NCBI GenBank assembly: GCA_963709505.1
Contig: CAVPXC010000033.1
Span: 9,289-73,288 of the forward strand
Reading direction: 5' to 3'
DNA length: 64,000 nucleotides
From: an uncultured Chloroflexia bacterium
Lineage (GTDB): Bacteria; Chloroflexota; Anaerolineae; JAAEKA01
Shown: positions 1 to 64,000 of the stretch, one piece after another
Layout of the letters: each line of letters begins with the position of its first letter
How positions within the stretch are numbered: the stretch's first letter is position 1
Program-made: the position numbers and the translations under genes
Notes under the pieces: model-generated
Database searches by the model: none
What the model was told of the DNA's origin: nothing
What the model saw: only the letters and a program-made list of their open reading frames with translations

Positions 1-627
1 ACCATGGTAGCCGTGCCGCTGTTGCTGATCGGCAATCCCTTTCCTGTGCTTGTGTGGGGCCTGCCTAAACGCACCCGGCGTGGCGTGAGTGGGCTACTCA
101 ACGAACGCTCGACGTTTCGCAAGGTCTTGGCCAAGATCACCTCGCCCGGCATCGTCTGGCTGCTGTATGTCAGCGTGCTGATCGGCTGGCACGATCCCAA
201 GATGTACGACCTGGCGCTGCGCAACCAGTTCGTGCACGATATCGAGCACTTATGCTTCTTCGTTACGACGATGCTGCTGTGGTGGCACGTGCTGGGCGTC
301 GCCCCGCGCTTCCACCGCACGATGAGCGTCGGCCAGCGGCTGATCTACACGATCTCGGTGGTGCCGGTCAGCGTGATCATCGGCGTGGCGATTGCCTTCG
401 CCACAGACCCGATCTACACCTACTACCTGGACGTGCCGCGGCTGATGGGCCTCTCGGTGCTGGAAGACCAAATGATCAGCGGCATCCTGATGTGGATCCC
501 CGGCAGCGAGATGTTCTTCTGGGCTGCGCTGATCGTCCTGACCCAAATCGTCAAAGAGGACGAGAAGAAAAAGGCCGAGAGCCGTGCGGCATGGACAGTG
601 GACGAGTCCGTGGCGGTAAGCCAATGA
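1..627 (+). CDS. ctaG: Cytochrome c oxidase assembly factor CtaG (Caa3_CtaG-type membrane protein), 5' end outside window
   Basis: Frame is open from base 1 to TGA 625-627. Polytopic membrane protein with HDIEHLCFF and ILMWIPGSEMFF segments, as recalled for Bacillus-type CtaG. SURF1 and ctaB are neighbours. Confidence 0.7.
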   Translation, partial: TMVAVPLLLIGNPFPVLVWGLPKRTRRGVSGLLNERSTFRKVLAKITSPGIVWLLYVSVLIGWHDPKMYDLALRNQFVHDIEHLCFFVTTMLLWWHVLGVAPRFHRTMSVGQRLIYTISVVPVSVIIGVAIAFATDPIYTYYLDVPRLMGLSVLEDQMISGILMWIPGSEMFFWAALIVLTQIVKEDEKKKAESRAAWTVDESVAVSQ

Positions 628-1145
628 TCCGGCGTCACGCAGGCCGATGTCTTCTGCTGCTAACGCTGCTGGTTCTGCTGCCAACCTCGACTACCCTGGC
701 CCACGGCGGCGGCACACCGCAGCTGATCCAGGCGCCGGCCGGGCCGTACGAAGTCTACGCCTGGACCAACCCAACACCGGTGCGGGTGGGCACGCTACAC
801 GTGACGGTAGCACTGACGGACCCGGCCTCTGGCGAGCCTGTCCTGGACGTGCCGGTGGAAGTGATTGCATCGCCGGCAGGCGGCGCTCCCATAGCGTCGC
901 CCGCCACGCACGACCAGGCAACCATCAAAAGCTACTACGAAACCGACCTGGAGATCCCCAGCGAGGGCCCCTGGCAGGTGACGATTTCCTTCCAAGCGCC
1001 GCAGGGACCGGGCGAGGCGAGCTTTGGCGTCGACGTACAGCCTCGGTCGTTCACCAACTGGCTGGTAATCGGCATCGCCGGATTGGTCCTGATCGTGGCC
1101 GGCTGGTTCTTCTGGCCGAAAAAGAAAACTGCTTCGACACCATGA
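624..1145 (+). CDS. Secreted, C-terminally membrane-anchored protein of unknown function (mature N-terminus HGGG)
   Basis: ATG 624 overlaps the ctaG stop (ATGA). Signal peptide LLLLTLLVLLPTSTTLA-HGGG, a beta-rich body, and a C-terminal TM followed by KKK. Confidence 0.55.
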   Translation: MIRRHAGRCLLLLTLLVLLPTSTTLAHGGGTPQLIQAPAGPYEVYAWTNPTPVRVGTLHVTVALTDPASGEPVLDVPVEVIASPAGGAPIASPATHDQATIKSYYETDLEIPSEGPWQVTISFQAPQGPGEASFGVDVQPRSFTNWLVIGIAGLVLIVAGWFFWPKKKTASTP

Positions 1146-1279
1146 CAACCCGAAATCTGCTTTAGAAATGCCCGAACAAGTTCGGGAGTCCGCAGTGTTC
1201 GCCGGACTCCTCGACTTGTCGAGGGATTCTCAACGATTGATATGCGCCCAGCGCGTAGATATCCAATCAAAGAACAACC

Positions 1280-2122
1280 ATGCTAAAAACGCTTTTTAGC
1301 CGCAAATACATCTTGATGACCCTGTTCGTCGTCGCGGCCATGGCCGTGATGGCCCGGCTGGGCGTGTGGCAGCTTGATCGACGCCAGCAGCGCATCGCGC
1401 GCAACGCCGACCTGGTGGCCAAGCTCGAGGCTGCGCCGGCCTCGATGAACGAGGCGGCGCTGGCGGCGACGTGGCCATTGCCCGAAGACCGCGACGCCGT
1501 CCGCAACATCCGGGCCGAAGCCACCGGGCAGTTCGACTTCGACCAGCAGATCCTGCTCTTGCAGCAGAGCTATCAGGACCAACCGGGTGTTCACCTCGTA
1601 GCGCCTTTGGTGCTGGCAGGAACGAACAAAGCCATCCTGGTCGACCGTGGCTGGATTCCCTTTGAGGACTCTCAGACCGAGCGCTGGCGCCAGTACAACA
1701 CGGAGAGCGGCGAGGTCACGATTGCTGGCAGGCTGCAGCCTTCGCAGATCCTCTTCGGCAGTGCGGCGGAGAAGGCAAAGGAAAGCGCGGCCGCCGAGGC
1801 AGCCAAGGCTGAATGGTATCGAGTCGACGTTGAAGCGATCCAAAACCAGATGCCCTACGAGCTGCTACCGGTGTTTCTGCTGCAATCGCCCGGCCCGCAG
1901 GGTAACGTCGCCTTGCCCTACCGCATCGAACCGGAGGTCGACCTATCCGAAGGGCCGCACATGGGCTATGCGCTGCAGTGGTTTGCCTTTGCGATCATCG
2001 CCGGCCTGGTGTATGTCGGCGTTGTGCGGTCGAGAGAAAAGAAGGCAAAGGCCGATGCCCAGACCGAGGATACCGGACAGCCGGCGCCGGCGATTGCTAA
2101 GCATCCCGAGGCCGCCAAGTGA
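1280..2122 (+). CDS. SURF1 family cytochrome oxidase biogenesis protein
   Basis: N-terminal TM plus GVWQLDRRQQ, GWIP, and a C-terminal GPHMGYALQWFAFA TM. This is the classic SURF1 layout. Confidence 0.85.
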   Translation: MLKTLFSRKYILMTLFVVAAMAVMARLGVWQLDRRQQRIARNADLVAKLEAAPASMNEAALAATWPLPEDRDAVRNIRAEATGQFDFDQQILLLQQSYQDQPGVHLVAPLVLAGTNKAILVDRGWIPFEDSQTERWRQYNTESGEVTIAGRLQPSQILFGSAAEKAKESAAAEAAKAEWYRVDVEAIQNQMPYELLPVFLLQSPGPQGNVALPYRIEPEVDLSEGPHMGYALQWFAFAIIAGLVYVGVVRSREKKAKADAQTEDTGQPAPAIAKHPEAAK

Positions 2123-2201
2123 AAGTCCGCATGCCGCATGGTACGCCACGGTATTTTGTGGGGCGTGAGGCATCTGCTACAATCATAAGGCATGAAAGCG
2201 C

Positions 2202-2235
2202 AGATTGGACCTTTCTCGGAAGAAAGGTCCAATCT
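2202..2235. repeat. GGACC-family hairpin (AGATTGGACCTTTCT-CGGA-AGAAAGGTCCAATCT)
   Basis: Perfect 15-bp stem read directly from the sequence. The same family recurs at seven other sites in the window. Confidence 0.9.
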
Positions 2236-2257
2236 AGACCGTAAGGCTAACTCTCTG

Positions 2258-2686
2258 ATGATCAGAACTAGCAACATTGAACGACGGATCGGATTCCTGC
2301 TGCTGCTGAGCCTGATCATCACAAGCAGCGTCCTGGCAGGGTGCCAACGTGCCAGCCGGCAAAACCAAACCGACCAGGCGCCAGACGTGACCGTTACGTT
2401 GAACGTCGAGCCTAGTCCGCCGGTGGTGGGCAAAGCCCGAGTGGTCGTGCAGCTAGCCGATGCTGCCGGAAAGCCGATTGAAGGCGCTACGATAGACCTC
2501 CGCGGCGACATGTCACACGCCGGAATGCAGCCGGTGATGGCGACTGCCACCGCTGGCGCAGCCGGCAGCTACCCGGCCGACTTCGAATGGACCATGGCCG
2601 GCGATTGGATTGTCACAGTCACTGCCGCCCTGCCCGACGGGCGTACGGCAACCCGCCAGTTCGATCTGACCGTACAGAAGCCCTAG
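2258..2686 (+). CDS. YtkA-like domain lipoprotein
   Basis: ATG 2258 lies downstream of the hairpin. Lipobox LAGC. DMSHAGM motif and an Ig-like beta pattern, paralogous to 33886..34296. Confidence 0.6.
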   Translation: MIRTSNIERRIGFLLLLSLIITSSVLAGCQRASRQNQTDQAPDVTVTLNVEPSPPVVGKARVVVQLADAAGKPIEGATIDLRGDMSHAGMQPVMATATAGAAGSYPADFEWTMAGDWIVTVTAALPDGRTATRQFDLTVQKP

Positions 2687-2695
2687 AGGTCTCTG

Positions 2696-4143
2696 ATGGC
2701 TGCTAAGTCACCATCAAGCCAGGCCCTTTACCAACCAAAGATCCGATTCGACGTTTTGCACCTGCCCGGCCTGGGCCGGCTGCTGCGCTGGCGCTGGGGC
2801 CGGCTGATCTTCCAGGTCGCCGCTGCTGCTCCTGGCCCTGCTGATGATCTACGATGGGCTGACCGGGCCGCAGTTGGCGCCGCAGAACATCGCCACGGTG
2901 GCCGCCTGGGTGCACTACCGCGGTTTGGTGATCGTGGCCTTGCTGCTGGCCGGCAACCTGTTTTGCATGAGCTGCCCGTTCACCCTGCCGCGCACCTTGG
3001 CTCTCCGGCTGTCCGGTCGGGGCCGCAGGTGGCCGAAGGCCCTGCGCAGCAAATGGCTGGCCATCATCGCCCTGGTGGCCATGTTCTGGGCCTACGAGGT
3101 CTTCGACCTGTGGGCCAGCCCTTGGCTGACGGCCTGGGTGGTCATCGGCTATTTCGTCGCCGCGTTTGCGCTGGAGGCGATCTTCGCCGAGTCGCCGTTC
3201 TGCAAGTACGTCTGCCCGCTGGGCACGTTCAACTTCGTCGCCTCGACGATCTCGCCCTTGCAGATCACGGCCCGCAGCCAGGACGTGTGCCGGTCGTGCG
3301 TCGGCAAAGAATGCGTTCAACGGCAGCGGCACAGGTGCTCGGCTGCGGCACCGAGCTGTTCGTGCCGCAGGTCAAGAGCAACCTGGATTGTGTCTTCTGT
3401 CTCGACTGCGCCCGGGCCTGCCCGCACGACAACGTGGCGCTGGCAGTTCGCAAGCCGCTGGTCGAACTCAGCGGCAGCGCGTGGCCCCGGCGCTGGGACG
3501 TGGCCTTCCTGGCCCTGGTCTTCGCCTTCGCCGCCCTGGGCAACGCCTTCGGCATGGTGCCGCCGGTGTATGCGCTCGAGGCCAAGCTGTCGGAGTGGCT
3601 CGGTACCGGCAGCGAGGCGCTGATCCTGCTCGTGATCTTCGGCGTGACGATGCTGGCGCTGCCAGCGGCGCTGGGCATCGGAGCGGCTTGGCTGAGCCGG
3701 CGGCTAGCCGGCGATCGCAGGAACGAGCCCCTGCGGATCGTTCTGGCCCGCTATGCGCCTACCGTCGTGCCGCTGGGCTTCGGCATCTGGTTCGCACACT
3801 ACTGGTTCCATTTCGCCAGCGGCGCGCTGACCATCGTGCCGGTCTTGCAGAGCTTTCTGCTCGACCACGGCATCGCCCTGCTTGGCGCCAAGCCAGCCTG
3901 GTCGCTCAGCGCCATCTTGCCTGGTGATTGGCTGATCGTCCTGGAGCTGGTTCGGTGCTGATCGGCTTCCTGGCCAGCCTGGTCGTTCTCCGCCGCCAGG
4001 CGACCGCCGCCACCGGCGACGAGCGCACGGCCAGGCGGGTCATGCTGCCCTGGCTGGCGTTGCTGCTCTTCCTGGCGATCGCGGCGGTCATGATCTTCAT
4101 GCTGCCCATGGAAATGCGCGGCGCACCCGGGTTTACAGGCTAA
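2696..4143 (+). pseudogene. NapH/CcoG-like 4Fe-4S membrane protein, interrupted by at least 3 frameshifts
   Basis: The coherent protein is split over frames 2696, 2844, 2696 and 3928. Motifs: CMSCP, FCKYVCPLG, CVFCLDCARACP. The C-terminal TM pair in ORF 3928..4143 matches the tail of the intact paralogue 41382..42776. Shifts are near 2819, 3315-3345 and 3950. Confidence 0.6.
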
Positions 4144-4144
4144 C

Positions 4145-4247
4145 CAATTGTGAATTGTGAATTGTCAATTGACAATTGCTAATTACTCGGAAGCCTCCGG
4201 ATCCGCCATTAACCATTGACAATTGACAATTCACAATTCACAATTAC
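4145..4247. repeat. Inverted pair of heptamer arrays (GTGAATT / AATTCAC family)
   Basis: The left arm (aattgtgaattgtgaattgtcaattgacaattg) and right arm (caattgacaattgacaattcacaattcacaatt) are reverse complements around a small CGGA/TCCG hairpin. Confidence 0.9.
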
Positions 4248-4295
4248 CTCCGTCATTCGTTGTCGCATTCGTTGTGATATTCCTCAGGAGCATTC

Positions 4296-5261
4296 ATGGC
4301 CCTCACAAACAAGTCGAAGCGCTATCCCGTACCAGTGGATGCAGTCGCGGCCGAAATCACCGCATCGACGCCGGCGATCCAGGAAAAGCCCCAGGCGTCG
4401 GTCTTCAAGACCCTGATGGTGCTGTTCAAGGCGCGCGTGGTCAGCCTGCTGTTGATTGCGGCCCTGGGTGGCGCGTTTATCGGCGCAGGCAGTTGGCCCG
4501 GCTGGAACGTGCTGGCGCTGACCCTGTTCAGCGGCTGGCTGGCGGCGTCGGGCGCGTCGGCTCTCAACCAATATATCGAGCGCAAATCCGACGGCACGAT
4601 GGTCCGCACCCGCCATCGCCCGCTGGTGGACGGTACGATCCCGAACCCGAAATGGGTGCCGTGGGTCGGCATCAGCATGATTGCGGCTGCCGTGTTGTGG
4701 ACGTGGACCTTCAACCGCTGGCTCGCAATCTGGCTGGCAGCGGGCGCGTTCATCTACGTCGTGGTCTACACGATCTGGCTCAAGCCGCGCACGCCGCTGA
4801 ACATCGTCATCGGCGGCTTCGCGGGAAGCGCGGCTGTGCTCAGCGGTGCGGCAGCGGCCGGCCATTGGAACGCCCCCGGCGCGCTGGTGCTGGCCTTGTT
4901 GCTCTTCCTGTGGACGCCCACCCATTTCTGGAGCCTGGCGATCGTCTATCGCAACGACTACGCACGCAGCAGCACCCCCATGCTGCCGGTGATGGTCAGC
5001 CCCCGAAAGGCGGCCTTTTGGGTCCTCCTACACACTGCGGCGACAGGCTTTGCGGCTTTGATGCTGGCCTTCGACCCTGCGCTCGGCCTGATCTACCTGA
5101 TTCCGGTGGCCCTGGCGACGCTGGATATGATCATCCGCAACCTACGGCTGTTGCGCACGCCCACCGCCAAGAACGCCCGCTCGTTGTTCATCGCCTCCAA
5201 CATGTATCTGGCGATCGTGTTGGTGATGTTGTGTATCGACGTGGTGATCACATCGTTCTAG
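4296..5261 (+). CDS. ctaB: Protoheme IX farnesyltransferase (heme O synthase)
   Basis: UbiA-type polytopic protein with NQYIERKSD, MVRTRHRP and TPTHFWSLA motifs. Confidence 0.9.
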   Translation: MALTNKSKRYPVPVDAVAAEITASTPAIQEKPQASVFKTLMVLFKARVVSLLLIAALGGAFIGAGSWPGWNVLALTLFSGWLAASGASALNQYIERKSDGTMVRTRHRPLVDGTIPNPKWVPWVGISMIAAAVLWTWTFNRWLAIWLAAGAFIYVVVYTIWLKPRTPLNIVIGGFAGSAAVLSGAAAAGHWNAPGALVLALLLFLWTPTHFWSLAIVYRNDYARSSTPMLPVMVSPRKAAFWVLLHTAATGFAALMLAFDPALGLIYLIPVALATLDMIIRNLRLLRTPTAKNARSLFIASNMYLAIVLVMLCIDVVITSF

Positions 5262-5343
5262 AGATTGGACCTTTCTTCGGAGAAAGGTCCAATCTGGTTT
5301 TGAAACGCGAGATCGGACCTTTCTCGGAAGAAAGGTCCGATCT
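5262..5343. repeat. Two tandem GGACC-family hairpins between convergent ctaB and a bactofilin gene
   Basis: 5262-5295 and 5310-5343 each form a perfect 15-bp stem with a TCGG or CGGA loop. They are probably a bidirectional terminator. Confidence 0.85.
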
Positions 5344-5361
5344 TTTGGCTCGATCATGGAA

Positions 5362-5829
5362 TCAATCCGGCTCTTCCGGCTCCCCATCATCAGGAGATTG
5401 AGGCTCGACGGCTGGCAGGTAGGACCGCCAATCTTCGACGGTTGCCGGGGCCGCACGTGGCGGTTCGACTCTCGTCCCGTCGGCCTTCGTCATGTGGAAC
5501 TCGCCGTTGTAGAAGCCGCCTTCTTGCACGATCAACCGGCTGGCCGTTACCGTGGCCTCTACCTGGCCTGTGGGTGTGATCTTGAAGATGTCCTGACAGG
5601 TAACCTCGCCTTCCAGCTCGCCGGCGACGGTAACATTGCTGGCAGTTACCTTAGCCTTGACACGGGCGCCTTGCTCCACAATCAGCGTTCCCTGGCAATG
5701 GATCTCGCCTTCGGCTTGTCCTTCTACTCTCAGATTCTGTTCGGTTTTGTAGAGACCGTCGAAGTGGGAGTCGCGGTCCACTAAACTCTCGCTGTTGGTG
5801 CGTTCACCTGCGGGTATTGTCGTCGCCAT
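5362..5829 (-). CDS. Bactofilin (polymer-forming cytoskeletal protein)
   Basis: Repetitive beta-helix pattern (G.L.V.....V.G.V.A..V.V.G...G.V) with an acidic, proline-rich tail. Confidence 0.8.
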   Translation of the reverse strand: MATTIPAGERTNSESLVDRDSHFDGLYKTEQNLRVEGQAEGEIHCQGTLIVEQGARVKAKVTASNVTVAGELEGEVTCQDIFKITPTGQVEATVTASRLIVQEGGFYNGEFHMTKADGTRVEPPRAAPATVEDWRSYLPAVEPQSPDDGEPEEPD

Positions 5830-5834
5830 GGCCG

Positions 5835-6350
5835 TTACCTCCTATCGTGCGACATGATGAAGCGACAGTTCACTGTCGACCCTTCCTCTACGACCAGGAT
5901 GCGGGTATTGATCTCGCCTGCGATGCTGCCCGTCGGGGTAACGTGGAATTGGCCCTGACAGACGGCTTCGCCGTCGAACGACCCTGACACGATCACATTC
6001 TCCGCCAGCAGCTGACCCTTAGCTTGGGCGTCCTTTTGGACCAGAATGGTTTCCTTGGCCTCCATCTCTCCCTCGAATGAGCCCTCGATCAGCACGTTGC
6101 CTTGAGAATGCAGAGTGCCTTGCAGCCGGCTGTTTCCGTCCAACACGGCAGCAGCATCGCGGGACAAGCTGGGAACCATCGATTTCGGCTGGGGCGGAGT
6201 CAGAGAGGGCGAAGGAGCAGCCATCACAGGGGGTGGGGGTGGCTCAGGTTGTGAGCCAGGCTTGATTACCATATCCGTAGTGGAGAGTGATCGTGGGTTC
6301 GACAGGGAGGGCTGTGGTGGCTGGTCGCCTTCACGTTTGAATATGCTCAT
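5835..6350 (-). CDS. Bactofilin with a Pro-rich N-terminal extension
   Basis: Start MSIFKRE at 6350 is preceded by GGAGG. The bactofilin core reads LQGTLHSQGNVLIEGSFEGE. The upstream part of ORF 5835..6548 looks non-coding. Confidence 0.75.
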   Translation of the reverse strand: MSIFKREGDQPPQPSLSNPRSLSTTDMVIKPGSQPEPPPPPVMAAPSPSLTPPQPKSMVPSLSRDAAAVLDGNSRLQGTLHSQGNVLIEGSFEGEMEAKETILVQKDAQAKGQLLAENVIVSGSFDGEAVCQGQFHVTPTGSIAGEINTRILVVEEGSTVNCRFIMSHDRR

Positions 6351-6606
6351 GGATACGACCTCCTTGAAGACCGAAAGCGTTTCACGTGAGTCACCTACGC
6401 AGTATACCATGACACTGTAAGTGAAATCTATGCAGCTTCCCCATGCCAATTCAACGGATTCACTACGCAATGCACACGTGGAAGGAGTTTGCGACCCGAA
6501 CAGGCCTGTTTGTTGCCAGCAGGACTTCCACAAAACGGGTCTCGACATCGGTGGATTGATTGGCGGTTAGAAACTCGGCCCGTTTCACCCACCTATCTTG
6601 CGCGGA

Positions 6607-7224
6607 TCAAGTTTCCCCGAGGTCGAACAAAACTTGTCCATTGGTCAATTCGATCAGCTTGCGTTGCAGCGCTGCCGCTCGTTCTGCGGGGAGGCAGATG
6701 CGGTACGTAACGCCGACGTCGTATTCTTCTGCCACGAGCTCGGCCTCGAACTCCGGCAGCAGCCGCTGGAGGGGCGTAACCGCACCGTAATCGACTACGA
6801 TCAACAGCTCGACTTTAGGCACGTGCTGCGCCAGCGGCAACGTCTCCAACGCCAGCTTGACTCCGCCGCTGTAGGCACGCACCAGGCCGCCCTTACCCAA
6901 CAGAGTGCCCCCGAAATAGCGAGTGACCACTGCGGTAATATCCCCGATGCCGGCGTGCTCTAACACCGTGGCCATCGGCTTGCCGGCCGTGCCGTGCGGC
7001 TCGCCGTCGTCGCTGTAGCCCATCTGGCCGGTGCTGCCGGGTGGACCGATAAGATGCGCCCAGCAGTTGTGGGTAGCATCGGCGAATTCAACGCGAACCT
7101 GGCCGATGAATAAACGCGCCGCTTCCACCGTCGGCGTGTAGCCGACGGTGGTGATAAAGCGACTGCGATTGATCTCCTCCTCGACGCGATGAAGGCCGGC
7201 CGGGATCGGATAGCGAACGGTCAT
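6607..7224 (-). CDS. yigZ: YigZ / IMPACT family protein
   Basis: KSRFI-like [25 protein letters not shown] and RYFGG motifs. Confidence 0.8.
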
Positions 7225-7490
7225 TTCGCCCAGAACGCGTCCGCCTCTTCTTCCAGCTCTTTCAGCCGTGTGTAGTAATCCGGGAACTCCTTGAGATGCG
7301 CCCAGGCGATCTTGCCCGTCAGTAACGGGTCATTGCCGGTGACGTTGGTCTCCGGGTCGCGCAGGCCATGCTCCAGCTCGACGTTGATCCCCATCGTGAA
7401 CTGCTCGACGTCAAAGGTGTTCCAGGCGATACCCAAAGCGTCGCCAATTTGCTTGGCTTCCTCGGCGGTGAATTGCTTCTTCTCAGCCAT
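7221..7490 (-). CDS. Small conserved protein (DUF5661-like)
   Basis: Start MAEKKQF at 7490. ATGA overlap with the yigZ start. Family assignment is from memory only. Confidence 0.5.
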
Positions 7491-7733
7491 TGTTTGATCC
7501 TTTCCTGTCGCCCGCAACCAACTTCGTAAATTCGCCCCGAATTCCTGGGTCCAATGTTACGAAGCTATTGTAGGGCAGGTCGATTCGGTTATTGGTCGCC
7601 AGCGGACCGGCGACCGTTCTGCCCCCAGTATATCACATTTTCGTGCCGAACATCACAAGCGCTTTGTTAGGAATCTGACTGCCGGTTACCGAACTCAATG
7701 GTTTAATGCCATCACAACGCGTTAGCAGCACGC

Positions 7734-7765
7734 GATCGGTCCGGTCTTCGGCGACCGGACCGATC
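7734..7765. repeat. GGACC-family hairpin variant (GATCGGTCCGGTC..GACCGGACCGATC)
   Basis: 13-bp perfect stem read directly from the sequence. Confidence 0.8.
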
Positions 7766-7785
7766 TGAGAATCGAGAGACCCTTC

Positions 7786-8766
7786 GTGAAGCAATTCATT
7801 CACTCCACCCTACACCCGGACAACTATCACGGCCACGGCAAGAAGCCTCCCTTTTTCGAGGGCTGGTACTACAAGCTGGTCAACGCCGACGAAACCCGGC
7901 GCTACGCGATCATCCCCGGCGTCAGCCTGAGCGGCGATGCGCACGCCTTCGTTCAGGTGCTTGACGGCGCCACCGGCCACTCGGCCTATCATCCCTACCC
8001 ACTGGCGGACTTCTGGGCCTCGGAGAAGGACTTTGAAGTGCGGATCGGGCCGAACCTGTTCACCCGCGAGCGCATCGTGTTGGACATCAACCAGCCGGAG
8101 GGGCAGGTGCACGGCGAGCTGCGCTTTCTCGGAGTGACGCCCTGGCCGGTCTCGCCGACCTCGCCCGGCATCATGGGTTGGTACGCCTGGATGCCCAAGA
8201 TGGAATGCTACCACGGCGTGGTCAGCCTGAACCACACCATCGTCGGCAGGCTGCGCATCGACGGACAAGACGCTGATTTCGGCGGCGGTCTGGGGTACAT
8301 CGAGAAGGATTGGGGTAAAGCCTTTCCCGCGGCCTGGGTCTGGTTTCAAACCAATCACTTCGACGCGGCCAACACCTGCATCACAGCCTCAGTGGCGATC
8401 ATCCCCTGGGTACGGCAATCCTTCCCCGGCTTTATTATCGGTTTGTGGCACAACCGGCTGCTCTACCGTTTCGCCAGCTACACCGGCGCCAGGATCGAAC
8501 GGCTGGATATCACCGACGACCACGTCACTTGGAACGTACACAGCCGAAGCTATCGGATGGAGATGGTGGCAAGTCGCGCCGAAGGTGGCTTGCTGGCCGG
8601 CCCCACCCGGCAAGATATGAGCAAACGTGTGGACGAGACCCTAAACGCTACGGTGGACGTGCGCTTGAGCACAGGCAGCGGCCAGGTGCTGTTCAGCGGC
8701 CGCGGCCGCCACGGCGGGCTGGAGGTGCACGGTGAGTTGGAGCGGCTGATAGTCTCGCAGGGCTAG
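7786..8766 (+). CDS. Tocopherol cyclase family protein
   Basis: GTG start. N-terminal HGHGKKPPFFEGWYYKL resembles the conserved FFEGWYF(K/R) block of VTE1/Slr1737-type cyclases. Confidence 0.6.
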   Translation: MKQFIHSTLHPDNYHGHGKKPPFFEGWYYKLVNADETRRYAIIPGVSLSGDAHAFVQVLDGATGHSAYHPYPLADFWASEKDFEVRIGPNLFTRERIVLDINQPEGQVHGELRFLGVTPWPVSPTSPGIMGWYAWMPKMECYHGVVSLNHTIVGRLRIDGQDADFGGGLGYIEKDWGKAFPAAWVWFQTNHFDAANTCITASVAIIPWVRQSFPGFIIGLWHNRLLYRFASYTGARIERLDITDDHVTWNVHSRSYRMEMVASRAEGGLLAGPTRQDMSKRVDETLNATVDVRLSTGSGQVLFSGRGRHGGLEVHGELERLIVSQG

Positions 8767-8775
8767 TATTGTCCT

Positions 8776-8849
8776 TGTCATGCTGAGGGCCGCCGAAGCA
8801 TCTCGGCGTGGATGCAAACGGAGATCCTTCGCCGAGCCTCAGGATGACA
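8776..8849. repeat. Imperfect palindrome of the GTCATCCTGAGG...CGAAGGATCTC family
   Basis: tgtcatgctgagggccgccgaagcatctc ... gagatccttcgccgagcctcaggatgaca. Confidence 0.8.
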
Positions 8850-8871
8850 GGTGCAACCATGCAAGAGGCGA

Positions 8872-9241
8872 TTAGTATCCAAGCGAGGCGATCTGCGCCT
8901 CACCCATGCCGAAGTGGTGGGCGATCTCGTGGACGACCGTCTTGCGCACCTGCTCGGCGATGGCTTCGGGTGTGGCGTAATACCGCGTGAGCGGGCCGCG
9001 GAAGATCGTAATGCGGTCAGGGGTAACCAGCCCGTAGTGGCTTGTACGCTGAGTTAACGGGACGCCCTGATACAAGCCGAATAACGTAGACCCTGGCGGC
9101 ACATTAGAGGATTCAAGCTGGGCGCGCGACGGCCACTCCTGAACCGTGAGCGCGACGTTTTCCATCCTGTCCAGAATCTGCGGGGGCAAGCGTGGACACG
9201 GCATCGACGACGAGATCCTCAAACTCTTCCCTACTGACCAT
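8872..9241 (-). pseudogene. Zincin-like metallopeptidase (DUF1025 / Zincin_1) with an apparent +1 frameshift
   Basis: MVSREEFEDLVVDAVSTL in one frame joins PPQILDRMENVALTVQEWPS...VVHEIAHHFG in the next. Length 370 nt is 3n+1. The shift is at about 9187, beside a C5/G5 run. Confidence 0.65.
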
Positions 9242-9442
9242 CGCACATCACCTCTATTCTTCCACACGCTCGCGACCAACCGACGCCAAATCCGTACAGC
9301 CCAAGAGGCAAAGCCGCTGCATTATACCGACCTGAGCCAAAAGTGACAACGTTTCGAGTCAACCGGTGTTATAAACTCATGAACTCAACCGATCTGGCAT
9401 CAACTGTCACGTCGAGTGCTCTGTTAAGTTAGATTTTATACC

Positions 9443-9516
9443 GTGTCATCCTGAGGCTCGGCGAAGGATCTCGGCCTTGGTGCGTCGAGATCCTTCGCCG
9501 AGCCTCAGGATAACAC
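9443..9516. repeat. 31-bp-arm palindrome, GTCATCCTGAGGCTCGGCGAAGGATCTCG family
   Basis: The arms are 9443-9473 and 9486-9516, with one mismatch. Confidence 0.9.
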
Positions 9517-9598
9517 TCACAGTTTTCAACCTAACAGAGCATTGAGTGCAAGCGACGATCCAAGATCAACTTCACACTAAGAGGAGAATGACAACAAC

Positions 9599-10747
9599 AT
9601 GGCGAAGAAAGCCAACAAGAAGGTACGGGTAGCAATCATCGGGGTGGGCAACTGCGCAGCCGCGCTGGTGCAGGGAGTGCACTACTACAAAGATGCCGCC
9701 GACAACGCCGAGATCCCGGGCTTGATGCATGCCAGCCTGGGCGGCTATCACGTGCGGGATATCGAGTTCTCAGCCGCGTTCGACGTGGTCGAGGGCAAGG
9801 TCGGCAAGGACCTGAGCGAGGCCATGTGGGCCGCCCCCAACAACACCATCAAGTTCGCCGAAGTGCCGTTCTTGAACGTGCCGGTGAGCCGCGGGATGAC
9901 CCACGATGGGCTGGGCAAATACGTCAGCACCATGGTCAAGAAGGCGCCAGGCTCGACCGATGACGTGATTGCGATCCTGAAAGACACCCGGACCGACGTG
10001 GTGGTCAACTTCATGCCGGTAGGCTCGGAGATGGCGACCAAGTGGTATGTGGAGCAGGTGCTGGAGGCCGGCTGCGGGTTTGTCAACGGCATCCCGGTGT
10101 TCATTGCCAGCTCGCCCTACTGGGGCAAGCGTTTCAAGGACAAGGGCCTGCCGGTGATCGGCGACGACGTCAAGAGCCAGGTCGGCGCAACGATCACGCA
10201 CCGCATCCTGACCAACCTGTTCAAGGATCGTGGCGTGCATCTGGACCGCACCTACCAGCTCAACTTCGGCGGCAACATGGACTTCTACAACATGTTGGAG
10301 CGGGAGCGGCTGGAGAGCAAAAAGATCTCCAAGACCAACGCCGTCACCAGTCAGTTGCCCTACGATCTGGGTGAGGGGAACGTCCACGTCGGCCCCAGCG
10401 ACTACGTGCCGTGGCTGACTGACCGCAAGTTCTGCTACATCCGCATGGAAGGCCGGGCCTTCGGCAATGTCCCACTGGAGATGGAGGTCCGCATGGAAGT
10501 ATGGGATTCGCCCAACTCGGCCGGCGTGATCATCGACGCAGTGCGTTGCGCCAAGTTGGCGCTGGATCGCGGCCTCTCGGGCCCGATCGAGGCGCCCTCT
10601 TCGTACTTCATGAAGTCACCGCCCAAGCAATTCACCGACGACGAGGCGCGGCGAATGGTCGAAGAGTACGCGTGGCCGGATGGCGTTCCCTCTGCACCCG
10701 ACGTGATCGATCAGGTCGAGGAAGTCGTGCGCCAGGCCGGCGACTGA
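9599..10747 (+). CDS. ino1: myo-Inositol-1-phosphate synthase
   Basis: [25 protein letters not shown]-terminus plus [22 protein letters not shown] lies upstream. Confidence 0.85.
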
Positions 10748-10889
10748 CACAGCGCGGCCGGCCAGCACCGGCAACAAGCGACAGGACAGCGTCTGCTGGG
10801 CGCAGGCCGCATTGACCACCTTGGAGAGTTACTTACGGCGCTGGCCTGACCAGTGGTTGATGCCAAAGCCGCTCTGGCACTAGCAGTAA

Positions 10890-11096
10890 TGGTAGATTGG
10901 TAATGGATTGGTAGATTGGTGGATTGGTAGATTGGTAAATTGGTGGATTGGTGGATTGGTGGATTGGTAGATTGGTAGATTGGTGGATTGGTGGATTGGT
11001 GGATTGGTGGATTGGTAGACTGGTAGATTGGTGGATTGGTAGACTGGTAGACTGGCGCTCGGTACCAATCTACCAATCTACCAATCTACCGATCAC
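10890..11096. repeat. About 20 tandem octamers (GGTRGATT) followed by about 4 inverted copies (AATCTACC)
   Basis: Read directly from the sequence. Translating the array produces the spurious PIYQSTN-repeat ORFs on the minus strand. Confidence 0.95.
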
Positions 11097-11185
11097 CAAC
11101 AAACGAGGTATACCCATGACCCGCTTCCGTGCAACGCCCTTGACGCAAATGACAGATAACGCATCGCGTCAGTAATCTCAAATAC

Positions 11186-11214
11186 TTGCAAATTCCGGGG
11201 CTTTCTGCGATAAT
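11186..11214 (+). promoter_or_regulatory. Candidate sigma-70-type promoter of the pan operon
   Basis: TTGCAA, a 17-nt spacer, then GATAAT, about 130 nt upstream of panB. Confidence 0.4.
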
Positions 11215-11341
11215 TAAGACGTCACCTGGATCCTCCGGGACCGGGATGAACCGGAGCACTTATCTCAGGCAAACACCGCCGGTTTGCGGCAAGCGTATAC
11301 TTTTTGAGGTCGTTTCGGACTCTACCTGAAAGGAGGGTACC

Positions 11342-12277
11342 GTGTCAACCACCAGTCCTACCCCTTCCCCTGCGCTGTCTACGCGCAAAAAAGTTACTAC
11401 CCGCACCTTCCGCCAGAAGAAGCAGCGCGGCGAGCTCATCACGATGCTCACCGCGTATGACTACATGACCGCCCAGGTCGTGGATCAGGCCGGCATCGAC
11501 TGCATCCTGGTCGGCAACTCGCTGGGCATGGTCGTGCTGGGCTACGCCAACACCCTGCCGGTAACCATGGAGGATATGCTGCACCACTGCAAGGCAGTGG
11601 CGCGTGGCGCGCATATGCCGCTGCTGATCGGCGACATGCCCTTTATGTCGTACCAGGTCTCGGTCGAGGAAGCCGTGCGCAACGCGGGCCGTTTCCTCCA
11701 AGAGGCCGGCATGGAAGCGGTCAAGCTGGAAGGCGGTCGCGAGCGCGCCGATGCCGTGCGCCAGATCGTGGCAGCCGGCATCCCGGTCATGGGTCACATC
11801 GGCCTGACTCCGCAGAGTGTCTCCCAGTTCGGCGGCTTTGTGCCGCAAGGCAAGACCGCCGCGGCCGCCAGGCGCCTCGTCGAGGACGCCCAGATCCTGC
11901 AAGACGCCGGCTGCTTCAGCATCGTACTCGAATCCGTTCCCGCCCAACTCGCCGAATTGATCTCCAAGCAGCTCGAGATCCCCACTATCGGCATCGGCGC
12001 GGGTATCGGCTGTGACGGCCAGGTGCTGGTGATCCATGACCTGCTGGGCTTGTTCGACCGCTTTGTGCCCAAGTTCGTCAAGCAATATCGCAAATTGCAC
12101 GGCACGGTCGTCGAAGCTCTGGAGGAGTACAAGGCAGAGGTAGAGGCCCAAATCTTCCCCGCATTCGAACACTCGATCTTCATGGAGGAGACTGAGTGGC
12201 AGGCCTTGCTGGCTGCCCTCGAACCCCAGATCGCGCCGTCAAATGGGCGAGAGTCGACGGTGAACGGTGAACAGTGA
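11342..12277 (+). CDS. panB: 3-Methyl-2-oxobutanoate hydroxymethyltransferase
   Basis: GTG start after AAAGGAGG. Motifs MLTAYDY, LVGNSLGMVVLGY, MGHIGLTPQS. The last codons and the stop lie inside the GTGAACR array. Confidence 0.9.
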   Translation: MSTTSPTPSPALSTRKKVTTRTFRQKKQRGELITMLTAYDYMTAQVVDQAGIDCILVGNSLGMVVLGYANTLPVTMEDMLHHCKAVARGAHMPLLIGDMPFMSYQVSVEEAVRNAGRFLQEAGMEAVKLEGGRERADAVRQIVAAGIPVMGHIGLTPQSVSQFGGFVPQGKTAAAARRLVEDAQILQDAGCFSIVLESVPAQLAELISKQLEIPTIGIGAGIGCDGQVLVIHDLLGLFDRFVPKFVKQYRKLHGTVVEALEEYKAEVEAQIFPAFEHSIFMEETEWQALLAALEPQIAPSNGRESTVNGEQ

Positions 12278-12322
12278 ACGGTGAACAGTGAACGATGAAC
12301 AGTGAACAGTGAACAGTGAGCG
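12260..12322. repeat. Nine tandem heptamers (GTGAACR)
   Basis: Read directly from the sequence. In this orientation the array supplies TGA in all three frames. Confidence 0.95.
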
Positions 12323-12380
12323 GAAACGCAAACCGTTAGCTCTGCTTCCTGCTTATTGTTCACCGGCTCCCAAAAAGACC

Positions 12381-13299
12381 ATGCCCGCAAACTCCTCTGT
12401 ACTGATCGTCGGCACCGGCGCGCTCGCCAGCCTCTTCGCCGCGCGCCTGGCCGCGGCCGGGTGCGCCGTCACCATGCTCGGATCCTGGCCCGATGGCCTG
12501 GCCGCGCTTCAGACACATGGCGTGCGTCTTCTCGACGCGGATGGTGGCGTTAAGACCTACCCTGTGCATGCCACCGGAGATCCGGCCGAGTGTCGCGGGA
12601 TTCTGCAGTCGTTCGTCCTGGTCAAGGCCTGGCAAACCGCGCGCGGCCATGCAGCTTTCCGGCTGCCTCCCCTCTGCTGGGCTTGTGCTCACCCTACAAA
12701 ACGGATGGGGCAACCGAGAAATCCTTGAGCAGGCCCTTGGCCCAGAGCGCGTCGCCCTGGGTGTAACAACTCTGGGCGCAACGCTGGTGGAGCCAGGCTT
12801 CGTGCGCCTGGGCGGACAAGGGCCGATCACCCTGGGCGTCCATCCGCGGCTGCAGCCACTGACTGACCTACTGGTGCTGGCCGGCTTCGACGTGCGCACA
12901 GCAGACGACGTTGCCGGCTTGGCCTGGGGCAAGCTGGTGATCAACGCCGCGATCAATCCGTTGACTGCGCTGCTGCGCGTACCGAACGGCGAGCTGTTAG
13001 CCCGGCCGGCCGCGCGTGAGCTGATGGGCCTCGCGGCCCGCGAGGCTGCCCAGGTGGGCGCCGCCCAAGGCCTGCACCTCCCCCTAGCCATCGCCGCCGA
13101 CCCGGTGGCCGCCGCCGAAGACGTGGCACGTCGAACTGCGGCCAACCACTCGTCGATGTACCAGGACGTCCAGCACGGCCGTTCAACCGAGATCGACGCC
13201 ATCTGCGGCGCGATCGTCGAGGCCGGCGAGCGCCTGGGCATGCCAACGCCGGTCAATCGGACGTTGTGGCTGTTGGTGCGGGCGATCAGTGAAGGGTGA
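12381..13299 (+). pseudogene. panE: 2-Dehydropantoate 2-reductase with an apparent +1 frameshift
   Basis: VLIVGTGALASLFAARL...FVLVKAWQT (frame of 12381) continues as AAMQLSGCL...TLQNGWGN...SSMYQD (frame of 12493). The shift is at about 12645, in a GC-dinucleotide run. Confidence 0.75.
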
Positions 13300-13380
13300 A
13301 GGGTGGAGAGTGGAGGGTGCGGAGTGCATAGTAAACGACAGTTCTCTCCACTCTCCACCCTCCACTCTCCACCCTCCACT
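13290..13380. repeat. Inverted pair of heptamer arrays (GTGGAGR / YCTCCAC)
   Basis: The left arm 13290-13327 and right arm 13345-13380 are reverse complements. Confidence 0.9.
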
Positions 13381-13403
13381 GCGAAACTCTTGCAAGAGGA
13401 ACA

Positions 13404-14240
13404 ATGAAAGTTGTAACATCTCTAACCGATCTGCGAGCGGCCCGTGCCGCCTTGTCCGGGCCGCTCGGGCTTGTGCCGACCATGGGTTACCTCCACGAAG
13501 GTCACGTCTCGCTAGCTCGGCGAGCCAAGACGGAGTGCGCCAGCGTGGCTGCGAGTATTTTCGTCAACCCGACCCAGTTCGGGCCTACCGAGGACTTGGC
13601 AGCCTATCCACGCGACCTGCCGCGAGATCTGGACCTGCTCGAAGCTGCAGGCGTCGACCTCGTGTGGACACCCACGCCCGATGTCGTCTATCCGGCGGGC
13701 TTCCAAACGTGGGTGACGGTGGAGGAAGTGGCGACAGTGCTGGAAGGAGCGCAGCGTCCCACGCACTTTCGCGGCGTGACCACGGTCGTGGCCAAGTTGT
13801 TCAACGCCTTCCAGCCTGACAGGGCTTACTTCGGCCAGAAGGACGCGCAGCAGGTGGTGGTCATCAAACAGATGGCGAGCGATCTGGATTTTCCCGTCGA
13901 AATCGTGGTTTGCCCCACGATGCGCGAGCCGGATGGCCTGGCAATGTCCAGCCGCAACGCGTACTTAAACACCGAGCAGCGGCAGGCGGCCACGGTGTTA
14001 TCTCGGGCGCTGCGAGCCGCCAAGGCGGCTTTCGACGGCGGCCAGCTCGACGCCAGCATCCTGCGCCAAATCATGGCCGACACCATCGACGCCGAGCCGC
14101 TGGCACGCCGGCAGTACGTGTCTTGCGCTGATCCGGCGACGTTGCGAGAGCAAGACGGTTGCGTGGAGCGCGCCTTACTCTCGATGGCAGTGTACGTCGG
14201 CAAGACTAGGCTTATCGATAACTTCCTGCTTGGAAGCTAA
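13404..14240 (+). CDS. panC: Pantoate-beta-alanine ligase
   Basis: VPTMGYLHEGHVSL, FVNPTQF and YFGQKDAQQ motifs. Confidence 0.9.
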   Translation: MKVVTSLTDLRAARAALSGPLGLVPTMGYLHEGHVSLARRAKTECASVAASIFVNPTQFGPTEDLAAYPRDLPRDLDLLEAAGVDLVWTPTPDVVYPAGFQTWVTVEEVATVLEGAQRPTHFRGVTTVVAKLFNAFQPDRAYFGQKDAQQVVVIKQMASDLDFPVEIVVCPTMREPDGLAMSSRNAYLNTEQRQAATVLSRALRAAKAAFDGGQLDASILRQIMADTIDAEPLARRQYVSCADPATLREQDGCVERALLSMAVYVGKTRLIDNFLLGS

Positions 14241-14326
14241 GATCGGACCGTTCTTCGGTGAACGGTCCGATCTGGTGCGATGGAGTTGATTGAGATCGGA
14301 CCGTTCTTCGGCGAACGGTCCGATCT
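14240..14326. repeat. Two tandem GGACC-family hairpins (AGATCGGACCGTTC-loop-GAACGGTCCGATCT)
   Basis: 14240-14273 and 14293-14326, each with a perfect 14-bp stem, lie directly after the panC stop. Confidence 0.9.
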
Positions 14327-14350
14327 GGTGCGAAAGGTAAACATTCAAGC

Positions 14351-15127
14351 ATGCTTCTAGTCATCGATATCGGCAACACCAACATCACCCTCGGCCAATA
14401 CGACGGCGACCAACTTGGCCCGCGCTGGCGGCTGGCGACTTCACACGAACGCATGCCGGACGAGTATGGCCTGCAGTTTCTCGGACTGCTGGCCCACGAC
14501 GGCGTCGACCTCGACAGCCTGACAGGCGTCTGCCTGGCGTCCGTCGTGCCGCCGCTCACCGGCAAGATCCAGGAAACCTGCCGGCGCTACCTGCGACAGG
14601 AGCCGTTGGTGGTTGGCGCGGGCGTCAAAACCGGCGTCCGTATCCGCATCGACTATCCGCAAACCGTCGGCGCCGACCGTGTGGCCGACGCCGCAGCGGT
14701 CAAACATCTGTACGGCGGGCCGGCCTGCATCGTCAACTTCGGCACAGCCACCACCTTCGACGCCATTTCGGCGGAAGGCGACTACCTGGGCGGGGCGATC
14801 GCACCCGGCATCGGCATCTCGGCTGAGGCGCTATTCACCCGCACCGCTCAGCTGCCGCGCGTCAACTTGCAGCGCCCCCCGTCGGTGATCGGCCACAGCA
14901 CCGTGCATGCTATGCAGTCCGGGCTGATCTTCGGCTACGTTAGCCTGGTCGAGGGCATGGTCGGCCGGTTCCGCGCCGAGCTGGGCGCCGAGATGAAGGT
15001 CATCGCCACCGGCGGCCTGGCCGAAACCATCGCCCAAGAGACGACAGCCATCCAGATCATCGCGCCGTGGCTGACGCTGGATGGGCTGCGGGTGATTTGG
15101 GAGCTGAACCAGAAGGGGAAAGGATAA
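14351..15127 (+). CDS. coaX: Type III pantothenate kinase
   Basis: MLLVIDIGNTN, GADRVADA and NFGTATTFD motifs. Confidence 0.85.
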   Translation: MLLVIDIGNTNITLGQYDGDQLGPRWRLATSHERMPDEYGLQFLGLLAHDGVDLDSLTGVCLASVVPPLTGKIQETCRRYLRQEPLVVGAGVKTGVRIRIDYPQTVGADRVADAAAVKHLYGGPACIVNFGTATTFDAISAEGDYLGGAIAPGIGISAEALFTRTAQLPRVNLQRPPSVIGHSTVHAMQSGLIFGYVSLVEGMVGRFRAELGAEMKVIATGGLAETIAQETTAIQIIAPWLTLDGLRVIWELNQKGKG

Positions 15128-15146
15128 ACCTGCCCTGCTCGGGCCG

Positions 15147-15298
15147 GTCGAAGTGAATGGGTCGGTCGGAGACCGAACAGTCGAAGTAAATGGCTCGGTC
15201 GGAGACCGGCCCGAACAGGTCGAAGTAAATGAGCTCGGTCGGAGACCGGCCCGAACAGGTCGAAGTTAATGGGCTCGGTCGGAGACCGGCCTGAGCAA
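15147..15298. repeat. Four tandem copies of a ~40-nt unit (GTCGAAGTRAATGRGCTCGGTCGGAGACCGGCCCGAACAG)
   Basis: Units are at 15147, 15180, 15219 and 15259. Each holds a small CGGTC-GGA-GACCG hairpin. There are no unique spacers. Confidence 0.9.
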
Positions 15299-15347
15299 CG
15301 GGACGAATGAATTTCGAATGAAGGTTGGCTGAAGAGGTAAAAGACCG

Positions 15348-15716
15348 ATGATGCGACAAATGTTACTTGGCAAGATCCATCGTGCCGTCGTCACCGCGGC
15401 GGACGTGAACTATGTTGGCTCGATAACCGTCGATTCTGATCTGCTGGAAGCGGCGGGCATTCTGCCCTACGAGCGGGTGCAGGTCGTGGACGTCGAGAAC
15501 GGCGCTCGATTGGAGACCTATACGATCCCCGGCGCGCCAGGCAAAGGCGAGATCCAGCTCAACGGCGCAGCCGCGCGGCTGGTGGCCGTGGGCGATCACG
15601 TCATCATTATGAGCTATGGCTGGCTGTCGCCGGAGGAGATCACCTCACACCGGCCTAAGGTGGTGTTGATAGGAGAGGACAACCGGATCAAGAAAGCCAT
15701 GCACTACGGAGAGTAG
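15348..15716 (+). CDS. panD: Aspartate 1-decarboxylase
   Basis: [12 protein letters not shown] and YVGSITVD (Gly-Ser self-processing site context). Confidence 0.9.
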
Positions 15717-15749
15717 CGCCCCAACGAAACACGGCGAGAGGTATAATCA

Positions 15750-16046
15750 ATGGCTACAACAAGAATAAGCGCGTCAGATACCACTGTCGTTAGTCGCAAC
15801 ATCGCTCTGACCAGTGAAGTCTTACGCTCGATGTTAGAAGAACCCGATGTCCTTGACCAGCTGCCCGCCAACTTCGAGTTAGTTGTGCTTCCTGATGATG
15901 ACCCCGAGTTGTGGCTTTACAATCTTGAGCTCCTCGACAGATACGGAAGCGAAGGAAAGCCTGTCGTGTTCGTGCGGATGTCGGCCGGACAAAAGCAACC
16001 GGCCAATGGGGTTTCCGTGAGCTTCTACGTTCCGGTGATTGTGTAA
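15750..16046 (+). CDS. Hypothetical small protein
   Basis: Clean 98-aa ORF with lower GC than its surroundings. No motif recognised. Confidence 0.4.
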   Translation: MATTRISASDTTVVSRNIALTSEVLRSMLEEPDVLDQLPANFELVVLPDDDPELWLYNLELLDRYGSEGKPVVFVRMSAGQKQPANGVSVSFYVPVIV

Positions 16047-16064
16047 GCCGCATCAGTCTCTAAT

Positions 16065-16092
16065 TTGACAAATCGCAGACTTAAGCTAAAAT
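16065..16092 (+). promoter_or_regulatory. Candidate sigma-70-type promoter of the lys leader/operon
   Basis: TTGACA, a 16-nt spacer, then TAAAAT, about 30 nt upstream of the leader ORF. Confidence 0.45.
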
Positions 16093-16124
16093 CCAGCCCA
16101 CGTTCACTCGGAAAACAAGCACTC

Positions 16125-16208
16125 ATGCATATTACTTTCACCTTCGTCAAGTTCGCCAAGTCCAAGAAGCCTTCCCCGGCCTGGGAAGGTGCTTTGTGCT
16201 TGCGGTGA
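16125..16208 (+). promoter_or_regulatory. Candidate leader peptide ORF (MHITFTFVKFAKSKKPSPAWEGALCLR) with 4 Lys codons
   Basis: 27-codon ORF between the promoter and two terminators upstream of lysW. It contains the hairpin CCTTCCC-cggcct-GGGAAGG. The RBS is weak. Confidence 0.4.
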
Positions 16209-16232
16209 ACTAGGCGCCGACCAAGTACACGA

Positions 16233-16272
16233 GCCCTGCCAGGCCACACCGGCCAGGCGGGGCTTTTTGTTT
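16233..16272 (+). terminator. Intrinsic terminator 1 in the lys leader
   Basis: GCCCTGCCAGGCC-acacc-GGCCAGGCGGGGC (12 pairs, 1 mismatch) followed by TTTTTGTTT. Confidence 0.7.
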
Positions 16273-16290
16273 CATCGTTCAGCGGCAATG

Positions 16291-16330
16291 CGGCCCCTCT
16301 CGCCCCCCCCGGCGTGTAGGGGCCGTTTTT
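16291..16330 (+). terminator. Intrinsic terminator 2 in the lys leader
   Basis: CGGCCCCT...AGGGGCCG outer stem with an inner CGCC/GGCG stem, followed by TTTTT. Confidence 0.6.
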
Positions 16331-16421
16331 CTCCGCCTGGTCGATCATCGTTGCTGGCCACCACATAGCGCCGAACTGATCTTCGGCGCAAGCAGAAGTG
16401 CGCAGAAAGGAACAACCTACC

Positions 16422-16592
16422 GTGACCTACGAAGCCAACTGCCCGGAATGCGACGCGAGCTTGAACCTGCTCGACCCGATGGAAGGTGAGATCGTGCCCT
16501 GCCCTGACTGCGGCGTCGATCTCGAAGTAGTATCACTCGACCCGCTCAGTCTCGAGCTGGCGCCCGAGGAAGAAGAGGATTGGGGCGAATGA
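16422..16592 (+). CDS. lysW: Amino-group carrier protein LysW
   Basis: Zinc ribbon CPECD...CPDCG and the diagnostic C-terminal EEEEDWGE tail. GTG 16422 is preferred over GTG 16398. Confidence 0.8.
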
Positions 16593-17449
16593 TCCGCGTC
16601 GCTGTCCTAATCTCGCGCATTCGCGTCGAGGAAAAGCTGTTGCTCGCGGCGCTTGAGACCGCCGGTGCTGCCGTCCAGATCGTCAACGACAGCGAGCTGG
16701 TGTTTGCACTGGGCGACGGCAACAGCGTCCTTAATGCCGATGTGGTGCTGGAGCGCTCGGTCAGCACGGCGCGCGGGCTATATGCCCTGCGTCTGTTCGA
16801 ACACACGGGCCTGCCCACGGTCAACAGCTATTACACCGCCTCCACCTGCGCCGACAAGGTGCTGACTACTGCAGCGCTGGACGAAGCCGGGATCGCACAG
16901 CCACGCGCCCGCGTAGCCCTTACTCCCCAGGCAGCCCTGGCCGCCATCGAAGAGCTGGGCTACCCGGCCGTGATCAAGCCCGTTGTCGGCTCGTGGGGCC
17001 GGCTGCTGGCGCGCATCAACGACCGGGACGCGGCCGAGGCGCTGTTGGAGCACAAAGAGGTACTGGGCTCTTACCAGCACAGCATCGTCTACATCCAGGA
17101 GTTCATCGCCAAACCGGGCCGCGATATCCGCGCCTTCGTCATCGGCGACAAGACGGTCGGCGCCATCTACCGCCACTCTGAACACTGGATCACCAACACC
17201 GCCCGCGGCGGCCAAGCCTCGAAATGCCCGGTCACCCCCGAGATCGACGACCTCTGCCGCAGAGCGGCGCAGGCCGTCGGTGGCGGCGTGCTTGCTATCG
17301 ATCTACTGGAAGACCCCGACCGCGGCTTCCTGGTCAACGAAGTCAACCACACAATGGAGTTCCGCAACAGCATCGAGCCGACGGGTGTGGATATTCCGGC
17401 GCGGGTGGTGGAGTATGTGCTGCGGCGGGCAAAAGCGAGAAACCCGTAA
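16589..17449 (+). CDS. lysX: Alpha-aminoadipate-LysW ligase (RimK-type ATP-grasp)
   Basis: ATG overlaps the lysW stop (ATGA). ATP-grasp pattern [13 protein letters not shown]...YIQEFI. Gene context supports the call. Confidence 0.85.
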
Positions 17450-17492
17450 AGCGTAAGGCGTAACCCGGAAGGCGGAGGCGGAAATCCCCTGC

Positions 17493-17597
17493 TGATCGCT
17501 CACAACCAATCGCTCACCGCTTAACAAATTGCCGCCAATCGCTCACCACTCATCGCTCACCGCTAATCGCTCATTACTTATCGATCACCGATCACCC
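17493..17597. repeat. Degenerate tandem array (ATCGCTCAYY units)
   Basis: Read directly from the sequence. Its reverse-complement family (GATGAGY) reappears at 18676-18712, on the other side of lysY. Confidence 0.8.
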
Positions 17598-17602
17598 GAC
17601 CT

Positions 17603-18673
17603 ATGGACAAATCAATGGCCACGCCAGTACGAACATCTATCGTCGGCGCATCCGGATACGGCGGCGGCGAGCTGCTACGGCTGCTCTTGCAGCACCCGAA
17701 CGTCGAAATCGCTCAGGTGACTTCCGAGTCCAACGCCGGCAACTACGTGCACAGCGTGCATCCAAACCTGCGGCCAGCAGCCGGAAGTGGACGCCAACCG
17801 CTGCGCTTCACCAGCGCGGCGGAGCTGGCCCCCTGCGACGTCCTCTTTCTGGCTCTTCCGCACGGCGAAGCCCAGCGGCGCATCGATCACTTCGCCGGCC
17901 TGGCCGAACGCATCGTCGACCTCTCCGCCGACTTTCGTCTCAGCGACCCTGGTACGTATGCACGCCGCTACGGAGAGCCGCATGCCGCGCCCGACTGGCT
18001 GGGGCGTTTCGCGTACGGCCTGCCCGAGATGAACCGCGAGACCATCCGCCAGTCACGATACGCCAGCGGCGTCGGCTGCAACGCCACCGCCTCCATCCTG
18101 GCGCTACTACCATTCATCCGTGCTGGTTTGCTGCGCGATGATCGCCCCATCGTCGTCGACATCAAGGCCGGCTCCTCCGAGGGCGGCGCATCGCCCAGCC
18201 TCGCTTCACACCACCCAGAGCGCAGCGGCGCGGTGCGTTCCTTTGCGCCAACCGGGCACCGGCACGAGGCTGAGGTCGTGCAAGCCCTGGGCCGCGAGGA
18301 CGTTTATCTTTCGGTAACCTCCATAGAGCTCGTGCGCGGCGTCCTGGCCACGGCCCATGGCTGGATCAAGCCCGGCCTAAGCGACAAGGACCTCTGGCGC
18401 GCCTACCGGGCGGCCTATGGCCAGGAGCCTTTCGTGCGCATCGTCCACGAGCGCGGCGGGATCTACCGCCACCCTGAGCCCAAGCTGCTGGCCGGCACCA
18501 ACCTGGCGGACGTAGGCTGGGACATCGATCCACAGACCGGTCGCCTGGTCGCGCTGGCCGCGATCGATAACCTGGGCAAAGGCGCGGCCGGCAGCGCGGT
18601 GCAATGCATGAACCTGATGCTTGGGCTGGAAGAGACGGCGGGGTTGCAGTTTACGGGACTGCATCCGGTGTAA
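17603..18673 (+). CDS. lysY: LysW-gamma-aminoadipyl-phosphate reductase (ArgC family)
   Basis: IVGASGYGGGELLRLL N-terminus, SGVGCNATA active-site Cys region, and NLGKGAAG. Confidence 0.85.
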   Translation: MDKSMATPVRTSIVGASGYGGGELLRLLLQHPNVEIAQVTSESNAGNYVHSVHPNLRPAAGSGRQPLRFTSAAELAPCDVLFLALPHGEAQRRIDHFAGLAERIVDLSADFRLSDPGTYARRYGEPHAAPDWLGRFAYGLPEMNRETIRQSRYASGVGCNATASILALLPFIRAGLLRDDRPIVVDIKAGSSEGGASPSLASHHPERSGAVRSFAPTGHRHEAEVVQALGREDVYLSVTSIELVRGVLATAHGWIKPGLSDKDLWRAYRAAYGQEPFVRIVHERGGIYRHPEPKLLAGTNLADVGWDIDPQTGRLVALAAIDNLGKGAAGSAVQCMNLMLGLEETAGLQFTGLHPV

Positions 18674-18718
18674 ATAATGAGTGATGAGCGGTGAATGATG
18701 AGTACCGAAGGCGGAGAG

Positions 18719-19576
18719 ATGATGAAAGTATTGGTTGCAAAGGTCGGCGGCGGTGTTGGAGTCAACCTGGACGCGGTGTGCGCTGATGTGGCAGCGCTTG
18801 TGGCAAGCGGCCAGCCGATTGTGTTGGTACATGGCACATCGGCTGCAGCCGATGCGCTGGCGGAGAAGGCCGGTGTACCGGTACGGCAGCTGACTTCGCC
18901 TTCGGGCCACGTCAGCCGCCATACCGACCCGGAGATGCTGGAGATCTACGTGGCTGCAGCGGCGGGCCAGGTCAACAAGCGGATCGTAGCCGCGCTGCAA
19001 GGGCTGGGCTGCAACGCCGTGGGCCTGTCGGGGGTCGATGGCCGGCTGCTGGTGGCCGAACGCAAGAATGCAGTGCGGTCGGTTGAGGCCGGCCGCCAGC
19101 GCATCGTGCGCGATGACTACACCGGCAAGCTTGTCTCCGCCAACAGTGGCCTGCTGCAGCTGCTCTTAAGCGCGGGGTACGTCCCCGTGGTGGCGCCGCT
19201 TGCCTTGGGCACTCACGCCGAGCGGCTTAACGTGGATGGCGACCGGGCTGCAGCATTTCTTGCCACCTCGCTCGGCGCAACCACTCTGCTTATCCTCAGT
19301 AATGTGCCGGGGCTGCTAGCCAGTTTTCCCGACGAAAACTCCCTTGTGCGCCACGTAGCGCCGTCACAGCTGGACTGGGCCGAATCCTTGGCGCAAGGCC
19401 GCATGAAAAAGAAAGTGCTGGCCGCTCGCGAAGCGCTGTCCGGCGGCGTGACCCAAGTCATCCTGGCCGATTCGCGGCTGACAGAGCCGATCCGCACGGC
19501 GCTGGCGGGTGGTGGGACGTGGATATCACAGCGAATCGAGTGGACAACGAATGCGGAAGCCGGAGAGACTCGTTGA
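18719..19576 (+). CDS. lysZ: LysW-aminoadipate kinase (ArgB family)
   Basis: VLVAKVGGG and IVLVHGTSAAAD motifs. ATG 18719/18722 follows GGCGGAG. The upstream ATG 18695 lies inside the repeat. Confidence 0.8.
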   Translation: MMKVLVAKVGGGVGVNLDAVCADVAALVASGQPIVLVHGTSAAADALAEKAGVPVRQLTSPSGHVSRHTDPEMLEIYVAAAAGQVNKRIVAALQGLGCNAVGLSGVDGRLLVAERKNAVRSVEAGRQRIVRDDYTGKLVSANSGLLQLLLSAGYVPVVAPLALGTHAERLNVDGDRAAAFLATSLGATTLLILSNVPGLLASFPDENSLVRHVAPSQLDWAESLAQGRMKKKVLAAREALSGGVTQVILADSRLTEPIRTALAGGGTWISQRIEWTTNAEAGETR

Positions 19577-19689
19577 CATCATTGAGAACCGTCCTGAAAG
19601 TATGCACTGTGACATTCTACCCAAACCCTCCGCCCTCCGTGTTCGTTGTTCACATGGGAATCCGCTTGTGATATCCCCACCGCACTACC

Positions 19690-20858
19690 ATGAACTCCAG
19701 ACATCATCACCCTCGAATCCGCCCACACTTCCGGCGTCTACCCGAAGCGTCCACTCGCCATCGTCCGTGGTAAAGGGGCGCAGCTATGGGATGCCGAAGG
19801 AAACGAATACATCGACTGCGTCGGCGGCGATGGGCGCGGCCAACCTGGGCCACGCCCATCCCGCAATCGTATCGGCCATCAGCCAACAGGCCGGCCAACT
19901 CATCACCTGCCCCGAGATCTTCTACAACGACCGGCGCGCCGAGCTGCTGGCGGCACTGGCCAACGTAGCTCCTGCCGGCCTGAGCCGCGCGTTTCTCTGT
20001 AACTCCGGCGCCGAGGCGGTCGAGGCCGCGATCAAATTCGCCCGGCTGAGCACTGGCCGCCGCGAGATCGTGGCCTGTATGCGCGGGTTCCACGGCCGGA
20101 CGATGGGCGCGCTGTCGGCCACCTGGGAGCCGAAGTACCGAGAACCGTTCGAGCCGCTCGTGCCTGGGTTTGCCCATGTGCCCTACAACGATCTGGCTGC
20201 GCTGGATGCTGCTGTCACGGACTCGACCGCAGCGGTGCTGCTGGAAGTCGTCCAGGGCGAAGGTGGCGTGCGGCTCGGCGACCCGGCTTTTCTGCTCGGC
20301 GCGCAACGCCTCTGCCGAGAGCGAGGCGCGCTGCTGATCGTTGACGAAGTCCAAACCGGCTATGGCCGCACCGGCGCCCTGTTTGCCTGCGAGCATCTTG
20401 GCCTGGCGCCCGACCTGATGCCCATCGCCAAGTCCATGGCCGGCGGCCTGCCCATGGGCGCCTGCCTGATCGGGCCACGCGTCGGTCCGATCGAGAAGAT
20501 GACCCATGGCAGCACCTTTGGCGGCAATCCGCTGGCCTGCGCCGCGGCCTTGGCGACGCTGCAGGTCATGCTCGATGAAAACCTTCCCGGTCGCGCGGCC
20601 CGTTTGGGCGCATATCTACAGGAGCGCCTGCGCTCGATCCGATCACCCTTGATCCGCGAGGTACGCGGCCTGGGCCTGCTCGTAGGCGTCGAACTCAAAA
20701 CCAAAGTTACCCCCATCCTGCAAGGCCTCCAAGCTCGCGGCGTCCTTGCCCTGCCCGCCGGAACCACCGTCCTTCGCCTGCTGCCGCCGCTGGTGATCGA
20801 GCAGAGCGATTTGGAGCGGGTGGTGGAGGCAATCGAGCAGCAGCTTGCTCTCTCCTGA
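19690..20858 (+). pseudogene. lysJ: LysW-lysine/ornithine aminotransferase (ArgD family) with two apparent +1 frameshifts near the 5' end
   Basis: MNS (frame of 19690), then [43 protein letters not shown] (next frame), then [11 protein letters not shown]...DEVQTGYGRTG...THGSTFGGNP (frame of 19509). Shifts are at about 19700 and 19829. Confidence 0.75.
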
Positions 20859-20860
20859 AA

Positions 20861-20993
20861 CGCTGAATGATGAGTGATGAATGCGGAATGCGGAATGCGG
20901 AATTTGGCCGCTACTTAGAATTCCACCATTCTGCACTCCGCACTCTGCACTCCGATCACTCTGCACTCCGCATTCATCATTCATAATTCAGCA
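20861..20993. repeat. Inverted pair of heptamer arrays (GAATGCG/GATGAGT family)
   Basis: The left arm gaatgatgagtgatgaatgcggaatgcggaatgcgg is mirrored by ...ccgcattcatcattcataattc. Confidence 0.85.
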
Positions 20994-21012
20994 TTCCCTC
21001 CCGGAGACCCCC

Positions 21013-22167
21013 ATGTCCCTAGAAAACTACCACATCATCGAATCGACCCTACGCGAGGGCGAGCAGTTTATCGGCGCCCAGTTTACGCGTGAGCAGAAGA
21101 TCCGCATTGCCCATGGCTTGGACGGATTTGGCGTCGAGTATCTGGAACTCACCTCGCCACTGGCGTCGCCCGGCTGCTTGGACGACATCAAGACGATCGT
21201 CGGTTTAGGCCTGCGCGCGCGCATCTTGACCCACATCCGTTGCCACAAGGACGACGCCAAGATCGCACTCGAAACCGGCGTGGACGGGCTGGACGTCGTA
21301 ATCGGCACCTCGTCGCAGTTGCGCCAGTTCAGCCACGGAAAGAGTATCGACGAGGTCATCGACGTGGCGGCCGAGGTGCTGACCTTCATCCGCAGCCAGG
21401 CGCCAAACATCGAGCTGCGCTTCAGCACCGAAGACTCCTTTCGCAGCGAAGAAAAGGAATTGCTGCGGGTTTACCTGGCCGTCGACAAGTTGGGCGTGGT
21501 CAACCGGTTGGGCACAGCGGATACCGTGGGGATCGCCACGCCCACCCAGGTGTTACGGCTGGTCAGCACGTTGCGCCGCCTGACCACGGCGGACATCGAG
21601 TTCCACGGCCACAACAACTCCGGCTGCGCTGTGGCTAACGCATTCGCGGCGCTGGAAGGCGGGGCAACCCACATCGACACCACCGTTCTGGGAATCGGCG
21701 AACGCAACGGCATCACTCCCCTCGGCGCGTTCGTGGCCCGCATGATCACCTACGACCGGGCCACGGTGTTGCGCAAGTACCGCCTGCCGCGGCTGCGCGA
21801 CCTCGAGCTGATGGTCGCCGACATGGTTGGTGTGGACATTCCGTTCAACAACTGCATCACCGGTTTCAGCGCTTTCACCCACAAGGCAGGAATCCACGCC
21901 AAGGCGATCATCAACACGCCGGAGACCTACGAAGCAATCAATCCGCACGACTTCGGCATGAAGCGGTACATCTCGATCGCCCACCGCCTCACCGGTTGGA
22001 ACGCGGTCAAGGCTCGTGCTGAGCAGCTTGGTCTCGACCTGGACGACACCCAAATCAAGGCGCTGACCCAGCACATCAAGGCTCTCGCCGACGAGAAACC
22101 GCTGGGGTTGGACGATGTGGATGAGTTGTTGCATACGTGGGGGAATGGTAGATTGGTAGATCGGTAG
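21013..22167 (+). CDS. hcs: Homocitrate synthase
   Basis: [24 protein letters not shown] and the [14 protein letters not shown] signature. Lys-cluster context. The 3' end runs into the octamer array (GNGRLVDR*). Confidence 0.85.
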
Positions 22168-22251
22168 ACTGGTAGATTAATAGATTGGTAGATTGGTGGC
22201 GACAGTGTGCCCAATCGACCAGTTTACCAATCAATTAATCTACCAATCTAC
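22145..22251. repeat. Inverted pair of octamer arrays (GGTAGATT / AATCTACC)
   Basis: Same unit family as 10890-11096. Confidence 0.9.
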
Positions 22252-22266
22252 CCCCGGAGGTAACCC

Positions 22267-24375
<2,109 letters not shown>

Positions 24376-24390
24376 GACCCTCCGGCTTCC

Positions 24391-24425
24391 GAGTTCTGAG
24401 TTCTGAGTTATGAGTTACGAGTTGC
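24391..24425. repeat. Five tandem heptamers (GAGTTMY)
   Basis: Read directly from the sequence. The adjacent TCCGGCTTCCGAGTT is related to the hairpin at 42783-42870. Confidence 0.85.
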
Positions 24426-24468
24426 CTGTCACGCACTACTGCGCACATACGAAGGATACATTGTACCC

Positions 24469-25815
24469 ATGCCAACTATCTGTCTGATCCCTGGCGACGG
24501 TGTAGGCCAGGAAGTTATCCCCGCAGCGGCGCGCGTGCTGGCTGTGATTGTGCCGGATTTCAAGTTTGTCGAGGCCGAGGCTGGCTGGAGCTGCTTCGAG
24601 CGGCACGGCACGGCCTTGCCCGAGGCGACGCTGGCCGCGGTAGCCGCGGCGGACGGTACGCTCTTTGGAGCTACTCAATCGCCGATCAACCCCCTCCCCG
24701 GCCCTCCCCCTGCGAGGGGGAGGGAGTCAGATTCCATCCTCAGCACTTCCCCTTGCACGGGGTCTGACTCCCTCCCCCTCGCAGGGGGAGGGCCGGGGAG
24801 GGGGTTCTACCGCAGTCCGATCCTCACCATGCGCAAACACTTCGATCTCTACGCCAACCTCCGTCCTGTCAGCAGTCCCGACCTAAGAGGGCGCGCGCCT
24901 GACGGCATTGCTCCCCGCTCTCCGCTCCGCGCTTCCCCGGTTGACCTGCTCATCGTCCGCGAAAACACCGAGGGCCTCTACGCCGGCCGCGAGCGCCTCG
25001 AGGGTGACACCGCCATCGCCGAGCGCGTCATTACCCGCCGCGCCAGCGAGCGCATCGCACGCGTCGCCTTCGACCAGGCAAGGCAGCGTGCCCAGCGACG
25101 CCCTCCGTCATTGACAATTGACAATTCACAATTCACAATTGACAATTCCTCTGTTACCATCGTCCACAAAGCGAACGTGCTCAAGCTCACCGATGGCTTG
25201 TTTCGAGAAACGTGTCTCGACGTCGCGAGAGAGTACCCCGATGTGACGGTGAATGAACTACTGGTAGACGCTGCAGCGATGTGGCTGGTAAGGGATCCTG
25301 CTCGTTTCGACGTGATCGTCACCACCAACCTGTTCGGCGACATCCTGTCCGACCTGGCGGCCGGGCTGATAGGCGGGCTGGGCGTCGCGCCGTCGGCCAA
25401 CGTTGGCGCGGGGCGGGTAGCGGTCTTCGAGCCCGTGCACGGCAGCGCGCCCGATATCGCCGGCAAGGGCATCGCCAACCCGGTCGGTGCAATACTGAGC
25501 GGCGCGATGCTGTTGGAACACATCGGCCGGCCAGATGCCGCGCAACGGGTACGCCAGGCCGTCGCGGCAGCCCTGGCCGATGGCATCATGACGCCCGACC
25601 TAGGCGGTACGGCGACGACCGACCTGGTCACGAACGCCGTCATCGGACACTGTAGTCTGCCGAAACATCCACTACGAAGACTCGGGGCTGACTCTCGTAA
25701 GCGCCAGATAGCGCAAAAAAAGCTGTCCGAGTTCTTTCGAGACTCGCTGCTCGTTGATGCCGACCTGGATCTGATCCAGGACAAGAGCCTACCCAGGGAT
25801 AACATCGATCTATAA
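24469..25815 (+). CDS. hicdh: Homoisocitrate dehydrogenase (isopropylmalate DH family) carrying in-frame repeat insertions and a C-terminal extension
   Basis: [39 protein letters not shown] and [19 protein letters not shown] motifs. The extra segments map onto repeat DNA. Confidence 0.8.
24688..24806. repeat. 119-nt nested palindromic element (perfect 44-bp arms) inside hicdh
   Basis: The arms 24688-24731 and 24763-24806 are exact reverse complements. Each arm also holds CCCTCCCCCT-gcg-AGGGGGAGGG. The element is translated as [40 protein letters not shown]. Confidence 0.95.
25109..25149. repeat. Heptamer array (CAATTSA) read in frame inside hicdh
   Basis: cattgacaattgacaattcacaattcacaattgacaattcc encodes [15 protein letters not shown]. 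Same family as 4145 and 55165. Confidence 0.9.
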
Positions 25816-25829
25816 CAAGTAATGACAAC

Positions 25830-27443
25830 ATGAACGACTATCTGGACGCCAATCGTACCCTCTGGAACGCATGGACCCAACTCCACGCCGAGTCGCCGTT
25901 TTACGACCTGCCCGGTTTCAAAGCCGGCAAGAGCAGCCTGCGTAGGATCGAACAGGCTGAGTTGGGCCACAAAGTCGACGGCAAGACCCTGCTCCATCTG
26001 CAGTGTCACTACGGCCAGGACACCCTATCGTGGGCCAGGAAGGGTGCTAGCGTAACCGGTGTGGACTTTTCGCCGGAGTCCATTGCCTTGGCCCGCAGCC
26101 TGAGCGAGGAGCTAAACATCCCGGCGACGTTCATTTGCTCGGAAGTCGCGCGCCTGCCTCATGCGCTGACCGGCCAATTCGACATCTTCTTCACGTCCTA
26201 CGGCGTGTTGCATTGGCTCTCGGACCTCCGACGCTGGGGCGAAGTAATCGCTCATTTCCTCAAGCCCGGAGGAATCTTCTATATCGTCGAGGACCATCCG
26301 TTCATGCGCAACCAACCACTCTCCACCTTCCACCCTCGCCTATCCTCAGAACCGGCGAGCCAGGGTCCAACCTCCGCAGACCTCCATCTGCTCCACTCTC
26401 TGCTGCAAATCCCCTCCCTCTCTGGTCAAGAAGCAGCCGCTTCGGTGTTTCTGGCCGGCTGGATGGCCGAGCACGGCATGCGGGCCTTTGTCGACGCCGC
26501 GGGTAACGCCGTCGGCATCCTCGACGGCGGGCCAGGACTCGATGGCCAGACAGCGCAGGATATCGTTCTGCTCGGCCACATCGACACGGTCGGCGGCGAC
26601 GTGCCGGTGCGAATCGAGGACGGCAAGTTCTATGGTCGCGGTGCGGTCGATGCCAAGGGGCCGCTGGCGGCCTTTGCTGCCGCGGCCGCTCAGGTCGGGC
26701 CGCAGCCCGGCTGGCGCATTATCGTTATCGGCGCGGTCGAGGAGGAGGCCGCCACATCCAAAGGCGCACGCTTCGCGGCGACCCAGTACCGGCCCGCGCT
26801 CTGCGTCATCGGCGAGCCCAGCGGGTGGAATCGGGTGACCCTCGGTTACAAGGGCCGGCTGTTGGCTCACGTTACCGTGCAGCAGGCGATGGCCCATTCC
26901 GCCGGGCCTGACGCATCCATCTGCGAGGTGGCGGTGAATCTCTGGAATCGCGTGCGCAGCCGCATGGCCGAGATCAATTCAGGCCAGGAAAGAGTCTGGG
27001 ACCAGATACAGCCCTCTCTGCGCAGCTTTCATTCCGAGACCGACGGCCTGCAGGAGACCGCCCGGATGGTGCTGAGTTTTCGCTTGCCGCTGAACGCTGG
27101 GCCGGAAGCCATCCAGGCCGAGCTGCTGGCGCTGACCGGCGAGGCCGAACTGCGCTTCGAAGGCGCCGAGGCTGCGTTTCGCTCAGACAAGAACAATCCT
27201 TTGGTGCGCGCCTTTCTGGCTGCCATTCGCGGCCAGGGCGAGCAGCCGGGCTTTCTACTCAAAACCGGTACCGCAGACATGAACGTGGTCGGCCCTGTGT
27301 GGCACTGCCCCATCCTCGCCTATGGTCCCGGCGACAGCACTCTAGATCACACTCCGTACGAGCATGTGGAGGTCGTCGAGTGGCAGCGCGGTGTGTCGAT
27401 TCTGACAGACGTGTTGCGACGCCTGACGGCGGCCGGTCTTTAG
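25830..27443 (+). CDS. lysK: Chimeric ORF: N-terminal fragment of a class I SAM methyltransferase fused to LysW-lysine hydrolase (M20 peptidase, LysK/ArgE family)
   Basis: Residues 1 to about 160 form a Rossmann methyltransferase ([18 protein letters not shown]) that stops after FYIVEDHPF. After the repeat remnant at 26316-26337 the protein reads [15 protein letters not shown]...GHIDTV...DAKGP...EEE, which is M20-type. Confidence 0.7.
26316..26337. repeat. Remnant of a YCTCCAC heptamer array at the methyltransferase/LysK junction
   Basis: ccactctccaccttccaccctc, translated as PLSTFHP. Confidence 0.7.
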
Positions 27444-27490
27444 GAGTGAACTGGGGGGTGACTGCGCAATGCAGCCCCGCTCAATCTGGT

Positions 27491-27519
27491 TTGACAGCAC
27501 CCTTTATGTAGCCTATACT
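27491..27519 (+). promoter_or_regulatory. Candidate sigma-70-type promoter
   Basis: TTGACA, a 17-nt spacer, then TATACT, about 105 nt upstream of ATG 27626. Confidence 0.5.
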
Positions 27520-27625
27520 CAAATCATGGGTCATGGGCCCATTTGGAAGACACCCTTGTCGCCCACCCGGGGAACTCAAGGCCCCATTTGTCATCCAACC
27601 GAACGCACGGAAAAGGAGAAGCAAG

Positions 27626-29292
27626 ATGAGAGTACCGAGAGTGTTCAATAGCAAGACGGCCGCGCTGCTGGTCGCCGTCTCGATGATCAGTTTTTTGGCG
27701 GCCTGCTCGCTACCCTTGCCTGGCTCGAAAAAACAGGCAGTAACCGAGACGCCGGCAGCGGCAGCGCTGGCGCCGGCCCAGCCCGTCAACGAGCCAGCGC
27801 CCAGCGGTCCCACCGCCAGCTTCGGCGGCGTGAGCTTCGCACTCGATCCGGCCATTGCTGCCTCAGCTAGTGGTGCGACCATGCCTGACACCAGCGACCC
27901 CAGCGCGCCGCCAGAGATCGACAAAGGACCGGCGCGGATCGAATTCGGCTTTGACGGCTACACCGGCCCAACTAACACGATCCCGGCCCTTGTCTACGTC
28001 TACAACCTCGTAGATTTGGCAGGCAAGCCAGAGGAGCCGATGGCAAATAGCCTGGCAACTCTGCTCCAAGAGCGGCCTGATCTGGCCGGTCAGCAGCAGC
28101 TGCCCTTCCTGCCCACTGTCAACGCGGGCCAGGGGCTGCACGTACGTGAAGCCTACCGCGATTTCGCCAATGGCTCCGGCATCGAAACCATCACCATGTA
28201 TGCCCAGGAAGCATCGCCGATCACCGCTGACCGGCTCTGGTACACCTTTCAGGGCTTGACAAGCGATGGACTGAGTTATGTAGCGGCCGTCTTCCCGTTG
28301 AGCACCGATCTCTTCCCTGTTGAGATTCCTGCCGACTTCAACTACGACGAATGGTTCGCCGAGTACGACAAGTACATGGCCGACGCCAAGAAAGCTCTGG
28401 CAGACGCGCCGGCCGACCGGTTCACCCCTGCGCTTGACAAGCTCGGCGCGCTGGTGCAGTCGATCACCGTGCCGCCTGGCCTTTCGATTGTCGCGCCGGC
28501 GGCGGCCAAACCGGCCTCGGCTGGCTTCTCTGGAACGTTCACCGCGACCTTGCCGGCCGCCGACACCCCCGGCCGCGCGATGACAATGACGCTCAACCCG
28601 GATGGCACTGCATCCATGAACACCGACTACATGAACGGCCAGCCGCCGATCTTCGAGACCGGCACCTGGCAGGACAATGGCGATGGTACGGTCACAACCA
28701 GCTTCACCCAGGTGGGCGAGAACGTGCTGGCCACGCCGGACGTCGTCACGTTCGCCCAGGAGGACGGAGCGCTGGTGGCCGTGACGTATGATCCGGAGGC
28801 CTATGGCTCACAGGGCTTCACGTTGCAAAAGAGCGGCGAGGCAGTTGAAGTGCACCTGCGCCCACCGAACTGGTCACTTCCACTGAACCGATCACTCCCG
28901 CCGAACCGGCTGCGCCAGCTGTTTCGGCTGTTCCAGGTGCGCCAGCTGAGATCACCGGGATCGCAACCTGGGAACTCCAGGATATCCGCCGCTCGAGCGG
29001 TGCGACAATTCCGGTCGTCAACTCCGCCAAGTACACGTTGCAGCTAGGTCCCGACGGCTCCGTCGCGATCGTGGCCGACTGCAATACGGGTAAGGGTACC
29101 TACGAGATCGAGGGCAACGACATCACCTTCCAGCTAGGCTACACCAAGATGATGTGTCCTTCTGGCTCGCTTTTCAACCAATTCGCCAAGTATCTCGAGT
29201 ATGCTGACAGCTTCACGGTGGAAAACGGCAGCCTGGTGCTATCCTATGGCAACGGCGCCGGTACGATGACCTTCGCGCCGGCCGGCCAGTAG
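27626..29292 (+). pseudogene. Lipoprotein with a C-terminal META (HslJ-like) domain, apparent -1 frameshift
   Basis: RBS AAAGGAG. Lipobox LAAC. After ...FTLQKSGEAV the protein continues in the frame of 29038 as APAPTELVTSTEP...ITGIATWELQDIRR...ADCNTGKGTYEIEGNDITF. Length is 3n+2. The shift is at about 28848. Confidence 0.6.
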
Positions 29293-29311
29293 ACGCATCC
29301 ACGTCGCACTC

Positions 29312-29402
29312 TTAGAGGGGTCCAATCTCGGAAGATTGGACCCCTCTAATTTACCAGGTCTCACCCTCAGAAAGGTCCAATCTCGGAAGGTTAGACCTTT
29401 CT
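29312..29402. repeat. Two GGACC-family hairpins with the half-modules in permuted order
   Basis: 29312-29349: TTAGAGGGGTCCAATCT-cgga-AGATTGGACCCCTCTAA. 29369-29402: AGAAAGGTCCAATCT-cgga-AGGTTAGACCTTTCT. Confidence 0.85.
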
Positions 29403-29471
29403 AAATTTAACCCGAGATGGCATCTACATGCTTCCGTACTTGGAGTATGCGAGTCTCACCTTGGGATGCGG

Positions 29472-29669
29472 TTAGACTGAATTCTTGACGATACCCTCTT
29501 GGATGCCGGTCAGCAGGTCCGTATAGTCTTGTTTGGGTAGAAATGACTTCATCTCTTCCAACAAGAACAACACCCACTGCACCTGTTCCTCCTTGGGCTT
29601 GAGCCCGATCAGCTCGGCGGCAGTTTGTAGCATCTCGGTGATAGTGTGATCGTATGGGATGGTTGCCAT
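29472..29669 (-). CDS. Hypothetical 65-aa protein
   Basis: Start MATIPYDH. Lower GC. No motif recognised. Confidence 0.35.
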   Translation of the reverse strand: MATIPYDHTITEMLQTAAELIGLKPKEEQVQWVLFLLEEMKSFLPKQDYTDLLTGIQEGIVKNSV

Positions 29670-29802
29670 GTGTCGAATCTCCTGTAGATGGGAAGCAAGA
29701 AAGCTCGCATGTGGTTTGCGCCGGCCTGCGGTTTGAAACAACAGGCACAATCAAGCCCAATAATACACCCATTTTTGAGTATCATCAAACTCGCTGGAAG
29801 GA

Positions 29803-30194
29803 TTGGCGGCAATGGAACTTAACTATCTGGGAGTACGCAGCATTCAACCTATTGACGAACTGGATACCTTCCCGGCGCCTGCTGGCCTGGGCCGCGTCAC
29901 CATGACCTCGGACGAGTTGACAGCCCTTTGTCCCGTGACCGGCCAGCCGGACTTCTACGTGCTCACGATCGAATACGAGCCGGGCCACTGTGCATCGAGT
30001 CAAAGAGCCTCAAATTGTATCTCTGGCACTTCCGCGACCGCGGGGTATTCTGCGAGCAACTGGCGGTCGATATCCGAGACAAAGTCATAGCGACGATCCA
30101 CCCGAAGACCTGCACGGTCAAGCTGGTCCAAAAAGCGCGTGGCGGCATCACTATCGAAGCGCTGTCGGAGTATCGGCGAAGCAGTGAACAGTGA
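29803..30194 (+). pseudogene. queF: NADPH-dependent 7-cyano-7-deazaguanine reductase with an apparent -1 frameshift
   Basis: LCPVTGQPDFYVLTIEYEPG (frame 29803) joins CIESKSLKLYLWHFRDRGVFCEQLA (frame 29928). The shift is at about 29985. The stop lies inside the GTGAACR array. Confidence 0.75.
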
Positions 30195-30358
30195 ACGGTG
30201 AACGAGTGAACGGTGAACGGTGAACGGTGAACGGTGAACGGTGAACGGTGAACGGTGAACGGTGAACGGTGAACAGTGAACGGTGAACAGTGAACGGTGA
30301 ACAGTAGAAGTAGTAGCCTATACTGTTTACTGTTTACTGTTTACTGTTTACTGTTCAC
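30183..30358. repeat. About 17 GTGAACR heptamers followed by about 5 inverted copies (CTGTTYA) between convergent queF and the rhodanese gene
   Basis: Read directly from the sequence. Both convergent CDS ends lie inside the arms. Confidence 0.95.
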
Positions 30359-30994
30359 CACCGGCAAGCCTGCCTGCTCCCAGGCCTGAAGACCGCCTAG
30401 GATTGCCTTGACGTCGGTATACCCCTGATCCATCAGGAATTGCGCCGCACGGGCGCTTGATTCTTCGGCCGGTCAGGTGCAGTAGGTGAGGATCTCGGCG
30501 TTCTTGGGAAGCTCATGCCGGCCGGCCTCCAGCTCGCTAAGCGGGATCGACGCCGCTCCCTCGATGTGGGCCGCCTGGTAGTATTCCACACCGCGCACAT
30601 CGACAACCACGACCTGGCCGGAATCCAGCCGCGCCTTGGCGTCGGCCGGGCTGATCCTGGGCACGTCAGGATAGGGAACGTCCTGCTGCGAGGCTGCCGG
30701 CGACTGGTTGGCGGGCACAAGGGTCGTCACCGGCTCTTGACGATTGAACAGCAGCGCGGCCAATAAGCCGATTATCAACACGGCCCCGCCAAGGGTGAGC
30801 CAAAGTCTTCGGCTGCCGCCACCACGAGGCTGGCTTTTAGCCTGCTGCGTCTGCCCAGCGATGGACGGGACGCCCTTCGGCCGGGCTGTCGCTACAGCCG
30901 CCCCGCAGGCGGTGCAAAAACTGGCGTCCGGCTTGAGCTGCGCGCCGCACTTCGTGCAGAACTGCGTTGGGCCGGGGGATGGGGAGTCGGTCAT
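30341..30994 (-). CDS. Zinc-ribbon / TM / rhodanese-domain protein with an in-frame UGA (30475-30473); candidate selenoprotein or nonsense pseudogene
   Basis: Start MTDSPSP at 30994 after GGAG. FCTKCG..FCTACG, then a TM, then the rhodanese domain. The frame reads ...ILTYCT-TGA-PAEESSARAAQFLMDQGYTDVKAILGGLQAWEQAGLPVVNSKQ-TAA with no other stop. Confidence 0.6.
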
Positions 30995-31233
30995 GTCGAG
31001 TAATCTCCGATTTTTTCGATAGGATGGGGAGCATCGGCATTTGCCACAGGGATGCGCCAGAACCCGCAATTCGACGGTCAGGAAAAGCGCTTTCAAGGCG
31101 CTTTCGGCCAACCACTAGCCGGGGCCGAAATTCCTGCTATCATGGCAAGTGCGCCGGCCCTGCACTGGCAGGCTAGCCGTCGAATTCTGACATGATAGCG
31201 GTAGAAGCGCAAATCTGCCAAGGAGGATCATCC

Positions 31234-32743
31234 ATGAAACGGTTTTATCTGATCGCATTCCTATCGGTTGCCGTTCTGCTCGCAGCCGGGTGCGCCCAGG
31301 TCGCGCAGCCTGATCAGGCGAGCGCCGGCCAGGCCGTAGCCCAAGAAGCAGCCGCCACTGCTACCCCCAGTCAACTGACTATCGTCAAGGCGGATGTAAT
31401 GGACATGCCGGCCGGCCAACATGTGATGACGCATACGATGGTTATGACTCATACCATGACGATGGCTAATGGCACGGCGATGCCAATGACACACACAATG
31501 ATCATGACCAACACCATGCCGATGACCGACGACAAGGCAATGCCGGCCGATCACGCCCTGCACCATCCGGATATGGCCGCGGGTGCGCCGATGACCATGA
31601 CCATGCCGATGACGCACACCATGCCGATGACCGACAGCATGGCAATGCCGGCCGATCACGCTATGCACCATCCGGGGATGGCTTCGGGTACGCCGATGAC
31701 GATGACTATGCCGATGACGCACACCATGCCCATGATGCCAATGACAGGCACCATGCCCATGATGCCGATGATGCCTGCGATGCCAACGTCTGACAACCAG
31801 AACATGGACTCCATGCAAATGGGTCAGATGATGGACATGATGGGCCAGATGATGCAGATGATGGGCCAAATGCACATGAAGATGGGCGCGGGTGGCATGG
31901 ACATGACAGCCAGTATGCCAATGACCGGCACTATGCCCATGATGCCGATGACCGGCACCATGCCCATGATGGGCGGCCAGGGCACGCAGTCCATACAGAT
32001 GGGCCAGATGATGGACATGATGGGCCAAATGATGCAGATGATGGGCCAGATGCACATGAAGATGGGTATGGGCACGATGGCTCCGGATACGGCCAGCCAA
32101 GGCTCCGGCATGTGCAAGATGATGGGCGGCAAGGGCTGCGACATGATGAAGCAGGCAGCCGCCGGCCAAGGCTCAAGCATGTGCAAGATGATGGGCGGCA
32201 AGGGCTGCGCTATGATGAAGCAAGCAGCCGCTACCGGCCAAGATTCCGGCATGTGTAAGATGATGGGCGGTAAAGGCTGCGCTATGATGGCCGCCATGCC
32301 GATGACCCCTACCATGCCGATGACGCCTTCGATGCCCATGACAGGGACGATGCCAAGCGCGGCGGCTCAACCGGCTGCGGCGAGTGGCTATGCGCCTCAG
32401 ACGGCCGAGGCCGGCGCGGTAACGGTTACCCTCACGCCCCGCAACCTGGCCGATCCCGCCGCCCAAACCCTCGACTTCGACGTAGCCCTGAACACCCATT
32501 CCGTTCGACCTGAGCGGCGACCTGGCCAAGCTCGCCACACTACGGGCAGGCAGCAACCAGGTTGCTGCGAGCACCTGGACTGCCCCGGCAAGTGGGGGCC
32601 ATCATGTTGCAGGTTTGCTCAGTTTCCCCGCTGTTGACGCAAAAGGTCAGCCGCTGTTGGAAGGGGCCAACACGGTCGTAGTGAGCATCCGCAACCTGGC
32701 GGGCGTGCCGCTCCGCACCTTCACCTGGATGTTGGGTCAATGA
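31234..32743 (+). pseudogene. Extremely Met/His/Cys-rich lipoprotein (putative Cu(I) binder) with an apparent +1 frameshift before its C-terminal domain
   Basis: RBS AGGAGG. Lipobox LAAGC. MPMTHTMPMTD runs, GQMMDMMGQMMQMMGQMHMKMG twice, MCKMMGGKGC[DA]MM three times. After LNTHSV the protein continues in the next frame as DLSGDLAKLATLRAG...GGHHVAGLLSF...TWMLGQ, and the stop overlaps the MCO ATG. The shift is at about 32504. Confidence 0.65.
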
Positions 32744-33801
32744 GACAGTCAACAGCAAAAGCAGTTGGAGCGCTGCTGGCCGGCGCGCTCTTGCTGGTAG
32801 CATGCAGCCAGAGGACGGCGCAGCAACTGCCGGCGGCGGCGCCGTCCCCTACGCCCAGCAGTCTCAGCGGACCAAAGCCCTCCTCCGGCATGGCCCACAT
32901 GATGGCCTCACTGCCAGACGAGAACGTTCCCGCCGCTACGGTCAACGAGGGCAACCAGCCTCTAACCAGCCGCGACGAAAACGGGGTTAAGGTCTTTGAG
33001 CTGACCGCCAAACCGGTTCGCTGGAACTTCGGCGAAGGCATCGAACAGGTGGCCTGGACCTACAACGGCATGGTTCCGGGGCCGCTGATTCGGGTCGTGG
33101 AAGGCGACAACGTGCGCTTCGTCGTCAAAAACGAATTGCCTGAGCCAACGACTATTCACTGGCACGGCATCGAGCTACCGAACAGCATGGATGGCGTGCC
33201 CGGCATGACCCAGGAGGCGATCCAGCCCGGCGAAACTTTTACCTACGAGTTCGTGGCCAAGCCGGCCGGCACCTTCTGGTACCACAGCCACGTCGACAGC
33301 GACGTCCAAATCGGAGTTGGCCTGCACGGTGCCTTTATCATCGACCCCAAGACACCCGATGCCGATCCGCCGGACGTGGACGAGGTGGTGATGCTCAATG
33401 AATGGCGCTTCGTCGACGGCAAGACCTACGCCTCGATGCCGATGTCGGGCATGGACCCCAACTACTTCACCATCAACGGCAAGATCTTCCCGGCCACAAA
33501 GACCGTCCATGCCAAGGTGGGTGACCGCGTGCGGTTGCGCTTCATCGCCGCCGGCCAGTTCGTGCACCCGATGCACCTGCACGGCTTTCCCTTCAAGATC
33601 GTCGCCACCGACGGGCATCCTGTACCCGAGGCGTCACAACTGACCAAGGACACCGTGCTGGTTGCGCCCGGTGAACGCTACGACGTCGAGTTCGTCGCCA
33701 CTGAGCCGGGCATGTGGATGATCCACTGCCACATCACGCATCACACCACCAACGACGGCGAGGAGCCGGGTGGGTTGATGATGGTGGTCAATGTCGAATG
33801 A
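32740..33801 (+). CDS. Small (two-domain-size) multicopper oxidase
   Basis: Copper-ligand blocks HWHG, WYHSH, HPMHLHG and HCHITHH..M. 353 aa with a lipoprotein-like leader. Confidence 0.85.
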   Translation: MRQSTAKAVGALLAGALLLVACSQRTAQQLPAAAPSPTPSSLSGPKPSSGMAHMMASLPDENVPAATVNEGNQPLTSRDENGVKVFELTAKPVRWNFGEGIEQVAWTYNGMVPGPLIRVVEGDNVRFVVKNELPEPTTIHWHGIELPNSMDGVPGMTQEAIQPGETFTYEFVAKPAGTFWYHSHVDSDVQIGVGLHGAFIIDPKTPDADPPDVDEVVMLNEWRFVDGKTYASMPMSGMDPNYFTINGKIFPATKTVHAKVGDRVRLRFIAAGQFVHPMHLHGFPFKIVATDGHPVPEASQLTKDTVLVAPGERYDVEFVATEPGMWMIHCHITHHTTNDGEEPGGLMMVVNVE

Positions 33802-33843
33802 TGAGTGCGGAATGCGGAATGATGAATGGCGGAAGGCGGAAGT
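33796..33843. repeat. Heptamer array (GAATGMG / GGCGGAA units)
   Basis: gaatgatgagtgcggaatgcggaatgatgaatggcggaaggcggaag. The MCO stop codon lies inside it. Confidence 0.8.
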
Positions 33844-33885
33844 CAGAGTGAGTTTCGCCGTCTTAGAGAAAGGATATCTTCAGTG

Positions 33886-34296
33886 ATGATGAAGCGATGT
33901 GTTTTCGCCCTGGCTGTTCTCCTTGTTGTGGCGGTAGTAGGCGCGTGTGCCGCGCCGGTTGCAGCCCCGGCACCTGCAGCACCTGCGGCCAGTGGCCCGC
34001 CTCAGGTCACCCTGACCACCAACCCTAACCCGGCTGCCGCCGCCGGCGAGACCGAGCTGGTGGTCGAGGTCAAAGACTCCGCCGGCAAGCCGCTCAGCGG
34101 CGCCAAGGTGCTGGTGACGGCTGACATGGCCGCCCACAGCATGGGTGCCATGCAGGGCGAGGCTACCGATCAGGGCAACGGCCGCTACGCCACCAAGGTA
34201 CCCTTTGGCATGGGCGGCGACTGGAAGATAACTATCGAAGTGCGCCAGGGCGACACAGTCCTGGCGACCCAAGATTTCGTCGTTCCCGTTCAGTAG
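33886..34296 (+). CDS. YtkA-like domain lipoprotein
   Basis: Lipobox VGAC. DMAAHSMGAM motif. Paralogue of 2258..2686. Confidence 0.6.
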   Translation: MMKRCVFALAVLLVVAVVGACAAPVAAPAPAAPAASGPPQVTLTTNPNPAAAAGETELVVEVKDSAGKPLSGAKVLVTADMAAHSMGAMQGEATDQGNGRYATKVPFGMGGDWKITIEVRQGDTVLATQDFVVPVQ

Positions 34297-34459
34297 GCAG
34301 CGTACCCTGCGACAGCATCACCCGCCAGGTCGGCCCCAATCGTTCGATCTGTCTGAAACCGGACGTAGGGGCGGGTGCAAGACCCGCCCTCAGTGGATGC
34401 ATGGTTCGCCAAAGGGGCGGGTGCAAGACCTATCCCCACATCGAGTTTGGAGGTAAATC

Positions 34460-34991
34460 GTGACCAAGAAGAAGTCTCAGAACAAACCTTCGACCGCAAA
34501 ACAACCGTCTCCATCGCCCCAGCGCGCTCGATGGCCATATGTGGTCTTGGCAATTGTCCTGGTCGTGGCTGCGGCCGCGGCTATCCTCCTGCTGCAATCG
34601 GCCAAGCAGCCTGCCGCTGGCGCGTTGACTGGCACCAGCGCGCCGGCCGGCGCCGGCCGCCCTCAGTTGGTCGTCGACCAGGAGCAGATCGACTTCGGCT
34701 CCGTGCCGGTCAACAAGATGGTCAAGGCCAGCTTCAAGCTAACCAACGCCGGCGACACACCACTCACGCTCTCGGTCCCCCCGGTAGCCCAAGTCGTCGA
34801 GGGCTGCTGACCGCCCAGAATTGTCGTCGGTTCGACGACCTTAAAGCCGGGCCAGCAGACCGATCTCAGTATGGAATTCACCATGCATGCAGGCATGGAA
34901 GGGGAGCATGATTTTCGAGTTCGCGTTGAAGTCAAACGATCCAGCCAACCCGGAACAGGAGCTGAAGGTACTCTCGAATTGGATTCAGTAG
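34460..34991 (+). pseudogene. DUF1573-like membrane-anchored protein with an in-frame UGA (34808-34810) and an apparent +1 frameshift (about 34938)
   Basis: GTG start after GGAGG. The frame reads ...VAQVVEGC-TGA-PPRIVVGSTTLKPGQQTDLSMEFTMHAGMEGEHDFRVRVEVK, then shifts to NDPANPEQELKVLSNWIQ-TAG. The stop sits just before the RBS of the next gene. Confidence 0.55.
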
Positions 34992-35015
34992 TAGCAGACC
35001 AGGAGGTACAGTGCG

Positions 35016-35276
35016 ATGTGGTGGAATCATGGAGCTGGAATGGGATGGATGGTCGGCGGCGGTTTGATGATGTTGCTGTTCTGGGGAGGATTGATCTTCC
35101 TGTTCGGCTTGGGCGTCTGGGCGTTTAGCCGCTCCGGGCAGCAGCGCTCCGGCGATTCCAGCCAGACATCTGTTGCGAAACAGGATCGCGCCTTGGAGAT
35201 CTTAAAGGAACGCTATGCACGAGGCGAGATCACGAAGACCGAATACGAAGAGATACGCAACGACATTCGAACCTGA
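35016..35276 (+). CDS. SHOCT-domain membrane protein
   Basis: AGGAGG RBS. Gly/Met-rich TM and a C-terminal LEILKERYARGEITKTEYEEIRNDI SHOCT motif. Confidence 0.7.
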   Translation: MWWNHGAGMGWMVGGGLMMLLFWGGLIFLFGLGVWAFSRSGQQRSGDSSQTSVAKQDRALEILKERYARGEITKTEYEEIRNDIRT

Positions 35277-35353
35277 TGGGCACGAAGCTCCAACGCGCAT
35301 GCAGGCGTAGGCATTCCCAAGGACAACAGGGACCAAGAAGCGAGGACATGACT

Positions 35354-35767
35354 ATGAGACGGATTAGCTTGTTAGCAATCGTGATGGCGCTTGTAATCGG
35401 CGCTTGCAGCGCCCCTGGCCCCGGCCAGGTCGACCAGTCGCCGGCGCAGCCTGCCCAGGTCACCAAAATCGACGCCGACCAGCTAGCCACGATGCTGCAA
35501 AACAAGGACTTTACTTTCGTAAACGTCCACATTCCCTATGCAGGCGAGATCGCCAACACGGACCTACAGATCCCCTACAACGAGATGCCTGCCAACCTGG
35601 ACAAGCTACCCAACAAGGATGCCAAGATCGTGCTCTATTGCCGCAGCGGCCGCATGTCGGACGAGGCCAGCCAGGAGTTGGTCAAGCTCGGATACACGAA
35701 CGTCTATGACGTGGTAGGCGGTATGCAGGCCTGGACGGCTTCGGGACGTGAGGTAATCCAAAAGTAA
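35354..35767 (+). CDS. Rhodanese-domain lipoprotein
   Basis: Lipobox IGAC. Active-site loop YCRSGRMS. GGMQAW. Confidence 0.8.
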   Translation: MRRISLLAIVMALVIGACSAPGPGQVDQSPAQPAQVTKIDADQLATMLQNKDFTFVNVHIPYAGEIANTDLQIPYNEMPANLDKLPNKDAKIVLYCRSGRMSDEASQELVKLGYTNVYDVVGGMQAWTASGREVIQK

Positions 35768-35829
35768 GGGCGCGTCTAGATCCGGGCTTGTTCGCGGAAT
35801 GAACCCGCTTTCTAGACCTCCGGCCGAAG

Positions 35830-36099
35830 GTGAGGTGTGCCGTGATCTGGCTGTTGGTAGGTGCTTTGGTGCTAGGAATAGGGCTGGTTCTGCTGCAGCG
35901 CTGGTCTGCCCAGCGGGCAGAAACTGTGCCACCATCTGTTCACCCTGCGCCGTCGATGCGCGATTGCCCCGCTTGCGGAAATAGCATTTCCGTCGATTGG
36001 GCCTTCTGCCCGTTCTGTGCCCGCGCGCTGGCTGGGGAGGAAATCGCCATCCAGAACAACGAGCGGAGTTTGCCGGTGGCTAGCCCGGGACGGCCGTGA
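35830..36099 (+). CDS. Membrane-anchored double zinc-ribbon protein
   Basis: N-terminal TM, then CPACG...CPFCAR. Confidence 0.45.
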   Translation: MRCAVIWLLVGALVLGIGLVLLQRWSAQRAETVPPSVHPAPSMRDCPACGNSISVDWAFCPFCARALAGEEIAIQNNERSLPVASPGRP

Positions 36100-36175
36100 A
36101 AGTGCTGCACCTTTTTCACAGCGTGCGGCTCCCACTCTGCCTCGCCGTCCCCAGGTGATGCAAGTGACCGGCTGA

Positions 36176-36204
36176 TTGCCGTGCAGGTGTTTTTCGGATA
36201 CAAT
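36176..36204 (+). promoter_or_regulatory. Candidate promoter placing the transcription start at or next to the kinase ATG (possibly a leaderless mRNA)
   Basis: TTGCCG, a 17-nt spacer, then TACAAT ending 7 nt before ATG 36212. Confidence 0.3.
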
Positions 36205-36211
36205 GCCCGGC

Positions 36212-37657
36212 ATGTCCTTTGCCAAGCGTTTCCGTGGTTTGCTCGAAAACCCGCATTTCTGGGTGGTCGTTGCCGGATTGGCAATCACCACTTGGCTGCA
36301 TTACACCACTAGCCCGCTGCTGTTCGAGCAGCACACCGTCTACCGCTACCTCTACTTCCTGCCCGTCGTCTACGCCGCCCTGCGTTTTGGGCTGTGGGGG
36401 GGATTGCTCGCCGGCCTGACAGCCAGCTTGCTTTTTGCACCGCACATCTGGCTCAAATTCGGCCACTTCCCCGAGGAGAGCCTCAACGATCTTTTTGTCG
36501 CCGTAGTTCTGACCTTGGTGGGCATTTTGACTGGTGCGCTAACTGATGCGGAGCGCCGCCAGCGGCGGAAGCAAGAAACTGCCAGCGCTCAACTGGCCCA
36601 GTCTTTGGCGCAACTGGAGCACCGCACGGCCGCGCTGGAAGAGATGCAACGCTATATCAACAGCGTGCTAGCCTCGCTGAGCTGCGGCGTGATTACTGTC
36701 GACGCAGCGGGCCGCGTCACGACCGATAATCCGATGGCCCGCACCCTCCTAGGCAGCAATTTGATCGGCCAGCCGCTGCCCGCTTCCCTCGTTAACCGGT
36801 CAAAATCAGGCTTTGATGGCTACCGCCAGATGCGGTTGGCCGGCCGGCCGGTAGGAGTGCACGCCGGTCCGCTGACCAGCGGCGATGGCAGGCACATGGG
36901 CACCGTGCTCGTGCTGGACGACCTGACCGAAGTCAAGGCGCTTGAGGAGCAGGTGCGGCGGGCAGAGCGGCTCAGCGCGCTCGGTACGCTTGCGGGCGGC
37001 GTGGCGCACGAAGTGCGCAACCCCGTGGGCATCATCCGCGCCAGCGCGCAGCTCATGGGCTCGCTTCCAAGCGTCGCCGAGGATGTCGGCAGCCACGAGT
37101 ATTTGTCGGTGATTACGCAGGAAGCCGATCGCATCGACCGATTGGTCGAAGATCTGCTCGGCTACGCCCGCGCCGGCGAGCTGAGCCTGGCACCGGTGGA
37201 CATGGAAGAGTTGGTCCGCAGCACCGCCGCGCGACTGGCCTCGCTGACCGAGCAGGCGGACGTCGATCTGGTGGTTGAGGTTGAGCCTCGGCTGCCTCGG
37301 GTTGAAGGCGATGCCGGCAAGCTGGAGCAAGTGCTGTTGAACCTGGGCCTAAATGCCATCGCCGCGATCCAGGCGGCCTATCCACGCCCAGCGGCCGGCG
37401 GCCGGCTGGTACTGTCCGCACAGCGCGCGCCGGGCGGCCTGCACTGCGTCGTGCGCGACAACGGCCAGGGCATGCCCGACGACGTGCGCGTCCACATCTT
37501 CGACCCCTTTTTCACCACCCGCGACGACGGCACCGGCCTGGGCCTGGCCATCGTCCAACGCATCGTCGCCGACCACGGCGGCACAATCGAGGTCGCCAGC
37601 GAGCCTGGCAAGGGCGCTACGTTTACCATCTGGCTGCCTGCGATGAACGAGGAATGA
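36212..37657 (+). CDS. Membrane sensor histidine kinase (PAS, HisKA, HATPase)
   Basis: 4 TM, H-box [11 protein letters not shown]-box LNLGLNAI, G-boxes DNGQGM and GTGLGL. The last codons and the stop lie inside the GATGAAC array. Confidence 0.85.
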
Positions 37658-37757
37658 TGAACGATGAACGATGAATGCGGGCGGACGAAGTTTCCGCATT
37701 CATCGTTCATCGTTCATCATTCCTCGTTCATCATTCCGCATTCATCGTTCATCGCTG
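37642..37757. repeat. Inverted pair of heptamer arrays (GATGAAC / GTTCATC), about 39-bp perfect arms
   Basis: gatgaacgaggaatgatgaacgatgaacgatgaatgcgg is mirrored by ccgcattcatcgttcatcgttcatcattcctcgttcatc. Confidence 0.95.
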
Positions 37758-37825
37758 ATAAGCTACTGCCAGTTTAAAATCCTGTGCCCATCGACCGTGG
37801 TGTGCATGATCAAGGAGATACGATA

Positions 37826-38621
37826 GTGCCCAACTCACCCGTTCAGCTAGCCATCGCCGAATGGCAAGACAAGCAGATCACCGGCACCGAATTGATGCGC
37901 CGGTTGGTGTCCTTCGATAAGTGGATGGTTCCGGTGTCTGAAGCCGCAGCGGCCGAAATGGTTAGCACGAGGAGCAGCCTCGCGCTTGATGTACAGCCAG
38001 GACGGCGAAGGCGTCTCCCGTCTGTACCTCTTCTCCGACGGCGAGGCCTACGATGCGTTCCGCGCGTCCGTGGGGCAGGATGCATCCGAGCAGCACTTTC
38101 TATCCACGACCGGGACATGGATCTTTCAACTCCCCCTGGACCCACTCGACTTCATCGAGATCGATCCGGCGACGCCCTGGCAGATTGGTTATCACAAAGA
38201 GCAGTTCCCCCGCTTGCGAGCCATGGCTGCCGCCGTCGAGGTCGAACTGGCGCTGGCAGCCTTGCGCGCCGGCACGGCAGAGCCCGGCTCACTCACGAAG
38301 GTGCGGCAATACGAGCACTACATTCTAGCCGTCACCAGCCGGGATGGCGGCCACACCCTGGCCCTCGCGCCGGACGATCGCGACCGCACGCTAGCCGCCA
38401 TTTTCACCTCCGACGATAGCTTCCAAGCCTTCCTCCCCGAAGGCGGAGCGCTACTTTCGGACGGGCAGCTCCTGCGCGTTGCGCTGGCCGGCCCACAGCT
38501 CTTCGAACAACTGTCCCGGATGTCGCTGGACGGCGTCGTCTTCAACTGCAGCGGCCCCGGCCGCCCCATCGCCTTTGCCCAGGCATTTCTCACTGTCATC
38601 CTGGAGGCCAAATCGGAATGA
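37826..38621 (+). pseudogene. SseB-like protein (two SseB_N-like halves) with an apparent +1 frameshift
   Basis: GTG 37826 follows AAGGAG. ...KWMVPVSEAAAAEM (frame 37784) joins ...LMYSQDGEGVSRLYLFSDGEAYDAF...AAIFTSDDSFQAF (frame 37986). The family call is weak. Confidence 0.45.
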
Positions 38622-38622
38622 T

Positions 38623-38691
38623 GAATGATGAGCGATGAATGATGATTTCGAAATCATCATTCATCGCTCATCATTCATCATTCATCGTTCA
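38623..38691. repeat. Near-perfect palindrome built from GAATGAT/GATGAGC heptamers
   Basis: ggaatgatgaatgatgagcgatgaatgatgatttc | gaaatcatcattcatcgctcatcattcatcattc. Confidence 0.95.
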
Positions 38692-38694
38692 AAC

Positions 38695-39969
38695 ATGACC
38701 ACAGTCCTAATCGTCGACGACGAAGCCAACATGCGCTGGGTGCTCCAGCGTGCGCTCGAACAGGCCGGTTACCAGGCCCTGGCCGCCGGCCGCGGGGAGG
38801 AGGCGCTCAACCTGGCTGCGCGCAACCGGATCGATCTGGCGCTGCTTGATCTGAAGATGCCCGGCATGGATGGCCTGGCCGTGCTACGCGAGCTCCACCT
38901 GCGCCAGCCCGATCTGCCGGTGATTTTGTTGACCGCCTACGCCACCGTGCCGACCGCGGTCGAGGCCATGCGCCTGGGCGCGCTGGACTACCTGCGCAAG
39001 CCGTTCGACGTGGAAGAGGTGCTCTTCAAGATCGCCAACGCTTTCCAGCGGCGGGCCGTGCAGATCGAGCGGGACGCGCTCAGCGCCCGGCTGCGGCAGG
39101 CAGGCAACTCGGCGGCAGGCCCAGGGCTGTTTAGCTTTGCACGCTTTGTCGGCGCGAGCCCGGCCCTGACCGAACCCCTCACGCACGCACGTGCCGCGGC
39201 GCACAACGACTACCCTGTGCTGATCACGGGCGAGGAAGGCACGGGCAAAACCCTGCTGGCGCAGCTGATCCACGGCCAGAGCCGCCGGCCCGACGCGCCG
39301 CTGGTGACCACGGACTGCGGCAGCCTGAGCGCCGGCGCGCTGCGGCAGGAGCTCCTGGCGGAGAGCGGCAGATGGCGACAGGCGCTTGGCGGCACCTTAT
39401 TATTGCGCCGCATCGGCCGGCTCCCCGACGAGCTGGCAGAGCCGCTAGCGACGCATTTGGCCGGCCTGCTGCGTTCGCCGGAGCGGCCGGCGGGCTTGCG
39501 AGTCATCGCCACCGCTGCCGACGAAATTACGCCCTCGTTGTTGGCGCTGTTGGACGGCATCCGAATCGCGCTTCCGCCGCTCCGCGAGCGCGATGGCGAC
39601 TTGTTGTTGTTGGCCCAGCACTTGGCGCCGGGCACAAAACTGGGCGGGCTTGCGCTCAGCGCACTTCTGGCCTATCCTTGGCCGGGAAACGTCTCCGAGT
39701 TGGCAGGCGTTCTGGCTCACGCCAAGGCCCTGGCCGGCGAGGGGACCATCGAAGTCGAGCATCTGCCGGCTCGCATCACCATGGCGTCGTCAGATGAGAC
39801 AGCCACCTTCCGCCTGCCGCCGGGCGGCATCGACCTGGACCAGGTAGAGCGCGAGCTGATTCGCCAGGCGCTGGATAGGGCTCAGGGCAACAAGAGCCAG
39901 GCCGCGCGCCTGCTTGGCCTGACACGGCACACGTTGCTGTATCGGTTGGAGAAGCACGGGTTCGAATAG
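38695..39969 (+). CDS. NtrC-family response regulator with a degenerate AAA+ module (REC, AAA-like, Fis-type HTH)
   Basis: REC: LIVDDE...DLKMPGMDG...KPF. Walker A reads GEEGTGKT. The Walker B position reads LLLRRIG instead of the usual FLDEIG, and no GAFTGA loop is seen. C-terminal NKSQAARLLGLTRHTLLYRL. Confidence 0.8.
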   Translation: MTTVLIVDDEANMRWVLQRALEQAGYQALAAGRGEEALNLAARNRIDLALLDLKMPGMDGLAVLRELHLRQPDLPVILLTAYATVPTAVEAMRLGALDYLRKPFDVEEVLFKIANAFQRRAVQIERDALSARLRQAGNSAAGPGLFSFARFVGASPALTEPLTHARAAAHNDYPVLITGEEGTGKTLLAQLIHGQSRRPDAPLVTTDCGSLSAGALRQELLAESGRWRQALGGTLLLRRIGRLPDELAEPLATHLAGLLRSPERPAGLRVIATAADEITPSLLALLDGIRIALPPLRERDGDLLLLAQHLAPGTKLGGLALSALLAYPWPGNVSELAGVLAHAKALAGEGTIEVEHLPARITMASSDETATFRLPPGGIDLDQVERELIRQALDRAQGNKSQAARLLGLTRHTLLYRLEKHGFE

Positions 39970-40110
39970 TCTTGGCGCCTTTCTCCCAAAGTGCAACGCA
40001 CTTTGGAGGTTGCTCTTGGGAGGGGAAACCGCGTCAATTACCACAACACCGTATCACTTCGCGCAGAATCGCACCCCTCACCACCTGAAACGGGCCAAAA
40101 TCAACCAACC

Positions 40111-40140
40111 ATTGACTTCGCATCCGCCTTGGTGTTATGC
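40111..40140 (+). promoter_or_regulatory. Weak candidate promoter upstream of the PCFCGC/CuA cluster
   Basis: TTGACT, an 18-nt spacer, then TATGCT. Confidence 0.25.
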
Positions 40141-40198
40141 TTCACAATGTCTGGTCGAGCCATTTACGCAAGCTCTGCCTAACGACACTGGGCGGCGC

Positions 40199-40262
40199 GA
40201 TTGCAGATTGCAAGTGGCAAGTTCAGCACCTGCAACCTGCAACTTGCCACCTGCAACTTGGC
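40199..40262. repeat. Inverted heptamer arrays (TTGCAGR / CTGCAAC)
   Basis: gattgcagattgcaagtggcaagttcag | cacctgcaacctgcaacttgccacctgcaacttgg. Confidence 0.8.
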
Positions 40263-40280
40263 CACCCTCACGGAGGTTGT

Positions 40281-40838
40281 ATGCAGCGAAACCCAAGGCG
40301 AATGCTGATCCTGGGCATTCTTATCAGCTTGTTGATAGCAGCTTGCGGTGGCAGCGCCGCCCAACCGACGAGCGACACGAAGATGGCGCCGGAGTCGCAG
40401 CTTCCCGCTGAGATGAAGGACCAGCCGGCCAGAGTGATAGAGGCGTACCGTTTCGCGATCGCCAACCCCGATCTACTCAAGCAGATCCCCTGTTTCTGCG
40501 GCTGCGTGGCCGAGCAACACGAGTCGAACTACAACTGCTACGTCGCAAAAGATGGCGGCCCCGGCAGCGTTCTGGATTTCGACAACCATGCCACGGGCTG
40601 CGGCATTTGTGTTGACATCACTCAAGATGTGATGAAAATGCAACAAGAAGGCAAGAGCGTCGACCAGATGCGCGCGGTCATCAACCAACGCTACGGTAAT
40701 TTCGGCCCATCGACCGACGACGCCGGCAAGTCGTCCAGCACCGGCCAATTCATGCCGATCGGCGACACCACCCAGTTGATGAGCAGCCTACCCGAACACC
40801 ACTGCGACGAGGAGACAGGCCTCTGCGACTCTCAATGA
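40281..40838 (+). CDS. PCYCGC-motif lipoprotein (motif here PCFCGC)
   Basis: GGAGG RBS. Lipobox IAAC. IPCFCGCVAEQHESNYNCY, GCGICVD, and a C-terminal HHCDEETGLCD. Confidence 0.7.
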   Translation: MQRNPRRMLILGILISLLIAACGGSAAQPTSDTKMAPESQLPAEMKDQPARVIEAYRFAIANPDLLKQIPCFCGCVAEQHESNYNCYVAKDGGPGSVLDFDNHATGCGICVDITQDVMKMQQEGKSVDQMRAVINQRYGNFGPSTDDAGKSSSTGQFMPIGDTTQLMSSLPEHHCDEETGLCDSQ

Positions 40839-41281
40839 TCGCCGCAATGCTGACCGGGCTGCTAGCGCTGGCCGCGTTGATTGCGCCGCTGCCCAGCGCA
40901 GCCAGCGCTGCCGTTGAACGCAGCATCGTGCTCGACGCCCGCATGTTCGCCTACACGCCCGGCCGGCTGCGAGTCAACCAGGGCGACCGGGTAACGCTCA
41001 CACTGCAATCTTCGGATGTCGTCCATGGCCTCTATATCGACGGCTACGGCGTGGACATCCAGGCCGAGCCCGGCCAGCCGGCCGAGACCACCTTCGTCGC
41101 CGACCGCCTGGGTAAGTTTAAGTTCCGCTGCTCCGTGAGCTGCGGTGCCATGCACCCCTTCATGATCGGCGAGCTGGTCGTCGGCCCAAACATCCCGTTC
41201 TGGCGCGCGGTCGCAGCGCTTTTTGTGGTAACCGTAGGCTCTTTGGTAACTGTGTCGCTGTCTCAAAGAAGTGGAGGGTAG
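40835..41281 (+). CDS. Membrane-anchored cupredoxin with a CuA-type site
   Basis: ATGA overlap with the upstream gene. VVHGLYIDG ... C-SVS-C-GAM-H-PF-M matches H...CxxxCxxxHxxM. Confidence 0.7.
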   Translation: MIAAMLTGLLALAALIAPLPSAASAAVERSIVLDARMFAYTPGRLRVNQGDRVTLTLQSSDVVHGLYIDGYGVDIQAEPGQPAETTFVADRLGKFKFRCSVSCGAMHPFMIGELVVGPNIPFWRAVAALFVVTVGSLVTVSLSQRSGG

Positions 41282-41381
41282 AGAGTGGAGAGTGTGGAAC
41301 GCCGAAGACATGCTAGAACTTCAAGTCCTCCACCCTCCACCCTCCACCCTCCACTCTCCACCCTCCACTCTCCACCCTCCC
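41272..41381. repeat. Inverted GTGGAGR / YCTCCAC heptamer arrays filling the intergenic gap
   Basis: gtggagggtagagagtggagagtgtgg ... cctccaccctccaccctccaccctccactctccaccctccactctccaccctcc. Confidence 0.9.
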
Positions 41382-42776
41382 ATGATCCCCACCGTACGAC
41401 CTGATTCCTCCTGGCGCTTTGAGCTAACAAAGATCTCGTGGGTGCGCCGCCTGCTGACGTGGCGGCCGCTGCAGTTCAGCGTGACCTTGGTCATGCTGGG
41501 GTTTTTCGTGCTGGCCATGCTCACCGGCTTCTTCGGCACGCCCGTCGGCAACCGCAACTTCAGCATCATCTTCGTCTGGATCGTGTGGTGGGCGCTGGTG
41601 ATCATCCTGCTAGTGCCAGCCCTCGGCCGCGGATGGTGCGCCATTTGCCCGATCCCGGCGCCGGGGGAATGGCTGCAACGACAGAGCTTCGTTCACCCCC
41701 GGCAGAGAAAGCTATGGACGCTGGGCAAACGTTGGCCCAACAAGCTAAAGAACATCTGGATCCAAAACTTCGCCTTTCTCGGCGTAGCCCTGTTTAGCGC
41801 CATCATCCTAACCCGGCCCGTTGCCACAGGCGCGATATTGCTGCTGTTCATCGTGCTGGCCTTCGCTCTGAGCATACTTTTTGAGCGGCGCACATTTTGC
41901 CGCTACGTCTGCCCGGTAGGCGGATTTATCGGGCTCTACTCTATGACCGCGCCGATCGAGCTGCGCGTCAAAGACGTTGAGGTGTGCCGGACCCATGACA
42001 CCAAGGACTGCTACCTGGGCAACGAGCAGGGTTTCGGCTGCCCGTGGCTGGTCTTTCCGGGCAGCCTAACCCGCAATACCTACTGCGGCTTGTGCACGGA
42101 GTGTCTCAAGAGCTGCACCATGAACAATGTGGCGATCAACCTACGGACGCCCGGCGCCGACTTGTTCGTCGCCAAGGGCCGCCGGCTGGACGAGGCGTAT
42201 AAGGCCTTTATCATGCTCGCCTGTGCGATCGCCTACTCGGTCGTGCTCCTCGGTCCGTGGGGTCTGCTCAAGGAGGCGGCGAATTTCGGCAGCGTGCCGG
42301 CCTGGCTGCTGTACGCCGCCGGCTTCCTGGCACTCAACCTGCTGATCGTACCTGGCCTGTTCTTTGGCGCCACCAGCTTGAGCCGCGCCCTGGGCGGCCT
42401 GAAGCAGATCCGGCCCAAGGCCGTGTTCATCGACTACGCCTACACCCTGGTGCCGCTGGGCCTGGCCGCCTGGATCGCCTTCAGCCTGAGCTTTGTGTTG
42501 GTCAATATCAGCTACGCTCTGCCGGTGATCGGCGACCCGTTCGGCTGGGGCTGGAATCTGCTTGGCCTACGGGATGTGCCCTGGACGCCGGTGCTTCCAG
42601 CGCTTGTGCCTTACCTGCAAGTGCCTGTGCTGTTGGGCGGCCTGGCCTTCAGCATCAACGCCGCCTGGCGCATTGCCCAAGAGCAGACAAGAACCCACGC
42701 GCTGCGGGCGATATTGCCGGTGGTGGCGTTTCTGATGGCGGTCACGTTGGTGCTTTTCGCGCTGTACCTGGGCTAG
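41382..42776 (+). CDS. NapH/NosH/CcoG-like polytopic 4Fe-4S protein
   Basis: Start MIPTVRP lies after the repeat. GWCAICP and FCRYVCPVGG (CxxCP), CGLCTECLKSC (CxxCxxCxxxC), and about 10 TM. Confidence 0.7.
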   Translation: MIPTVRPDSSWRFELTKISWVRRLLTWRPLQFSVTLVMLGFFVLAMLTGFFGTPVGNRNFSIIFVWIVWWALVIILLVPALGRGWCAICPIPAPGEWLQRQSFVHPRQRKLWTLGKRWPNKLKNIWIQNFAFLGVALFSAIILTRPVATGAILLLFIVLAFALSILFERRTFCRYVCPVGGFIGLYSMTAPIELRVKDVEVCRTHDTKDCYLGNEQGFGCPWLVFPGSLTRNTYCGLCTECLKSCTMNNVAINLRTPGADLFVAKGRRLDEAYKAFIMLACAIAYSVVLLGPWGLLKEAANFGSVPAWLLYAAGFLALNLLIVPGLFFGATSLSRALGGLKQIRPKAVFIDYAYTLVPLGLAAWIAFSLSFVLVNISYALPVIGDPFGWGWNLLGLRDVPWTPVLPALVPYLQVPVLLGGLAFSINAAWRIAQEQTRTHALRAILPVVAFLMAVTLVLFALYLG

Positions 42777-42782
42777 CGCGAA

Positions 42783-42870
42783 TACCTCGTAAGGCGTAAC
42801 ACGTAACTCGGAAGCCGGAACAACTCGATACCCTCCGGGTTCCGGGTTACGTGTTACGCCTTACGAGGTA
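42783..42870. repeat. 25-bp-arm perfect hairpin (TACCTCGTAAGGCGTAACACGTAAC...) with an inner CCGGAAC/GTTCCGG stem
   Basis: The arms are 42783-42807 and 42846-42870. Confidence 0.95.
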
Positions 42871-42882
42871 CGTCCCAAAAAC

Positions 42883-43998
42883 ATGACCGATCAATCTTCA
42901 AATCCTTCCACCGAAAAATATCCCACGTTTCGTTCAGGCCGGGAACGTGTTGCGCTGGGACTGGTGCTGCTCGTTGTACTCGGTCTACCCCTCGCCATCT
43001 TTGGCTATCAACGGCTGCGGGCTGCCGGGCCGATGCGCACCGTCGAGATCACGGCTCGGCTGCCAACCTCCGACTTGGGAGGCTGGACGCCCGAGGTAAT
43101 CACCGTGCAAAAGGGCGAGCGGGTGCGCCTGCGTCTGACCAGCGCCAACGTCGTGCACGGCTTTGCCGTGCCCAAGCTGGGCATCGACGCCGGCTGGATC
43201 GAACCGGGCAAGGTCACCGAGGTCGAATTCGTCGCCAACCGGCCGGGCCGCTACACCACCGAGTGCACCGTCTACTGCGAGGCGGGCCACTGGCGCATGC
43301 GCGGGATCATCCAAGTGGTGGATTCCAACGATCCCCTGGCGTCGGAACAGGACAGTGACCCGCCACAGACCGACTGGGTGGCCTCGGGCATCGACGTTGA
43401 CGCCGAGCACCCCGGCGAGAATGCGCCGGAGCAGGCGCCCGATGCAGCTAACGGCGCCCGGCTTTGGCAGCAAATCAACGGGCGGACGGCTGCCGAGGTT
43501 GCGGAATCGCTCGACCTGCGCCACAGCAGCCCAAGCGACATTTTTGCGCTGCTAGCCTCGCCCGACTTGCCAGAAAGCAAAGCCATAGCTGCCTTAACGC
43601 CGGCCGAGCGCTGGGACGTCGTCGCCCATCTGTGGCGCGCGTCGACCACTCCAGAGACCCTGCAGCTCGGCGCGAAGTTGTACAAGCGTGACTGTACCGG
43701 TTGTCATGGGCCAAACGGCAAGGGTGACGGCCCGGGCGCGGCGGCAATCAAGCAGCAGAACACCCTGCAGGGCATGGCTGGCATGGGAGACATGCCGGGT
43801 ATGAACAAAGCCCCCACCGACTTCACCGACCTGACCGCGCAGGCCGGCGCCTCCGATTTACTCTACTATGGCAAGCTCGTGCGCGGCGGCATGGGCACTT
43901 CCATGCCGTATTGGGGAACGATTTACACAGAGGATGAGTTGTGGGCGGTGATCGTTCACCTACGAAGCCTGGCGTTTCAGTATCCCCCGCAGCATTAG
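42883..43998 (+). CDS. CoxB-like CuA cupredoxin fused to a class I cytochrome c
   Basis: N-terminal TM. VVHGFAV ... [13 protein letters not shown]-terminal [13 protein letters not shown] ... [11 protein letters not shown]. Confidence 0.75.
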
Positions 43999-45977
43999 CC
44001 GCCAACACCCGAAGCGTCTCTTGCCTGGACCATGGCCTGAAACTCTGCAACCTGTTCGCGATCGCCGATGACGGCTGCGGCATCTTCGGCGGCGAAGCGA
44101 AAGGAAGCGGGTGGATTGGCGTTGAGCTTACCTCCTCGTAGCACGCCCACGACCGAGACTCCTATGCGCCTACGGATGTCCAATTCTTGCAGGCTGTGCC
44201 CTTCCACTGGACTACCAGCCGGCACGACGATCCATGCTAACTCAAGGAGATAGGCTGCATTTCGAAGTTGGGCCAGGAGCTGATAATCGCCGTGCATCTC
44301 ATACAAGGGGGCGTACAGCTCATCGCGCACAGCATCGGTAAAACGCTGGATCTCCGTCGCAGGAATGTCCAAATGCAACAGCACCTGGCGAGTCAGTTCG
44401 AGCCCTGCCTCGAATTCAGGCTGCACCACTTCGTGTACACCGAGCGCGTGCAGGCTGCGCAGATGCTCCAAGCCCTCGGCTCGCGCCACAATGTGCAGGG
44501 TGGAATTAAGCCGCCTGACCTCGGCCACAATGGTCTGGGTGATAATTGCCGCAGGCACGGTGGCCAGTAACAATCGCGCCTGGTGCACTTGAGCGGCCTC
44601 CAGCACCATCCGCTGGCTGCTATCGCCGTAGATGATCGGCATACCTTCGTCTTTCAGCGCATCGATGCGACGCTGATCCAATTCGATAACCACAAAAGGC
44701 CAACCTAAGCGCTGCAGCACCTGTGCCACGGCAGTACCCACTCGCCCACCGCCGGCGATCACGACGTGGTCGCTCAGTCCGCCAGCCGGCAGGTTGATCG
44801 TCTGCAAAGGTTCCCCCTTGAACCAACGCTTGCGCAGAGCGTACAGCCGATCGGTCTGCCCGGAGATCAACGGCGTGAGCACCATCGTCACAACCGCCGT
44901 AGTCAATACCAGTGCGTAAAGGTCATTGTCGATGGAGCCAGTGCTCAGTCCTGTCCGGGCCAGCACGAATGAGAACTCGCCGATCTGAAACAGGCCCAGC
45001 CCAACGGCCAGCGGCGCGACGTTGCCATAGCCAAAGCCCCGGGTCAAGACACCGAAAATCAGGGCCTTACCTACGCAAACCAGCAGCACGACCAGCAGCA
45101 CGAGTCCGAGGTTGGTCACCAGAAATGCCGGGTCCAGCAACATGCCAACCGAAGTAAAGAAAAGCAGTCCAAACAGGTCGCGCAGCGGGATGATGTCACT
45201 CAACGCCTGATGTGCGTATTCCGACTCGCTGAGCACCAGCCCAGCTACGAACGCGCCGAAGGCAAAGGAGAGTCCCATGAGATACGAGGCATAGCCGATG
45301 CCTAAGCCCATGGCCGTCACCGCCAACAGAAAGAGCTCGCGCGAGTTCCAACGAGCGATGGTAGCCATCAAACGCGGAATCACCCGTGTTCCAACGAGAA
45401 TCATGGCGGCGAGAAATGCCGCGGCCCGCAGGGCCGCCAGGCCCAATACGGGCAGACCAGCTTCCGGGTCGTTCAGCTGGGGAAGGATAATCATCAACGG
45501 CACAATGGCCAGATCCTGAATGATGAGCATGCCGATCATCACCCGGCTGGACAGGGTGCCCAGCCGGCCCTGGCTTGCCAGAGTCTTCAAGATGACCATC
45601 GTGCTTGACAGGGCAATCATCGCGCCGAACCAAATCGATGAGATGACGGTCCACCCCAGCGCCTTGCCAATCGCCAAGCCCAGCAGAATCGTCAACAGCA
45701 TCTGCACGGGGGTGCCGATCAAAGCGATCCGGCGTACAGGCCGCAGCTCCTTCAATGAGAATTCCAGCCCCAATGCAAACAGTAACAACGCCACGCCGAC
45801 CTCAGCCAACAACTCGATGTCGTGGACGCTAGATACGGTCAGGCCCCCGGTATTCGGACCAAGCAACACCCCCACGAGAATATATCCGATAATCAAGGGT
45901 TGACGGAGACGGTGGGCAATCAATCCACCGATCAAACCTCCCACCACGATGATGGCAATATCCGCTGCAATTCCCAC
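43995..45977 (-). CDS. CPA2-family cation:proton antiporter with C-terminal RCK (TrkA-N/TrkA-C) domains
   Basis: About 12 TM Na_H_exchanger core, IAGGGRVG Rossmann, and a TrkA-C-like tail. Confidence 0.85.
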
Positions 45978-46031
45978 AGGTCAGCCTCCTCGTGCACCAA
46001 GACAACGGGCTGGCCACACCCAAGCGCGGCG

Positions 46032-47524
46032 CTACCGCAGCAGTAACAGCGTCGAAAGCGGTATGCTGACAATGCGCGGGTCGTCTGTAACCGGTTCATC
46101 CGTCAACGTCACGATAATGCCAAAGGGAGCGTTGTACACGGATTTTTCGACGAAGCTACGCAGCCCGCGGGTATCATCCCAGCCAATTCGGGTGCGATAT
46201 TTCACTTCCATGGGGATACGTTGCTCACCCACGGTCAGAATGAAGTCGATTTCAGGCTCGGCCGAGCGTTCGGGAAAATGGGCGACGTCGAGACTCGTGA
46301 TGGATTTAAGGAAATACCCCGCTGCGCTTTCGGCGATGTGCCCGGCCAAGTCGCGCAGATGGGATTGGCGCTCGAGCCCGCTGGCGTCCAACGGTATAAC
46401 TTCCTGCAGCCAACTCGCGCGCAATGCATGGTCGCACAAGCAGAGTTTTTGCGCGCCGCGCGCGCTTGAGCCGAAGCTCCAGGGGTTCGATCAGGCGAAT
46501 CAGAAGCGTGCCGTCAAGAAGCTTGAGATACGCCAGGATCCGTTGCCACCCAATATTGGCGTTCATCGAACGTTTGATTTCGTCAAGATAGAGTGCCTGT
46601 TTGGGCGATTGCCCCGCATAACGACAAGCCAGTCGAAAAACCTCTTCGAGGAGATGCTCATCGCGCTTGGCGCCCCTCGGTCCCACGCGTAAATCGTGTT
46701 GGATCGCTCGACGGATCACGGTATCATTCAACTGATCGGCGAGTTCATCCCAGGGAACATCCGGATGAGAATGGGCGATGGGATAAGCGCCGCGTTCGGA
46801 GAACGCTCTGAACGCCACGTCGCGCTCGATACGTTGATGCAACCCGTGTTCCCGAAGACCCAGCCAAAATCCCTTCTCTCTGAGGGGCGCCAGACCATTG
46901 ACCAGCAGATAGGGCGCCAGAACGTCCTTCGTTGCGGATCTCGGCGATTTCGCGCAGGAACAAAGGTCCCATCTCAAGCGTGCTGATGCGGCCTGCCAGG
47001 CTATCGCGTCCCTGCTCGATGCGGAGCGATGAGCTGCCGGTTACCATGACACGGACGGCGCTCGTGTCCACAAGGAACTTCAATTGCGGCGCCCAGGCAT
47101 CCAGGTTCTGGACTTCATCCAGGAAAAGAAAAACGGATTGCCCTTCCTGCGCGGCCTGGTTGAACGTTTTGCGCAGAATCGTCTGCTCAAACCAATCGGA
47201 CAGGCGAAGAATCGGCTCTTGTAGTTTGCGGATCTCAGGCAACTCGTCGAACTGGATATAGCAAATATGGGCGGGCGGCACGCCTTCGTCCAACAATGTC
47301 TGGATCATCTGCAGCACAAGTGTGCTCTTGCCGACCTGCCGTGGGCCGCTGAGTACGGTGATTTTCGCGAGACCTTGTTTCAAACGCCTCAAAGCCAGCG
47401 GAAAGGCCCATCGTCTTACCGGTGGCAGAGGCGCTTGCGGCAATCCGCGCCACCATGGGTTCAAACGGGTGATGTCAGCTTCTAGCCCTTGGGTCATAAA
47501 CTCAAAGAATTGACGAGTGGTCAT
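46032..47524 (-). pseudogene. AAA ATPase (AAA_14 + DUF4143) with two apparent +1 frameshifts
   Basis: GPRQVGKST / FLFLDEVQ (ORF 46745..47524), then KDVLAPYLL... (46306..46977), then KLCLCDHALRASWL...FGIIV (46032..46439). Shifts are at about 46930 and about 46475 (GC-dinucleotide run). Length is 3n+2. Confidence 0.7.
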
Positions 47525-47761
47525 AGAAATCCTCAGGAGTTGGGGCGAATCGCGGCAGCGCCAGAAAAGTATACATCATTCTTGGTGAATTGGGCAACCG
47601 GTTTGTGTTCCACAACGCGCTCGATTGGCCGTTCCTCTTGCCAGCGGGACGACCTGGCCTCACGCGATGTGCTTGGCGTCCGCATGTGAGTATGTTACAA
47701 TGGAGCAGGCGTTTGGTGAAAACTGTACTGGCTCGCGACTGGGCTGAGAAAGGAGGCTGCG

Positions 47762-48592
47762 ATGGCATCACCGTTTCCGGGCATGGACCCGTACCTGGAA
47801 GGCGAGATGTGGCAGGAGTTCCACGAACGGCTTGCCAATCAGGTAAGCGCTGAGCTCATGCCGCAACTGGCGCCCAAGTACGTAGCGCTGCTGGCCAAGC
47901 GCTACGTGGTTGCAGCCCCTACGACGGGCGCGTTGTCTGGAATGGGCTTGAACATCATCGATTGGCCTGCACAGCGAGTCATCTATCCTGATGTGCATGT
48001 CGTCGCCCCGCGGCCCCCGACTTTGAGGGAACCCTCCGCAGACTACGGCGCTGGCGTGGCCGTGATGGAGCCCGCAATCGAGCTGGCAAGCCCCATGCCT
48101 GAGCAAGTGCCCCTGCTAAGTGTCGAGATTCGCGATGTGGCTCAACGCCGGCTGGTAACGCTGATCGAGATCTTATCTCCGGTCAACAAGCGCGGCACAG
48201 GCGCGCGGGAGTACGCCCAACGGCGCATCGAGCTCCTGCAGACCCGCACGCACATTTTGGAGATCGACTTGCTGCGCGGTGGCACACGGATTGAGCTGCT
48301 GGCCGAGCCACCGCCCGCCTCTTACTACGTCTACTTGAGCCGAACTGAGCGGCGCCCCTACACGCAAATCTGGCCCGTGTCCTTGCGCCAACGCCTGCCG
48401 GCCGTACCGGTGCCCCTGCTTTCCCCCGACCCTGACGTCGTCCTGGATCTGCAGGCCGCGGTTGACGCCTGCTTCGCGCTGGTGGGCTACGAACGCCTGC
48501 TCGACTACGCATCGCCCCCTCCACCACCTCCACTCGATGCAACAGATAACGAATGGGTTGCTAGCTGTCTGCAGGCGGTTGGCCCGCACTGA
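47762..48592 (+). CDS. DUF4058 family protein
   Basis: Characteristic N-terminus MASPFPGMDPYLEGEMWQEFH. Confidence 0.7.
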   Translation: MASPFPGMDPYLEGEMWQEFHERLANQVSAELMPQLAPKYVALLAKRYVVAAPTTGALSGMGLNIIDWPAQRVIYPDVHVVAPRPPTLREPSADYGAGVAVMEPAIELASPMPEQVPLLSVEIRDVAQRRLVTLIEILSPVNKRGTGAREYAQRRIELLQTRTHILEIDLLRGGTRIELLAEPPPASYYVYLSRTERRPYTQIWPVSLRQRLPAVPVPLLSPDPDVVLDLQAAVDACFALVGYERLLDYASPPPPPPLDATDNEWVASCLQAVGPH

Positions 48593-48669
48593 TCGGCCGG
48601 CGGCGGTGCGGGATTGGATTCAACGGTGGCGAAACCGGGTACTACACCAGAATTCACCACTCATTTGCC

Positions 48670-51600
48670 ATGCCTAACTTCACATATCGCAAACTTCTGT
48701 CGACCTTCGGCTCTCTGGCCGTACTGACATTGACTGTCTTGTCATCTACGGCGTCGGCCACACCCGGCCGTGCCGAAGCGGGCGATGTTCAAATCCGGAT
48801 AGCGACCACCCACCTCAACGCGCCCGCCGAACCGTGCACGGACAGCTTCGTCGCCATCCCCCTTGACCACACCACCACCGTCCCCGGCGACACGGTCGAT
48901 CACTACGAAGCCAACGGCGCCGGCGTTGCCATCGGCGACCTCGACAACGACGGCGACTTGGACGTCGTCCTGGCGAACCACGCCGGGCCAAACACGATCC
49001 TGTGGAATGAAGGGGGCCTGCACTTTCGTACCGAGCGGATGGACCATGGCGACTCGCGCGCGGTGAGCGTCGTCGACGTCGATGCCAACGGCTGGCTGGA
49101 TATCGTCTTCACCCGGCGGACTGGCGGCATGGCCTGGTGGCAGAATCGTGGCCAGGCCGGCGAGCCCGGTCGCTTCCGCCGCGAGGTGCTGCCCGGCGTC
49201 GCTCGCCCAGCCTATGCCATGGCCTGGGGTGACCTGGATGCCGATGGCGATCTGGATCTCGTCATCGGCTCCTACGATGCCAGCCTGTTGGATGACCTGG
49301 GCAATGAATTTCTCTTGAAGGGCGGAGGCGGGGTTACTTTCTACGAAAACCGCGCCGGCAGGTTCGTGCCAACCGGCTTGGAGTCCAAAGCGCAGGCGAT
49401 GGCGATTGCCCTGTTCGACGTCGACCGCGACGGCCGGCGAGACATCGTGGTGGGCAACGACTTCGCCGTCCCGGACCATGCTTGGATCCGTGGAGAGTCT
49501 GCCTGGCAGCGCACATCGTTTGAGACCACCAGCCACAGCACGATGAGCCTGGATGCCGGCGACGTCGACAACGACGGCGTATTTGAGCTGTTCTCGACCG
49601 ACATGATGCCTATTGACGACGCACCTGCGACCGTCGCAGCGTGGGATCCGCTGATGGCCGGCATGGTCGATCCGATCGACCCAGCCGATCCACAAATCAT
49701 GTCGAACGTGCTCCAGGTGGCAACCGAAAAGGCGGGCTATCAAAACGCGGCCCGGCCGCGCGGCGTCGACGCGACGGGCTGGAGCTGGTCGGCGAAGTTC
49801 GGCGATCTGGATCAGGATGGGCTGCTGGACCTGTACGTGGTCAACGGGATGATCGAGTCGACGATGCTGGCTCACCTGCCCGACCACGAGCTGGTCGAGG
49901 CCAACCAGGCGATGCACAACGTCGGCGACGGTTTTTTCCGGCCGGCGCCGCAGTGGCAGCTTGGCTCGTCCGCCAGCGGCCGCGGCATGAGCATGGCCGA
50001 CCTGGATGGCGACGGCGATCTGGACATCGTCGTCAACAACCTGCGACAACCAGCCCAGCTTTTCGAGAACCGGCTGTGCGGAGGCCAGAGCCTTCTCGTC
50101 GACCTGCGCTGGCCGGGCAGCGCTAATGCACACGCCATCGGCGCCGAGCTTACGCTCAAAACCAGTGACGAAACAATGACGCGAGACGTGCGCTCCGGCA
50201 GCGGATACCTGTCCGGCGACCCATCGCGTAGTCACTTTGGCATTCCGGCTGGCGCATCGACGCAATCCCTGGAGATCCGTTGGCCCGATGGGGTCCTCTC
50301 AACAATACGCGATCTCCAACCCAACACACTGCTAATGGTGACTCGCGAAGACACCGTCAGACCAAGTCCCGACAAGTCCGCTGCGCCCAACTCTCCGAAC
50401 AGCACCCTGCGAGCCATCATCGCCCAGCAAGGCTTGACCGGCGACCCCAGCACCGGTCGCGAGCTGCCCGATATTGAAGACCCGCTGGCGCAGTTGGGGA
50501 TGAAACTGTTCTTCACCAAAGCGCTCGGCGGCGACAAAGACTCGGCCTGTGTGACCTGCCACCACCCGCTGCTGGGCGGCGGGGATGGCCTGGCGCTGTC
50601 TATCGGCGTCGGCGCGACGGAGCCGGACCTGCTCGGGCCCGGACGGACCCATCCTAGCGACTATTTCAATGTTCCACGCAACGCGCCCACCACGTTCAAC
50701 ATCGGGCTGTGGGACCAGGTCTTGTTTTTCGATGGCCGGGTGGAGAGTCTGGGCAAAACCGCCGGCAAGAACGGCGACGATGGTCTCGGAATCCGAACCC
50801 CAGATACGCGTCTTGGCATTGCGGATCCCAGCGCCGGCGACAGCTTGGTCACGGCCCAAGCGCGCTTTCCTGTGACGTCCAAAGAAGAAATGCGCGGCTC
50901 ATCCTTCGAGTTCCACCGGCCAAACCGTCTCGTGCGTGAACATCTCGCCGCCCGTTTGGGCGACTACGGGTCGGGCAAGCAAGAGCTGGACATTAACCAA
51001 TGGATTGACGAATTCCAGCAGGTCAAGGAAGGCCAGAACGTCGAGGGTGTCATCAGCTACGACACCATAGCCGCAGCCATGGCTGCCTACCAGAAGTCAC
51101 AGGTCTTCGTCGACACCCCATGGCGAGCCTATGTCCAGGGCGACGACGGCGCAATCGATGAGTCGGCCAAACGCGGCGCGCTGCTGTTTTACTCGGAGAT
51201 CGGTAAAAGCGGCGCAGGATGCGCCGAGTGCCATCAGGGCGACTTCTTTACCGACGAGCAGTTCTACACTCTTGCCATTCCGCAGATTGGCAATGGCAAG
51301 GGCGATGGTCCTCACGGCGACGATGATTTCGGACGCTTCCGCGAGACCGGGCGTGCGGACGATCTCTATGCCTTTCGCACGCCGACCCTGTTGAACGTCG
51401 AGGTGACGGGACCGTACGGTCACGACGGCGCGTACGATACCTTGGAAGGCATCGTGCGCCATCATCTCAATCCCGTCGAAGCCGTGCGATCGTATGATCC
51501 TGGCCGGCTCGATCCGGCAGTCAAGACAACTCACCTCGTGCCCAACACCCAGCGCGCCCTGGCTAAACTGGCCGCCGATCGCCGGATGGGGTGGACGCCC

Positions 51601-51849
51601 CTCCAGGATGTCGATCTGACGCCCAGTCAGGTAGACGACCTGGTAAGGTTCCTACTGAGCCTGACCGATCCATGCGTCAAGAGCCCAAGCTGTCTGGCCC
51701 CTTGGATCCCCGATGACCTTGACGGCGATCCTGACGAGCTCAGGCTACGTCCGACTATCCCTTCGCTGACACCTCAGACGCGTTGGCAGGGCTTCTCAAG
51801 AGTCCACCCACGTGTCACGCTGAGCGGGTCAAATGGAAAACCTGAATGA
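48670..51849 (+). CDS. Secreted FG-GAP/VCBS repeat + ASPIC/UnbV domain fused to a di-heme cytochrome c peroxidase (CCP/MauG family)
   Basis: Repeated DLDNDGDLD / DLDGDGDLD calcium-type loops. GSGYLSGDPSRSHFGIP. Two CxxCH motifs (CVTCHHP, CAECHQG). FRTPTLLNVEVTGPYGHDG. Confidence 0.75.
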   Translation: MPNFTYRKLLSTFGSLAVLTLTVLSSTASATPGRAEAGDVQIRIATTHLNAPAEPCTDSFVAIPLDHTTTVPGDTVDHYEANGAGVAIGDLDNDGDLDVVLANHAGPNTILWNEGGLHFRTERMDHGDSRAVSVVDVDANGWLDIVFTRRTGGMAWWQNRGQAGEPGRFRREVLPGVARPAYAMAWGDLDADGDLDLVIGSYDASLLDDLGNEFLLKGGGGVTFYENRAGRFVPTGLESKAQAMAIALFDVDRDGRRDIVVGNDFAVPDHAWIRGESAWQRTSFETTSHSTMSLDAGDVDNDGVFELFSTDMMPIDDAPATVAAWDPLMAGMVDPIDPADPQIMSNVLQVATEKAGYQNAARPRGVDATGWSWSAKFGDLDQDGLLDLYVVNGMIESTMLAHLPDHELVEANQAMHNVGDGFFRPAPQWQLGSSASGRGMSMADLDGDGDLDIVVNNLRQPAQLFENRLCGGQSLLVDLRWPGSANAHAIGAELTLKTSDETMTRDVRSGSGYLSGDPSRSHFGIPAGASTQSLEIRWPDGVLSTIRDLQPNTLLMVTREDTVRPSPDKSAAPNSPNSTLRAIIAQQGLTGDPSTGRELPDIEDPLAQLGMKLFFTKALGGDKDSACVTCHHPLLGGGDGLALSIGVGATEPDLLGPGRTHPSDYFNVPRNAPTTFNIGLWDQVLFFDGRVESLGKTAGKNGDDGLGIRTPDTRLGIADPSAGDSLVTAQARFPVTSKEEMRGSSFEFHRPNRLVREHLAARLGDYGSGKQELDINQWIDEFQQVKEGQNVEGVISYDTIAAAMAAYQKSQVFVDTPWRAYVQGDDGAIDESAKRGALLFYSEIGKSGAGCAECHQGDFFTDEQFYTLAIPQIGNGKGDGPHGDDDFGRFRETGRADDLYAFRTPTLLNVEVTGPYGHDGAYDTLEGIVRHHLNPVEAVRSYDPGRLDPAVKTTHLVPNTQRALAKLAADRRMGWTPLQDVDLTPSQVDDLVRFLLSLTDPCVKSPSCLAPWIPDDLDGDPDELRLRPTIPSLTPQTRWQGFSRVHPRVTLSGSNGKPE

Positions 51850-51954
51850 AGTTGAACGCCTTAGCGAAGCGTCCCGTGTTTCATAGAGGGGACGCTTCGC
51901 TAGGGCTTTGAGCGGTGCAAGGTGTCGATATGACCCGCTCAGCGTGACACGTGG
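51808..51954. mobile_element. MITE-like nested palindrome (24-bp perfect terminal inverted repeats, 14-bp inner hairpin)
   Basis: CCACGTGTCACGCTGAGCGGGTCA at 51808-51831 and its exact reverse complement at 51931-51954. Inner hairpin TAGCGAAGCGTCCC...GGGACGCTTCGCTA. The left arm encodes the last 14 codons of the upstream CDS. Confidence 0.6.
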
Positions 51955-52202
51955 CAACGACGGTGCGACTTTTGAACAGCCCTGGACACGTAGGAATGGC
52001 TGTTGCACGCTGGCGGTTTTTGCTGTACAATGCACCAATCAGTGGCTCCTCAGCCAAACGTGGCGCGCTCCCTCGAAATCATCAGCATAGACGCCATGTT
52101 CAACGTTTACCCCGGTGTGCCGCCGGCTGTTTCGTCCTTTTGATTGCGTCGCGTTCCGTACCCGCGCCAGGCAACTGGCAGTCCACTCCCGAGTGACCCC
52201 CT

Positions 52203-53534
52203 ATGTCCGATACGCTGGTCGACGATGCCCGGCAGCGGGCGACTGATATTCTTCATCGCTGCGCGACCCCGCACGGCTTTCGTGCCTCCGCGCTGGCAGC
52301 CGGCTACCCGCAGATTTGGGCGCGCGACAGCATGATCGTCTTCCTGGGCGCGGCAGCCACCGGCGAGCCGGCCCTCCTCGCCGCCGGAAAAGCCTCGCTG
52401 GAGATCATGAGCCGGCACCAATCCCTGCGCGGGATGATCCAGCTCAACGTCAACCCTGACACCGGCTACGTTAGCACGGAGAACGCCGGCTCGGTCGACG
52501 GCAACCTGTGGTACCTGCTGGGCCATTATCTGCACCTGCAATTGACCGGCGACGTTGAGTTCATGGCCAGGCACTGGCGCACCATCGACCGGGCGATGAC
52601 CTGGCTCGAATACCAGGACATGAACGAGTGCGGGCTGCTTGAGGTGCCAGAGGCGGGCGACTGGATGGACCTGCTGGCGGTGCGCTACAACGTCTTGTAC
52701 GACAACGTGCTCTATTACGCCGCGACGCTGGCCTATCAAATCATGTGCCGCCAATTGCCTGAGGGCATACTCTGCCACCAACTCCCTGTGAATCCGTTGG
52801 GCATCCACGAACGGCTCAATCTGCTGATGTGGATCGACCGCTGTTGGGTGGCCGAACACTTTGCCGAACACCTGGACAAGCTCAAGTCCATCCGCCTGGA
52901 ATGGTTCATGCTCTATCACAACATGGGCACGATCTCGAGCCGGCCATACTACCTTCCCTGGGTGGCATTTCGCGAATACGGCGACTGGTGCGACAGCCTT
53001 GGCAATTTGCTGGCGATTCTGACCGGCGTCGCCGATCGCCATCGAGCCGAGCACATCCTGCGCTACATGCATCAGGTAGGCATGGCCGAGCCTTACCCCA
53101 CCAAGGCCATCCACCCGCCCATCTACCCAAACGAGGCCAACTGGCGCGAGTATTACCGCAGCCGCAACCTCAACTTGCCGCATCAGTATCACAACGGCGG
53201 CATCTGGCCGATGATTGGCGGGTTCCACGTCGCGGCGCTGGTGCGTCACGGCTGGACCAGCGAGGCCGAGCGCCTGCTGCACTCCCTGGCCGACGCTAAC
53301 CGCCAGGGCATGTATCAAGACTGGGAGTTCACCGAGTGGATGCACGGCGAGAGCGGCCATCCGATGGGCTTCGGCCAGCAAGGCTGGTCGGCAGCCATGT
53401 TCCTCTACGCCGAGAACGCCGCACGCACCGGTAAGCTGCCGTTGTTCGACGATCTGCTGGCCGCCAAACCCTCGGCGGCCGTCGCGGCCGAGGTGAACGA
53501 GGTCTACGATCACGCCGGTGGGGGGCCGGCTTAG
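52203..53534 (+). CDS. (alpha/alpha)6-barrel glycoside hydrolase (GH100 invertase / GDE_C-like)
   Basis: GYPQIWARDS, GDWMD and a NGGIWP-type pattern. Next to the sugar ABC genes. The family call is approximate. Confidence 0.55.
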   Translation: MSDTLVDDARQRATDILHRCATPHGFRASALAAGYPQIWARDSMIVFLGAAATGEPALLAAGKASLEIMSRHQSLRGMIQLNVNPDTGYVSTENAGSVDGNLWYLLGHYLHLQLTGDVEFMARHWRTIDRAMTWLEYQDMNECGLLEVPEAGDWMDLLAVRYNVLYDNVLYYAATLAYQIMCRQLPEGILCHQLPVNPLGIHERLNLLMWIDRCWVAEHFAEHLDKLKSIRLEWFMLYHNMGTISSRPYYLPWVAFREYGDWCDSLGNLLAILTGVADRHRAEHILRYMHQVGMAEPYPTKAIHPPIYPNEANWREYYRSRNLNLPHQYHNGGIWPMIGGFHVAALVRHGWTSEAERLLHSLADANRQGMYQDWEFTEWMHGESGHPMGFGQQGWSAAMFLYAENAARTGKLPLFDDLLAAKPSAAVAAEVNEVYDHAGGGPA

Positions 53535-53539
53535 TGAGA

Positions 53540-53623
53540 TAGTGCGGTAGTGCGGTAGTGCGGTAGTGCGGTAGTGCGGTAGTGCGATCGTCGTGCCGTC
53601 ATTCCCGCTTTTGCGGGAATGAC
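53540..53623. repeat. Octamer array (TAGTGCGG, about 6 copies) followed by the GTCATTCCCGC-tttt-GCGGGAATGAC hairpin
   Basis: Read directly from the sequence. Confidence 0.9.
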
Positions 53624-53791
53624 GGCGGGAGTGACGATGCTTTAGCAATGGGTATCCCCTGGTCCTGCCGGCTGCACTGACACCCAAACAGGCGCCATGT
53701 CAAAGCTGGTCAGAACCCAGGTTTATTGTGTCGATGAAGTGTGACCACCGGTTCGCACACGAAATCCGTCAAACTCGAAGGAGGAGTCGCT

Positions 53792-55159
53792 ATGAGAAGC
53801 AAGCATCTGTTCCTCGTTTTTAGTCTCTTGATGGTGGCCGTGTTGGCGCTGAGCGCCTGCGCGCCACCGGCCACGCCAACGCCGCCGGCCGAAGCTCCTG
53901 CCGCCCCGGCCGAGCAACCTACCGAAGCCGCTGCCGCCCCCGCCGAGCCCGTCACGATCACCTGGGCCTTCTGGGGCAGCCCAGAAGAAGCCGCCAGCCA
54001 CAAGATCGTCGCCGATGCCTTCATGGCAGAGCACCCAGAGATCACCATCGAGCTCTGGAACCAGCCCTGGGATGATTATTTCACCAAGATCCAGGCGCTG
54101 TGGGCGAGTGGCGACGCGAAGACGATCCCGGATGTGGCCTTCCTGTGGCCAACGCCCAAATACGCGGCCGAGGGCGTGCTTGAAAACCTGGACTCTTACA
54201 TCCAGAAATCCGGCTACGACCTGAACGACTACTGGCCAGGCCTGTTGGAGTCGGCCAAGTATAACGGCAGCGTCTACGGCTTTCCACGCGATATCGACGT
54301 GGGCATCCTCTATTACAACAAGGACCTCTTCGACAAAGCCGGCGTCGCGTATCCCACCGATAGCTGGACCTGGAAAGACCTGCTTGCGGCCGCCGAGAAG
54401 CTGACCATCAAGGATGCCAGCGGCAACGTCACCCAGTACGCGCTGGCGATGGAGAACAACAGCAAATACGACAAGTGGGTCAACCAGAACGGCGGCGCGA
54501 TCCTGGACGATTATGTCAATCCGTCTAAGTGCATGCTCGCCGACCCCAAGTCGGTCGAGGCTGTCAAATTCTTCGCCGACATGATGGCCAACGGCAATGC
54601 CATGCGCGACGCCGACCTCAGCCAGGCTGGCGGCGATGCATCCGTGTTCCCGGCTGGCCAGGCGGCGATGATCATGCAGAACACCAGCCGTATATCGGGC
54701 TTCAACAAGGCCGGCCTGAAGTATGACGTCGTGCCGGTGCCGATCCCTGAGGGTGGTAAGCGCTTCAACCCTGCGGGCGGTGCGGCCTGGGTGATGAGCG
54801 CCAAGAGCGACAACAAAGATGCCGCCTGGACCTTCATCGAGTGGCTGCAGAGCACGAACGGTGGTGAGAAGATCTACACCGAGCGCGGCGAGATCTTCCC
54901 GGCGCTGCAGTCCGTCGCCAACTCGCCGGCGTTTATGACCGATCAGCCGCCTGCCAACAAGCAGGGGATCATTACCGAGGCCAAAGCCTCCGGCGTCGGC
55001 GGCTTCGGCTACTTCCCCGAGTGGGGCGAGCTGCAAAGCTCCGTTATCAACCCCGGGTTGGACCAAATCTGGACCGGTGCGGTGACGCCCGAACAAGGTC
55101 TGGCCGACCTGTGCAAGCAGGTGGATCAGTTCTTGAAGGATAACGGCTATCCGAAGTAG
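53792..55159 (+). CDS. ABC transporter sugar-binding lipoprotein (SBP family 1)
   Basis: GGAGGA RBS. Lipobox LSAC. Ala/Pro-rich linker. ITWAFWGSPEE. Confidence 0.85.
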   Translation: MRSKHLFLVFSLLMVAVLALSACAPPATPTPPAEAPAAPAEQPTEAAAAPAEPVTITWAFWGSPEEAASHKIVADAFMAEHPEITIELWNQPWDDYFTKIQALWASGDAKTIPDVAFLWPTPKYAAEGVLENLDSYIQKSGYDLNDYWPGLLESAKYNGSVYGFPRDIDVGILYYNKDLFDKAGVAYPTDSWTWKDLLAAAEKLTIKDASGNVTQYALAMENNSKYDKWVNQNGGAILDDYVNPSKCMLADPKSVEAVKFFADMMANGNAMRDADLSQAGGDASVFPAGQAAMIMQNTSRISGFNKAGLKYDVVPVPIPEGGKRFNPAGGAAWVMSAKSDNKDAAWTFIEWLQSTNGGEKIYTERGEIFPALQSVANSPAFMTDQPPANKQGIITEAKASGVGGFGYFPEWGELQSSVINPGLDQIWTGAVTPEQGLADLCKQVDQFLKDNGYPK

Positions 55160-55164
55160 GCCGA

Positions 55165-55272
55165 GAATTGTCAATTGTGAATGGTCAATTGTCAATTGCT
55201 AATTGACCTTTGACCATTCACAACGACTTTTCTCATTGACAATTCACAATTCCCAATTCACAATTGACAATT
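55165..55272. repeat. Inverted heptamer arrays (AATTGTC / GACAATT family)
   Basis: Same family as 4145-4247. Confidence 0.9.
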
Positions 55273-55283
55273 CTTCCCCCTCC

Positions 55284-56234
55284 GTGAACCACCAACCTCT
55301 TAACCGCCCCCTTCCTACCACGCGGCGCCGCAACCCCTTCCGCTGGCGGCCTGACCAGCAGTGGGAGGGGTATTTGTTTATCCTGCCGAGCTTGCTGGGC
55401 TTTGGCGTCTTCGTCTTTCTCGCGGTTGTAGCCTCGTTTGGGATCAGCTTTTTGGACTGGGGGTTAACCGGGCCGAGGGGCTTTGTGGCCATTGATAACT
55501 ACCGCCAGCTGCTGCGCGATCCCGTGTTTTGGAAGGCGTTCCGCAACACCGCCTTCTACATCATCACGATCGTGCCTTTGCAGCTTGCGCTTGGCTTGGC
55601 CATCGCCGTGGCGCTCAACCAGGCGATCCGGGCGCGCAGCGCCTTCCGCATGATCTATTTCTTGCCCGTGGTGACCACAATCGTCGCCGGCGCGATCGTT
55701 TTTCGCCTGATCCTCGCCAAAAACGGTCCGCTGGCCAACCTGGTCGGAGATGTCGGCGGCCTGCTCGGTCTGCCGCTCCGCCTGCCCGATCTGTTAGGCA
55801 GCACCACGTACTCCAAGTGGTCGGTCGTGCTGTTGACGCTGTGGAAGAACACGGGCTTTACGATGGTGGTCTATTTGGCCGCGCTGCAAGGCGTACCGCA
55901 GGAGCTGTACGACGCGGCCCACGTCGACGGCGCCGGCTCCTGGCAGCGCTTCCGCAACGTGACGTGGCCGATGATCACCCCGACGACTTTCTTCCTCGTC
56001 ATTCTGCAGACCATCGGCGCGTTCCAGCTCTTCACCGAACCCTTCGTGATGACCCGCGGCGGCCCCGCGCAGTCGTCCATGCCGGTCGTCCAGTACATCT
56101 ACGACAACGCCTTCCGCTTCACGCGCATGGGTAAAGCTTCGGCGATCGCCTGGTTCCTTTTCATCTTCATTTTCGGCTTTACACTCGTGCAAAACGTGAT
56201 GCAGCGGCGGTGGGTGCATTATGAGACGGAGTAG
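55284..56234 (+). CDS. ABC sugar transporter permease (MalF/BPD_transp_1 type)
   Basis: GTG 55284 lies just after the repeat (the ATG at 55203 lies inside the repeat). EAA-like loop DAAHVDGAGSWQRFRNVTWP. Confidence 0.8.
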   Translation: MNHQPLNRPLPTTRRRNPFRWRPDQQWEGYLFILPSLLGFGVFVFLAVVASFGISFLDWGLTGPRGFVAIDNYRQLLRDPVFWKAFRNTAFYIITIVPLQLALGLAIAVALNQAIRARSAFRMIYFLPVVTTIVAGAIVFRLILAKNGPLANLVGDVGGLLGLPLRLPDLLGSTTYSKWSVVLLTLWKNTGFTMVVYLAALQGVPQELYDAAHVDGAGSWQRFRNVTWPMITPTTFFLVILQTIGAFQLFTEPFVMTRGGPAQSSMPVVQYIYDNAFRFTRMGKASAIAWFLFIFIFGFTLVQNVMQRRWVHYETE

Positions 56235-56235
56235 A

Positions 56236-56362
56236 TGACTGGGTGACTGGGTGACTGGGTGAAGGGTTTTCCTTTCGGTCCTTTGTCACCAGTCACCCTG
56301 TCACCCTGTCCCCTGACGACCCAGTCGACCCTAGTCACCCAATCACCCAGTCACCCAGTCAC
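56236..56362. repeat. Inverted octamer arrays (GGGTGACT / AGTCACCC)
   Basis: Read directly from the sequence. Confidence 0.9.
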
Positions 56363-56372
56363 GATCACAATC

Positions 56373-57222
56373 ATGGAAACATCCGCACCACGGTCCACAG
56401 GCCGGCTGAGCTCGCCAACTCGCTACGCCCTCTATGCCGCTTTGATCCTGGGTAGCTTGATCATGCTGGCGCCGTTCTTGATCATGCTCGTGGTGTCGCT
56501 CTTTCCCAACGAGGCGTTTTTGGCGCGACGTTTTCCGTTGGACCAGCTCACGCTGGCCAACTACGCCGAGACATTCCGCGTGGTCCCCTTTAGCCGCTAT
56601 TTTCTGAACAGCACGATTGTGACGGTCTCGGTGACCGTGCTGCAGATCCTGATCTCCTCGCTGGCGGCCTTTGCCTTTGCACGGCTGCGCTTTCGCGGGC
56701 GCGAGGCGCTGTTTCTTGCTCTACCTGGCGACCTTGATGATCCCGGCGCAGGTGACGTTGATCCCCAATTTTCTCATCATCAGAAACTTGCGCTGGTACG
56801 ACACCTACATGGCGCTGATCGTCCCCGGGCTGTTCAGCGCGCTGAGCACATTCCTGCTGCGCCAATACTACCGCGGCATCCCGCTGGACCTGGACGAGGC
56901 CGCGCGCATGGATGGCGCGTCAAGCTTCCGCATCTGGCTGCAGGTGATCGTGCCGTTGAGCTGGCCTGTCATGGCCGCGCTGGCCATTTTCACCTTCCAG
57001 GCCACCTGGAACGACTTCCTGTGGCCGCTGGTCGTCACCGGCTCCGACGAGATGCGCACGATCCCTATTGGCCTGTCCTATTTCGTGGGACAGTACGGCA
57101 CCTCCTGGAATCTGCTGATGGCCGGCTCGGTGATCGCACTGCTCCCCGTGCTGGTGATCTACCTGCTGGCGCAGAAGACCTTCGTCCAAGGCATCACGCT
57201 CACCGGCATGGGCGGACGGTAA
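56373..57222 (+). pseudogene. ABC sugar transporter permease (MalG type) with an apparent +1 frameshift
   Basis: ...FARLRFRGREALF (frame 56259) joins LLYLATLMIPAQVTLIPNF...DEAARMDGASSFRIW (frame 56671). The shift is at about 56712. Confidence 0.75.
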
Positions 57223-57472
57223 GTGACTACCGCTCACATCGCCAACTCCAAAATCAGGTGTCCGGCTGTGGAGAGGTCCGATTGTAAGAAATGCGGTAGT
57301 CGACATCCTGCGCACCCTTGCGGAATATTCCTTACTTTTTGGCTCGTCGAGGAATGCTATCATGGACTTTGTTAAGTTTAGTGCCTAAATAAACGTGACA
57401 GGTGCTAGACAGACCAGGCTATGCCAGAGATGCATTCTGGCCTCACCCCTTACAGTATGAAAGGAACCGACG

Positions 57473-58405
57473 ATGCGACGACTTATTGTGCTTCTGACTG
57501 CTTTTGCGATCCTGTTGACAATCCTGGCTCCGGCGGCACTGGCTGCCCCAGGCCAGGCCTTCCCCAAGATCCTCCCGCTGCCTGACGGCTTTGCGCCGGA
57601 GGGTGTGGCGGTGGGCCGCGGCACCACTTTCTACGTAGGCTCTCTGGCCGGCGGCGCCGTCTACCGTGGCGACTTGCGCACGGGCGAGGGCGCGGTGTTC
57701 GTGCAGCCCCAGGCAGGCCGGGCGATTGCCGGCATCTATGTCGATCAGCGATCAAATGCGCTCTTCGCGTCTGGTACACAGTCCGGCAATGCGTATGTTT
57801 TTGACGCACAGACAGGCGCCGAACTGGCTTCATACCAGCTCACTACGGCGAGTTCCAAGTTCATCAACGACGTGATCGTTACCGGTGACGCTGCGTATTT
57901 CACCAACTCTTTTGCCGCCGAGATCTACCGGGTGCCGCTAGGGCCAGGCGGCAGCCTGCCGAATCAATCTGCCGTGCAGACCATTCCCCTGGGCGATGAT
58001 TGGGTGCAGAATCCTGGCACTGGCTTCAACGCCAATGGTATCGAGGCCACTGCGGACGGCCGCTGGCTGTTTATCGTCAATTCAAGCCGCGGCGAACTCT
58101 ATCGGGTCGATCCGCAGACCGGCAGCGCGAGTCTGGTCGACCTCGGCGGCGCCAGCCTGACCAACGGTGACGGCATCCGGCTGCAGGGAAAGACCTTGCA
58201 CGTCGTTCGCAATCGGTTGAACCAGATTGCTGTGCTCAAGCTTGCACCTGATTATGCCTCCGGCACGGTCGAGCGCACCATCACCGATCCGGCCTTCGAA
58301 GTACCGACTACCGTGGCTCTGTTTGGCTCCCGGCTGTATGCCGTCAACGCCCGCTTTGGTATGCCGCCTGGATCGTTTGAAGTCGTGCAGGTACCGAGAA
58401 ACTGA
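57473..58405 (+). CDS. Secreted beta-propeller protein (SMP-30/gluconolactonase/LRE-like)
   Basis: Signal peptide plus repeated blade-like segments. Assignment is by general resemblance only. Confidence 0.45.
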   Translation: MRRLIVLLTAFAILLTILAPAALAAPGQAFPKILPLPDGFAPEGVAVGRGTTFYVGSLAGGAVYRGDLRTGEGAVFVQPQAGRAIAGIYVDQRSNALFASGTQSGNAYVFDAQTGAELASYQLTTASSKFINDVIVTGDAAYFTNSFAAEIYRVPLGPGGSLPNQSAVQTIPLGDDWVQNPGTGFNANGIEATADGRWLFIVNSSRGELYRVDPQTGSASLVDLGGASLTNGDGIRLQGKTLHVVRNRLNQIAVLKLAPDYASGTVERTITDPAFEVPTTVALFGSRLYAVNARFGMPPGSFEVVQVPRN

Positions 58406-58542
58406 GGAATTGGCTGTCAACAGACCAATTCGCACGAGTGAAGGTTCGATCAAAAAGCCCCTGGCTATCTGGCCGGGGGCTTTTCATTTACTTCCCCTGA
58501 GGCCGTCGAAAGGGTCTGTCCCCAACGCGGATGCACTCGGCT

Positions 58543-58571
58543 GCCGAGAATGTTGACACACGTTACGATGT
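58543..58571 (+). promoter_or_regulatory. Candidate sigma-70-type promoter of the TA / hsdR operon
   Basis: TTGACA, a 17-nt spacer, then TATGAT, 42 nt upstream of ATG 58613. The spacer holds ACACA-N8-TGTGT. Confidence 0.5.
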
Positions 58572-58612
58572 GTTATATGATATCTCTGGAAACATCATTG
58601 GCGAGGTGAACC

Positions 58613-59014
58613 ATGTCACGCTATCCCCTGAACCTACCTCAACAGCTAAAACAGGAAGCAGAAGCCTGGGCGCAGAAGCAGGGCGTTTCGCTCAACCAGT
58701 TCATTCTCTGGGCCACGGCCGAGAAGATCGGCGCGCTCAACCAGCAGTTGGATGATCCACGCTTCCCGCAGGTGACCTATCGTCGCGGCGCCAGTGGTGT
58801 CCCGACGCCGGTATTGCGGGGAACCGGCATCCGTGTCCAGGCTGCTGCGATTGCCAGCGAACAGTGGGGCATGTCGCCGGCTGAAATCGCCGACGAATAC
58901 GGCCTGGCAGTCAAGCAGATCGAAGAGGCGCTGGCCTTTGCCCGCACCCATCGCCAGGAAATCGAGACCCACCTGACCATGGAAGCGCGTATGAGCGAAG
59001 AGGCGCATGGCTAA
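58613..59014 (+). CDS. Antitoxin-like protein: HicB/RHH-like N-terminus fused to DUF433
   Basis: LNLPQQLKQEAEAWAQKQGVSLNQFILWA, then PVLRGTGIRVQAAAI...SPAEIADEYGL..QIEEALAFA. Confidence 0.65.
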   Translation: MSRYPLNLPQQLKQEAEAWAQKQGVSLNQFILWATAEKIGALNQQLDDPRFPQVTYRRGASGVPTPVLRGTGIRVQAAAIASEQWGMSPAEIADEYGLAVKQIEEALAFARTHRQEIETHLTMEARMSEEAHG

Positions 59015-59384
59015 GCCCCGGCTTCACCTCGACGCCGACGCGTCGTACCGCACGTTACAGAGAGTGTTGACGGAGCGGGGACACGACGTCACACGCACGC
59101 CCTGCGAGTGGATGCCGTTGGATGCCAGCGACGAGCAGCAACTGCTGGGCGCTACCGCGCAGGGACGTTGCATCGTCACGTTCAATATCGCCGATTTCAT
59201 GCGACTTGCCCTGAAACATCCCGGGCACGGCGGCATCGTGGTGGCCAACCAGAGGGATTGGACACTCTCGGATTTGATTGCAGCCCTCGACAACCTCCTG
59301 ACAGCCACCACCGCTGCGGACTGGCCCGCCCAAGTGCGCTGGCTCAACCAGATGGCGCAAGTGATCTTGTCAATGACATCATGA
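59007..59384 (+). CDS. DUF5615 (Mut7-C/PIN-like) putative toxin
   Basis: Overlaps the antitoxin by 8 nt. LTERGHDV...ASDEQQLLGATAQGRCIVTFNIADF. Confidence 0.6.
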   Translation: MAKPRLHLDADASYRTLQRVLTERGHDVTRTPCEWMPLDASDEQQLLGATAQGRCIVTFNIADFMRLALKHPGHGGIVVANQRDWTLSDLIAALDNLLTATTAADWPAQVRWLNQMAQVILSMTS

Positions 59385-61765
59385 CCAAGAAACAGCTTTC
59401 CGAGCAGGAAATCCGCACCCGCTTCGTTACGCCAGCAATCCAGAACGCCGGGTGGAAGCCTCAGCAGATCCGGGAGGAGGTTACGTTCACGGCGGGCAGG
59501 ATCATCGTCCGCGGCACCATGTCGATGCGCAGCAAAGATGGACGCAAGCGCGTCGATTACATCCTACACTACAAGCCCAACATCCCCTTGGCTCTTGTCG
59601 AAGCGAAGGACAACAACCACGCGATGAGTGCAGGGATGGACCAGGTGCTGGAGTACGCCGAGGCGATGGACGTCCCCTTTGTCTACACGTCCAACGGCGA
59701 TGGCTTCATGGAGCACGACCGGACGGTTCTCGACGGCCCGGTGGAACGTGAACTGACCCTATCGGAGTTTCCCGGTCCTGAAGAACTCTGGCAGCGCTGG
59801 GTCAGTCGCAAGGGAATGACGCCGGACGTCGTCGACGTCGTAGAGCAAGATTACTACTTCGATCGTTCAGGGCGGGAGCCCCGTTACTACCAACTGGTGG
59901 CCATCAATCGCACCGTCGAAGCCATCGCACGCGGTCAGCAGCGCGTTCTGCTGGTCATGGCCACCGGCACCGGTAAGACCTACACCGCCTTTCACATCAT
60001 CTGGCGCTTGTGGAAAGCACGCACGGTCAAGCGTGTGCTGTTTCTGGCCGATCGCAACATCCTGATCGACCAGACCATGACCAACGATTTCAAGCATTTC
60101 GGCGACACCATGACCAAGATCACCGGCCGGCAGGTGGATAAATCCTACGAGATCTACCTGGCGCTGTATCAGGGCATCTCGGGCACCGAGGAGTGGCAAA
60201 ACGCCTACCGCCAGTTCTCGCCGGAGTTCTTCGATCTGATCGTCGTCGACGAGTGCCATCGCGGCAGCGCGGCCGAGGACTCGGCGTGGCGCGAGGTGTT
60301 GGAGTATTTCTCGTCCGCAGTTCAGGTCGGTCTGACAGCCACGCCCAAGGAAACCGAAGACGTCTCCAACATCGACTACTTCGGCGAGCCGATCTACACC
60401 TATTCGCTTCGCCAAGGCATCGAGGACGGCTTCCTGGCGCCCTACAAGGTGATTCGCATCGATCTGGACAAGGACGTGGACGGCTGGCGCCCCCGGGCCG
60501 GCGAGCTCGACCGCTACGGCACACCCATTCCGGATGAGCTGTACACCTCGCGGGACTTCGACCGCACACTGGTGCTGGACGAGCGCACCAAGGTGGTCGC
60601 CTGGCGGGTCAGCGAATATCTCAGGCAGATGGGCCGGTATCGCAAGACCATCATCTTCTGCGAGGACATCGAACACGCCGAGCGGATGCGCCACGCCATC
60701 GCCAACCAGAACGGCGACCTGGTCAACGAAAACCGCCGTTACGTGATGCGGATCACCGGCGACAACCCGGTTGGCAAGGCGGAGCTGGACAACTTCATCA
60801 GCCCGGAAGAGCGATACCCGGTGATCGCGACCACGTCCAAGCTGCTCAACACCGGCGTCGATACCCAGACGTGCCATTTGATCGTCCTGGACCGCACCAT
60901 CAACTCGATGACCGAGTTCAAGCAGATCATCGGCCGCGGCACGCGTATCCGGGAGGATTTTGGCAAGACCTACTTCACCATCATGGACTTCCGCAACGTC
61001 ACCCGTCTGTTTGCCGATCCGGACTTCGACGGCGATCCGGTGCAGATCTACGAGCCGGGCCCGCACGATCCGACCGTTCCGCCGGAGGGTGAGCCTGGCG
61101 ACGGTCAGGACGCAGGCGACTTGCTGCCGCCGGACCTTCGACAGCAGGCAGGCGTCCGCATTGCCGAGCGACCGGAGCGGCGCGAGAAGTACTACGTCGA
61201 CGCCGTGGAGGTCACGATTCTGGCCGAGCGCGTCCAGTACCTGGATCGAGCGGGCAACTTGCAGACCGTCTCGTTCCGCGACTTCAGCCGTGAGAACCTG
61301 CGGGCGCAGTTTGCCTCGCTGGACGACTTTCTCAAACGTTGGAGCGCGGCCGAGCGCAAGGAGGCCATTCTGGAGGAGCTGGTCGAGCAGGGCTTTCTGC
61401 TGGAGCAATTGCAGGCTCAGACCACCGCCGACCTGGATCCCTTCGACCTGATCTGCACCATCGCCTTCGACCGCCCGCCGCTGACGCGCAGCCAACGAGC
61501 CAAAAGCGCGGCCAAGAGCGCCGTCTTCGACCAATACGGCGGCCTGGCCCGGCGGACGCTGGAGGCGCTGCTGGACAAATACGCCGACCAAGGGATCGCC
61601 ACCATCGAAGAGGCCCGGAACGAAGCCAAGGTAGCGGAAGTTCTGCAACTGCCGCCGATCAACCAGATCGGCCGGCCGGTGCAGATTCTCAATTCCTTTG
61701 GCAGCAAGACGAAGTACCTTCAGGCTGTGCGCGAGTTGGAGCAAGAGATCTACCGCGCGGCCTGA
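59381..61765 (+). CDS. hsdR: Type I restriction enzyme R subunit
   Basis: ATG 59381 overlaps the toxin stop (ATGA). N-terminal nuclease LVEAKD, helicase motifs MATGTGKT, DECHRGS, TATP, and QIIGRGTR. Confidence 0.9.
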   Translation: MTKKQLSEQEIRTRFVTPAIQNAGWKPQQIREEVTFTAGRIIVRGTMSMRSKDGRKRVDYILHYKPNIPLALVEAKDNNHAMSAGMDQVLEYAEAMDVPFVYTSNGDGFMEHDRTVLDGPVERELTLSEFPGPEELWQRWVSRKGMTPDVVDVVEQDYYFDRSGREPRYYQLVAINRTVEAIARGQQRVLLVMATGTGKTYTAFHIIWRLWKARTVKRVLFLADRNILIDQTMTNDFKHFGDTMTKITGRQVDKSYEIYLALYQGISGTEEWQNAYRQFSPEFFDLIVVDECHRGSAAEDSAWREVLEYFSSAVQVGLTATPKETEDVSNIDYFGEPIYTYSLRQGIEDGFLAPYKVIRIDLDKDVDGWRPRAGELDRYGTPIPDELYTSRDFDRTLVLDERTKVVAWRVSEYLRQMGRYRKTIIFCEDIEHAERMRHAIANQNGDLVNENRRYVMRITGDNPVGKAELDNFISPEERYPVIATTSKLLNTGVDTQTCHLIVLDRTINSMTEFKQIIGRGTRIREDFGKTYFTIMDFRNVTRLFADPDFDGDPVQIYEPGPHDPTVPPEGEPGDGQDAGDLLPPDLRQQAGVRIAERPERREKYYVDAVEVTILAERVQYLDRAGNLQTVSFRDFSRENLRAQFASLDDFLKRWSAAERKEAILEELVEQGFLLEQLQAQTTADLDPFDLICTIAFDRPPLTRSQRAKSAAKSAVFDQYGGLARRTLEALLDKYADQGIATIEEARNEAKVAEVLQLPPINQIGRPVQILNSFGSKTKYLQAVRELEQEIYRAA

Positions 61766-61798
61766 AGAAAAGAAAAAACGAAGATATTCCATGCACCG

Positions 61799-62164
61799 GT
61801 GAAAATCATGATTGACGATCCGCAAGGTCGCTTTTTACACATCTACTGCGACGAAAGCCGGCAGACAGCCGATCGCTACATGGTGATTGGCGGTATCATC
61901 GCACAGCGCGAGAATGAAACCTCCTTTGCCGAAGCCATGAAGCTCTTTCGGCAAGGCCAGAACATGCATGCCGAGTTGAAGTGGACAAAGGTGTCCAAAA
62001 TGAACGGAGCACACACGCGCACCGGCGCCAAACGCGCCAAGGTGACCTTGGCAGAGTATATCGCCGCCAAGGCTGGGTTGTTGAACCTACAGCAGCCAAC
62101 TCCGCGCAGCCACAGGCATTTCTCGATCTGGCATTTTCACTTCCGAGGTTTCTTGAATCGATGA
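61799..62164 (+). CDS. DUF3800-like protein, probably truncated or degraded
   Basis: N-terminal LHIYCDES...AELKWTKVSK is DUF3800-like, but the remainder has no family character. Lies in a lower-GC segment. Confidence 0.35.
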   Translation: MKIMIDDPQGRFLHIYCDESRQTADRYMVIGGIIAQRENETSFAEAMKLFRQGQNMHAELKWTKVSKMNGAHTRTGAKRAKVTLAEYIAAKAGLLNLQQPTPRSHRHFSIWHFHFRGFLNR

Positions 62165-62561
62165 TCGAAGACGACTAGAGCGCGAGAGTCTCCCGGAGCG
62201 CTCTGCTGTTGCCGAAAACAAAAAATGCCTCAAACCCTACGCCCTTGCGGGCTACTCCTAAAGGAGTTTCCGTGACGTCATCACGGTTTTCGGGTTTGAT
62301 GGCACTTTTCTATCTTGATTATATCACATCTTGTCAAGACCTGAGTAACCTTGGACCCAAGATATCATCGACAACTGCCAGAACGAGCCAATTATGCAGC
62401 AATCTGCTGCACAATTGGTATGGTTTCAGAGTTTCATGGAGCGACGATTTCGTTGGAGGAGAGAAAAGGCAAACCGTTTTATCGCTGGTACTATGACCCA
62501 ACTTGTGCAATTTGCCGGAAGGCGTATATGATTCGATCAAATGGCGCTCAAGGAGTCACCG

Positions 62562-62813
62562 ATGCAGATCACAATCACTGTCCCTCAAGAACCGTTCCTG
62601 GCTGAGCCGCGTGAGAGTGTATCCAGGAAAATCCGCCTTTATGCTGCGCTCGGCATGTATCGCGCCAGTGAATTGTCTATCGGCGCGGCGTGTGAACTGG
62701 CGGGTGTCGATCGATACACATTCCTCGAATTCTGTAAGCGCCAGGACGTTTCGTTGCAGACCCAAACACCCAGCGAACTAGAAACAGAATTCAAAATGAA
62801 CCTGCCTCGCTAG
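62562..62813 (+). CDS. UPF0175-family antitoxin-like protein (no cognate toxin adjacent)
   Basis: AAGGAG RBS. LYAALGMYRASELSIGAACELAGVDRYTFLEFC. Confidence 0.55.
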   Translation: MQITITVPQEPFLAEPRESVSRKIRLYAALGMYRASELSIGAACELAGVDRYTFLEFCKRQDVSLQTQTPSELETEFKMNLPR

Positions 62814-62974
62814 CCCGATCCCTCAGAGACTAAGGGGGGCAGGCCGCCACACTCGGCGACTTTTCGCGAGGCAGGAGAAGCCCGTGGGCTTTTTGTCCTG
62901 ACAGGGTCAAAAAGCTCCTCCAACTAGCCTTTTCGGGCAAGCCACCTACGAAGAGCGTGACCGATAATCCTCCA

Positions 62975-64000
62975 ATGTCCATCACCACCCTCGTCAAATC
63001 GATCCAAGACATCATGCGCCAGGACGCCGGCGTGGACGGCGACGCGCAGCGCATCTCGCAGCTCGTCTGGATGCTCTTCCTCAAGATCTACGACGACAAG
63101 GAGGTCGAGTACGAGCTCGATCCGGCCTACGTCTCGCCGATCCCTGACCGCTTCCGCTGGCGAAGCTGGGCAGCCGACGACGAAGGCATGACCGGCGACG
63201 AGCTGCTGGCTTTCGTCAACAACGACCTGTTTCCCGGCCTCAAGGGCCTGCAGTTCAGCGCAGTCGACGACCCACGCGGCTACATCGTGCAGGACGTCTT
63301 CACCGACGCCTACAACTACATGAAGTCGGGCACGTTGATCCGCCAGGTGATCAACAAGATCAACCAGATCGACTTCAACTCGATGCAGGAGCGCCACCTG
63401 TTCAACGACCTGTACGAGAAGATCCTGCGCGACCTGCAGAGCGCCGGCAACGCCGGCGAGTACTACACCCCGCGCGCCGTGACCCAATTCATGGTCGACG
63501 TGACCGATCCCAAGCTGGACGGCGTGGTGCTGGACCCGGCGACAGGCACGGGCGGCTTCCTGATCTGCGCGCTGGAGCACATCCGCAGCAAGTACGTGCA
63601 CACCACCGAGGACGCCGAGCGGCTGAGCCGGTCGATCCGGGGAGTCGAGAAGAAGCCGCTGCCGCATTTATTATGCGTCATCAACATGATCCTGCACGAC
63701 GTCGAGACGCCGCACGTCGAGCGCGACAATGCCCTGTCGCGCCGGCCCTACCGCGATTACACCGACAAAGACCGGGTGCGCTACATCTTCACCAACCCGC
63801 CCTTTGGCGGCATGGAGGAGCCGGGCGTCGAGAGCAACTTCCCGTCGCAGTTCCAGACCAAGGAGACCGCCGACCTGTTCCTGGCGCTGATCGTGCACCT
63901 GCTGCAAGACGGCGGCCAGGGCGCGATCGTGCTGCCCGACGGCTCGCTGTTCGGCGAGGGCGTCAAGACCCGGCTGAAGGAGCACCTGCTCGAGCGCTGC
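62975..64000 (+). CDS. hsdM: Type I restriction-modification system M subunit (N6-adenine methyltransferase), 3' end outside window
   Basis: MSITTLVKSIQDIMRQDAGVDGDAQRISQLVWMLFLKIYDD N-terminus, YYTPR, DPATGTGGFL, and NPPFGG. The frame is open to base 64000. Confidence 0.9.
   Translation, partial: MSITTLVKSIQDIMRQDAGVDGDAQRISQLVWMLFLKIYDDKEVEYELDPAYVSPIPDRFRWRSWAADDEGMTGDELLAFVNNDLFPGLKGLQFSAVDDPRGYIVQDVFTDAYNYMKSGTLIRQVINKINQIDFNSMQERHLFNDLYEKILRDLQSAGNAGEYYTPRAVTQFMVDVTDPKLDGVVLDPATGTGGFLICALEHIRSKYVHTTEDAERLSRSIRGVEKKPLPHLLCVINMILHDVETPHVERDNALSRRPYRDYTDKDRVRYIFTNPPFGGMEEPGVESNFPSQFQTKETADLFLALIVHLLQDGGQGAIVLPDGSLFGEGVKTRLKEHLLERC

Follow-up and report, generated by a model that had tools for sequence, protein, structure and literature searches.

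STRR-like fold-back repeat arrays at Chloroflexota gene junctions, with a possible role as transcribed intercistronic hairpins

What are the short tandem arrays that recur at one gene boundary after another in this 64,000-nt stretch of DNA (the window), and do they serve the genes that they separate? The arrays are best explained as dispersed simple-sequence repeats of 7- or 8-nt units, of the same kind as the STRRs of cyanobacteria and the GGGAATC repeats of Xanthomonas, with the fold-back pair (an array, a short loop and a complementary array) as the form that most of them take in this Chloroflexota lineage. The fuller reading preferred here, with confidence about evenly balanced, is that they are STRR-like families of fold-back repeats with a fast turnover, which spread into gene junctions and are transcribed there as hairpins between cistrons.

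Array census and unit families

Tandem arrays were called with TRF and with our own period scorer, and the results were compared with five shuffles. The scorer found 25 period-7 and 7 period-8 arrays in the window and none in the shuffles, while periods 4-6 and 9-12 were at background level in the window, leaving only 7 and 8 enriched. The same two periods dominate in 160 related loci (128 period-7 and 40 period-8 arrays, with other periods at background). Both programs confirmed that every coordinate in a first-pass annotation of this DNA marks a real period-7 or period-8 array. That annotation proposed at least 20 sites of one design; 21 sites do exist (Table 1), including a pair, R, that it had missed, but only 14 are true inverted pairs (A, B, D, G, H, I, L, N, O, P, Q, R, T and U). 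The other seven lack complementary pairing, and comprise six lone arrays (C, F, J, K, M and S) and site E, where two unrelated arrays adjoin. The paired sites are predicted to fold into long hairpins, with z-scores from -5.5 to -12.6, and N and O have perfect palindrome cores.

Table 1. Array sites in the window, with their gene context and hairpin z-scores
Site	Coordinates	Strand	Arrays	Context	z
A	4146..4245		inverted pair AATTGTS x5-7 / SACAATT x6, 24-nt loop	185 nt past upstream stop, 51 nt ahead of UbiA-family gene start	-10.7
B	10890..11099		inverted pair GGTRGATT x20 / AATCTACC x4.8, 7-nt loop	in ~590-nt spacer ahead of panB
C	12257..12323	+	lone GTGAACR x9; single complementary unit at 12347-12355	contains panB stop TGA 12275-12277
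D	13289..13380		inverted pair GTGAAGG/GTGGAGR / YCTCCAC	between panE (stop 13297-13299, within array) and panC (start 13404)	-7.4
E	17445..17596	+	two non-complementary arrays side by side: E-left G-rich CGTAAGG/GCGGAAG; E-right C-rich AYCRCTC, period 7/14/28	lysX-lysY junction; E-left begins at lysX stop, E-right ends 7 nt ahead of lysY start
F	18676..18705	+	short lone G-rich array GAGYGRT/GAATGAT	3 nt past lysY stop; overlaps lysZ start region
G	20864..20996		composite inverted pair; TGAATGA units followed by GGAATGC units, with mirror image in second arm	between lysJ (stop 20858) and homocitrate synthase (start 21013)	-9.4
H	22143..22255		inverted pair GGTAGATT / AATCTACC	contains homocitrate synthase (HCS) stop 22165-22167; hacA start 22267	-8.2
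I	23608..23851		inverted pair GTGGAGR x7 / YCTCCAC x5, 154-nt spacer	hacA-hacB junction; stop-free
J	24381..24423	+	lone GAGTTMT x5-6	6 nt past hacB stop
K	25110..25147	+	lone ATTGACA x5.4	within homoisocitrate dehydrogenase ORF; translated in frame, in loop variable among orthologues
L	30182..30359		inverted pair GTGAACR x17 / TACTGTT x5	between convergent queF (stop 30192-30194, in left arm) and minus-strand rhodanese gene
M	33796..33842	+	lone GAATGMG/GAATGAT	contains multicopper oxidase stop 33799-33801
N	37641..37754		inverted pair CGATGAA x5 / TTCATCG x8, 39-nt perfect palindrome core	contains histidine kinase stop 37655-37657	-11.5
O	38616..38691		34+34 nt perfect palindrome, GAATGAT units	contains upstream gene's stop 38619-38621; response regulator start 38695	-10.8
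P	40199..40266		inverted pair GATTGCA / CTGCAAC	ends 15 nt ahead of ATG at 40281
Q	41270..41380		inverted pair GTGGAGR x3.6 / CCTCCAC x7.7	contains cupredoxin gene stop 41279-41281; next ATG 41382	-5.5
R	42783..42870		37-nt arms, 95% complementary, degenerate CGTAAGG/CGGAAGC heptamers	7 nt past stop at 42776, 13 nt ahead of start at 42883	-12.6
S	53532..53586	+	lone TAGTGCGG x7	opens with upstream gene's TAG stop; separate perfect small hairpin 3' of it, 53596-53629
T	55164..55274		inverted pair AATTGTS / SACAATT, family common to A and K	begins 7 nt past solute-binding protein stop	-7.7
U	56236..56362		inverted pair GGGTGACT x3.4 / AGTCACCC x9.6	2 nt past stop 56234	-6.8

The unit families already named (GTGAACR, GTGGAGR, GTGAATT, GATGAAY/GAATGMG, GGTRGATT, CTGCAAC and others) are real, and CGTAAGG/CGGAAGS (E-left, R), AYCRCTC (E-right) and GAGTTMT (J) can be added to them. 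About ten unrelated families are present, whose units grade into one another by mutation instead of matching a few fixed templates, and mostly lack G3 tracts. Left arms, once described as almost free of C, do have little of it (0-15%, the genome value being about 31%), yet it is not absent: GTGAACR, GATGAAC, TAGTGCGG and GGGTGACT have one C per unit. An assembly or sequencing artefact is barely conceivable as the source of this architecture: short-read assembly could have got the copy numbers of the longest arrays wrong (166 nt in B, 121 nt in L), but the design recurs in dozens of independent assemblies (contigs of 0.3-1.3 Mb included), in viral contigs and in the Logan contigs of many DNA and RNA runs, and the arrays respect reading frames and stop and start codons.

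Position of the arrays relative to genes

The description of the arrays as capping gene ends is accurate, since 15-16 of the 21 sites begin between -7 and +24 nt from the upstream stop; 56 of the 89 sites counted in other loci fall between -40 and +10 nt from a gene end. The arrays adjoin the start of the next gene equally, with the 3' arm ending 2-51 nt before assignable starts. Stop codons lie within arrays for panB, queF, the multicopper oxidase and the kinase, as had been claimed, and also for panE, lysX, HCS, the gene before O and the cupredoxin gene. The rhodanese stop joins them only if an in-frame TGA is read through, and the gene at 55203-56234 stops 2 nt before array U. The stop-by-frame arithmetic was correct: GTGAACR and GTGAATT units give TGA in all three frames in one orientation, and GTGGAGR arrays have no stops on either strand, with a 702-aa ORF reading through pair I. 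The bracketing of lysY by opposite arrays is true as sequence, E-right (AYCRCTC) and F (GAGYGRT) being complementary families, but a better description is that the lysY start is preceded by a C-rich array and its stop followed by a G-rich one.

The main idea drawn earlier from this placement was that the arrays are factor-independent terminators without U-tracts, or attenuators, capping genes. Strong hairpins that begin at stop codons would suit such a role, as would the pair between convergent genes at L, but the arrays occur inside the conserved pantothenate (pan) and AAA-lysine (lys) operons, the majority of sites being inside conserved operons, and sister genomes manage without them. Furthermore, no T-runs follow the arrays, a scan for terminator-like sequences returned nothing at them, some arrays lie within ORFs and are translated, and one RNA contig continues from array B into the downstream flank. 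Among related loci, arrays occur in divergent spacers at about the background rate, and their distribution over spacer types matches the background. Because U-tracts are lacking and gene 3' ends are not preferred over divergent spacers, a terminator role is unsupported and very improbable.

Relatives, phages and metagenomes

The genes that flank the array sites are Chloroflexota genes and the same period-7/8 arrays are widespread across the phylum, which upholds the comparison to STRR-type repeats in a non-cyanobacterial background. Some sister genomes keep these operons free of arrays, their genes overlapping or lying close together, and others have unrelated units at the equivalent junctions. 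For example, 12 relatives without arrays have a 13-19-nt overlap between lysX and lysY; the junction is a 47-605-nt spacer in the window and in 10 other loci, most of which carry arrays of unrelated units there. Of 84 loci that reach 12 kb or more, 60 are free of arrays and 15 carry at least three, and array presence looks all-or-none per locus sampled. The arrays are thus dispensable, fast-turnover DNA that repeatedly occupies gene junctions, those within operons too.

In metagenomes, many loci share identical unit families around loops that are unrelated, and neither conserved termini nor target duplications were found among family copies at different loci. Genuine phage modules contain arrays too, alongside genes for major head, tail and tail fibre proteins and for endolysin. 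Metagenome and RNA contigs accumulate on site B, and metatranscriptome contigs, which come from related strains and possibly contain DNA, carry both arms and loops; their pieces include one from panB to array C and the one from array B into its flank. These array-bearing contigs go part of the way to showing that the arrays are transcribed within polycistronic mRNAs.

Arm polarity and the origin of the pairs

The 5' arm is purine- and G-rich and the 3' arm C/T-rich in 36 of 39 pairs (p 4e-8). The same polarity is seen in 19 of the 20 pairs that lack stop codons and in all 16 pairs from viral contigs. Start codons number 10.1 per 100 nt in 5' arms versus 1.4 in 3' arms, and stop codons 8.5 versus 4.1. 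Lone arrays beside gene ends have a modest orientation bias that varies with the procedure for calling gene ends (24:11, 27:14, or 18:19 by a naive count). Persisting arrays fill the entire junction, with a G arm rich in stop and start codons after the stop and a start-poor C/T arm before the next start. Arm lengths within pairs are unequal, and variant units follow a significantly mirrored order at just two sites, A (2/300) and N (13/300).

The favoured model for these families is that copy number grows and shrinks through replication slippage, perhaps because 7-8-nt loops escape mismatch repair. The second arm may arise from inverted duplication or template switching, for which the mirrored order at A, G and N offers partial support. 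The observed polarity would be the one that selection tolerates: with the G-rich arm first, stray translation would be halted at once, with the C/T arm last there would be no false starts before the next gene, and any long unpaired C-rich RNA would be avoided. In-situ slippage alone leaves unexplained the recurrence of families at unrelated junctions, the seemingly all-or-none trait and the confinement to periods 7 and 8.

These features could instead reflect a genome- or phage-encoded activity that seeds arrays at many loci, with candidates including a templated repeat-adding polymerase or reverse transcriptase that acts at breaks, or a hairpin-specific nuclease or transposase. If both ends of a break were extended 5' to 3' with the G-rich unit and rejoined, the observed polarity would result, and that polarity is strict and strand-symmetric (36:3 and 16:0). 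The all-or-none appearance per locus, the identical families with unrelated loops and without conserved termini or target duplications, their occurrence in phage genomes, the unequal arms and the use of just two unit lengths all agree with such an activity. This support is entirely one of pattern, however, and no candidate gene was identified. The unit continuum does not suggest a few fixed templates, and the mirrored variant or composite units at A, G and N favour inverted copying over two-end extension, so that an enzyme-driven origin appears distinctly unlikely.

Consequences for RNA and DNA

In mRNA, hairpins of 25-45 bp would draw a stop codon and the next start together, and could serve as natural RNase III or exonuclease-barrier sites. 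RNase III cuts T7 mRNAs at intergenic hairpins, and REP hairpins shield upstream mRNA. A stronger version of this argument holds that the hairpins are selected RNA elements, kept to process or stabilise polycistronic mRNA and thereby to set the relative expression of operon genes. The long near-perfect stems exactly between cistrons, the same architecture in phage late-gene modules and the array-bearing RNA contigs are consistent with it. On the other hand, these operons in sister genomes lack arrays and contain genes that overlap, units at one junction are unrelated between genomes, six lone arrays form no hairpin, the two arrays of E are non-complementary, and some arrays are translated. Furthermore, stem mismatches had no excess of G.U-compatible over A.C types on the sense strand (20 vs 18, plus 25 transversions), and therefore no sequence signature of selection on an RNA hairpin. 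Selected RNA elements thus seem unlikely.

Roles at the DNA level have also been considered, such as protein-binding arrays, nucleoid organisation by cruciforms or G-quadruplexes, or recombination (Chi-like) hot spots. The G-rich heptamers of Xanthomonas were examined as G-quadruplex formers (PMC4692102), and a binding protein has been speculated on for Nostoc heptamers (bioRxiv 10.1101/2022.06.06.494920). A DNA feature would show the strand-symmetric polarity seen here, and stem mismatches without strand bias. Such roles are nonetheless very unlikely: no single binding protein would fit units as diverse as these, inside a genome or from one genome to another, most units lack G3 tracts, and the arrays are wholly absent from sister genomes. 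The close fit to stops and starts points to coding constraints rather than to chromosome architecture.

Comparison with known repeat systems

Under the preferred reading, the closest relatives of the window arrays belong to a poorly understood class, the STRR (short tandemly repeated repetitive) heptamers of heterocystous cyanobacteria, reportedly described by Mazel et al. in 1990. Shared features are tandem heptamers, several families per genome and a dispersed, mostly intergenic distribution that extends into operons; the window arrays differ in their host phylum, in having 8-nt units too, and in unit sequence. The paired arrays would most plausibly work like the REP/BIME elements of enterobacteria or the T7 RNase III hairpins, which are likewise intercistronic operon hairpins that could stabilise or process mRNA. 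REPs are 20-40-nt palindromes with a conserved head, mobilised by RAYT transposases. Unlike the window arrays, they are not made of tandem units, and the T7 sites are unique conserved sequences.

Among the long SSRs of bacteria, heptamers form the commonest class, for which polymerase slippage has been put forward as the cause (Mrazek 2007, as cited in PMC4679880). Long inverted arms built of short tandem repeats are known from Drosophila Foldback (FB) and Galileo, a likeness of architecture only, these being eukaryotic kilobase transposons with a transposase and target-site duplications (PMC3573991). The TAACTGA direct repeats of marine Beggiatoaceae, cyanobacteria and Bacteroidetes (MacGregor 2015, PMC4679880) are also abundant intergenic heptamers with a patchy phylogeny, stop codons in their units and positions beside coding boundaries, but they have one unit and are nearly always direct repeats just before start codons, with 1 of 170 sets inverted. 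Within the phylum, Chloroflexus aurantiacus has (GATAGRA)n satellites, a heptamer-derived family scattered genome-wide (Subirana & Messeguer 2019, PMC6749651); that paper describes a one-unit satellite family and no inverted pairing, polarity, gene-junction placement or phage occurrence. Nostoc and Calothrix heptamers, cited in PMC4692102 and bioRxiv 10.1101/2022.06.06.494920, differ in that few paired repeats were seen in Nostoc, whereas the window sites are mostly hairpin-forming inverted pairs. Xanthomonas has GGGAATC heptamers with 70-75 convergent array pairs per genome (Rehm et al. 2015, PMC4692102), and copy number varies among species while the single or paired type is retained. One dominant G3-containing unit is used there, versus the many families of the window, and the window arrays, in a different taxon, densely fill the space between a stop codon and the following start within operons. 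The convergent pairs of these intergenic Xanthomonas arrays have the same G-rich-first polarity.

Arrays, inverted pairs and unit families

Tandem Repeats Finder recovered every 7- or 8-nt tandem array that had been reported in the first-pass annotation, and an independent scorer run over the 64-kb window found 25 arrays of period 7 and 7 of period 8 versus none in five shuffles, with periods 4-6 and 9-12 at the background level. The arrays lie at 21 sites, lettered A to U along the window, at a density of about one site per 3 kb. While the phenomenon itself is solid, the statement that one design is common to at least 20 sites was too strong, as 14 of the 21 are inverted pairs, in which an array (the 5' arm) is followed by a loop and a complementary array (the 3' arm). 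These are sites A, B, D, G, H, I, L, N, O, P, Q, T and U, together with R, which that annotation had missed. The arms of the pairs are 73-100% complementary, and RNA folding predicts stable stem-loops with minimum free energies of -37 to -136 kcal/mol and z-scores of -5.5 to -12.6 relative to dinucleotide shuffles. Of the other seven sites, six (C, F, J, K, M and S) carry a lone array, and E consists of two adjacent arrays that are mutually non-complementary.

About ten unit families recur in the window (see table), and single-linkage clustering of unit families across loci chained all of the heptamers into one cluster. Among the window units, a fixed G3 is present only in GGGTGACT; GGG arises in GTGGAGR arrays only where G-variant units join, and the GTGAACR, AATTGTS, GATGAAY and GGTRGATT units have no G3. 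On the + strand, each ATTGACA unit contains the sigma-70 -35 consensus TTGACA, and it is for this reason that a promoter scan lights up inside those arrays.

Unit families, array features and other elements of the window
Feature	Position	Strand	Sites or description
Family GTGAACR			C, L
Family GTGGAGR			D, I, Q
Family AATTGTS			A, K, T
Family GGTRGATT			B, H
Family GAATGMG/GATGAAY			F, G, M, N, O
Family CGTAAGG/CGGAAGS			E (left array), R
Remaining families			one site each
Site R	42783-42870		inverted pair
ATTGACA units	25111-25160	+
ATTGACA array arms	4206-4245; 55235-55273	+
hacA-hacB ORF	22267-24375		702 aa, through pair I
Perfect inverted repeat	24688-24806		44 nt, 31-nt loop, about -122 kcal/mol
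Further insertion, homoisocitrate dehydrogenase ORF	near 24880-24940
REP-like palindromes	2202-2235; 5262-5343; 14240-14326		AGATYGGACCnTTC-TTCG-GAAnGGTCCRATCT
40-nt tandem repeat	15146-15291		3.8 copies, after coaX
Long non-repeat hairpin	9443-9516		31-nt arms, 97% complementary
Long non-repeat hairpin	51808-51954		37-nt arms, 86% complementary
Rhodanese-domain gene	30340-31111	-	in-frame TGA
Apparent copper-handling cluster	31192-34296; 36176-43998
DUF3800-IX RNA	62796-62876	-	Rfam match, 55.7 bits (gathering score 36.8)

Fit to gene junctions

The window has a GC content of about 61% and carries nearly all of its genes on the + strand. The closest relatives of its LysY-like protein are from Chloroflexota MAGs, labelled Chloroflexia or just Chloroflexota, at 80-82% amino acid identity, with none above about 83% among the genome contigs and metagenome contigs searched; look-ups for identical proteins gave no match. 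Pfam assignment of the flanking genes places many arrays within conserved operons. In the pan operon the order is panB, site C, panE, site D, panC, coaX, and in the lys operon it is lysX, E, lysY, F, lysZ, lysJ, G, homocitrate synthase, H, hacA, I, hacB, J, homoisocitrate dehydrogenase (with K inside the gene), lysK. Further arrays are found in a copper-related cluster and in a sugar-uptake cluster.

The elements fit these junctions closely. At 15-16 of the 21 sites the element begins -7 to +24 nt from the upstream stop codon, which is often provided by the first units of the element itself, and the 3' arm ends 2-51 nt ahead of the downstream start at sites where a start can be assigned. The C-terminus of LysY is native, with the alignment reaching the last residue in all relatives, and the arrays therefore fill junctions and do not truncate genes. 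Of 89 sites in related loci, 56 are located between -40 and +10 nt of a gene end. Some arrays are translated: site K is read in frame as part of a homoisocitrate dehydrogenase loop that varies among orthologues, and pair I is read through in a single hacA-hacB ORF, where the stop-free pair and a 154-nt spacer encode a linker of about 85 aa between the homoaconitase large and small subunits, which are separate in relatives.

The leading idea of the first-pass annotation, that the arrays are factor-independent terminators lacking U-tracts and capping gene ends, is improbable, given that the arrays lack T-runs, lie mostly inside operons, show no preference for 3' ends and are in some cases translated. 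No T-runs follow the arrays in the flanks read, and a scan for terminator-like sequences over 10-30 kb of the window gave 7 matches versus 13.9 expected, none of them at an array. Nor do the arrays typically close a transcription unit, as most sites lie between genes of the conserved pan and lys operons. The suggested association with gene 3' ends likewise failed to appear in the types of spacer occupied, which match the background: in related loci, sites in co-directional, convergent and divergent spacers number 59, 8 and 7 versus 327, 47 and 51 for the background, and divergent spacers are not depleted. No known RNA family in Rfam matches the arrays.

Polarity of the pairs

The inverted pairs follow a polarity rule, with a G-rich 5' arm and a C-rich 3' arm. 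This order was found in 36 of 39 clear pairs, representing 20 independent sequences from the window and related loci (p 4e-8), and in all 16 pairs of the viral set. Because each pair is an inverted repeat, the polarity is the same on both strands, and it is thus a handedness of the element and not a strand bias. The pooled 5' arms contain 33% A, 32% G, 24% T and 12% C, with the 3' arms as the mirror image. Start codons occur at 10.1 per 100 nt in 5' arms versus 1.4 in 3' arms, and stop codons at 8.5 versus 4.1. Stop codons by themselves cannot account for this order, which is kept in 19 of 20 pairs whose units lack them. Site E follows the same order despite its unrelated arrays: the G-rich one comes after the stop and the C-rich one before the start. 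Among lone arrays near gene ends, the ratio of G-rich-sense to the opposite orientation was 24:11, or 27:14 when the 3' arms of read-through pairs were left out, versus 18:19 in a naive count; a G-rich sense strand beside gene ends is thus only suggested for lone arrays, as a modest tendency that varies with the method of calling ends.

Turnover among relatives

The lys operon is syntenic among relatives, which allows the same junctions to be compared with and without arrays. In 12 array-free relatives, lysX and lysY overlap by 13-19 nt. The two genes are instead separated by a spacer of 47-605 nt in the window and in 11 related lysY-anchored loci (L004, L005, L006, L012, L016, L019, L020, L024, L031, L043 and L044), and most of these spacers hold arrays, with units that are unrelated between genomes. 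Arrays that abut lysX begin -7 to +6 nt from its stop codon. The lysY-lysZ and hacA-hacB junctions behave in the same way. The presence of unrelated units at the same junctions argues for independent colonization, repeated many times. A MITE or foldback transposon is rejected, since copies of one family showed no target-site duplications, shared flanks or conserved termini, and their loops differ by locus.

Across 160 lysY-anchored loci (2.0 Mb) there are 128 arrays of period 7, 40 of period 8 and 39 of period 14, the last being doubled heptamers, with every other period at or below 19. Of the loci that span 12 kb or more (84 in all), 60 are free of arrays, versus a Poisson expectation of 24 empty loci, and another 15 have 3-12 arrays, so that the trait looks all-or-none per sampled locus. 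Seven loci labelled Planctomycetota or Acidobacteriota contained no arrays.

Dispersal, phages and transcription

In freshwater and wastewater metagenomes, the contig depth on arrays B and C was 50-100 times that of the flanking genes, and many different loop sequences were found on metagenome contigs between the GGTRGATT arm and its complement. The deep pile-up and the varied loops indicate that the same families are present at many loci of related environmental genomes. Exact three-unit patterns matched 7 IMG/VR contigs for GGTRGATT and 45 for GTGAACR, and many of these viral contigs are rich in arrays, with several families each. One (L181, positions 1-14137) has 17 arrays in 14 kb along with genes for a major head protein (E 3e-85) and tail proteins. 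In another (L206, positions 1-13892), three or more successive junctions are each filled, from the stop codon to the following start, by an inverted pair, and the same stretch encodes a tail fibre and an endolysin. These two contigs are phage structural and lysis modules with 10-17 heptamer arrays each, and whatever makes or spreads the arrays therefore acts on phage as well. An artefact is ruled out, since dozens of independent assemblies show the architecture, as do viral contigs and the Logan contigs of many runs.

A search for sequencing runs of the source organism found none, the best DNA runs covering at most 19% of the window words and RNA runs 1-3%. Three wastewater metatranscriptomes yielded contigs with both arms and the loops of the GGTRGATT family; one metatranscriptome contig of 379 nt spans panB into array C, and another joins the right arm of array B to 146 nt of downstream flank. 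These contigs indicate that arrays are transcribed, with some read-through, in related strains, although such libraries can contain DNA.

Proposed origin and tolerance of the fold-backs

Stem mismatches give no sign that a sense RNA hairpin is maintained: as judged from the sequences, G.U-compatible mismatches number 20 on the + strand versus 18 on the - strand, with 25 transversions and no asymmetry. The mirror order of variant units exceeded that of unit-shuffled controls only at sites A (2/300) and N (13/300), with few variants present at other sites, and sites G and N each have two sub-families in a mirrored composite order. The mismatch and mirror-order results together fit a model in which DNA-level inverted copying would produce the arms, which would then decay.

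The arrays are read as STRR-like simple-sequence families in fold-back form, dispensable and with fast turnover, that repeatedly colonize gene junctions (STRR being the short tandemly repeated repetitive heptamers of heterocystous cyanobacteria). In this model, arrays would expand by slippage and be duplicated in inverted orientation, and the resulting fold-backs would be transcribed as intercistronic hairpins. The simplest explanation of the polarity is that selection lets only this order pass. A purine arm rich in stops and starts would be harmless only right after a gene end, and a start-poor pyrimidine arm would be harmless right before a gene start; in addition, a C-rich RNA arm that emerges second would be paired at once and not exposed, for example to Rho. 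The hairpin would also hold the stop codon and the next start close together; this may account for the tolerance of fold-backs between genes that formerly overlapped and were translationally coupled.

Slippage alone fails to explain the recurrence of few families per genome, the apparent all-or-none distribution and the limit of 7-8 nt, and these gaps leave room for a dedicated seeding activity. Such an activity, confined to some Chloroflexota cells or their phages, would write the arrays into gene junctions; candidates are a templated, telomerase-like enzyme that extends the two ends of a break with repeats before they are rejoined, and a hairpin-directed nuclease or transposase. It would account for the unit length and the seemingly all-or-none distribution. 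It would also explain how hundreds of loci share identical unit families yet lack transposon ends, and why the G-rich arm comes first almost without exception on either strand. We nevertheless consider it improbable, and prefer colonization by dispensable simple-sequence families.

Relation to known repeats

Knowledge of heptamer repeats dates back to 1990, and the literature places them in cyanobacteria, Xanthomonas (convergent pairs included), Beggiatoaceae and Chloroflexus aurantiacus. The likeness to STRR proposed in the first-pass annotation holds for the tandem 7-nt units, the many dispersed and mainly intergenic copies and the small number of families. The host of STRR is a heterocystous cyanobacterium, whereas that of the window belongs to the Chloroflexota, and the window also has its seven period-8 arrays, which STRR lacks. 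Canonical STRR units are CCCCAGT, TTGGTCA and CAACAGT; no window unit is identical to any of these, and GTGAACA, one mismatch from a rotation of CAACAGT, is a lead only. The heptamer of Xanthomonas has a G3 tract and has been studied as a G-quadruplex former, whereas most window units lack such a tract; frequent convergent, G-rich-first, intergenic inverted pairs are common to both. The Xanthomonas pairs were called "convergent" (PMC4692102), which is the same handedness as that of the window pairs. Heptamers have been described as the commonest class of long repeat, with the polymerase footprint proposed as the cause (Mrazek et al. 2007, as cited in PMC4679880). A CRISPR array is ruled out, as the units are contiguous head to tail with no unique spacers, and REP/BIME elements, which go with an IS200/IS605-like RAYT transposase, are ruled out for the arrays, whose arms are tandem 7/8-mers of many families versus an imperfect, internally non-repetitive 20-40-nt palindrome with a conserved head.

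Searches of the available literature turned up no account of a Chloroflexota-wide, multi-family 7/8-nt fold-back form, of the handedness of the fold-backs or their stop-to-start fit, of overlapping genes repeatedly turned into hairpin spacers, or of fold-back arrays in phages. With its very high density, many families, sister genomes with and without arrays, and phages, this lineage gives an unusually clean view of an old problem. The strand-symmetric, purine-first polarity, the exact stop-to-start fit and the conversion of overlapping pairs to hairpin-filled spacers are handles for testing, and could be used to ask how operons tolerate structured insertions with respect to translational coupling, Rho and RNase III. 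On the practical side, the arrays break short-read assemblies, cause ORFs to be falsely extended or fused (hacA-hacB is a case in the window), and put peptides into enzymes. They could also be strain-typing markers for the filamentous Chloroflexota of wastewater plants; STRR-PCR serves this purpose for Nostoc.

Other features of the window

The perfect inverted repeat inside the homoisocitrate dehydrogenase ORF is translated in frame, is not built of 7/8-mers and is missing in the L001 and L006 orthologues; the same ORF has another insertion and a C-terminal extension. The REP-like palindromes form a separate family with compensatory changes, and occur singly or as tandem pairs right after gene stops (those of a UbiA-family gene and panC). 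A 40-nt tandem repeat, a DUF3800-IX RNA and two long non-repeat hairpins are also present (see table). The rhodanese-domain gene has an in-frame TGA in mid-domain (...YCT*PAEESS...), which could be a pseudogene mutation, a sequencing error or a recoded codon, and its frame runs on to a TAA inside array L. What looks like a copper-handling cluster has a Met/His-rich, highly repetitive ORF of 481 aa, with no Pfam match and DNA periods of 105, 180 and 69; its neighbours encode a multicopper oxidase, a histidine kinase, a sigma-54-type response regulator and YtkA-like, PCYCGC and cupredoxin/COX2-like proteins.

Follow-up and report, generated by a model that had tools for sequence, protein, structure and literature searches.

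The closest described counterparts of the locus examined here are the REP and REPIN repeats, in which a short, imperfectly palindromic unit occurs as singletons and as inverted, spaced dimers that fold into a larger hairpin, with some copies lying in frame inside genes. The REPIN concept reportedly goes back to Bertels and Rainey in 2011. A given REP family is usually confined to one species or genus. In chloroplast DNA, hairpin loops bounded by short inverted repeats are well known to undergo flip-flop inversion. REP singletons and dimers have been found wholly inside known genes of several species, where they contribute 20–30 residues, and up to 43–82, presumably as loops or linkers; REP insertions that inactivate a gene are filtered out of the population (PMC3733652).

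Rickettsia palindromic elements (RPEs) are translated, in-frame palindromic repeats in housekeeping genes that appear compatible with the fold and function of the host protein (PMC10969869). They measure about 100–150 bp, are AT-rich, fall into defined RPE families and are restricted to Rickettsia. MITEs such as Correia and Nezha form a further class of small, non-autonomous elements with inverted ends, a hairpin transcript and the possibility of in-frame fusions (PMC10969869).

Here we describe a palindromic segment within a homoisocitrate dehydrogenase (HICDH) gene that is probably a dimer of a small REP-like palindrome, lying within the gene and translated with it, and RPE-like in its behaviour. 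The gene lies in a 64,000-nt stretch of DNA (the whole of the sequence analysed, referred to below as the window), which contains a LysW-type α-aminoadipate lysine operon at 16580–27443 comprising lysX-Y-Z-J, hcs (homocitrate synthase), hacA-hacB, hicdh and lysK. The best solved relative of the ORF at 24469–25815 is Thermus thermophilus HICDH (3asj/1x0l), with an E value of about 2e-92. The best NCBIfam score of the ORF is 376.5 bits, below the model cutoff of 409.8. The 96 close homologues of the window protein are all Chloroflexota-type MAG proteins wherever they are named, and going by these names the host is a member of the Chloroflexota, of an Anaerolineae/Caldilineae-like lineage. The features discussed below are as follows.

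22983–23026, plus strand: solo repeat unit in hacA, in frame, AACCCCTCCCCCAA-CCCCTCCCCT-GGG-AGGAGAGGGG-GGTCAGA
24469–25815, plus strand: HICDH ORF of 448 aa, host of the palindrome
24685–24807, plus strand: loop-coding segment (INPLPG...GRGF) of 123 nt or 41 codons, in place of an 18-nt ancestral loop
24688–24731, plus strand: left arm, one repeat unit, with outer C block at 24688–24701 (AACCCCCTCCCCGG), inner hairpin at 24702–24724 (CCCTCCCCCT-GCG-AGGGGGAGGG) and tail AGTCAGA at 24725–24731
24732–24762, plus strand: spacer of 31 nt (TTCCATCCTCAGCACTTCCCCTTGCACGGGG), present as its reverse complement in the relative L121
24763–24806, plus strand: right arm, the unit inverted, with tail TCTGACT at 24763–24769, inner hairpin at 24770–24792 and outer G block at 24793–24806 (CCGGGGAGGGGGTT)

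A repeat search of the window recovered the two 44-nt arms as 100% complementary sequences separated by 31 nt, together a 119-nt palindrome. Each arm contains its own inner hairpin, CCCTCCCCCT-nnn-AGGGGGAGGG, with a perfect 10-bp stem, a pattern observed twice in the window against 0.02 occurrences expected from window shuffles. The exact complementarity of the arms and the separate hairpin in each had been claimed in the first-pass annotation of this DNA, and both hold. The repeat unit of each arm spans about 36 nt, ACCCCCWCCCYRR-CCCTCCCCCT-nnn-AGGGGGAGGG (or about 36–44 nt), and consists of the 10-bp stem, a 3-nt loop and a 13-nt outer block. On the mRNA strand the right arm presents four G-tracts. 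C-tract/G-tract hairpins of this kind occur at three places in the 64-kb window, all of them intragenic: the two HICDH arms and one site in hacA. The hacA site, previously described as a smaller relative of the motif, is a genuine solo copy of the arm unit, and it is also present in L121.

The palindrome lies in frame inside an intact hicdh ORF, and its translation matches the one first reported exactly. Absence of stop codons is weak evidence on its own, because two of the three forward frames of the element are open; the informative feature is that the length of the segment is divisible by three.

The segment is, as judged from sequence alignments, an insertion relative to the HICDH family rather than a native loop. 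In a HMMER alignment to Thermus HICDH, query residues 4–78 correspond to chain residues 5–79 and the match resumes at query 112/117 with chain 79/83, leaving about 34–35 residues unmatched. The insert is flanked by the invariant residues S71-P72 on one side and Y114/S116 on the other. Between the invariant SP and YRSPIL motifs the loop has 6 residues in 54 of the 96 homologues, as in the Thermus enzyme, 7 in 3, and 14–65 in the remaining 39, which include the window protein. Empty sites were found in the relatives L123 and L249, where 18 nt (AACGAGATTGTACCCGGC or AACGAAGTCGTGCCCGGC) specify NEIVPG or NEVVPG in place of the window's 123 nt. Over a 760-nt core of the gene, the filled alleles of L121 and L250 are 91–95% identical to these empty alleles; for L121 alone the identity to the two is 94–95%, and 94–96% across the 216 nt that immediately precede the site. 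The earlier expectation that family members have only a short loop at this position is thus borne out by the Thermus enzyme, by 54 of the 96 homologues and by the empty sites of close relatives. The gain put at 40 residues comes down, in the orthologue alignment, to a net 35 codons (123 nt for 18 nt). A rough neighbour-joining tree, which has no support values and is indicative only, intermixes filled and empty genes.

Independent assemblies were used to verify the element; no read run holds more than 20% of the window's sampled words. Five independent assemblies, namely the window and those of L121, L122, L248 and L250, have the element at one and the same codon; they differ in sample and in assembler. 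The arms of L121 are identical to those of the window save at their inner ends, and its spacer runs in the opposite orientation, aligning to the window's as reverse complement with a score of 35 versus 7 forward (shuffles 8.8 ± 4.6, maximum 25). In L250 the spacer is oriented as in the window, and an extra 42-nt tandem copy of the left unit is present, in frame by our reading of the alignment. L122 has a shorter spacer and paired arm changes (CCGG to CCAA with CCGG to TTGG; loop GCG/CGC to CGG/CCG) that keep the arms complementary, and L248 has the same arms around a different middle. Complete copies from short-read assemblies measure 123, 102 and 126 nt, all multiples of three; the frameshift implied by the 125-nt copy of L121 is untrustworthy because it comes from a long-read assembly with many split genes.

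These comparisons bear directly on whether the palindrome could be a chimeric fold-back produced in assembly, an outcome that had been named as fatal to its interpretation. Assemblers can create palindromes, and the source reads of the window were not found among the runs. Recurrence of the element at the same codon in four other assemblies, obtained from different samples with different assemblers, nevertheless makes such an artefact very unlikely, indeed scarcely credible. The preserved reading frame also argues against it, as do short contigs of run X3 that span and join an arm, the spacer and the gene flank.

The arms have been retained over considerable divergence. Between the window and L248, at a dS of 1.27, the left arms are 91% and the right arms 82% identical; between the window and L122, at a dS of 0.63, the corresponding values are 86% and 73%. 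By a Jukes–Cantor estimate, unconstrained identity at these two distances would be about 40% and about 58%. On these pairwise comparisons the arms are slower-evolving than synonymous sites. The insert peptide is unconserved, its sequence being rewritten by inversion and replacement, and from this pairing of an unconserved peptide with conserved arms we infer that constraint or homogenisation acts on the DNA or RNA. The likeness of the arms might stem from binding of a protein that recognises them, from correction of one arm on the template of the other, from conversion by copies elsewhere or from newer re-acquisition at the site. The first-pass annotation had read the perfect arms as the mark of a recent event. 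That reading finds no support, given that the same element occupies the same codon in lineages at a dS of 0.6–1.3 with arms 73–91% identical; perfect arms are no proof of recency because they evolve more slowly than synonymous sites.

Conserved arms would also be expected if the palindrome were a selected cis-acting structure, whether an mRNA or DNA hairpin, a G-quadruplex or a cruciform, that tunes transcription, mRNA stability or translation of hicdh and lysK, its own translation being a by-product. The slow evolution of the arms relative to synonymous sites, the compensatory changes in L122 and the retention of some palindrome at the same codon in distant orthologues are all consistent with such a role. 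So is the predicted stability of the hairpin: the palindrome segment folds as RNA at −121.8 kcal/mol versus −64.8 ± 4.3 kcal/mol for shuffles (z = −13.4). The G-rich arm is moreover predicted to favour a G-quadruplex. With the G-quadruplex option of ViennaRNA, the G-strand of the unit is predicted to adopt a three-layer quadruplex as DNA at −22.8 kcal/mol versus about −12 kcal/mol for the hairpin, and as RNA a quadruplex at −25 to −27 kcal/mol versus −21 to −22 kcal/mol for the hairpin in two of three variants. Against a cis-acting role, the element is missing from relatives that are 94–96% identical in this same operon, its spacer or middle is freely replaced, and the unit is scattered over unrelated contexts and phyla. 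The compensatory changes, for their part, could arise from hairpin-templated correction in the absence of any selection. We therefore regard a selected cis-acting structure as unlikely.

To place the insert in the protein we used an AlphaFold2 model computed on a 115-sequence alignment, which has a mean pLDDT of 76, a confident core and a TM-score of 0.90 to 1x0l_A (normalised to the target). Residues 73–116 are modelled as coil between a strand (63–66) and a helix (117–124), with pLDDT below 50 for residues 83–110, and the insert, for which a structure model had been proposed as a check, falls in a predicted disordered surface loop. Its end precedes the invariant Y114 by two residues and S116 by four. 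S116 aligns with what we take to be the substrate-binding, phosphorylated Ser113 of E. coli isocitrate dehydrogenase. In the model the loop borders the active-site cleft and is evidently tolerated by the enzyme, which is presumably translated and active. Invariant residues of the 115-sequence alignment are, by definition, all kept in the window protein. The dN/dS of the window HICDH against its relatives is 0.17–0.19, in line with 0.15 for another filled/empty pair; by this measure the gene carrying the insert stays under purifying selection.

The position of the insert, two to four residues before the invariant Y114 and S116, and the long loops found here in many orthologues could suggest that the extra loop is a selected protein feature near the active site, perhaps with a role in regulation or interaction. 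Inversion or replacement of the spacer, however, alters the peptide completely, the loop is predicted to be disordered and is missing in close relatives, and what is conserved is the DNA palindrome rather than the amino-acid sequence. A selected protein feature is on this evidence highly improbable.

The repeat unit itself is dispersed far beyond the HICDH gene. In a search of one representative genome per species, the inner hairpin was found in at least 120 stretches from many phyla; among the matches listed these comprise Alpha-, Beta- and Gammaproteobacteria, Nitrospirota, Chloroflexota, Planctomycetota, Armatimonadota, Actinomycetota and others, and the cultured carriers include Bradyrhizobium, Methyloligella and Roseobacter. 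An outer block, ACCCCC[A/T]CCC[C/T]RR, accompanies the hairpin on exactly one side in 81% of cases, on both sides in 8% and on neither in 11% (125 hairpins with enough flank, among the matches listed). The arms in the window correspond to this widespread unit (AACCCCCTCCCCGG plus the hairpin) followed by the tail AGTCAGA. Metagenome contigs yielded at least 120 copies of a stricter 33-nt pattern, and all the matches listed are solo units, mostly GACCCCCACCCCAACCCTCCCCCTTTCAGGGGGAGGGAGTC. In the wastewater and sediment runs that contain relatives of the organism, the arm (at least 92% alike) occurs in 6–22 contigs per run with unrelated flanks, the figure for wastewater runs being 11–22, and runs X2, X3 and X5 contain another inverted pair in which these arms enclose a 9-nt spacer. 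The Anaerolineales MAG L082 carries a near-identical unit that, from our reading of the sequence, is apparently in frame in another gene.

Several further searches were made. Among viral contigs the hairpin was found in 12 stretches only, with no sign of a phage vehicle. A protein search with the insert peptide (44 aa) returned no match when word-indexed and three irrelevant low-complexity matches with exhaustive phmmer. An Rfam scan of the element gave only sub-threshold miRNA-hairpin models and no RNA family, and a full-text literature search found no description of the unit sequence. An intein or intron is unlikely, with no Rfam family at threshold and a segment of just 41 Pro/Gly/Ser-rich codons. 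An open-frame test for intragenic units in other genomes was dropped, since it does not discriminate in GC-rich DNA.

The junctions of the element differ from those of a simple insertion. Comparison of filled and empty alleles reveals an 18-nt replacement with no direct repeat, hence no target-site duplication; the CCGG shared by the two alleles is uninformative on this point because it is itself palindromic. The filled allele does not equal the empty site plus an insert: all 18 nt of the loop are replaced except a shared CCCGGC, and the 12 nt upstream of CCCGGC differ as well. Simple cut-and-paste is therefore insufficient, and template switching that later lengthened the palindrome may account for the replacement.

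A rival reading has the whole palindrome formed in place, by repeated template-switch (quasi-palindrome) errors that expanded a hypervariable Pro/Gly-coding loop with no mobile element involved. The loop is indeed a hot spot for indels, its length varying between 6 and 65 aa in the 96 homologues, the outer left block overlaps the native-like CCCGGC, and units have been duplicated in tandem in L250 and L246. It would be hard, though, for such errors to make independently a 36–44-nt arm unit that is also found in hacA, in other genes and at no fewer than 120 unrelated loci, and the arms are near-identical where synonymous sites are saturated. We consider an origin wholly in place distinctly unlikely.

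A REP-like dimer would account for these observations as follows. Two inverted C-tract/G-tract hairpin units of about 36–44 nt and a 31-nt spacer give the layout of a REPIN, or head-to-head dimer. The unit would be a non-autonomous REP-like repeat, most likely brought to the site by hairpin-recognising single-strand (HUH/RAYT-like) transposition or by templated copying from other genomic copies. It takes up a surface loop of HICDH, where 41 residues stand in place of six and are presumably translated as a disordered stretch rich in Pro, Gly and Ser, and the survivors would be only those variants whose length is a multiple of three. The segment behaves at the DNA level like an element and not like protein sequence, being present or absent among close relatives and having units that duplicate in tandem, its spacer flipping by arm–arm recombination or by re-insertion in the other orientation. 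The arms remain near-identical and self-complementary although other parts of the gene diverge, and correction within the palindrome after arrival may keep them alike.

Measured against the described systems, the element agrees with REPs and REPINs in its short palindromic unit, in the occurrence of that unit both singly and as inverted spaced dimers forming a larger hairpin, and in its in-frame intragenic copies. Dispersal of the unit is seen in metagenomes and other genomes, and the window itself holds three units. It departs from REPs in composition, the unit consisting of C-runs and G-runs plus a third block that mirrors the stem on one side only, and in being nearly unchanged across many phyla. 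Nor does it carry a GTAG/CGTC tag: none lies beside the stem in the window copies, whose ends read AA/GAC...AGTC(AGA). Gallionellaceae copies have a CTAC, but it lies on the wrong side of the stem. The loci searched yielded no RAYT or TIRYT gene; no HUH/RAYT-like ORF adjoins the units in about 240 loci, a weak test that a single-copy gene elsewhere would escape, and the 40 largest ORFs of the window include no transposase of any kind.

The likeness to RPEs drawn in the first-pass annotation stands as regards in-frame behaviour in housekeeping genes (HICDH, hacA); it does not extend to membership of the Rickettsia families RPE-1 to RPE-10, the element being GC-rich, in a Chloroflexota host and without sequence kinship to RPEs, so that the analogy is one of behaviour only. 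Unlike MITEs, with which it shares small size and inverted ends, it has no detected target-site duplication and lacks a known parent insertion sequence whose ends match. As in flip-flop inversion, arms that are otherwise identical enclose the spacer in either orientation; here the change falls within coding sequence, rewrites about 10 residues and is indistinguishable from the entire element having re-inserted the other way round.

The same loops have been occupied by other palindromes. Other Chloroflexota HICDH genes carry different C/G-rich palindromes at the identical codon: a single 69-nt hairpin with outer and inner stems in L244 and L247, a nested double-hairpin palindrome in L245, and a nested double-hairpin palindrome with three tandem 42-nt units (GEGPGVRS repeats) in L246. 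Distant HacA orthologues likewise have an unrelated palindrome (RSNDFSRS...TTEVVTT) at the position of the window's C/G unit. The pile-up of palindromes in the HICDH and HacA loops may mark a few tolerant sites where survivors gather, or may arise because existing hairpins or a specific target draw new copies. The palindromes at the same codon in distant orthologues could also represent an old insertion kept by selection.

A broader interpretation, which we offer tentatively and as rather doubtful, is that the asymmetric unit of about 36 nt (outer block, C-arm, loop and G-arm) constitutes one cross-phylum family whose G-strand switches between a hairpin and a G-quadruplex or purine-motif triplex. 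The family would spread horizontally by a hairpin-specific integration system and repeatedly colonise the same loops (HICDH loop 1 and the HacA loop) in Anaerolineae-like Chloroflexota, drawn by earlier hairpins or by a specific target. The one-sided outer block fits the third strand of a purine-motif triplex; a simple outer stem also explains part of the pattern, because there are copies with an outer block on both sides or with a partner upstream. If such a family exists, enzyme surface loops in Anaerolineae-like Chloroflexota would be continually rewritten by DNA-level dynamics.

For annotation, palindromic inserts of this kind split or lengthen gene calls and lower family scores. Near identity of the unit across many phyla, together with its predicted G-quadruplex potential, points to a widespread repeat family worth following. 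Read as a REP-like dimer, the HICDH insert would extend translated intragenic palindromic repeats, known classically from Rickettsia and from a few REP cases, to environmental Chloroflexota and to a central amino-acid pathway. The filled and empty alleles, the two spacer orientations and the unit duplications among close relatives make this locus a natural experiment on how selfish DNA is accommodated in enzymes and on what lets perfect palindromes endure within genes.

The gene for homoisocitrate dehydrogenase (HICDH) contains two further variable loops besides loop 1. These loops and other features of the window are:

24870-24940, HICDH loop 2, after ANLRP, a third variable site
25110-25147, HICDH loop 3, heptamer repeat ATTGACA x5
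22267-24375, fused HacA-HacB ORF, 702 aa (HacA, residues 1-445; HacB, residues 531-684)
25830-27443, LysK ([LysW]-lysine hydrolase) ORF (LysK domain, residues 183-534)
31192-32637, ORF of Met/His-rich tandem repeats with periods of 18-180 nt
32740-33801, multicopper oxidase, immediately downstream of the Met/His-rich repeat ORF
4146-4245, 10890-11099, 12257-12323, 13296-13380, 20859-20995, 22146-22252, 30184-30359, 37640-37755, 38616-38683, 42783-42870, 55164-55274 and 56218-56371, intergenic tandem-array hairpins

The loop 3 repeat is read in frame as a 13-residue peptide that directly precedes a conserved 10-residue block. In orthologues this position is occupied by other repeats of the heptamer type, such as FAIRSFAIRSFAIRS. 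Word depth over this stretch in X2, a wastewater/sediment metagenome run, is ~4000, compared with ~10 in the flanks. At loop 2, the window enzyme has ~12 extra residues. Two relatives that share the loop 1 palindrome (L121 and L250) and an empty-site relative (L123) have at loop 2 a different in-frame palindrome, GTGCCCGGCAC...GTGCCGGGCAC, which translates as ANVPGTLSHGL...LEVPGTG. The window HICDH also has a C-terminal extension of ~50 residues (residues 397-448). This extension is common to the homologues P0016 and P0092 and missing in most others; residues 426-448 are modeled with low confidence (pLDDT <50).

The intergenic regions of the window are rich in hairpins in which one arm consists of tandem 7-8-nt units and the other is its reverse complement. 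Example units are TGGTAGAT (x20), GTGAACG (x17), AATTGTG and GATGAAC. These tandem-array hairpins are a second repeat class of the genome, far commoner than the C-run/G-run unit.

A heptamer-repeat hairpin (arms GTGGAGG... and ...CTCCACT) encodes the linker between HacA and HacB (23585-23856). Among the more distant Chloroflexota loci, HacA and HacB are likewise one ORF in L245 and L247; they are two separate ORFs in L244. In the window LysK ORF, a SAM-methyltransferase-like domain (residues 44-157) lies N-terminal to the LysK domain; the L121 counterparts of the two pieces are separate ORFs in a long-read assembly in which many genes are split. The product of the Met/His-rich repeat ORF is probably a Met-rich copper-binding protein.

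The C-run/G-run unit itself varies among the loci from other genomes and metagenomes (L001-L243). In many alphaproteobacterial units the sequence GGGTGGGGGTC lies a few bases upstream of the outer block GACCCCCACCC and serves as a separate partner for it, giving two hairpins side by side, and in Gallionellaceae TTCTAC precedes the unit. The unit therefore has sub-families, which may point to whatever recognizes it.

Follow-up and report, generated by a model that had tools for sequence, protein, structure and literature searches.

Does the minus-strand gene at 30341–30994 of the 64,000-nucleotide stretch of DNA analysed here (the window) end at an in-frame TGA, or is that codon read as selenocysteine (Sec) on the way to a complete protein? 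As the sequence-only reading of this locus had pointed out, and as the sequence and its translation bear out, the frame halts at TGA 30475–30473 after ...AEILTYCT. It then continues as PAEESSARAAQFLMDQGYTDVKAILGGLQAWEQAGLPVVNSKQ up to a TAA at 30343–30341; the 44 further codons counted in that reading are an open frame indeed, and number 43 sense codons, or 44 when the stop is included. We conclude that this TGA, codon 174 of the gene, almost certainly encodes selenocysteine in a rhodanese protein anchored to the membrane.

Gene architecture and the frame beyond the TGA

Read through the TGA, the gene would comprise 216 codons plus the stop, starting from the ATG at 30994–30992. We place the start at this ATG because homologues begin with M(T/S)DSPSPGP and because a GGAG lies ten nucleotides upstream, at 31008–31005. 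The N-terminal zinc ribbon (residues 12–33; 30896–30961, minus strand) has the CxxC...CxxC pattern and matches Pfam PF13240 (Zn_Ribbon_1) with E = 5.8e-9. A single transmembrane helix, LWLTLGGAVLIIGLLAALLF, is predicted from the sequence at residues ~64–83 (30746–30805, minus strand), and in the AlphaFold model of the Cys homologue P0033 the corresponding N-terminal segment forms a single long helix. The basic stretch RGGGSRR, located right before this helix, would place the zinc ribbon in the cytoplasm, and the predicted topology probably puts the rhodanese domain outside it. That domain (residues 115–207; 30374–30652, minus strand) spans the TGA, contains the loop C172-T-U174-P-A-E, and matches Pfam PF00581 with E = 2e-15; the assignment is also backed by matches to rhodaneses in the PDB, and by the AlphaFold model of a Cys homologue with its Foldseek matches to rhodanese structures. 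The predicted product would then run from a cytoplasmic zinc ribbon through one membrane helix and a Pro/Gln-rich linker to the rhodanese domain.

Roughly 25 zinc-ribbon/rhodanese homologues are present in the protein database (P0001–P0027 and P0031; identities from 100% down to 40%), and every one of them stops at ...YCT. The DNA of three diverged orthologues (L001–L003) has the TGA at this point, and beyond it a conserved frame stays open as far as the domain end. We built by hand a degenerate DNA pattern, TAYTGYACNTGACCNNNNGARGARNNNNNNGC, leaving the wobble bases of the downstream hairpin unconstrained; it matches at least 119 species genomes, mostly of Chloroflexota and Acidobacteriota, against about four matches expected by chance in our own calculation, which assumes uniform base composition. 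A rhodanese domain with the same TGA is found in 118 of the 119 listed genomes, with a median of 42 further codons that end in GG..AW..G.P; carriers include the Thermoanaerobaculia chromosome OY970284.1 and large Chloroflexia contigs (L030 and L031). Downstream of the TGA the entropy at the three codon positions is 1.19, 1.03 and 1.74 bits, and the pattern upstream is the same. The comparative signal of the conserved TGA is far above chance.

These data also bear on the view that the protein ends at T173, by nonsense mutation or pseudogene formation, and that the frame downstream is a relic. Gene callers have cut every homologue at the TGA codon, and neighbouring genes in the window carry apparent frameshifts, both of which would fit such decay. 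However, the same TGA is present in at least 118 species from several phyla, and the frame that follows is open, stops exactly at the domain end and is conserved in the manner of a protein. A degraded downstream frame was looked for among orthologues from 76% down to ~40% identity as well as in those species, and all keep the TGA with an intact, protein-like frame, including the close relative L002. To judge from the modelled structure, ending at T173 would, moreover, cost the domain its active-site loop and two secondary-structure elements. We regard a decayed gene as exceedingly improbable, and the simple nonsense mutation held in reserve by the sequence-only reading is excluded by the distribution of the TGA and the intact frame.

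A lineage-wide reassignment of TGA to a sense codon (Trp or Gly) would explain the in-frame TGA itself and nothing further, and its probability is negligible: TGA serves as the ordinary terminal stop in 41 of 120 family genes, and neighbours such as the SHOCT gene also end in TGA. In addition, a systematic scan of the window for further selenoprotein genes returned only two credible in-frame TGAs, each in a Cys column and with a hairpin after it.

The downstream hairpin and proposed decoding of the UGA

The first of these hairpins begins 16 nucleotides after the UGA with the upper stem-loop GCGCC/CGUGC/GGCGC (30442–30456, minus strand), and its loop, as described earlier, starts 21 nucleotides after the UGA in the fold of the window sequence. 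The extended hairpin (30437–30463, minus strand) pairs 30463–30460 with 30440–30437 in the lower stem (GAAU/AUUC) and 30456–30452 with 30446–30442 in the upper stem, with the loop CGUGC at 30451–30447, exactly as the sequence-only reading had placed them. Both tiers of the proposed two-tier structure thus exist in the window sequence, whereas across the family the lower tier does not hold up, positions 14:36 forming a standard pair in only 18 of 120 sequences and positions 15:35 in 34 of 120. The GAAU/AUUC stem is not conserved, and therefore the family feature is the upper stem-loop only.

This upper stem of five base pairs is 97% paired among 120 sequences and is capped by an apical loop N-G-U-G-Y. 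Doubly changed cells in the stem number 19 against 1.8 expected, and none of 500 shuffles reached the observed covariation. The compensatory changes, from C-G to U-A or A-U, occur at two wobble pairs: pair 24:30 is CG in 111 sequences, UA in seven and AU in two, with no breaks, and pair 21:33 is CG in 102, UA in nine and UG in four. Wobble positions within the hairpin have an entropy of 0.3–0.6 bits, versus ~1.8 bits outside it. In the loop, the G never varies and 113 of 120 sequences have the U (Arg encoded as CGU, Gly as GGU). All five pairs can form in 106 of 120 Sec forms versus eight of 108 Cys forms, and in the two closest Cys homologues just two or three of the five stem positions are paired. 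The hairpin encodes Ser-Ala-Arg/Gly-Ala-Ala, amino acids that are themselves conserved, and its nucleotide conservation is therefore in part protein-level. Folding energy computed from the single sequence (−13 kcal/mol, versus a shuffle mean of −12.96; z = −0.01) makes the hairpin alone no better than chance. At the gathering threshold, Rfam models matched the whole window only with DUF3800-IX, located elsewhere, and a permissive Rfam search of 30300–30560 gave only a chance match to let-7.

Bacterial SECIS elements have their loop 16–37 nucleotides from the UGA. In the textbook E. coli fdhF element, which is longer than the five-pair stem of this family, the loop carries G23 and U24, and the loop of the window hairpin likewise carries G-U. 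Compared with elements of the fdhF type, the family element consists of a conserved 5-bp stem and has neither a conserved lower stem nor a bulged U. We propose that this short SECIS within the coding sequence, with its G+C stem and N-G-U-G-Y loop 16 nucleotides past the UGA, would recruit SelB carrying Sec-tRNA(Sec), so that codon 174 would be translated as selenocysteine.

Searches with E. coli SelA, SelB and SelD (tblastn) gave no matches in the window or in 124 loci, ~1 Mb of related loci; ARAGORN returned one dubious tRNA from the 64-kb window, none for Sec, and no tRNA-Sec came from the related loci either. The ability of the organism to make selenocysteine is therefore an assumption on our part. 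In the literature, selenoproteins are described from Chloroflexi and Acidobacteria, and tRNA-Sec, including an 8/4-type form, from Chloroflexi.

With the sel genes and tRNA-Sec missing from the sequences searched, it is also conceivable that the UGA is recoded without selenium: helped by the hairpin, a near-cognate or suppressor tRNA, such as a selC*-type tRNA-Cys, would read through it and place Cys or Trp at position 174. Certain anaerobic bacteria have been reported to carry tRNA-Cys species of this kind, which mimic tRNA-Sec and are possible opal suppressors, and the aligned residue of the homologues is indeed Cys. However, selC* is reported in Firmicutes, Thermodesulfobacteria, Nitrospirae and Proteobacteria and not in Chloroflexi, for which tRNA-Sec is mentioned instead. 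A TGY codon would supply Cys free of cost, and Cys forms exist, yet TGA and hairpin have been kept in more than 100 species. The G/GU of the loop, moreover, agrees with the shared feature of bacterial SECIS elements. We consider recoding without selenium improbable. A genuine, SECIS-decoded selenoprotein gene, in which the C172/U174 pair may have a redox or Cu(I) role, is very probably the best explanation for the conserved UGA, the aligned Cys, the coding-like downstream frame, the covarying, UGA-specific hairpin and the domain architecture that we observe.

The active-site loop and related rhodaneses

A C-x-C-P loop had been given for related proteins in the sequence-only reading, and full-length homologues do read YCTCPAEESS at this point (P0028–P0036), with YCTCPNDISS and YCDCPNEAS in fusions to DedA. 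The TGA at 30473–30475 (minus strand) aligns with the second Cys of YCTCP and therefore stands for that residue. BLAST and profile alignments, together with the AlphaFold model of P0033, assign the first Cys to the catalytic position of the rhodanese fold and place the second, the equivalent of Sec, at +2. In that model, a strand (residues 119–123) leads into the loop C124–E129 and then into a helix from residue 130, with pLDDT of ~96. That a Cys comes straight after the central beta strand of a rhodanese fold is borne out by PF00581, the PDB alignments, the AlphaFold model and the Foldseek matches. C172 thus holds the canonical position of the catalytic cysteine, and Sec follows two residues later rather than occupying that position itself. 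Aligned without gaps to PDB 6mxv and the neighbouring rhodanese, the sequence would permit Sec at the canonical position; this placement is rejected by the BLAST and profile alignments and by the AlphaFold secondary structure.

The classical single-domain sulfurtransferases GlpE, PspE and YgaP (PDB 1gmx, 2jtq and 5hbl) and the rhodanese domain of PDB 3tp9 share the fold, with the Cys of the catalytic position directly after the central beta strand. Unlike the anion-binding loops of the CRxGxR(S/T) type, however, the loop here (C-T-U-P-A-E-E-S) needs a two-residue insertion (Sec and Pro) for alignment, and is acidic (P-A-E-E), with no basic residue. The closest Cys counterparts are the YCTCP rhodaneses, either short membrane-anchored proteins (P0028–P0038) or DedA–rhodanese fusions (P0039–P0080), which have the same domain and loop with 37–50% identity over the domain. 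They differ in having TGY in place of TGA, no hairpin, free wobble positions and different N-terminal parts.

Rhodanese selenoproteins with a C-x-Sec (C-x-U) motif have already been catalogued, with TKB26178.1 as the example protein given in reviews, and are known from computational prediction only. The corresponding family, NCBIfam NF041203 (rhodanese_LYCAU), has a single rhodanese domain with Sec two residues after Cys in the loop, and the window protein presents the same C-x-U arrangement, Y-C172-T-U174-P, in its active-site loop. NF041203 is the top NCBIfam family for the window protein and for the nine other family members tested (10/10). Scores nevertheless stay below its curated cut-off of 115 bits: the window protein, with Sec written as Cys, reaches 83.4 bits and the nine other YCTUP proteins 63–93 bits. 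The proteins described here read (I/L)-x-Y-C-T-U-P-x-E-E where the name of the model suggests L-Y-C-A-U, and members of the YCTUP subgroup have, in addition, a zinc ribbon at the N terminus and a membrane helix; the catalogued 'form 3' may include the YCTUP clade.

A second TGA-for-Cys gene and the copper-stress cluster

The second UGA-for-Cys case announced nearby by the sequence-only reading is present, with a conserved TGA-for-Cys in the context GC-TGA-PP at 34808–34810. The gene (34460–34991, plus strand) encodes a membrane-anchored DUF1573/Ig-like protein with the motif GC-TGA-PPR, and its own hairpin, GTCGTCG-GTT-CGACGAC, lies at 34823–34839 with a GU(U/G) loop. The DUF1573 selenoproteins known as OS_HP2 (NF041425; U-G-C) are similar in their DUF1573/Ig-like fold and in having Sec within a Cys motif. 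The second gene, however, reaches 25.6 bits with NF041425 against a cut-off of 100, and its motif is G-C-U-P-P. Its Sec corresponds to the second of two adjacent Cys residues (G-C-C-P-P in the Cys forms), whereas that of NF041425 takes the place of the first Cys in C-G-C. The G-C-U-P-P protein may be a selenoprotein form without a match in the selenoprotein catalogues consulted.

In this assembly, one extra base at ~34919–34922 shifts the frame of the second gene. Apparent one-base insertions in the context GTTCG are found at ~34920 and ~32500, and the base-level quality of the assembly is therefore imperfect. We think a programmed +1 frameshift unlikely at either GTTCG site; since relatives carry GTCG or GTTG there, the simpler reading is that the assembly went wrong where the sequence is polymorphic or error-prone. 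For the rhodanese gene, an indel-prone assembly could raise the suspicion that its TGA arose in sequencing or assembly from a true TGC or TGT. However, the faults observed are inserted bases, not substitutions. More than 100 independent genomes, in assemblies from many projects, confirm the TGA at codon 174, and it is accompanied by a hairpin that Cys forms lack. An error at this codon is scarcely credible, and selenocysteine remains the preferred reading of codon 174.

The rhodanese gene is clustered with genes for a Met-rich protein, a multicopper oxidase, a YtkA-like protein and the second Sec protein with its C-U motif, and the same copper-stress cluster includes a SHOCT protein, a second rhodanese and a two-component sensor. 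This context suggests copper handling outside the cytoplasm. We propose, because of the gene neighbourhood alone, that the C172/U174 pair may form a redox-active selenenylsulfide or a centre for a soft metal (Cu(I)), rather than act as a classical thiosulfate sulfurtransferase. Across the rhodanese family the neighbourhood varies, with a heavy-metal ATPase near 15 of ~118 loci and an ArsR-type regulator near eight. It is conceivable, though we hold it only tentatively, that the C-x-U rhodanese and the C-U DUF1573-like protein form, together with the multicopper oxidase, YtkA-like and Met-rich proteins, a selenium-dependent module for extracytoplasmic Cu(I) and thiol handling in Chloroflexota. 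In such a module the selenolate could serve as a ligand of Cu(I) or as a reductant of copper-damaged thiols, and, if true, this would constitute a Sec-dependent copper-stress system.

The YCTUP rhodanese is a solid find and an unsurprising one, since C-x-Sec rhodanese selenoproteins have been catalogued before. One consequence concerns annotation. Every database copy that we met ends at the Sec codon, one of them being named merely 'zinc-ribbon domain-containing protein', and the NF041203 scores lie under the cut-off; a family of well over 100 species, from Chloroflexota, Acidobacteriota and others, is therefore systematically mis-annotated. The signature YCT-TGA-P-x-E-E ... AGCGCC-NGUGY-GGCGC would allow the mis-annotated members to be recovered, and the compact SECIS element, conserved across phyla, could be examined in reporter assays. 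As to biology, Sec stands beside the catalytic cysteine and does not replace it, in a domain that is probably extracytoplasmic and, in this organism, in a copper-stress cluster shared with a second selenoprotein, an arrangement that points to a possible use of selenium in the metal or redox chemistry of the cell envelope.

The rhodanese gene and its conserved TGA

By sequence and translation, the rhodanese selenoprotein gene lies on the minus strand, with GGAG ten nt upstream of its ATG (30994–30992), and continues, as the sequence-only reading had it, through an in-frame TGA (30475–30473): the residues …AEILTYCT precede this codon, and 43 open codons (PAEESSARAAQFLMDQGYTDVKAILGGLQAWEQAGLPVVNSKQ) lead on to TAA 30343–30341. 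The read-through product of 216 residues comprises a zinc ribbon (Pfam PF13240, residues 12–33), a single hydrophobic helix (residues ~64–83) with the basic stretch RGGGSRR just before it, a Pro/Gln-rich linker, and a rhodanese domain (PF00581, residues 115–207) whose span includes the TGA. Because basic residues precede the helix, the predicted topology suggests a cytoplasmic zinc ribbon and a rhodanese domain outside. Two heptamer tandem arrays, roughly inverted relative to one another, directly follow the gene (plus strand: GTGAACG ×17, 30184–30302; TACTGTT ×5, 30321–30355); the last codons and the TAA fall within the TACTGTT array, and a similar repeat-encoded tail is present at L002, a related locus.

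In a search of 5.8 billion proteins, ~25 zinc-ribbon/rhodanese homologues (100% to 40% identity) all end at …YCT, which implies that gene callers halted at the same codon. The DNA of three homologues (76%, 43%, and 40% identity) has TGA there, and the frame beyond it is open and conserved up to the domain end. One genome from each of 185,579 species was scanned with the DNA pattern TAYTGYACNTGACCNNNNGARGARNNNNNNGC, which constrains Y-C-T-TGA-P-x-E-E-x-x-A at the amino-acid level only. The pattern matched at least 119 genomes, against ~4 expected by chance (our own calculation, assuming uniform base composition). Of the 119 listed matches, 118 encode a rhodanese domain that contains the TGA, after which the frame remains open for a median of 42 codons and closes with the motif GG..AW..G.P. 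Most carriers among the matches listed belong to Chloroflexota (Anaerolineae, Caldilineae, Ardenticatenia, Thermoflexales, Thermomicrobiales, and Limnocylindria) or Acidobacteriota (Thermoanaerobaculia); a few lie elsewhere. Codon-position variation past the TGA (1.19, 1.03, and 1.74 bits) is coding-like and the same as before it. TGA is also the terminal stop in 41 of 120 genes of this family, and so retains its ordinary stop function in these genomes. Together, these observations exclude a simple nonsense mutation, the alternative raised by the sequence-only reading, since the relatives (at least 118 genomes) keep the TGA with an open, coding-like frame beyond it; an assembly error, since the same TGA recurs in many genomes; and a change of genetic code, since TGA ends 41 of the 120 genes.

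In one Anaerolineae genome (L039, 6231–6725, minus strand), two tandem YCT-TGA-P rhodanese domains share a single reading frame, with two Sec codons and a hairpin for each. In L016, L045, L085, L086, L107, and L115 (Thermomicrobiales, Methylomirabilia, and some others), the domain terminates open stretches of ~330–1,070 codons (unchecked gene limits), and may form fusions with other domains. The model for the chromate-resistance rhodanese ChrE gives a weak match to L085 (49.7 bits, cut-off 120).

The stem-loop after the TGA

Both stems and the loop of the two-tier hairpin proposed earlier are present on the minus strand (lower stem 30463–30460/30440–30437; upper stem 30456–30452/30446–30442; loop CGUGC), but the lower stem is not conserved and was rejected as a family feature. 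The window hairpin alone folds no better than composition-matched shuffles (z = −0.01).

In a gap-free alignment of 120 distinct Sec-form sequences, from the TGA to +60, the five upper-stem pairs are standard in 97% of cells. Pair 24:30 is never broken: 111 sequences have C-G there, 7 have U-A, and 2 have A-U. At pair 21:33 the counts are 102 for C-G, 9 for U-A, and 4 for U-G. Doubly changed cells number 19 versus 1.8 expected, none of 500 shuffles showed covariation as high as observed, and shifting the 3′ partners by 1–3 columns reduces pairing to 20–60%. The stem substitutions fall at the third position of Ser and Ala codons, which makes them coordinated synonymous changes. Wobble positions within +18 to +33 carry 0.3–0.6 bits of variation, versus ~1.8 bits elsewhere in the gene. 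The loop reads N-G-U-G-Y, with the G invariant and U in 113 of 120, and its Arg and Gly codons are CGU and GGU despite G+C-rich genomes.

As a control, 108 Cys-form genes were collected from metagenomes by the same pattern with TGY for TGA. These are free at the hairpin wobble positions (1.25–1.8 bits at four of five), and all five stem pairs are possible in only 8 of them, versus 106 of the 120 Sec forms; of the Cys homologues, the two nearest (YCTCPAEESSAQAG and YCTCPAEESSGQAV) can pair at 2–3 of 5 positions. Judged from these alignments, the TGA forms have in the upper stem-loop a conserved RNA element of their own. Bacterial SECIS elements follow a spacing rule of 16–37 nt, and that of E. 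coli fdhF carries G23/U24. Their common feature, found in the family hairpin too, is a conserved G in a small apical loop.

The active-site loop, a second gene, and probable Sec decoding

The C-x-C-P loop that the sequence-only reading had expected is borne out by alignment: full-length relatives lacking the zinc ribbon read YCTCPAEESS, DedA–rhodanese fusions read YCTCPNDISS or YCDCPNEAS, and the TGA falls in the column of the second Cys of YCTCP. C172 comes out opposite the catalytic Cys, and Sec and the next Pro as a two-residue insertion, whether the loop is aligned by BLAST with the ordinary rhodanese nearby (YCRSGRMS) or by profile with rhodaneses of solved structure. In the AlphaFold model of a Cys homologue (P0033, pLDDT ~96 here), the central strand ends at the Tyr, the loop is C-T-C-P-A-E, and a helix starts from the next residue. 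The assignment of C172 to the canonical catalytic position, with Sec two residues on, is well supported by alignment and model, but not proven, because a single ungapped alignment permits Sec at that position instead. The Sec loop is acidic and without basic residues, whereas sulfurtransferase loops contain them.

A six-frame scan of the window for in-frame TGA adjoining Cys yielded only two candidates preceded by sequence that looks coding and followed by a G+C-rich hairpin whose loop contains GU: the rhodanese gene and TGA 34808–34810, the second UGA-for-Cys case suspected earlier. The latter lies in a gene (34460–34991, plus strand) for a membrane-anchored DUF1573/Ig-like protein, …VVEGC-TGA-PPR, whose Cys homologues read VVEGCCPPR (G-C-C-P-P versus G-C-U-P-P) and whose database Sec forms end at 116 residues. 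A 7-bp hairpin, GTCGTCG-GTT-CGACGAC (34823–34839, plus strand), begins 15 nt past the TGA. Three other Sec forms (L002, L248, and L249) retain it, with GTT or GTG as the loop; in a Cys form it is disrupted. The protein scores 25.6 bits against the catalogued OS_HP2 (cut-off 100), which has the motif U-G-C rather than C-U; it is not OS_HP2, and may represent a Sec form absent from the catalogues. One extra base at ~34919–34922 (GTTCG here, GTCG or GTTG in relatives) shifts its frame. The same kind of insertion, also in GTTCG, occurs at ~32500 (32495–32505) in the Met-rich gene 31192–32637, whose true C-terminus lies in a different frame that extends to 32743. An assembly error is the probable cause in each case, and further frameshifts of this kind are hinted at by other pairs of overlapping ORFs on one strand (2696/2844/3166, 4223/4296, 37784/37986, 41271/42257, 55203/55529, and 56259/56671).

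That two unrelated genes carry recoding signals of one kind speaks for Sec decoding in this organism. Selenoproteins are listed in Chloroflexi and Acidobacteria, and tRNA-Sec is known in Chloroflexi; searches of the window and of ~1 Mb of related loci found no selA, selB, selD, or tRNA-Sec. An ARAGORN 'tRNA-???' with a two-base anticodon (5405–5485, plus strand) is probably a false positive and not tRNA-Sec. The paper reporting the Chloroflexi tRNA-Sec also describes, in other phyla, tRNA-Cys species that mimic tRNA-Sec and are possible UGA suppressors, which leaves a small chance that Cys is inserted at the rhodanese TGA. The conserved TGA, the Cys at its column in homologues, and the TGA-specific hairpin support the proposed Sec, and on this comparative evidence we regard the rhodanese gene as a real selenoprotein gene.

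Gene neighbourhood and catalogued relatives

Near the rhodanese gene lie genes for a multicopper oxidase (32740–33801), a YtkA-like protein (33826–34296), the C-U selenoprotein, a SHOCT protein, a sensor kinase, and, in the same cluster, a second, ordinary rhodanese (35276–35767). The Met-rich gene (31192–32637, plus strand) encodes a secreted protein of unusually high Met content with MTHTMPM and MMGQMMQMMGQMHMKMG repeats and CKMMGGKGC repeats; it has no Pfam or NCBIfam match and is presumably a Cu(I)-binding member of the cluster. The syntenic locus L002 has the same neighbours, L248 has the order oxidase, YtkA, C-U protein, and in L001 heavy-metal ATPases, DsbA, and a DUF1573 protein adjoin the rhodanese gene. 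Over ~118 loci the neighbourhood is variable (heavy-metal ATPase in 15, ArsR-type regulator in 8), and in short family members the rhodanese domain is accompanied by a signal-anchor alone. From this copper/metal setting we propose, with low confidence in the details, that under metal stress in the envelope the Cys/Sec pair might work as a centre for redox chemistry or Cu(I) binding. Elsewhere in the window, 62796–62876 (minus strand) matches Rfam RF02968 (DUF3800-IX RNA; 55.7 bits, gathering score 36.8).

Reviews of the prokaryotic selenoproteome list, as a prediction only, a rhodanese form with a C-x-U motif, tied to NCBIfam NF041203 'rhodanese_LYCAU'. The window protein (83.4 bits) and nine further members of the family (63–93 bits) all have this model as their best match, and all score below its cut-off of 115. 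By motif and profile, the YCT-TGA-P rhodanese is a catalogued kind of selenoprotein, C-x-U like NF041203, of a clade that the curated model scores below cut-off and to which a zinc ribbon and a membrane anchor are added here. For this family, the analysis corrects a widespread annotation error, describes a compact, conserved SECIS element, and hints that selenium is used in copper handling.

Follow-up and report, generated by a model that had tools for sequence, protein, structure and literature searches.

On comparative evidence, the in-frame TGA in a small gene at positions 34460–34991 (+) of the window, the whole 64,000-nt stretch of DNA analysed here, is a conserved recoded codon and not the sign of a broken gene, and selenocysteine (Sec) is the most likely residue to be inserted at it. 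We consider it likely that this selenoprotein gene is intact by design, with a UGA that is read through, a SECIS-like hairpin, a Cys-Sec pair and a role with copper, and that the extra T that disturbs its frame further downstream is an error. In the mechanism that we propose, the hairpin 12 nt downstream of the UGA would act as a bacterial SECIS and recruit SelB and Sec-tRNA(Sec), and the Sec placed next to Cys116 would complete a vicinal Cys-Sec pair in the motif G-C-U-P-P. The product would be a small protein with one N-terminal helix in the membrane and its domain outside the cytoplasm, in which, to judge from the gene neighbourhood, Cu(I) may be bound or passed on by the thiolate/selenolate pair together with a conserved Met/His loop.

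The coordinates of the gene, its elements and its neighbours are collected in Table 1. Direct reading agreed with the original prediction that the ORF at 34460–34810, which has a GTG start, ends ...VAQVVEGC-TGA (TGA at 34808–34810) and that the very same frame stays open beyond the TGA, where it continues as PPRIVVGSTTLKPGQQTDLSMEFTMHAGMEGEHDFRV... Gene callers give two ORFs for this gene, one of 116 aa and one of 51 aa. When the TGA was read through, however, residues 68–171 matched both Pfam DUF1573 (PF07610; 35.5 bits, gathering cutoff 26.1) and the Pfam HYDIN/VesB Ig-like domain (PF22544; 43.1 bits, gathering cutoff 25.5), and the predicted DUF1573-type character of the protein was thereby confirmed, together with the internal position of the TGA, which both domains bridge. 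Because a single DUF1573/HYDIN-type Ig-like domain extends over residues 68–171, the TGA sits in the middle of a domain; in other words, the UGA at 34808 must be read through for one Ig-like (DUF1573/ASH-type) domain to be made. An AlphaFold model based on the family alignment gave a continuous seven-strand Ig-like sandwich across the UGA site (pLDDT 96.9), with G-C-[U]-P-P in the loop after strand 41–45 and M-H-x-G-M-x-G-x-H in another loop. In relatives, coding parts 2 and 3 of Table 1 form one single frame.

Table 1. Positions of the features of the Ig-like protein gene and of neighbouring genes in the window
Feature	Position	Strand	Basis or remark
NlpE-domain protein	27533-29047		
Zinc-ribbon/rhodanese (Sec-type) with in-frame TGA	30344-31000; TGA 30475-30473	-	...ILTYCT-U-PAEESSARAAQ..., active-site loop
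Met-rich protein	31192-32637		
Multicopper oxidase	32740-33801	+	Pfam
YtkA-like protein	33826-34296	+	Pfam
Shine-Dalgarno-like GGAGG	34449..34453	+	direct reading; GTG start 6 nt further on
Coding part 1, GTG start to Cys116	34460..34807	+	lysine-rich N-terminus, one membrane-spanning segment, first Ig-like half
Predicted single membrane anchor W25-L45, WPYVVLAIVLVVAAAAAILLL	34532..34594	+	translation; predicted topology
Extended fold with CUGCUG/CAGCAG and GCCC/GGGC lower helices enclosing the UGA	34804..34857	+	window only; MFE -24.5 kcal/mol, z -2.9
C-U-P-P codons TGC TGA CCG CCC	34805..34816	+	homologue alignment
In-frame TGA, proposed selenocysteine codon	34808..34810	+	conservation in relatives
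Coding part 2, in frame with part 1: PPRIVVGSTTLKPGQQTDLSMEFTMHAGMEGEHDFR	34811..34919	+	translation; selection and open frame in relatives
SECIS-like hairpin GUCGUCG-GUU-CGACGAC	34823..34839	+	12 nt after UGA; 7-bp stem
Met/His-rich loop motif M-E-F-T-M-H-A-G-M-E-G-x-H	34871..34909	+	alignments A1, A3
Private single-base insertion, one T of TT 34920-34921, giving an apparent +1 frameshift	34920	+	comparison with relatives
Coding part 3, in frame +1 of the window sequence: VALKSNDPANPEQELKVLSNWIQ, with TAG stop 34989-34991	34921..34991	+	
SHOCT protein	35016-35276		
Rhodanese	35276-35767		
Histidine kinase	36176-37657		
Sigma-54-type response regulator	38635-39969		
PCYCGC protein	40137-40838		PF13798, 91 bits
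Fer4_5 protein	41271-42776		
COX2/cupredoxin-cytochrome c	42883-43998		

The TGA is shared well beyond the window. Twelve relatives emerged from a word-indexed protein search, ten of them called as proteins ending exactly in ...VVEGC (an end that occurs in P0001–P0008 and P0010–P0012), and the DNA of loci L001–L007 showed GGN TGC TGA CCG CC followed by 59 open codons and a homologous stop, with TCA in place of the TGA in L004 only. Thirteen further loci from a metagenome scan, down to 41% identity, have the identical TGA arrangement, and a scan of one genome per species found 13 Chloroflexota MAGs (labelled Anaerolineae, Caldilineales, Caldilineae, ‘Chloroflexia’, Anaerolinea, and Thermoflexus), of which eight carry TGA and five TGC or TGT. 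Two further, more distant lineages (L036, L039) have TGA in their DNA, though a pipeline, using code 4, had put W there. Altogether, the GC-TGA-CCN-CC arrangement occurred in 26 other distinct metagenome or MAG sequences with 41–91% identity, including eight Chloroflexota species-representative MAGs, and the codons at the motif were GGN TGY TGA CCN CCN throughout the TGA loci, except for L039, which has TCT TCT after the TGA. In all 26 sequences, the frame after the TGA was open for 57–60 codons up to the homologous stop, whereas the other two frames were open in only 1/26 and 7/26, and none of the 26 contained a frameshift. Furthermore, in the distinct TGA sequences analysed, dN/dS was 0.18–0.19 downstream of the TGA, compared with 0.39–0.42 upstream. 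Within the 78 nt around the TGA, the window copy does not differ from L001, and no change at the TGA was seen among the best-supported differences listed for four unrelated metagenome runs (53 further differences lay outside that list).

We then compared the codon with its counterpart in homologues that lack it, using as the query of an exhaustive search the one relative without a stop (P0009). This search yielded about 45 single-domain homologues of 140–185 residues, 33–48% identical to P0009 and likewise equipped with the N-terminal anchor. Where the window has E-G-C-TGA-P-P, these distant homologues read (V)-E-G-C-C-P-P, so that the CC-P-P motif of the original prediction proved to be present. 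In an alignment of 49 homologues, G and the first C did not vary, and conservation was at least 90% for both the second C and the first P. Alignment of the CC column, which had been suggested as a check, thus placed Cys opposite the UGA, in agreement with the proposal that the UGA stands for the second residue of a vicinal Cys pair. Because the homologues have G-C-C-P-P, the TGA replaces the second Cys of this pair, which is the classic Sec/Cys pattern. Among the loci studied at the DNA level, L031–L035, L037, and L038 have TGC or TGT instead of TGA. In L037 (476–553), the codon is TGC and the hairpin is the same as in its TGA-bearing relative L036; from its sequence, we read this locus as a recent Sec-to-Cys switch. 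The locus that encodes P0009 (L004, 1215–1292) reads TCA (Ser) here, keeps an intact or compensated hairpin, and also has a break in the N-terminal frame; we treat it as an exception or an error. Judged from their sequences, L037 and L004 look like recent Sec-to-Cys and Sec-to-Ser switches, respectively, or like contig errors. The cluster closest to P0009 (P0055) ends in ...KGC, and P0095 reads GCRPP at the motif.

The perfect 7-bp hairpin that had been noticed 12 nt after the TGA (GTCGTCG-GTT-CGACGAC) was found exactly as described, and direct reading likewise placed its loop 19 nt after the TGA. In all 27 aligned sequences, the spacer between the UGA and the hairpin was 12 nt, the stem had 6–7 bp, and the 6-bp core GUCGUC/GACGAC or a compensated form of it was present; the loop was GUU, GUG, GGGCA, GGUCA, or GGGCG, with G as the first base in 27/27. 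Variant stems were GUCGUAG/CUACGAC (L036, through two synonymous changes), ACCGUCG/CGACGGU (L004), and ACCAUCG/CGAUGGU (L039), and a G-U pair occurred in L002 and L008. Compensatory double changes affected four of the seven pairs, and 96.8% of the cells in the 27 sequences were paired, a level reached in 0/500 column shuffles, while slid controls paired much worse; most of this covariation was due to three divergent sequences (L004, L036, L039). The stem also appeared frozen at the codon level, in that its two Val codons were GTC in 26/26 and 25/26 sequences, whereas the four-fold sites of the flanking invariant Gly, Pro, and Thr codons used three or four bases. The hairpin was absent from five of the seven Cys-type loci, and L034-type loci had another hairpin, a weak one with a base other than G at the start of its loop. 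As for stability, the 43-nt hairpin region alone folded no better than its shuffles (z −1.0), short hairpins alone not being significant by this measure, and a 59-nt region folded better than shuffles (z −2.9; 0/200 shuffles). The lower helices of the extended fold were rejected as a part of the element; divergent relatives do not conserve them, so their relevance is doubtful. No Rfam SECIS or tRNA-Sec family was detected in the window at the gathering threshold, or in 34700–34950 at E-values up to 10. The stronger support for the hairpin is comparative, and the spacing, the G-initial loop and the covariation in 27 sequences all speak for the originally predicted SECIS-like element at the right distance from the UGA.

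The gene as given in the window also contains a +1 frameshift. This part of the original prediction was correct, but the extra base is not an A near 34938; it is a T at 34920/34921, where the window reads GAGTTCGCG and the relatives, including L001, read GAGTCGCG. The relatives continue as ...HDFRVALKSNDPANPEQEL.VLSNW.. in one frame, and the corrected C-terminus is ...HDFRVALKSNDPANPEQELKVLSNWIQ followed by the stop, which replaces the earlier reading ...RVRVEVK with NDPAN after the break. The extra T is absent from L001 and from all other loci compared, and all four metagenome runs gave ‘left out 1’ at 34920; these runs represent related populations, as no indexed run that contains the window strain was found (best word share 0.28). 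A further single T, likewise private to the window, is inserted at 32505 (CCGT[T]CGACC, compared with CCGTCGACC in L001), where it breaks the frame of the C-terminal domain (...ALNTHSVDL...) of the Met-rich protein. Both insertions share the context GT[T]CG and are 2.4 kb apart; GTTCG was not over-represented as a mark of systematic error would be (140 observed, 157 expected). Because two private T insertions of the same kind lie within 2.4 kb and the gene is otherwise the same as L001 around the TGA, assembly error is favoured over decay, and the extra T is probably a sequencing or assembly error. An error-prone assembly had been named at the outset as one possible cause of the frameshift, and it accounts better for a T that is missing from all relatives and four metagenomes. 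If the recoded family were real and the extra T nevertheless a true mutation, the window would hold a recently inactivated allele that has lost the last two strands. The insertion does stand in the window sequence, but we regard this reading as unlikely, since the gene shows no decay elsewhere and matches L001 without a difference around the TGA, four related populations lack the insertion, and the second private T in the same context looks like a systematic assembly error.

The use of Sec is indirectly supported by a second conserved TGA, which lies 4 kb upstream in the same island, in a rhodanese that appears from its sequence to be of the CxU type. Its best NCBIfam match was NF041203, the CxU-type rhodanese-related (seleno)protein (83 bits, cutoff 115). 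The TGA of this gene is conserved in L001 and in L023, a different species, and is followed by a conserved hairpin, GCGCC-CGUGC-GGCGC. Sec-type enzymes have been reported for Chloroflexota MAGs (PMC13582414), as have Chloroflexi selenoproteins (PMC1794560). No selA, selB, or selD was found among the scanned ORFs of the 64-kb window, a small part of the genome, and ARAGORN detected no tRNA-Sec in the window and none in 17 related loci, again a small part of each genome. ARAGORN did call a tRNA of ‘undetermined’ type, whose anticodon has only the two bases ‘cg’, at 5405–5485 (+), where the ORFs at 4223–5401 (+) and 5362–5829 (−) meet; this call, which is unlike tRNA-Sec, is probably a false positive.

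A hairpin-aided recoding of the UGA could also deliver a residue other than Sec, namely Cys, through a tRNA-ReC/selC*-type tRNA together with SelB, or another amino acid. According to PMC13582414, which cites Vargas-Rodriguez 2018, such tRNAs decode UGA plus a SECIS as Cys, and bioinformatics cannot separate this from Sec insertion. The Cys in the aligned column of homologues without UGA fits such decoding, as does the lack of Sec machinery in the small genome parts covered by the window and the related loci. However, a costly UGA and hairpin maintained over more than eight species would be hard to justify when one TGA-to-TGC change would suffice; moreover, tRNA-ReC-like genes have been reported mainly from other phyla (PMC13582414), and Chloroflexota MAGs do hold Sec-type enzymes (PMC13582414, PMC1794560). 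We therefore regard this reading as improbable, and selenocysteine remains the favoured residue.

A decaying pseudogene, or a TGA that acts as a true stop behind a functional 116-residue product, with the downstream conservation being incidental or belonging to a separate peptide, is very improbable. The two lesions in the window copy and the split into two called ORFs would suit it, but the decay suspected in the original prediction is contradicted by the downstream dN/dS of 0.18 and the frame open in 26/26, and the multiply disrupted pseudogene that might have been expected in relatives was not found. In addition, the TGA lies midway through one beta-sandwich, and no conserved start codon follows it; the ATG of L002 is a T-to-M change absent from the window. 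That the organism decodes UGA as a sense codon under another genetic code (code 4 or 25) can practically be dismissed: a pipeline placed W at the codon in two relatives (P0051, P0118), but 13 of the 29 Pfam-annotated ORFs of the window have TGA as their ordinary stop, so the code is standard, the genome has 60% G+C, and the aligned residue in homologues is Cys, neither Trp nor Gly.

With the UGA read as Sec, the protein can be considered as a whole. Because its N-terminus is basic, the positive-inside rule would orient the anchor with its N-terminus in and the domain out, and the Ig-like domain is probably located outside the cytoplasm. In the Met/His-rich loop, M74, M78, H79, G81, M82, G84, and H86 were invariant in alignment A1, and G and H were nearly invariant in alignment A3; this composition suggests that the loop may be a metal ligand. 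A fold search returned generic ASH/PapD/HYDIN-like Ig domains and the DUF1573-type structure 2qsv as the nearest matches, and a profile search of PDB sequences gave HYDIN-type repeats and 2qsv alone, with no functional clue.

The neighbouring genes point, as far as their annotation goes, to extracytoplasmic copper handling. The order multicopper oxidase, YtkA-like gene, Ig-like protein gene is kept in nine loci (L001, L002, L006, L007, L010, L012, L023, L025, L026), and P1B-type ATPases adjoin homologues of the Sec type (L024, L027, L029, L030) as well as of the Cys type (L031, L034). Meanwhile, cupredoxin, Fer4_5, and PCYCGC genes adjoin other homologues of the Ig-like protein. In L007 (325–918), one ORF (P0012, 197 aa up to the TGA) joins a YtkA-like domain to the DUF1573-type Sec protein, a fusion that supports a functional link between these two neighbours. 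The PCYCGC family, which directly adjoins the closest Cys-type homologue in L038, has itself been catalogued as the (seleno)protein family OS_HP4 (PMC13188914), and the PCYCGC protein may be a functional partner of the Ig-like Sec protein. The genes of the copper island are also flanked by an interspersed intergenic element made of inverted arrays of the heptamers GAATGAT/GAACGAT (20865–20989, 33796–33828, 37652–37750, 38616–38690), with 19 matches to GAATGATGAAYG at no more than one mismatch against 0.47 expected. Elsewhere in the window, at 62796–62876 (−), there is a DUF3800-IX RNA (55.7 bits, gathering threshold 36.8), the sole Rfam family in the window.

Given this neighbourhood and the composition of the motifs, the best reading of the Ig-like protein is that of a membrane-anchored protein that would bind or transfer Cu(I) outside the cytoplasm, with the thiolate/selenolate pair as its key ligand set. 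No link between DUF1573 and a copper function was found in the literature searched. A broader picture, which we offer tentatively and hold to be somewhat less probable than its opposite, would be a Chloroflexota-wide anchored extracytoplasmic protein whose vicinal Cys-Sec pair and Met/His loop form a Cu(I) site, whose partners are multicopper oxidases, P1B ATPases, and cupredoxin/COX2-type proteins, and which toggles between Sec and Cys, leaving fossil hairpins in Cys forms such as L037. If true, envelope copper homeostasis or cuproenzyme maturation would include a step that depends on selenium. The co-occurrence of a proposed Cys-Sec pair and a Sec-type rhodanese in one copper island makes a selenium-copper link testable in a phylum with few selenoprotein studies.

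In every public record examined, the gene was either split (116 aa plus 51 aa) or translated with the wrong code, which means that a small conserved family has been systematically mis-annotated in Chloroflexota that are abundant in wastewater, sediment, and freshwater. For the scanning of genomes, the lesson is that a TGA together with a frameshift need not mean decay; the two lesions seen here have separate causes.

Several known systems resemble parts of this one. CopC, PCuAC, and CusF are extracytoplasmic Cu(I) chaperones with beta-sandwich folds. The window protein, for which no sequence or fold-search match to these three was obtained, would be comparable to them in function only, being a small beta-sandwich, anchored or exported, whose ligands would be of the Met/His and thiolate type and whose gene has multicopper oxidase, P1B ATPase and cupredoxin/COX2 genes as neighbours. 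Bacterial SECIS elements, as represented by E. coli fdhF and the bSECISearch consensus (criteria via PMC13582414), are similar in that Cys-type relatives, including those of Sec hydrogenases, sometimes keep a similar hairpin (PMC13582414); the hairpin of the window differs from them in its very short loop of 3–5 nt, in having neither a bulged U nor a conserved lower stem, and in matching no Rfam SECIS family. MbdU (NF045648), SaoL (NF040728), and form 2 of the CopZ-family 2Fe-2S protein (PMC13188914) resemble the window protein in that Cys and Sec are adjacent and that their genes are associated with heavy-metal handling; however, their folds are unrelated and the window protein matched none of their NCBIfam models, and we do not claim common ancestry.

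The nearest known counterpart is OS_HP2, a DUF1573 domain-containing protein with the motif UGC, which was first found in Olavius symbionts (PMC1976440) and is listed as a predicted selenoprotein in two reviews (PMC9312934, PMC13188914). Like the window protein, OS_HP2 (NCBIfam NF041425) is a small member of the DUF1573 fold superfamily, carries Sec beside a conserved Cys within the same loop region, and is a computational prediction. The window protein scored 25.6 bits (E 1.1e-5) against the NF041425 model, below the curated cutoff of 100 bits, and the catalogue of May 2026 held no CUPP entry and made no mention of Chloroflexota. When the window family was aligned by hhalign with one classical S-C-G-C-T DUF1573 sequence, its E-G-C-U fell on C-G-C-T; by this indirect comparison, through a single classical sequence, the Sec of the window protein lies three columns later than that of OS_HP2, and the shared Cys stands between the two positions. 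The two also differ in their hosts, which are Chloroflexota here and deltaproteobacterial symbionts there, and in the CC-PP motif and Met/His loop of the window protein. The family described here is thus a conserved, hitherto mis-annotated and probable selenoprotein subfamily that involves no new mechanism, and it would add to the DUF1573-like fold a Sec form whose position is unlike that of the catalogued UGC form.
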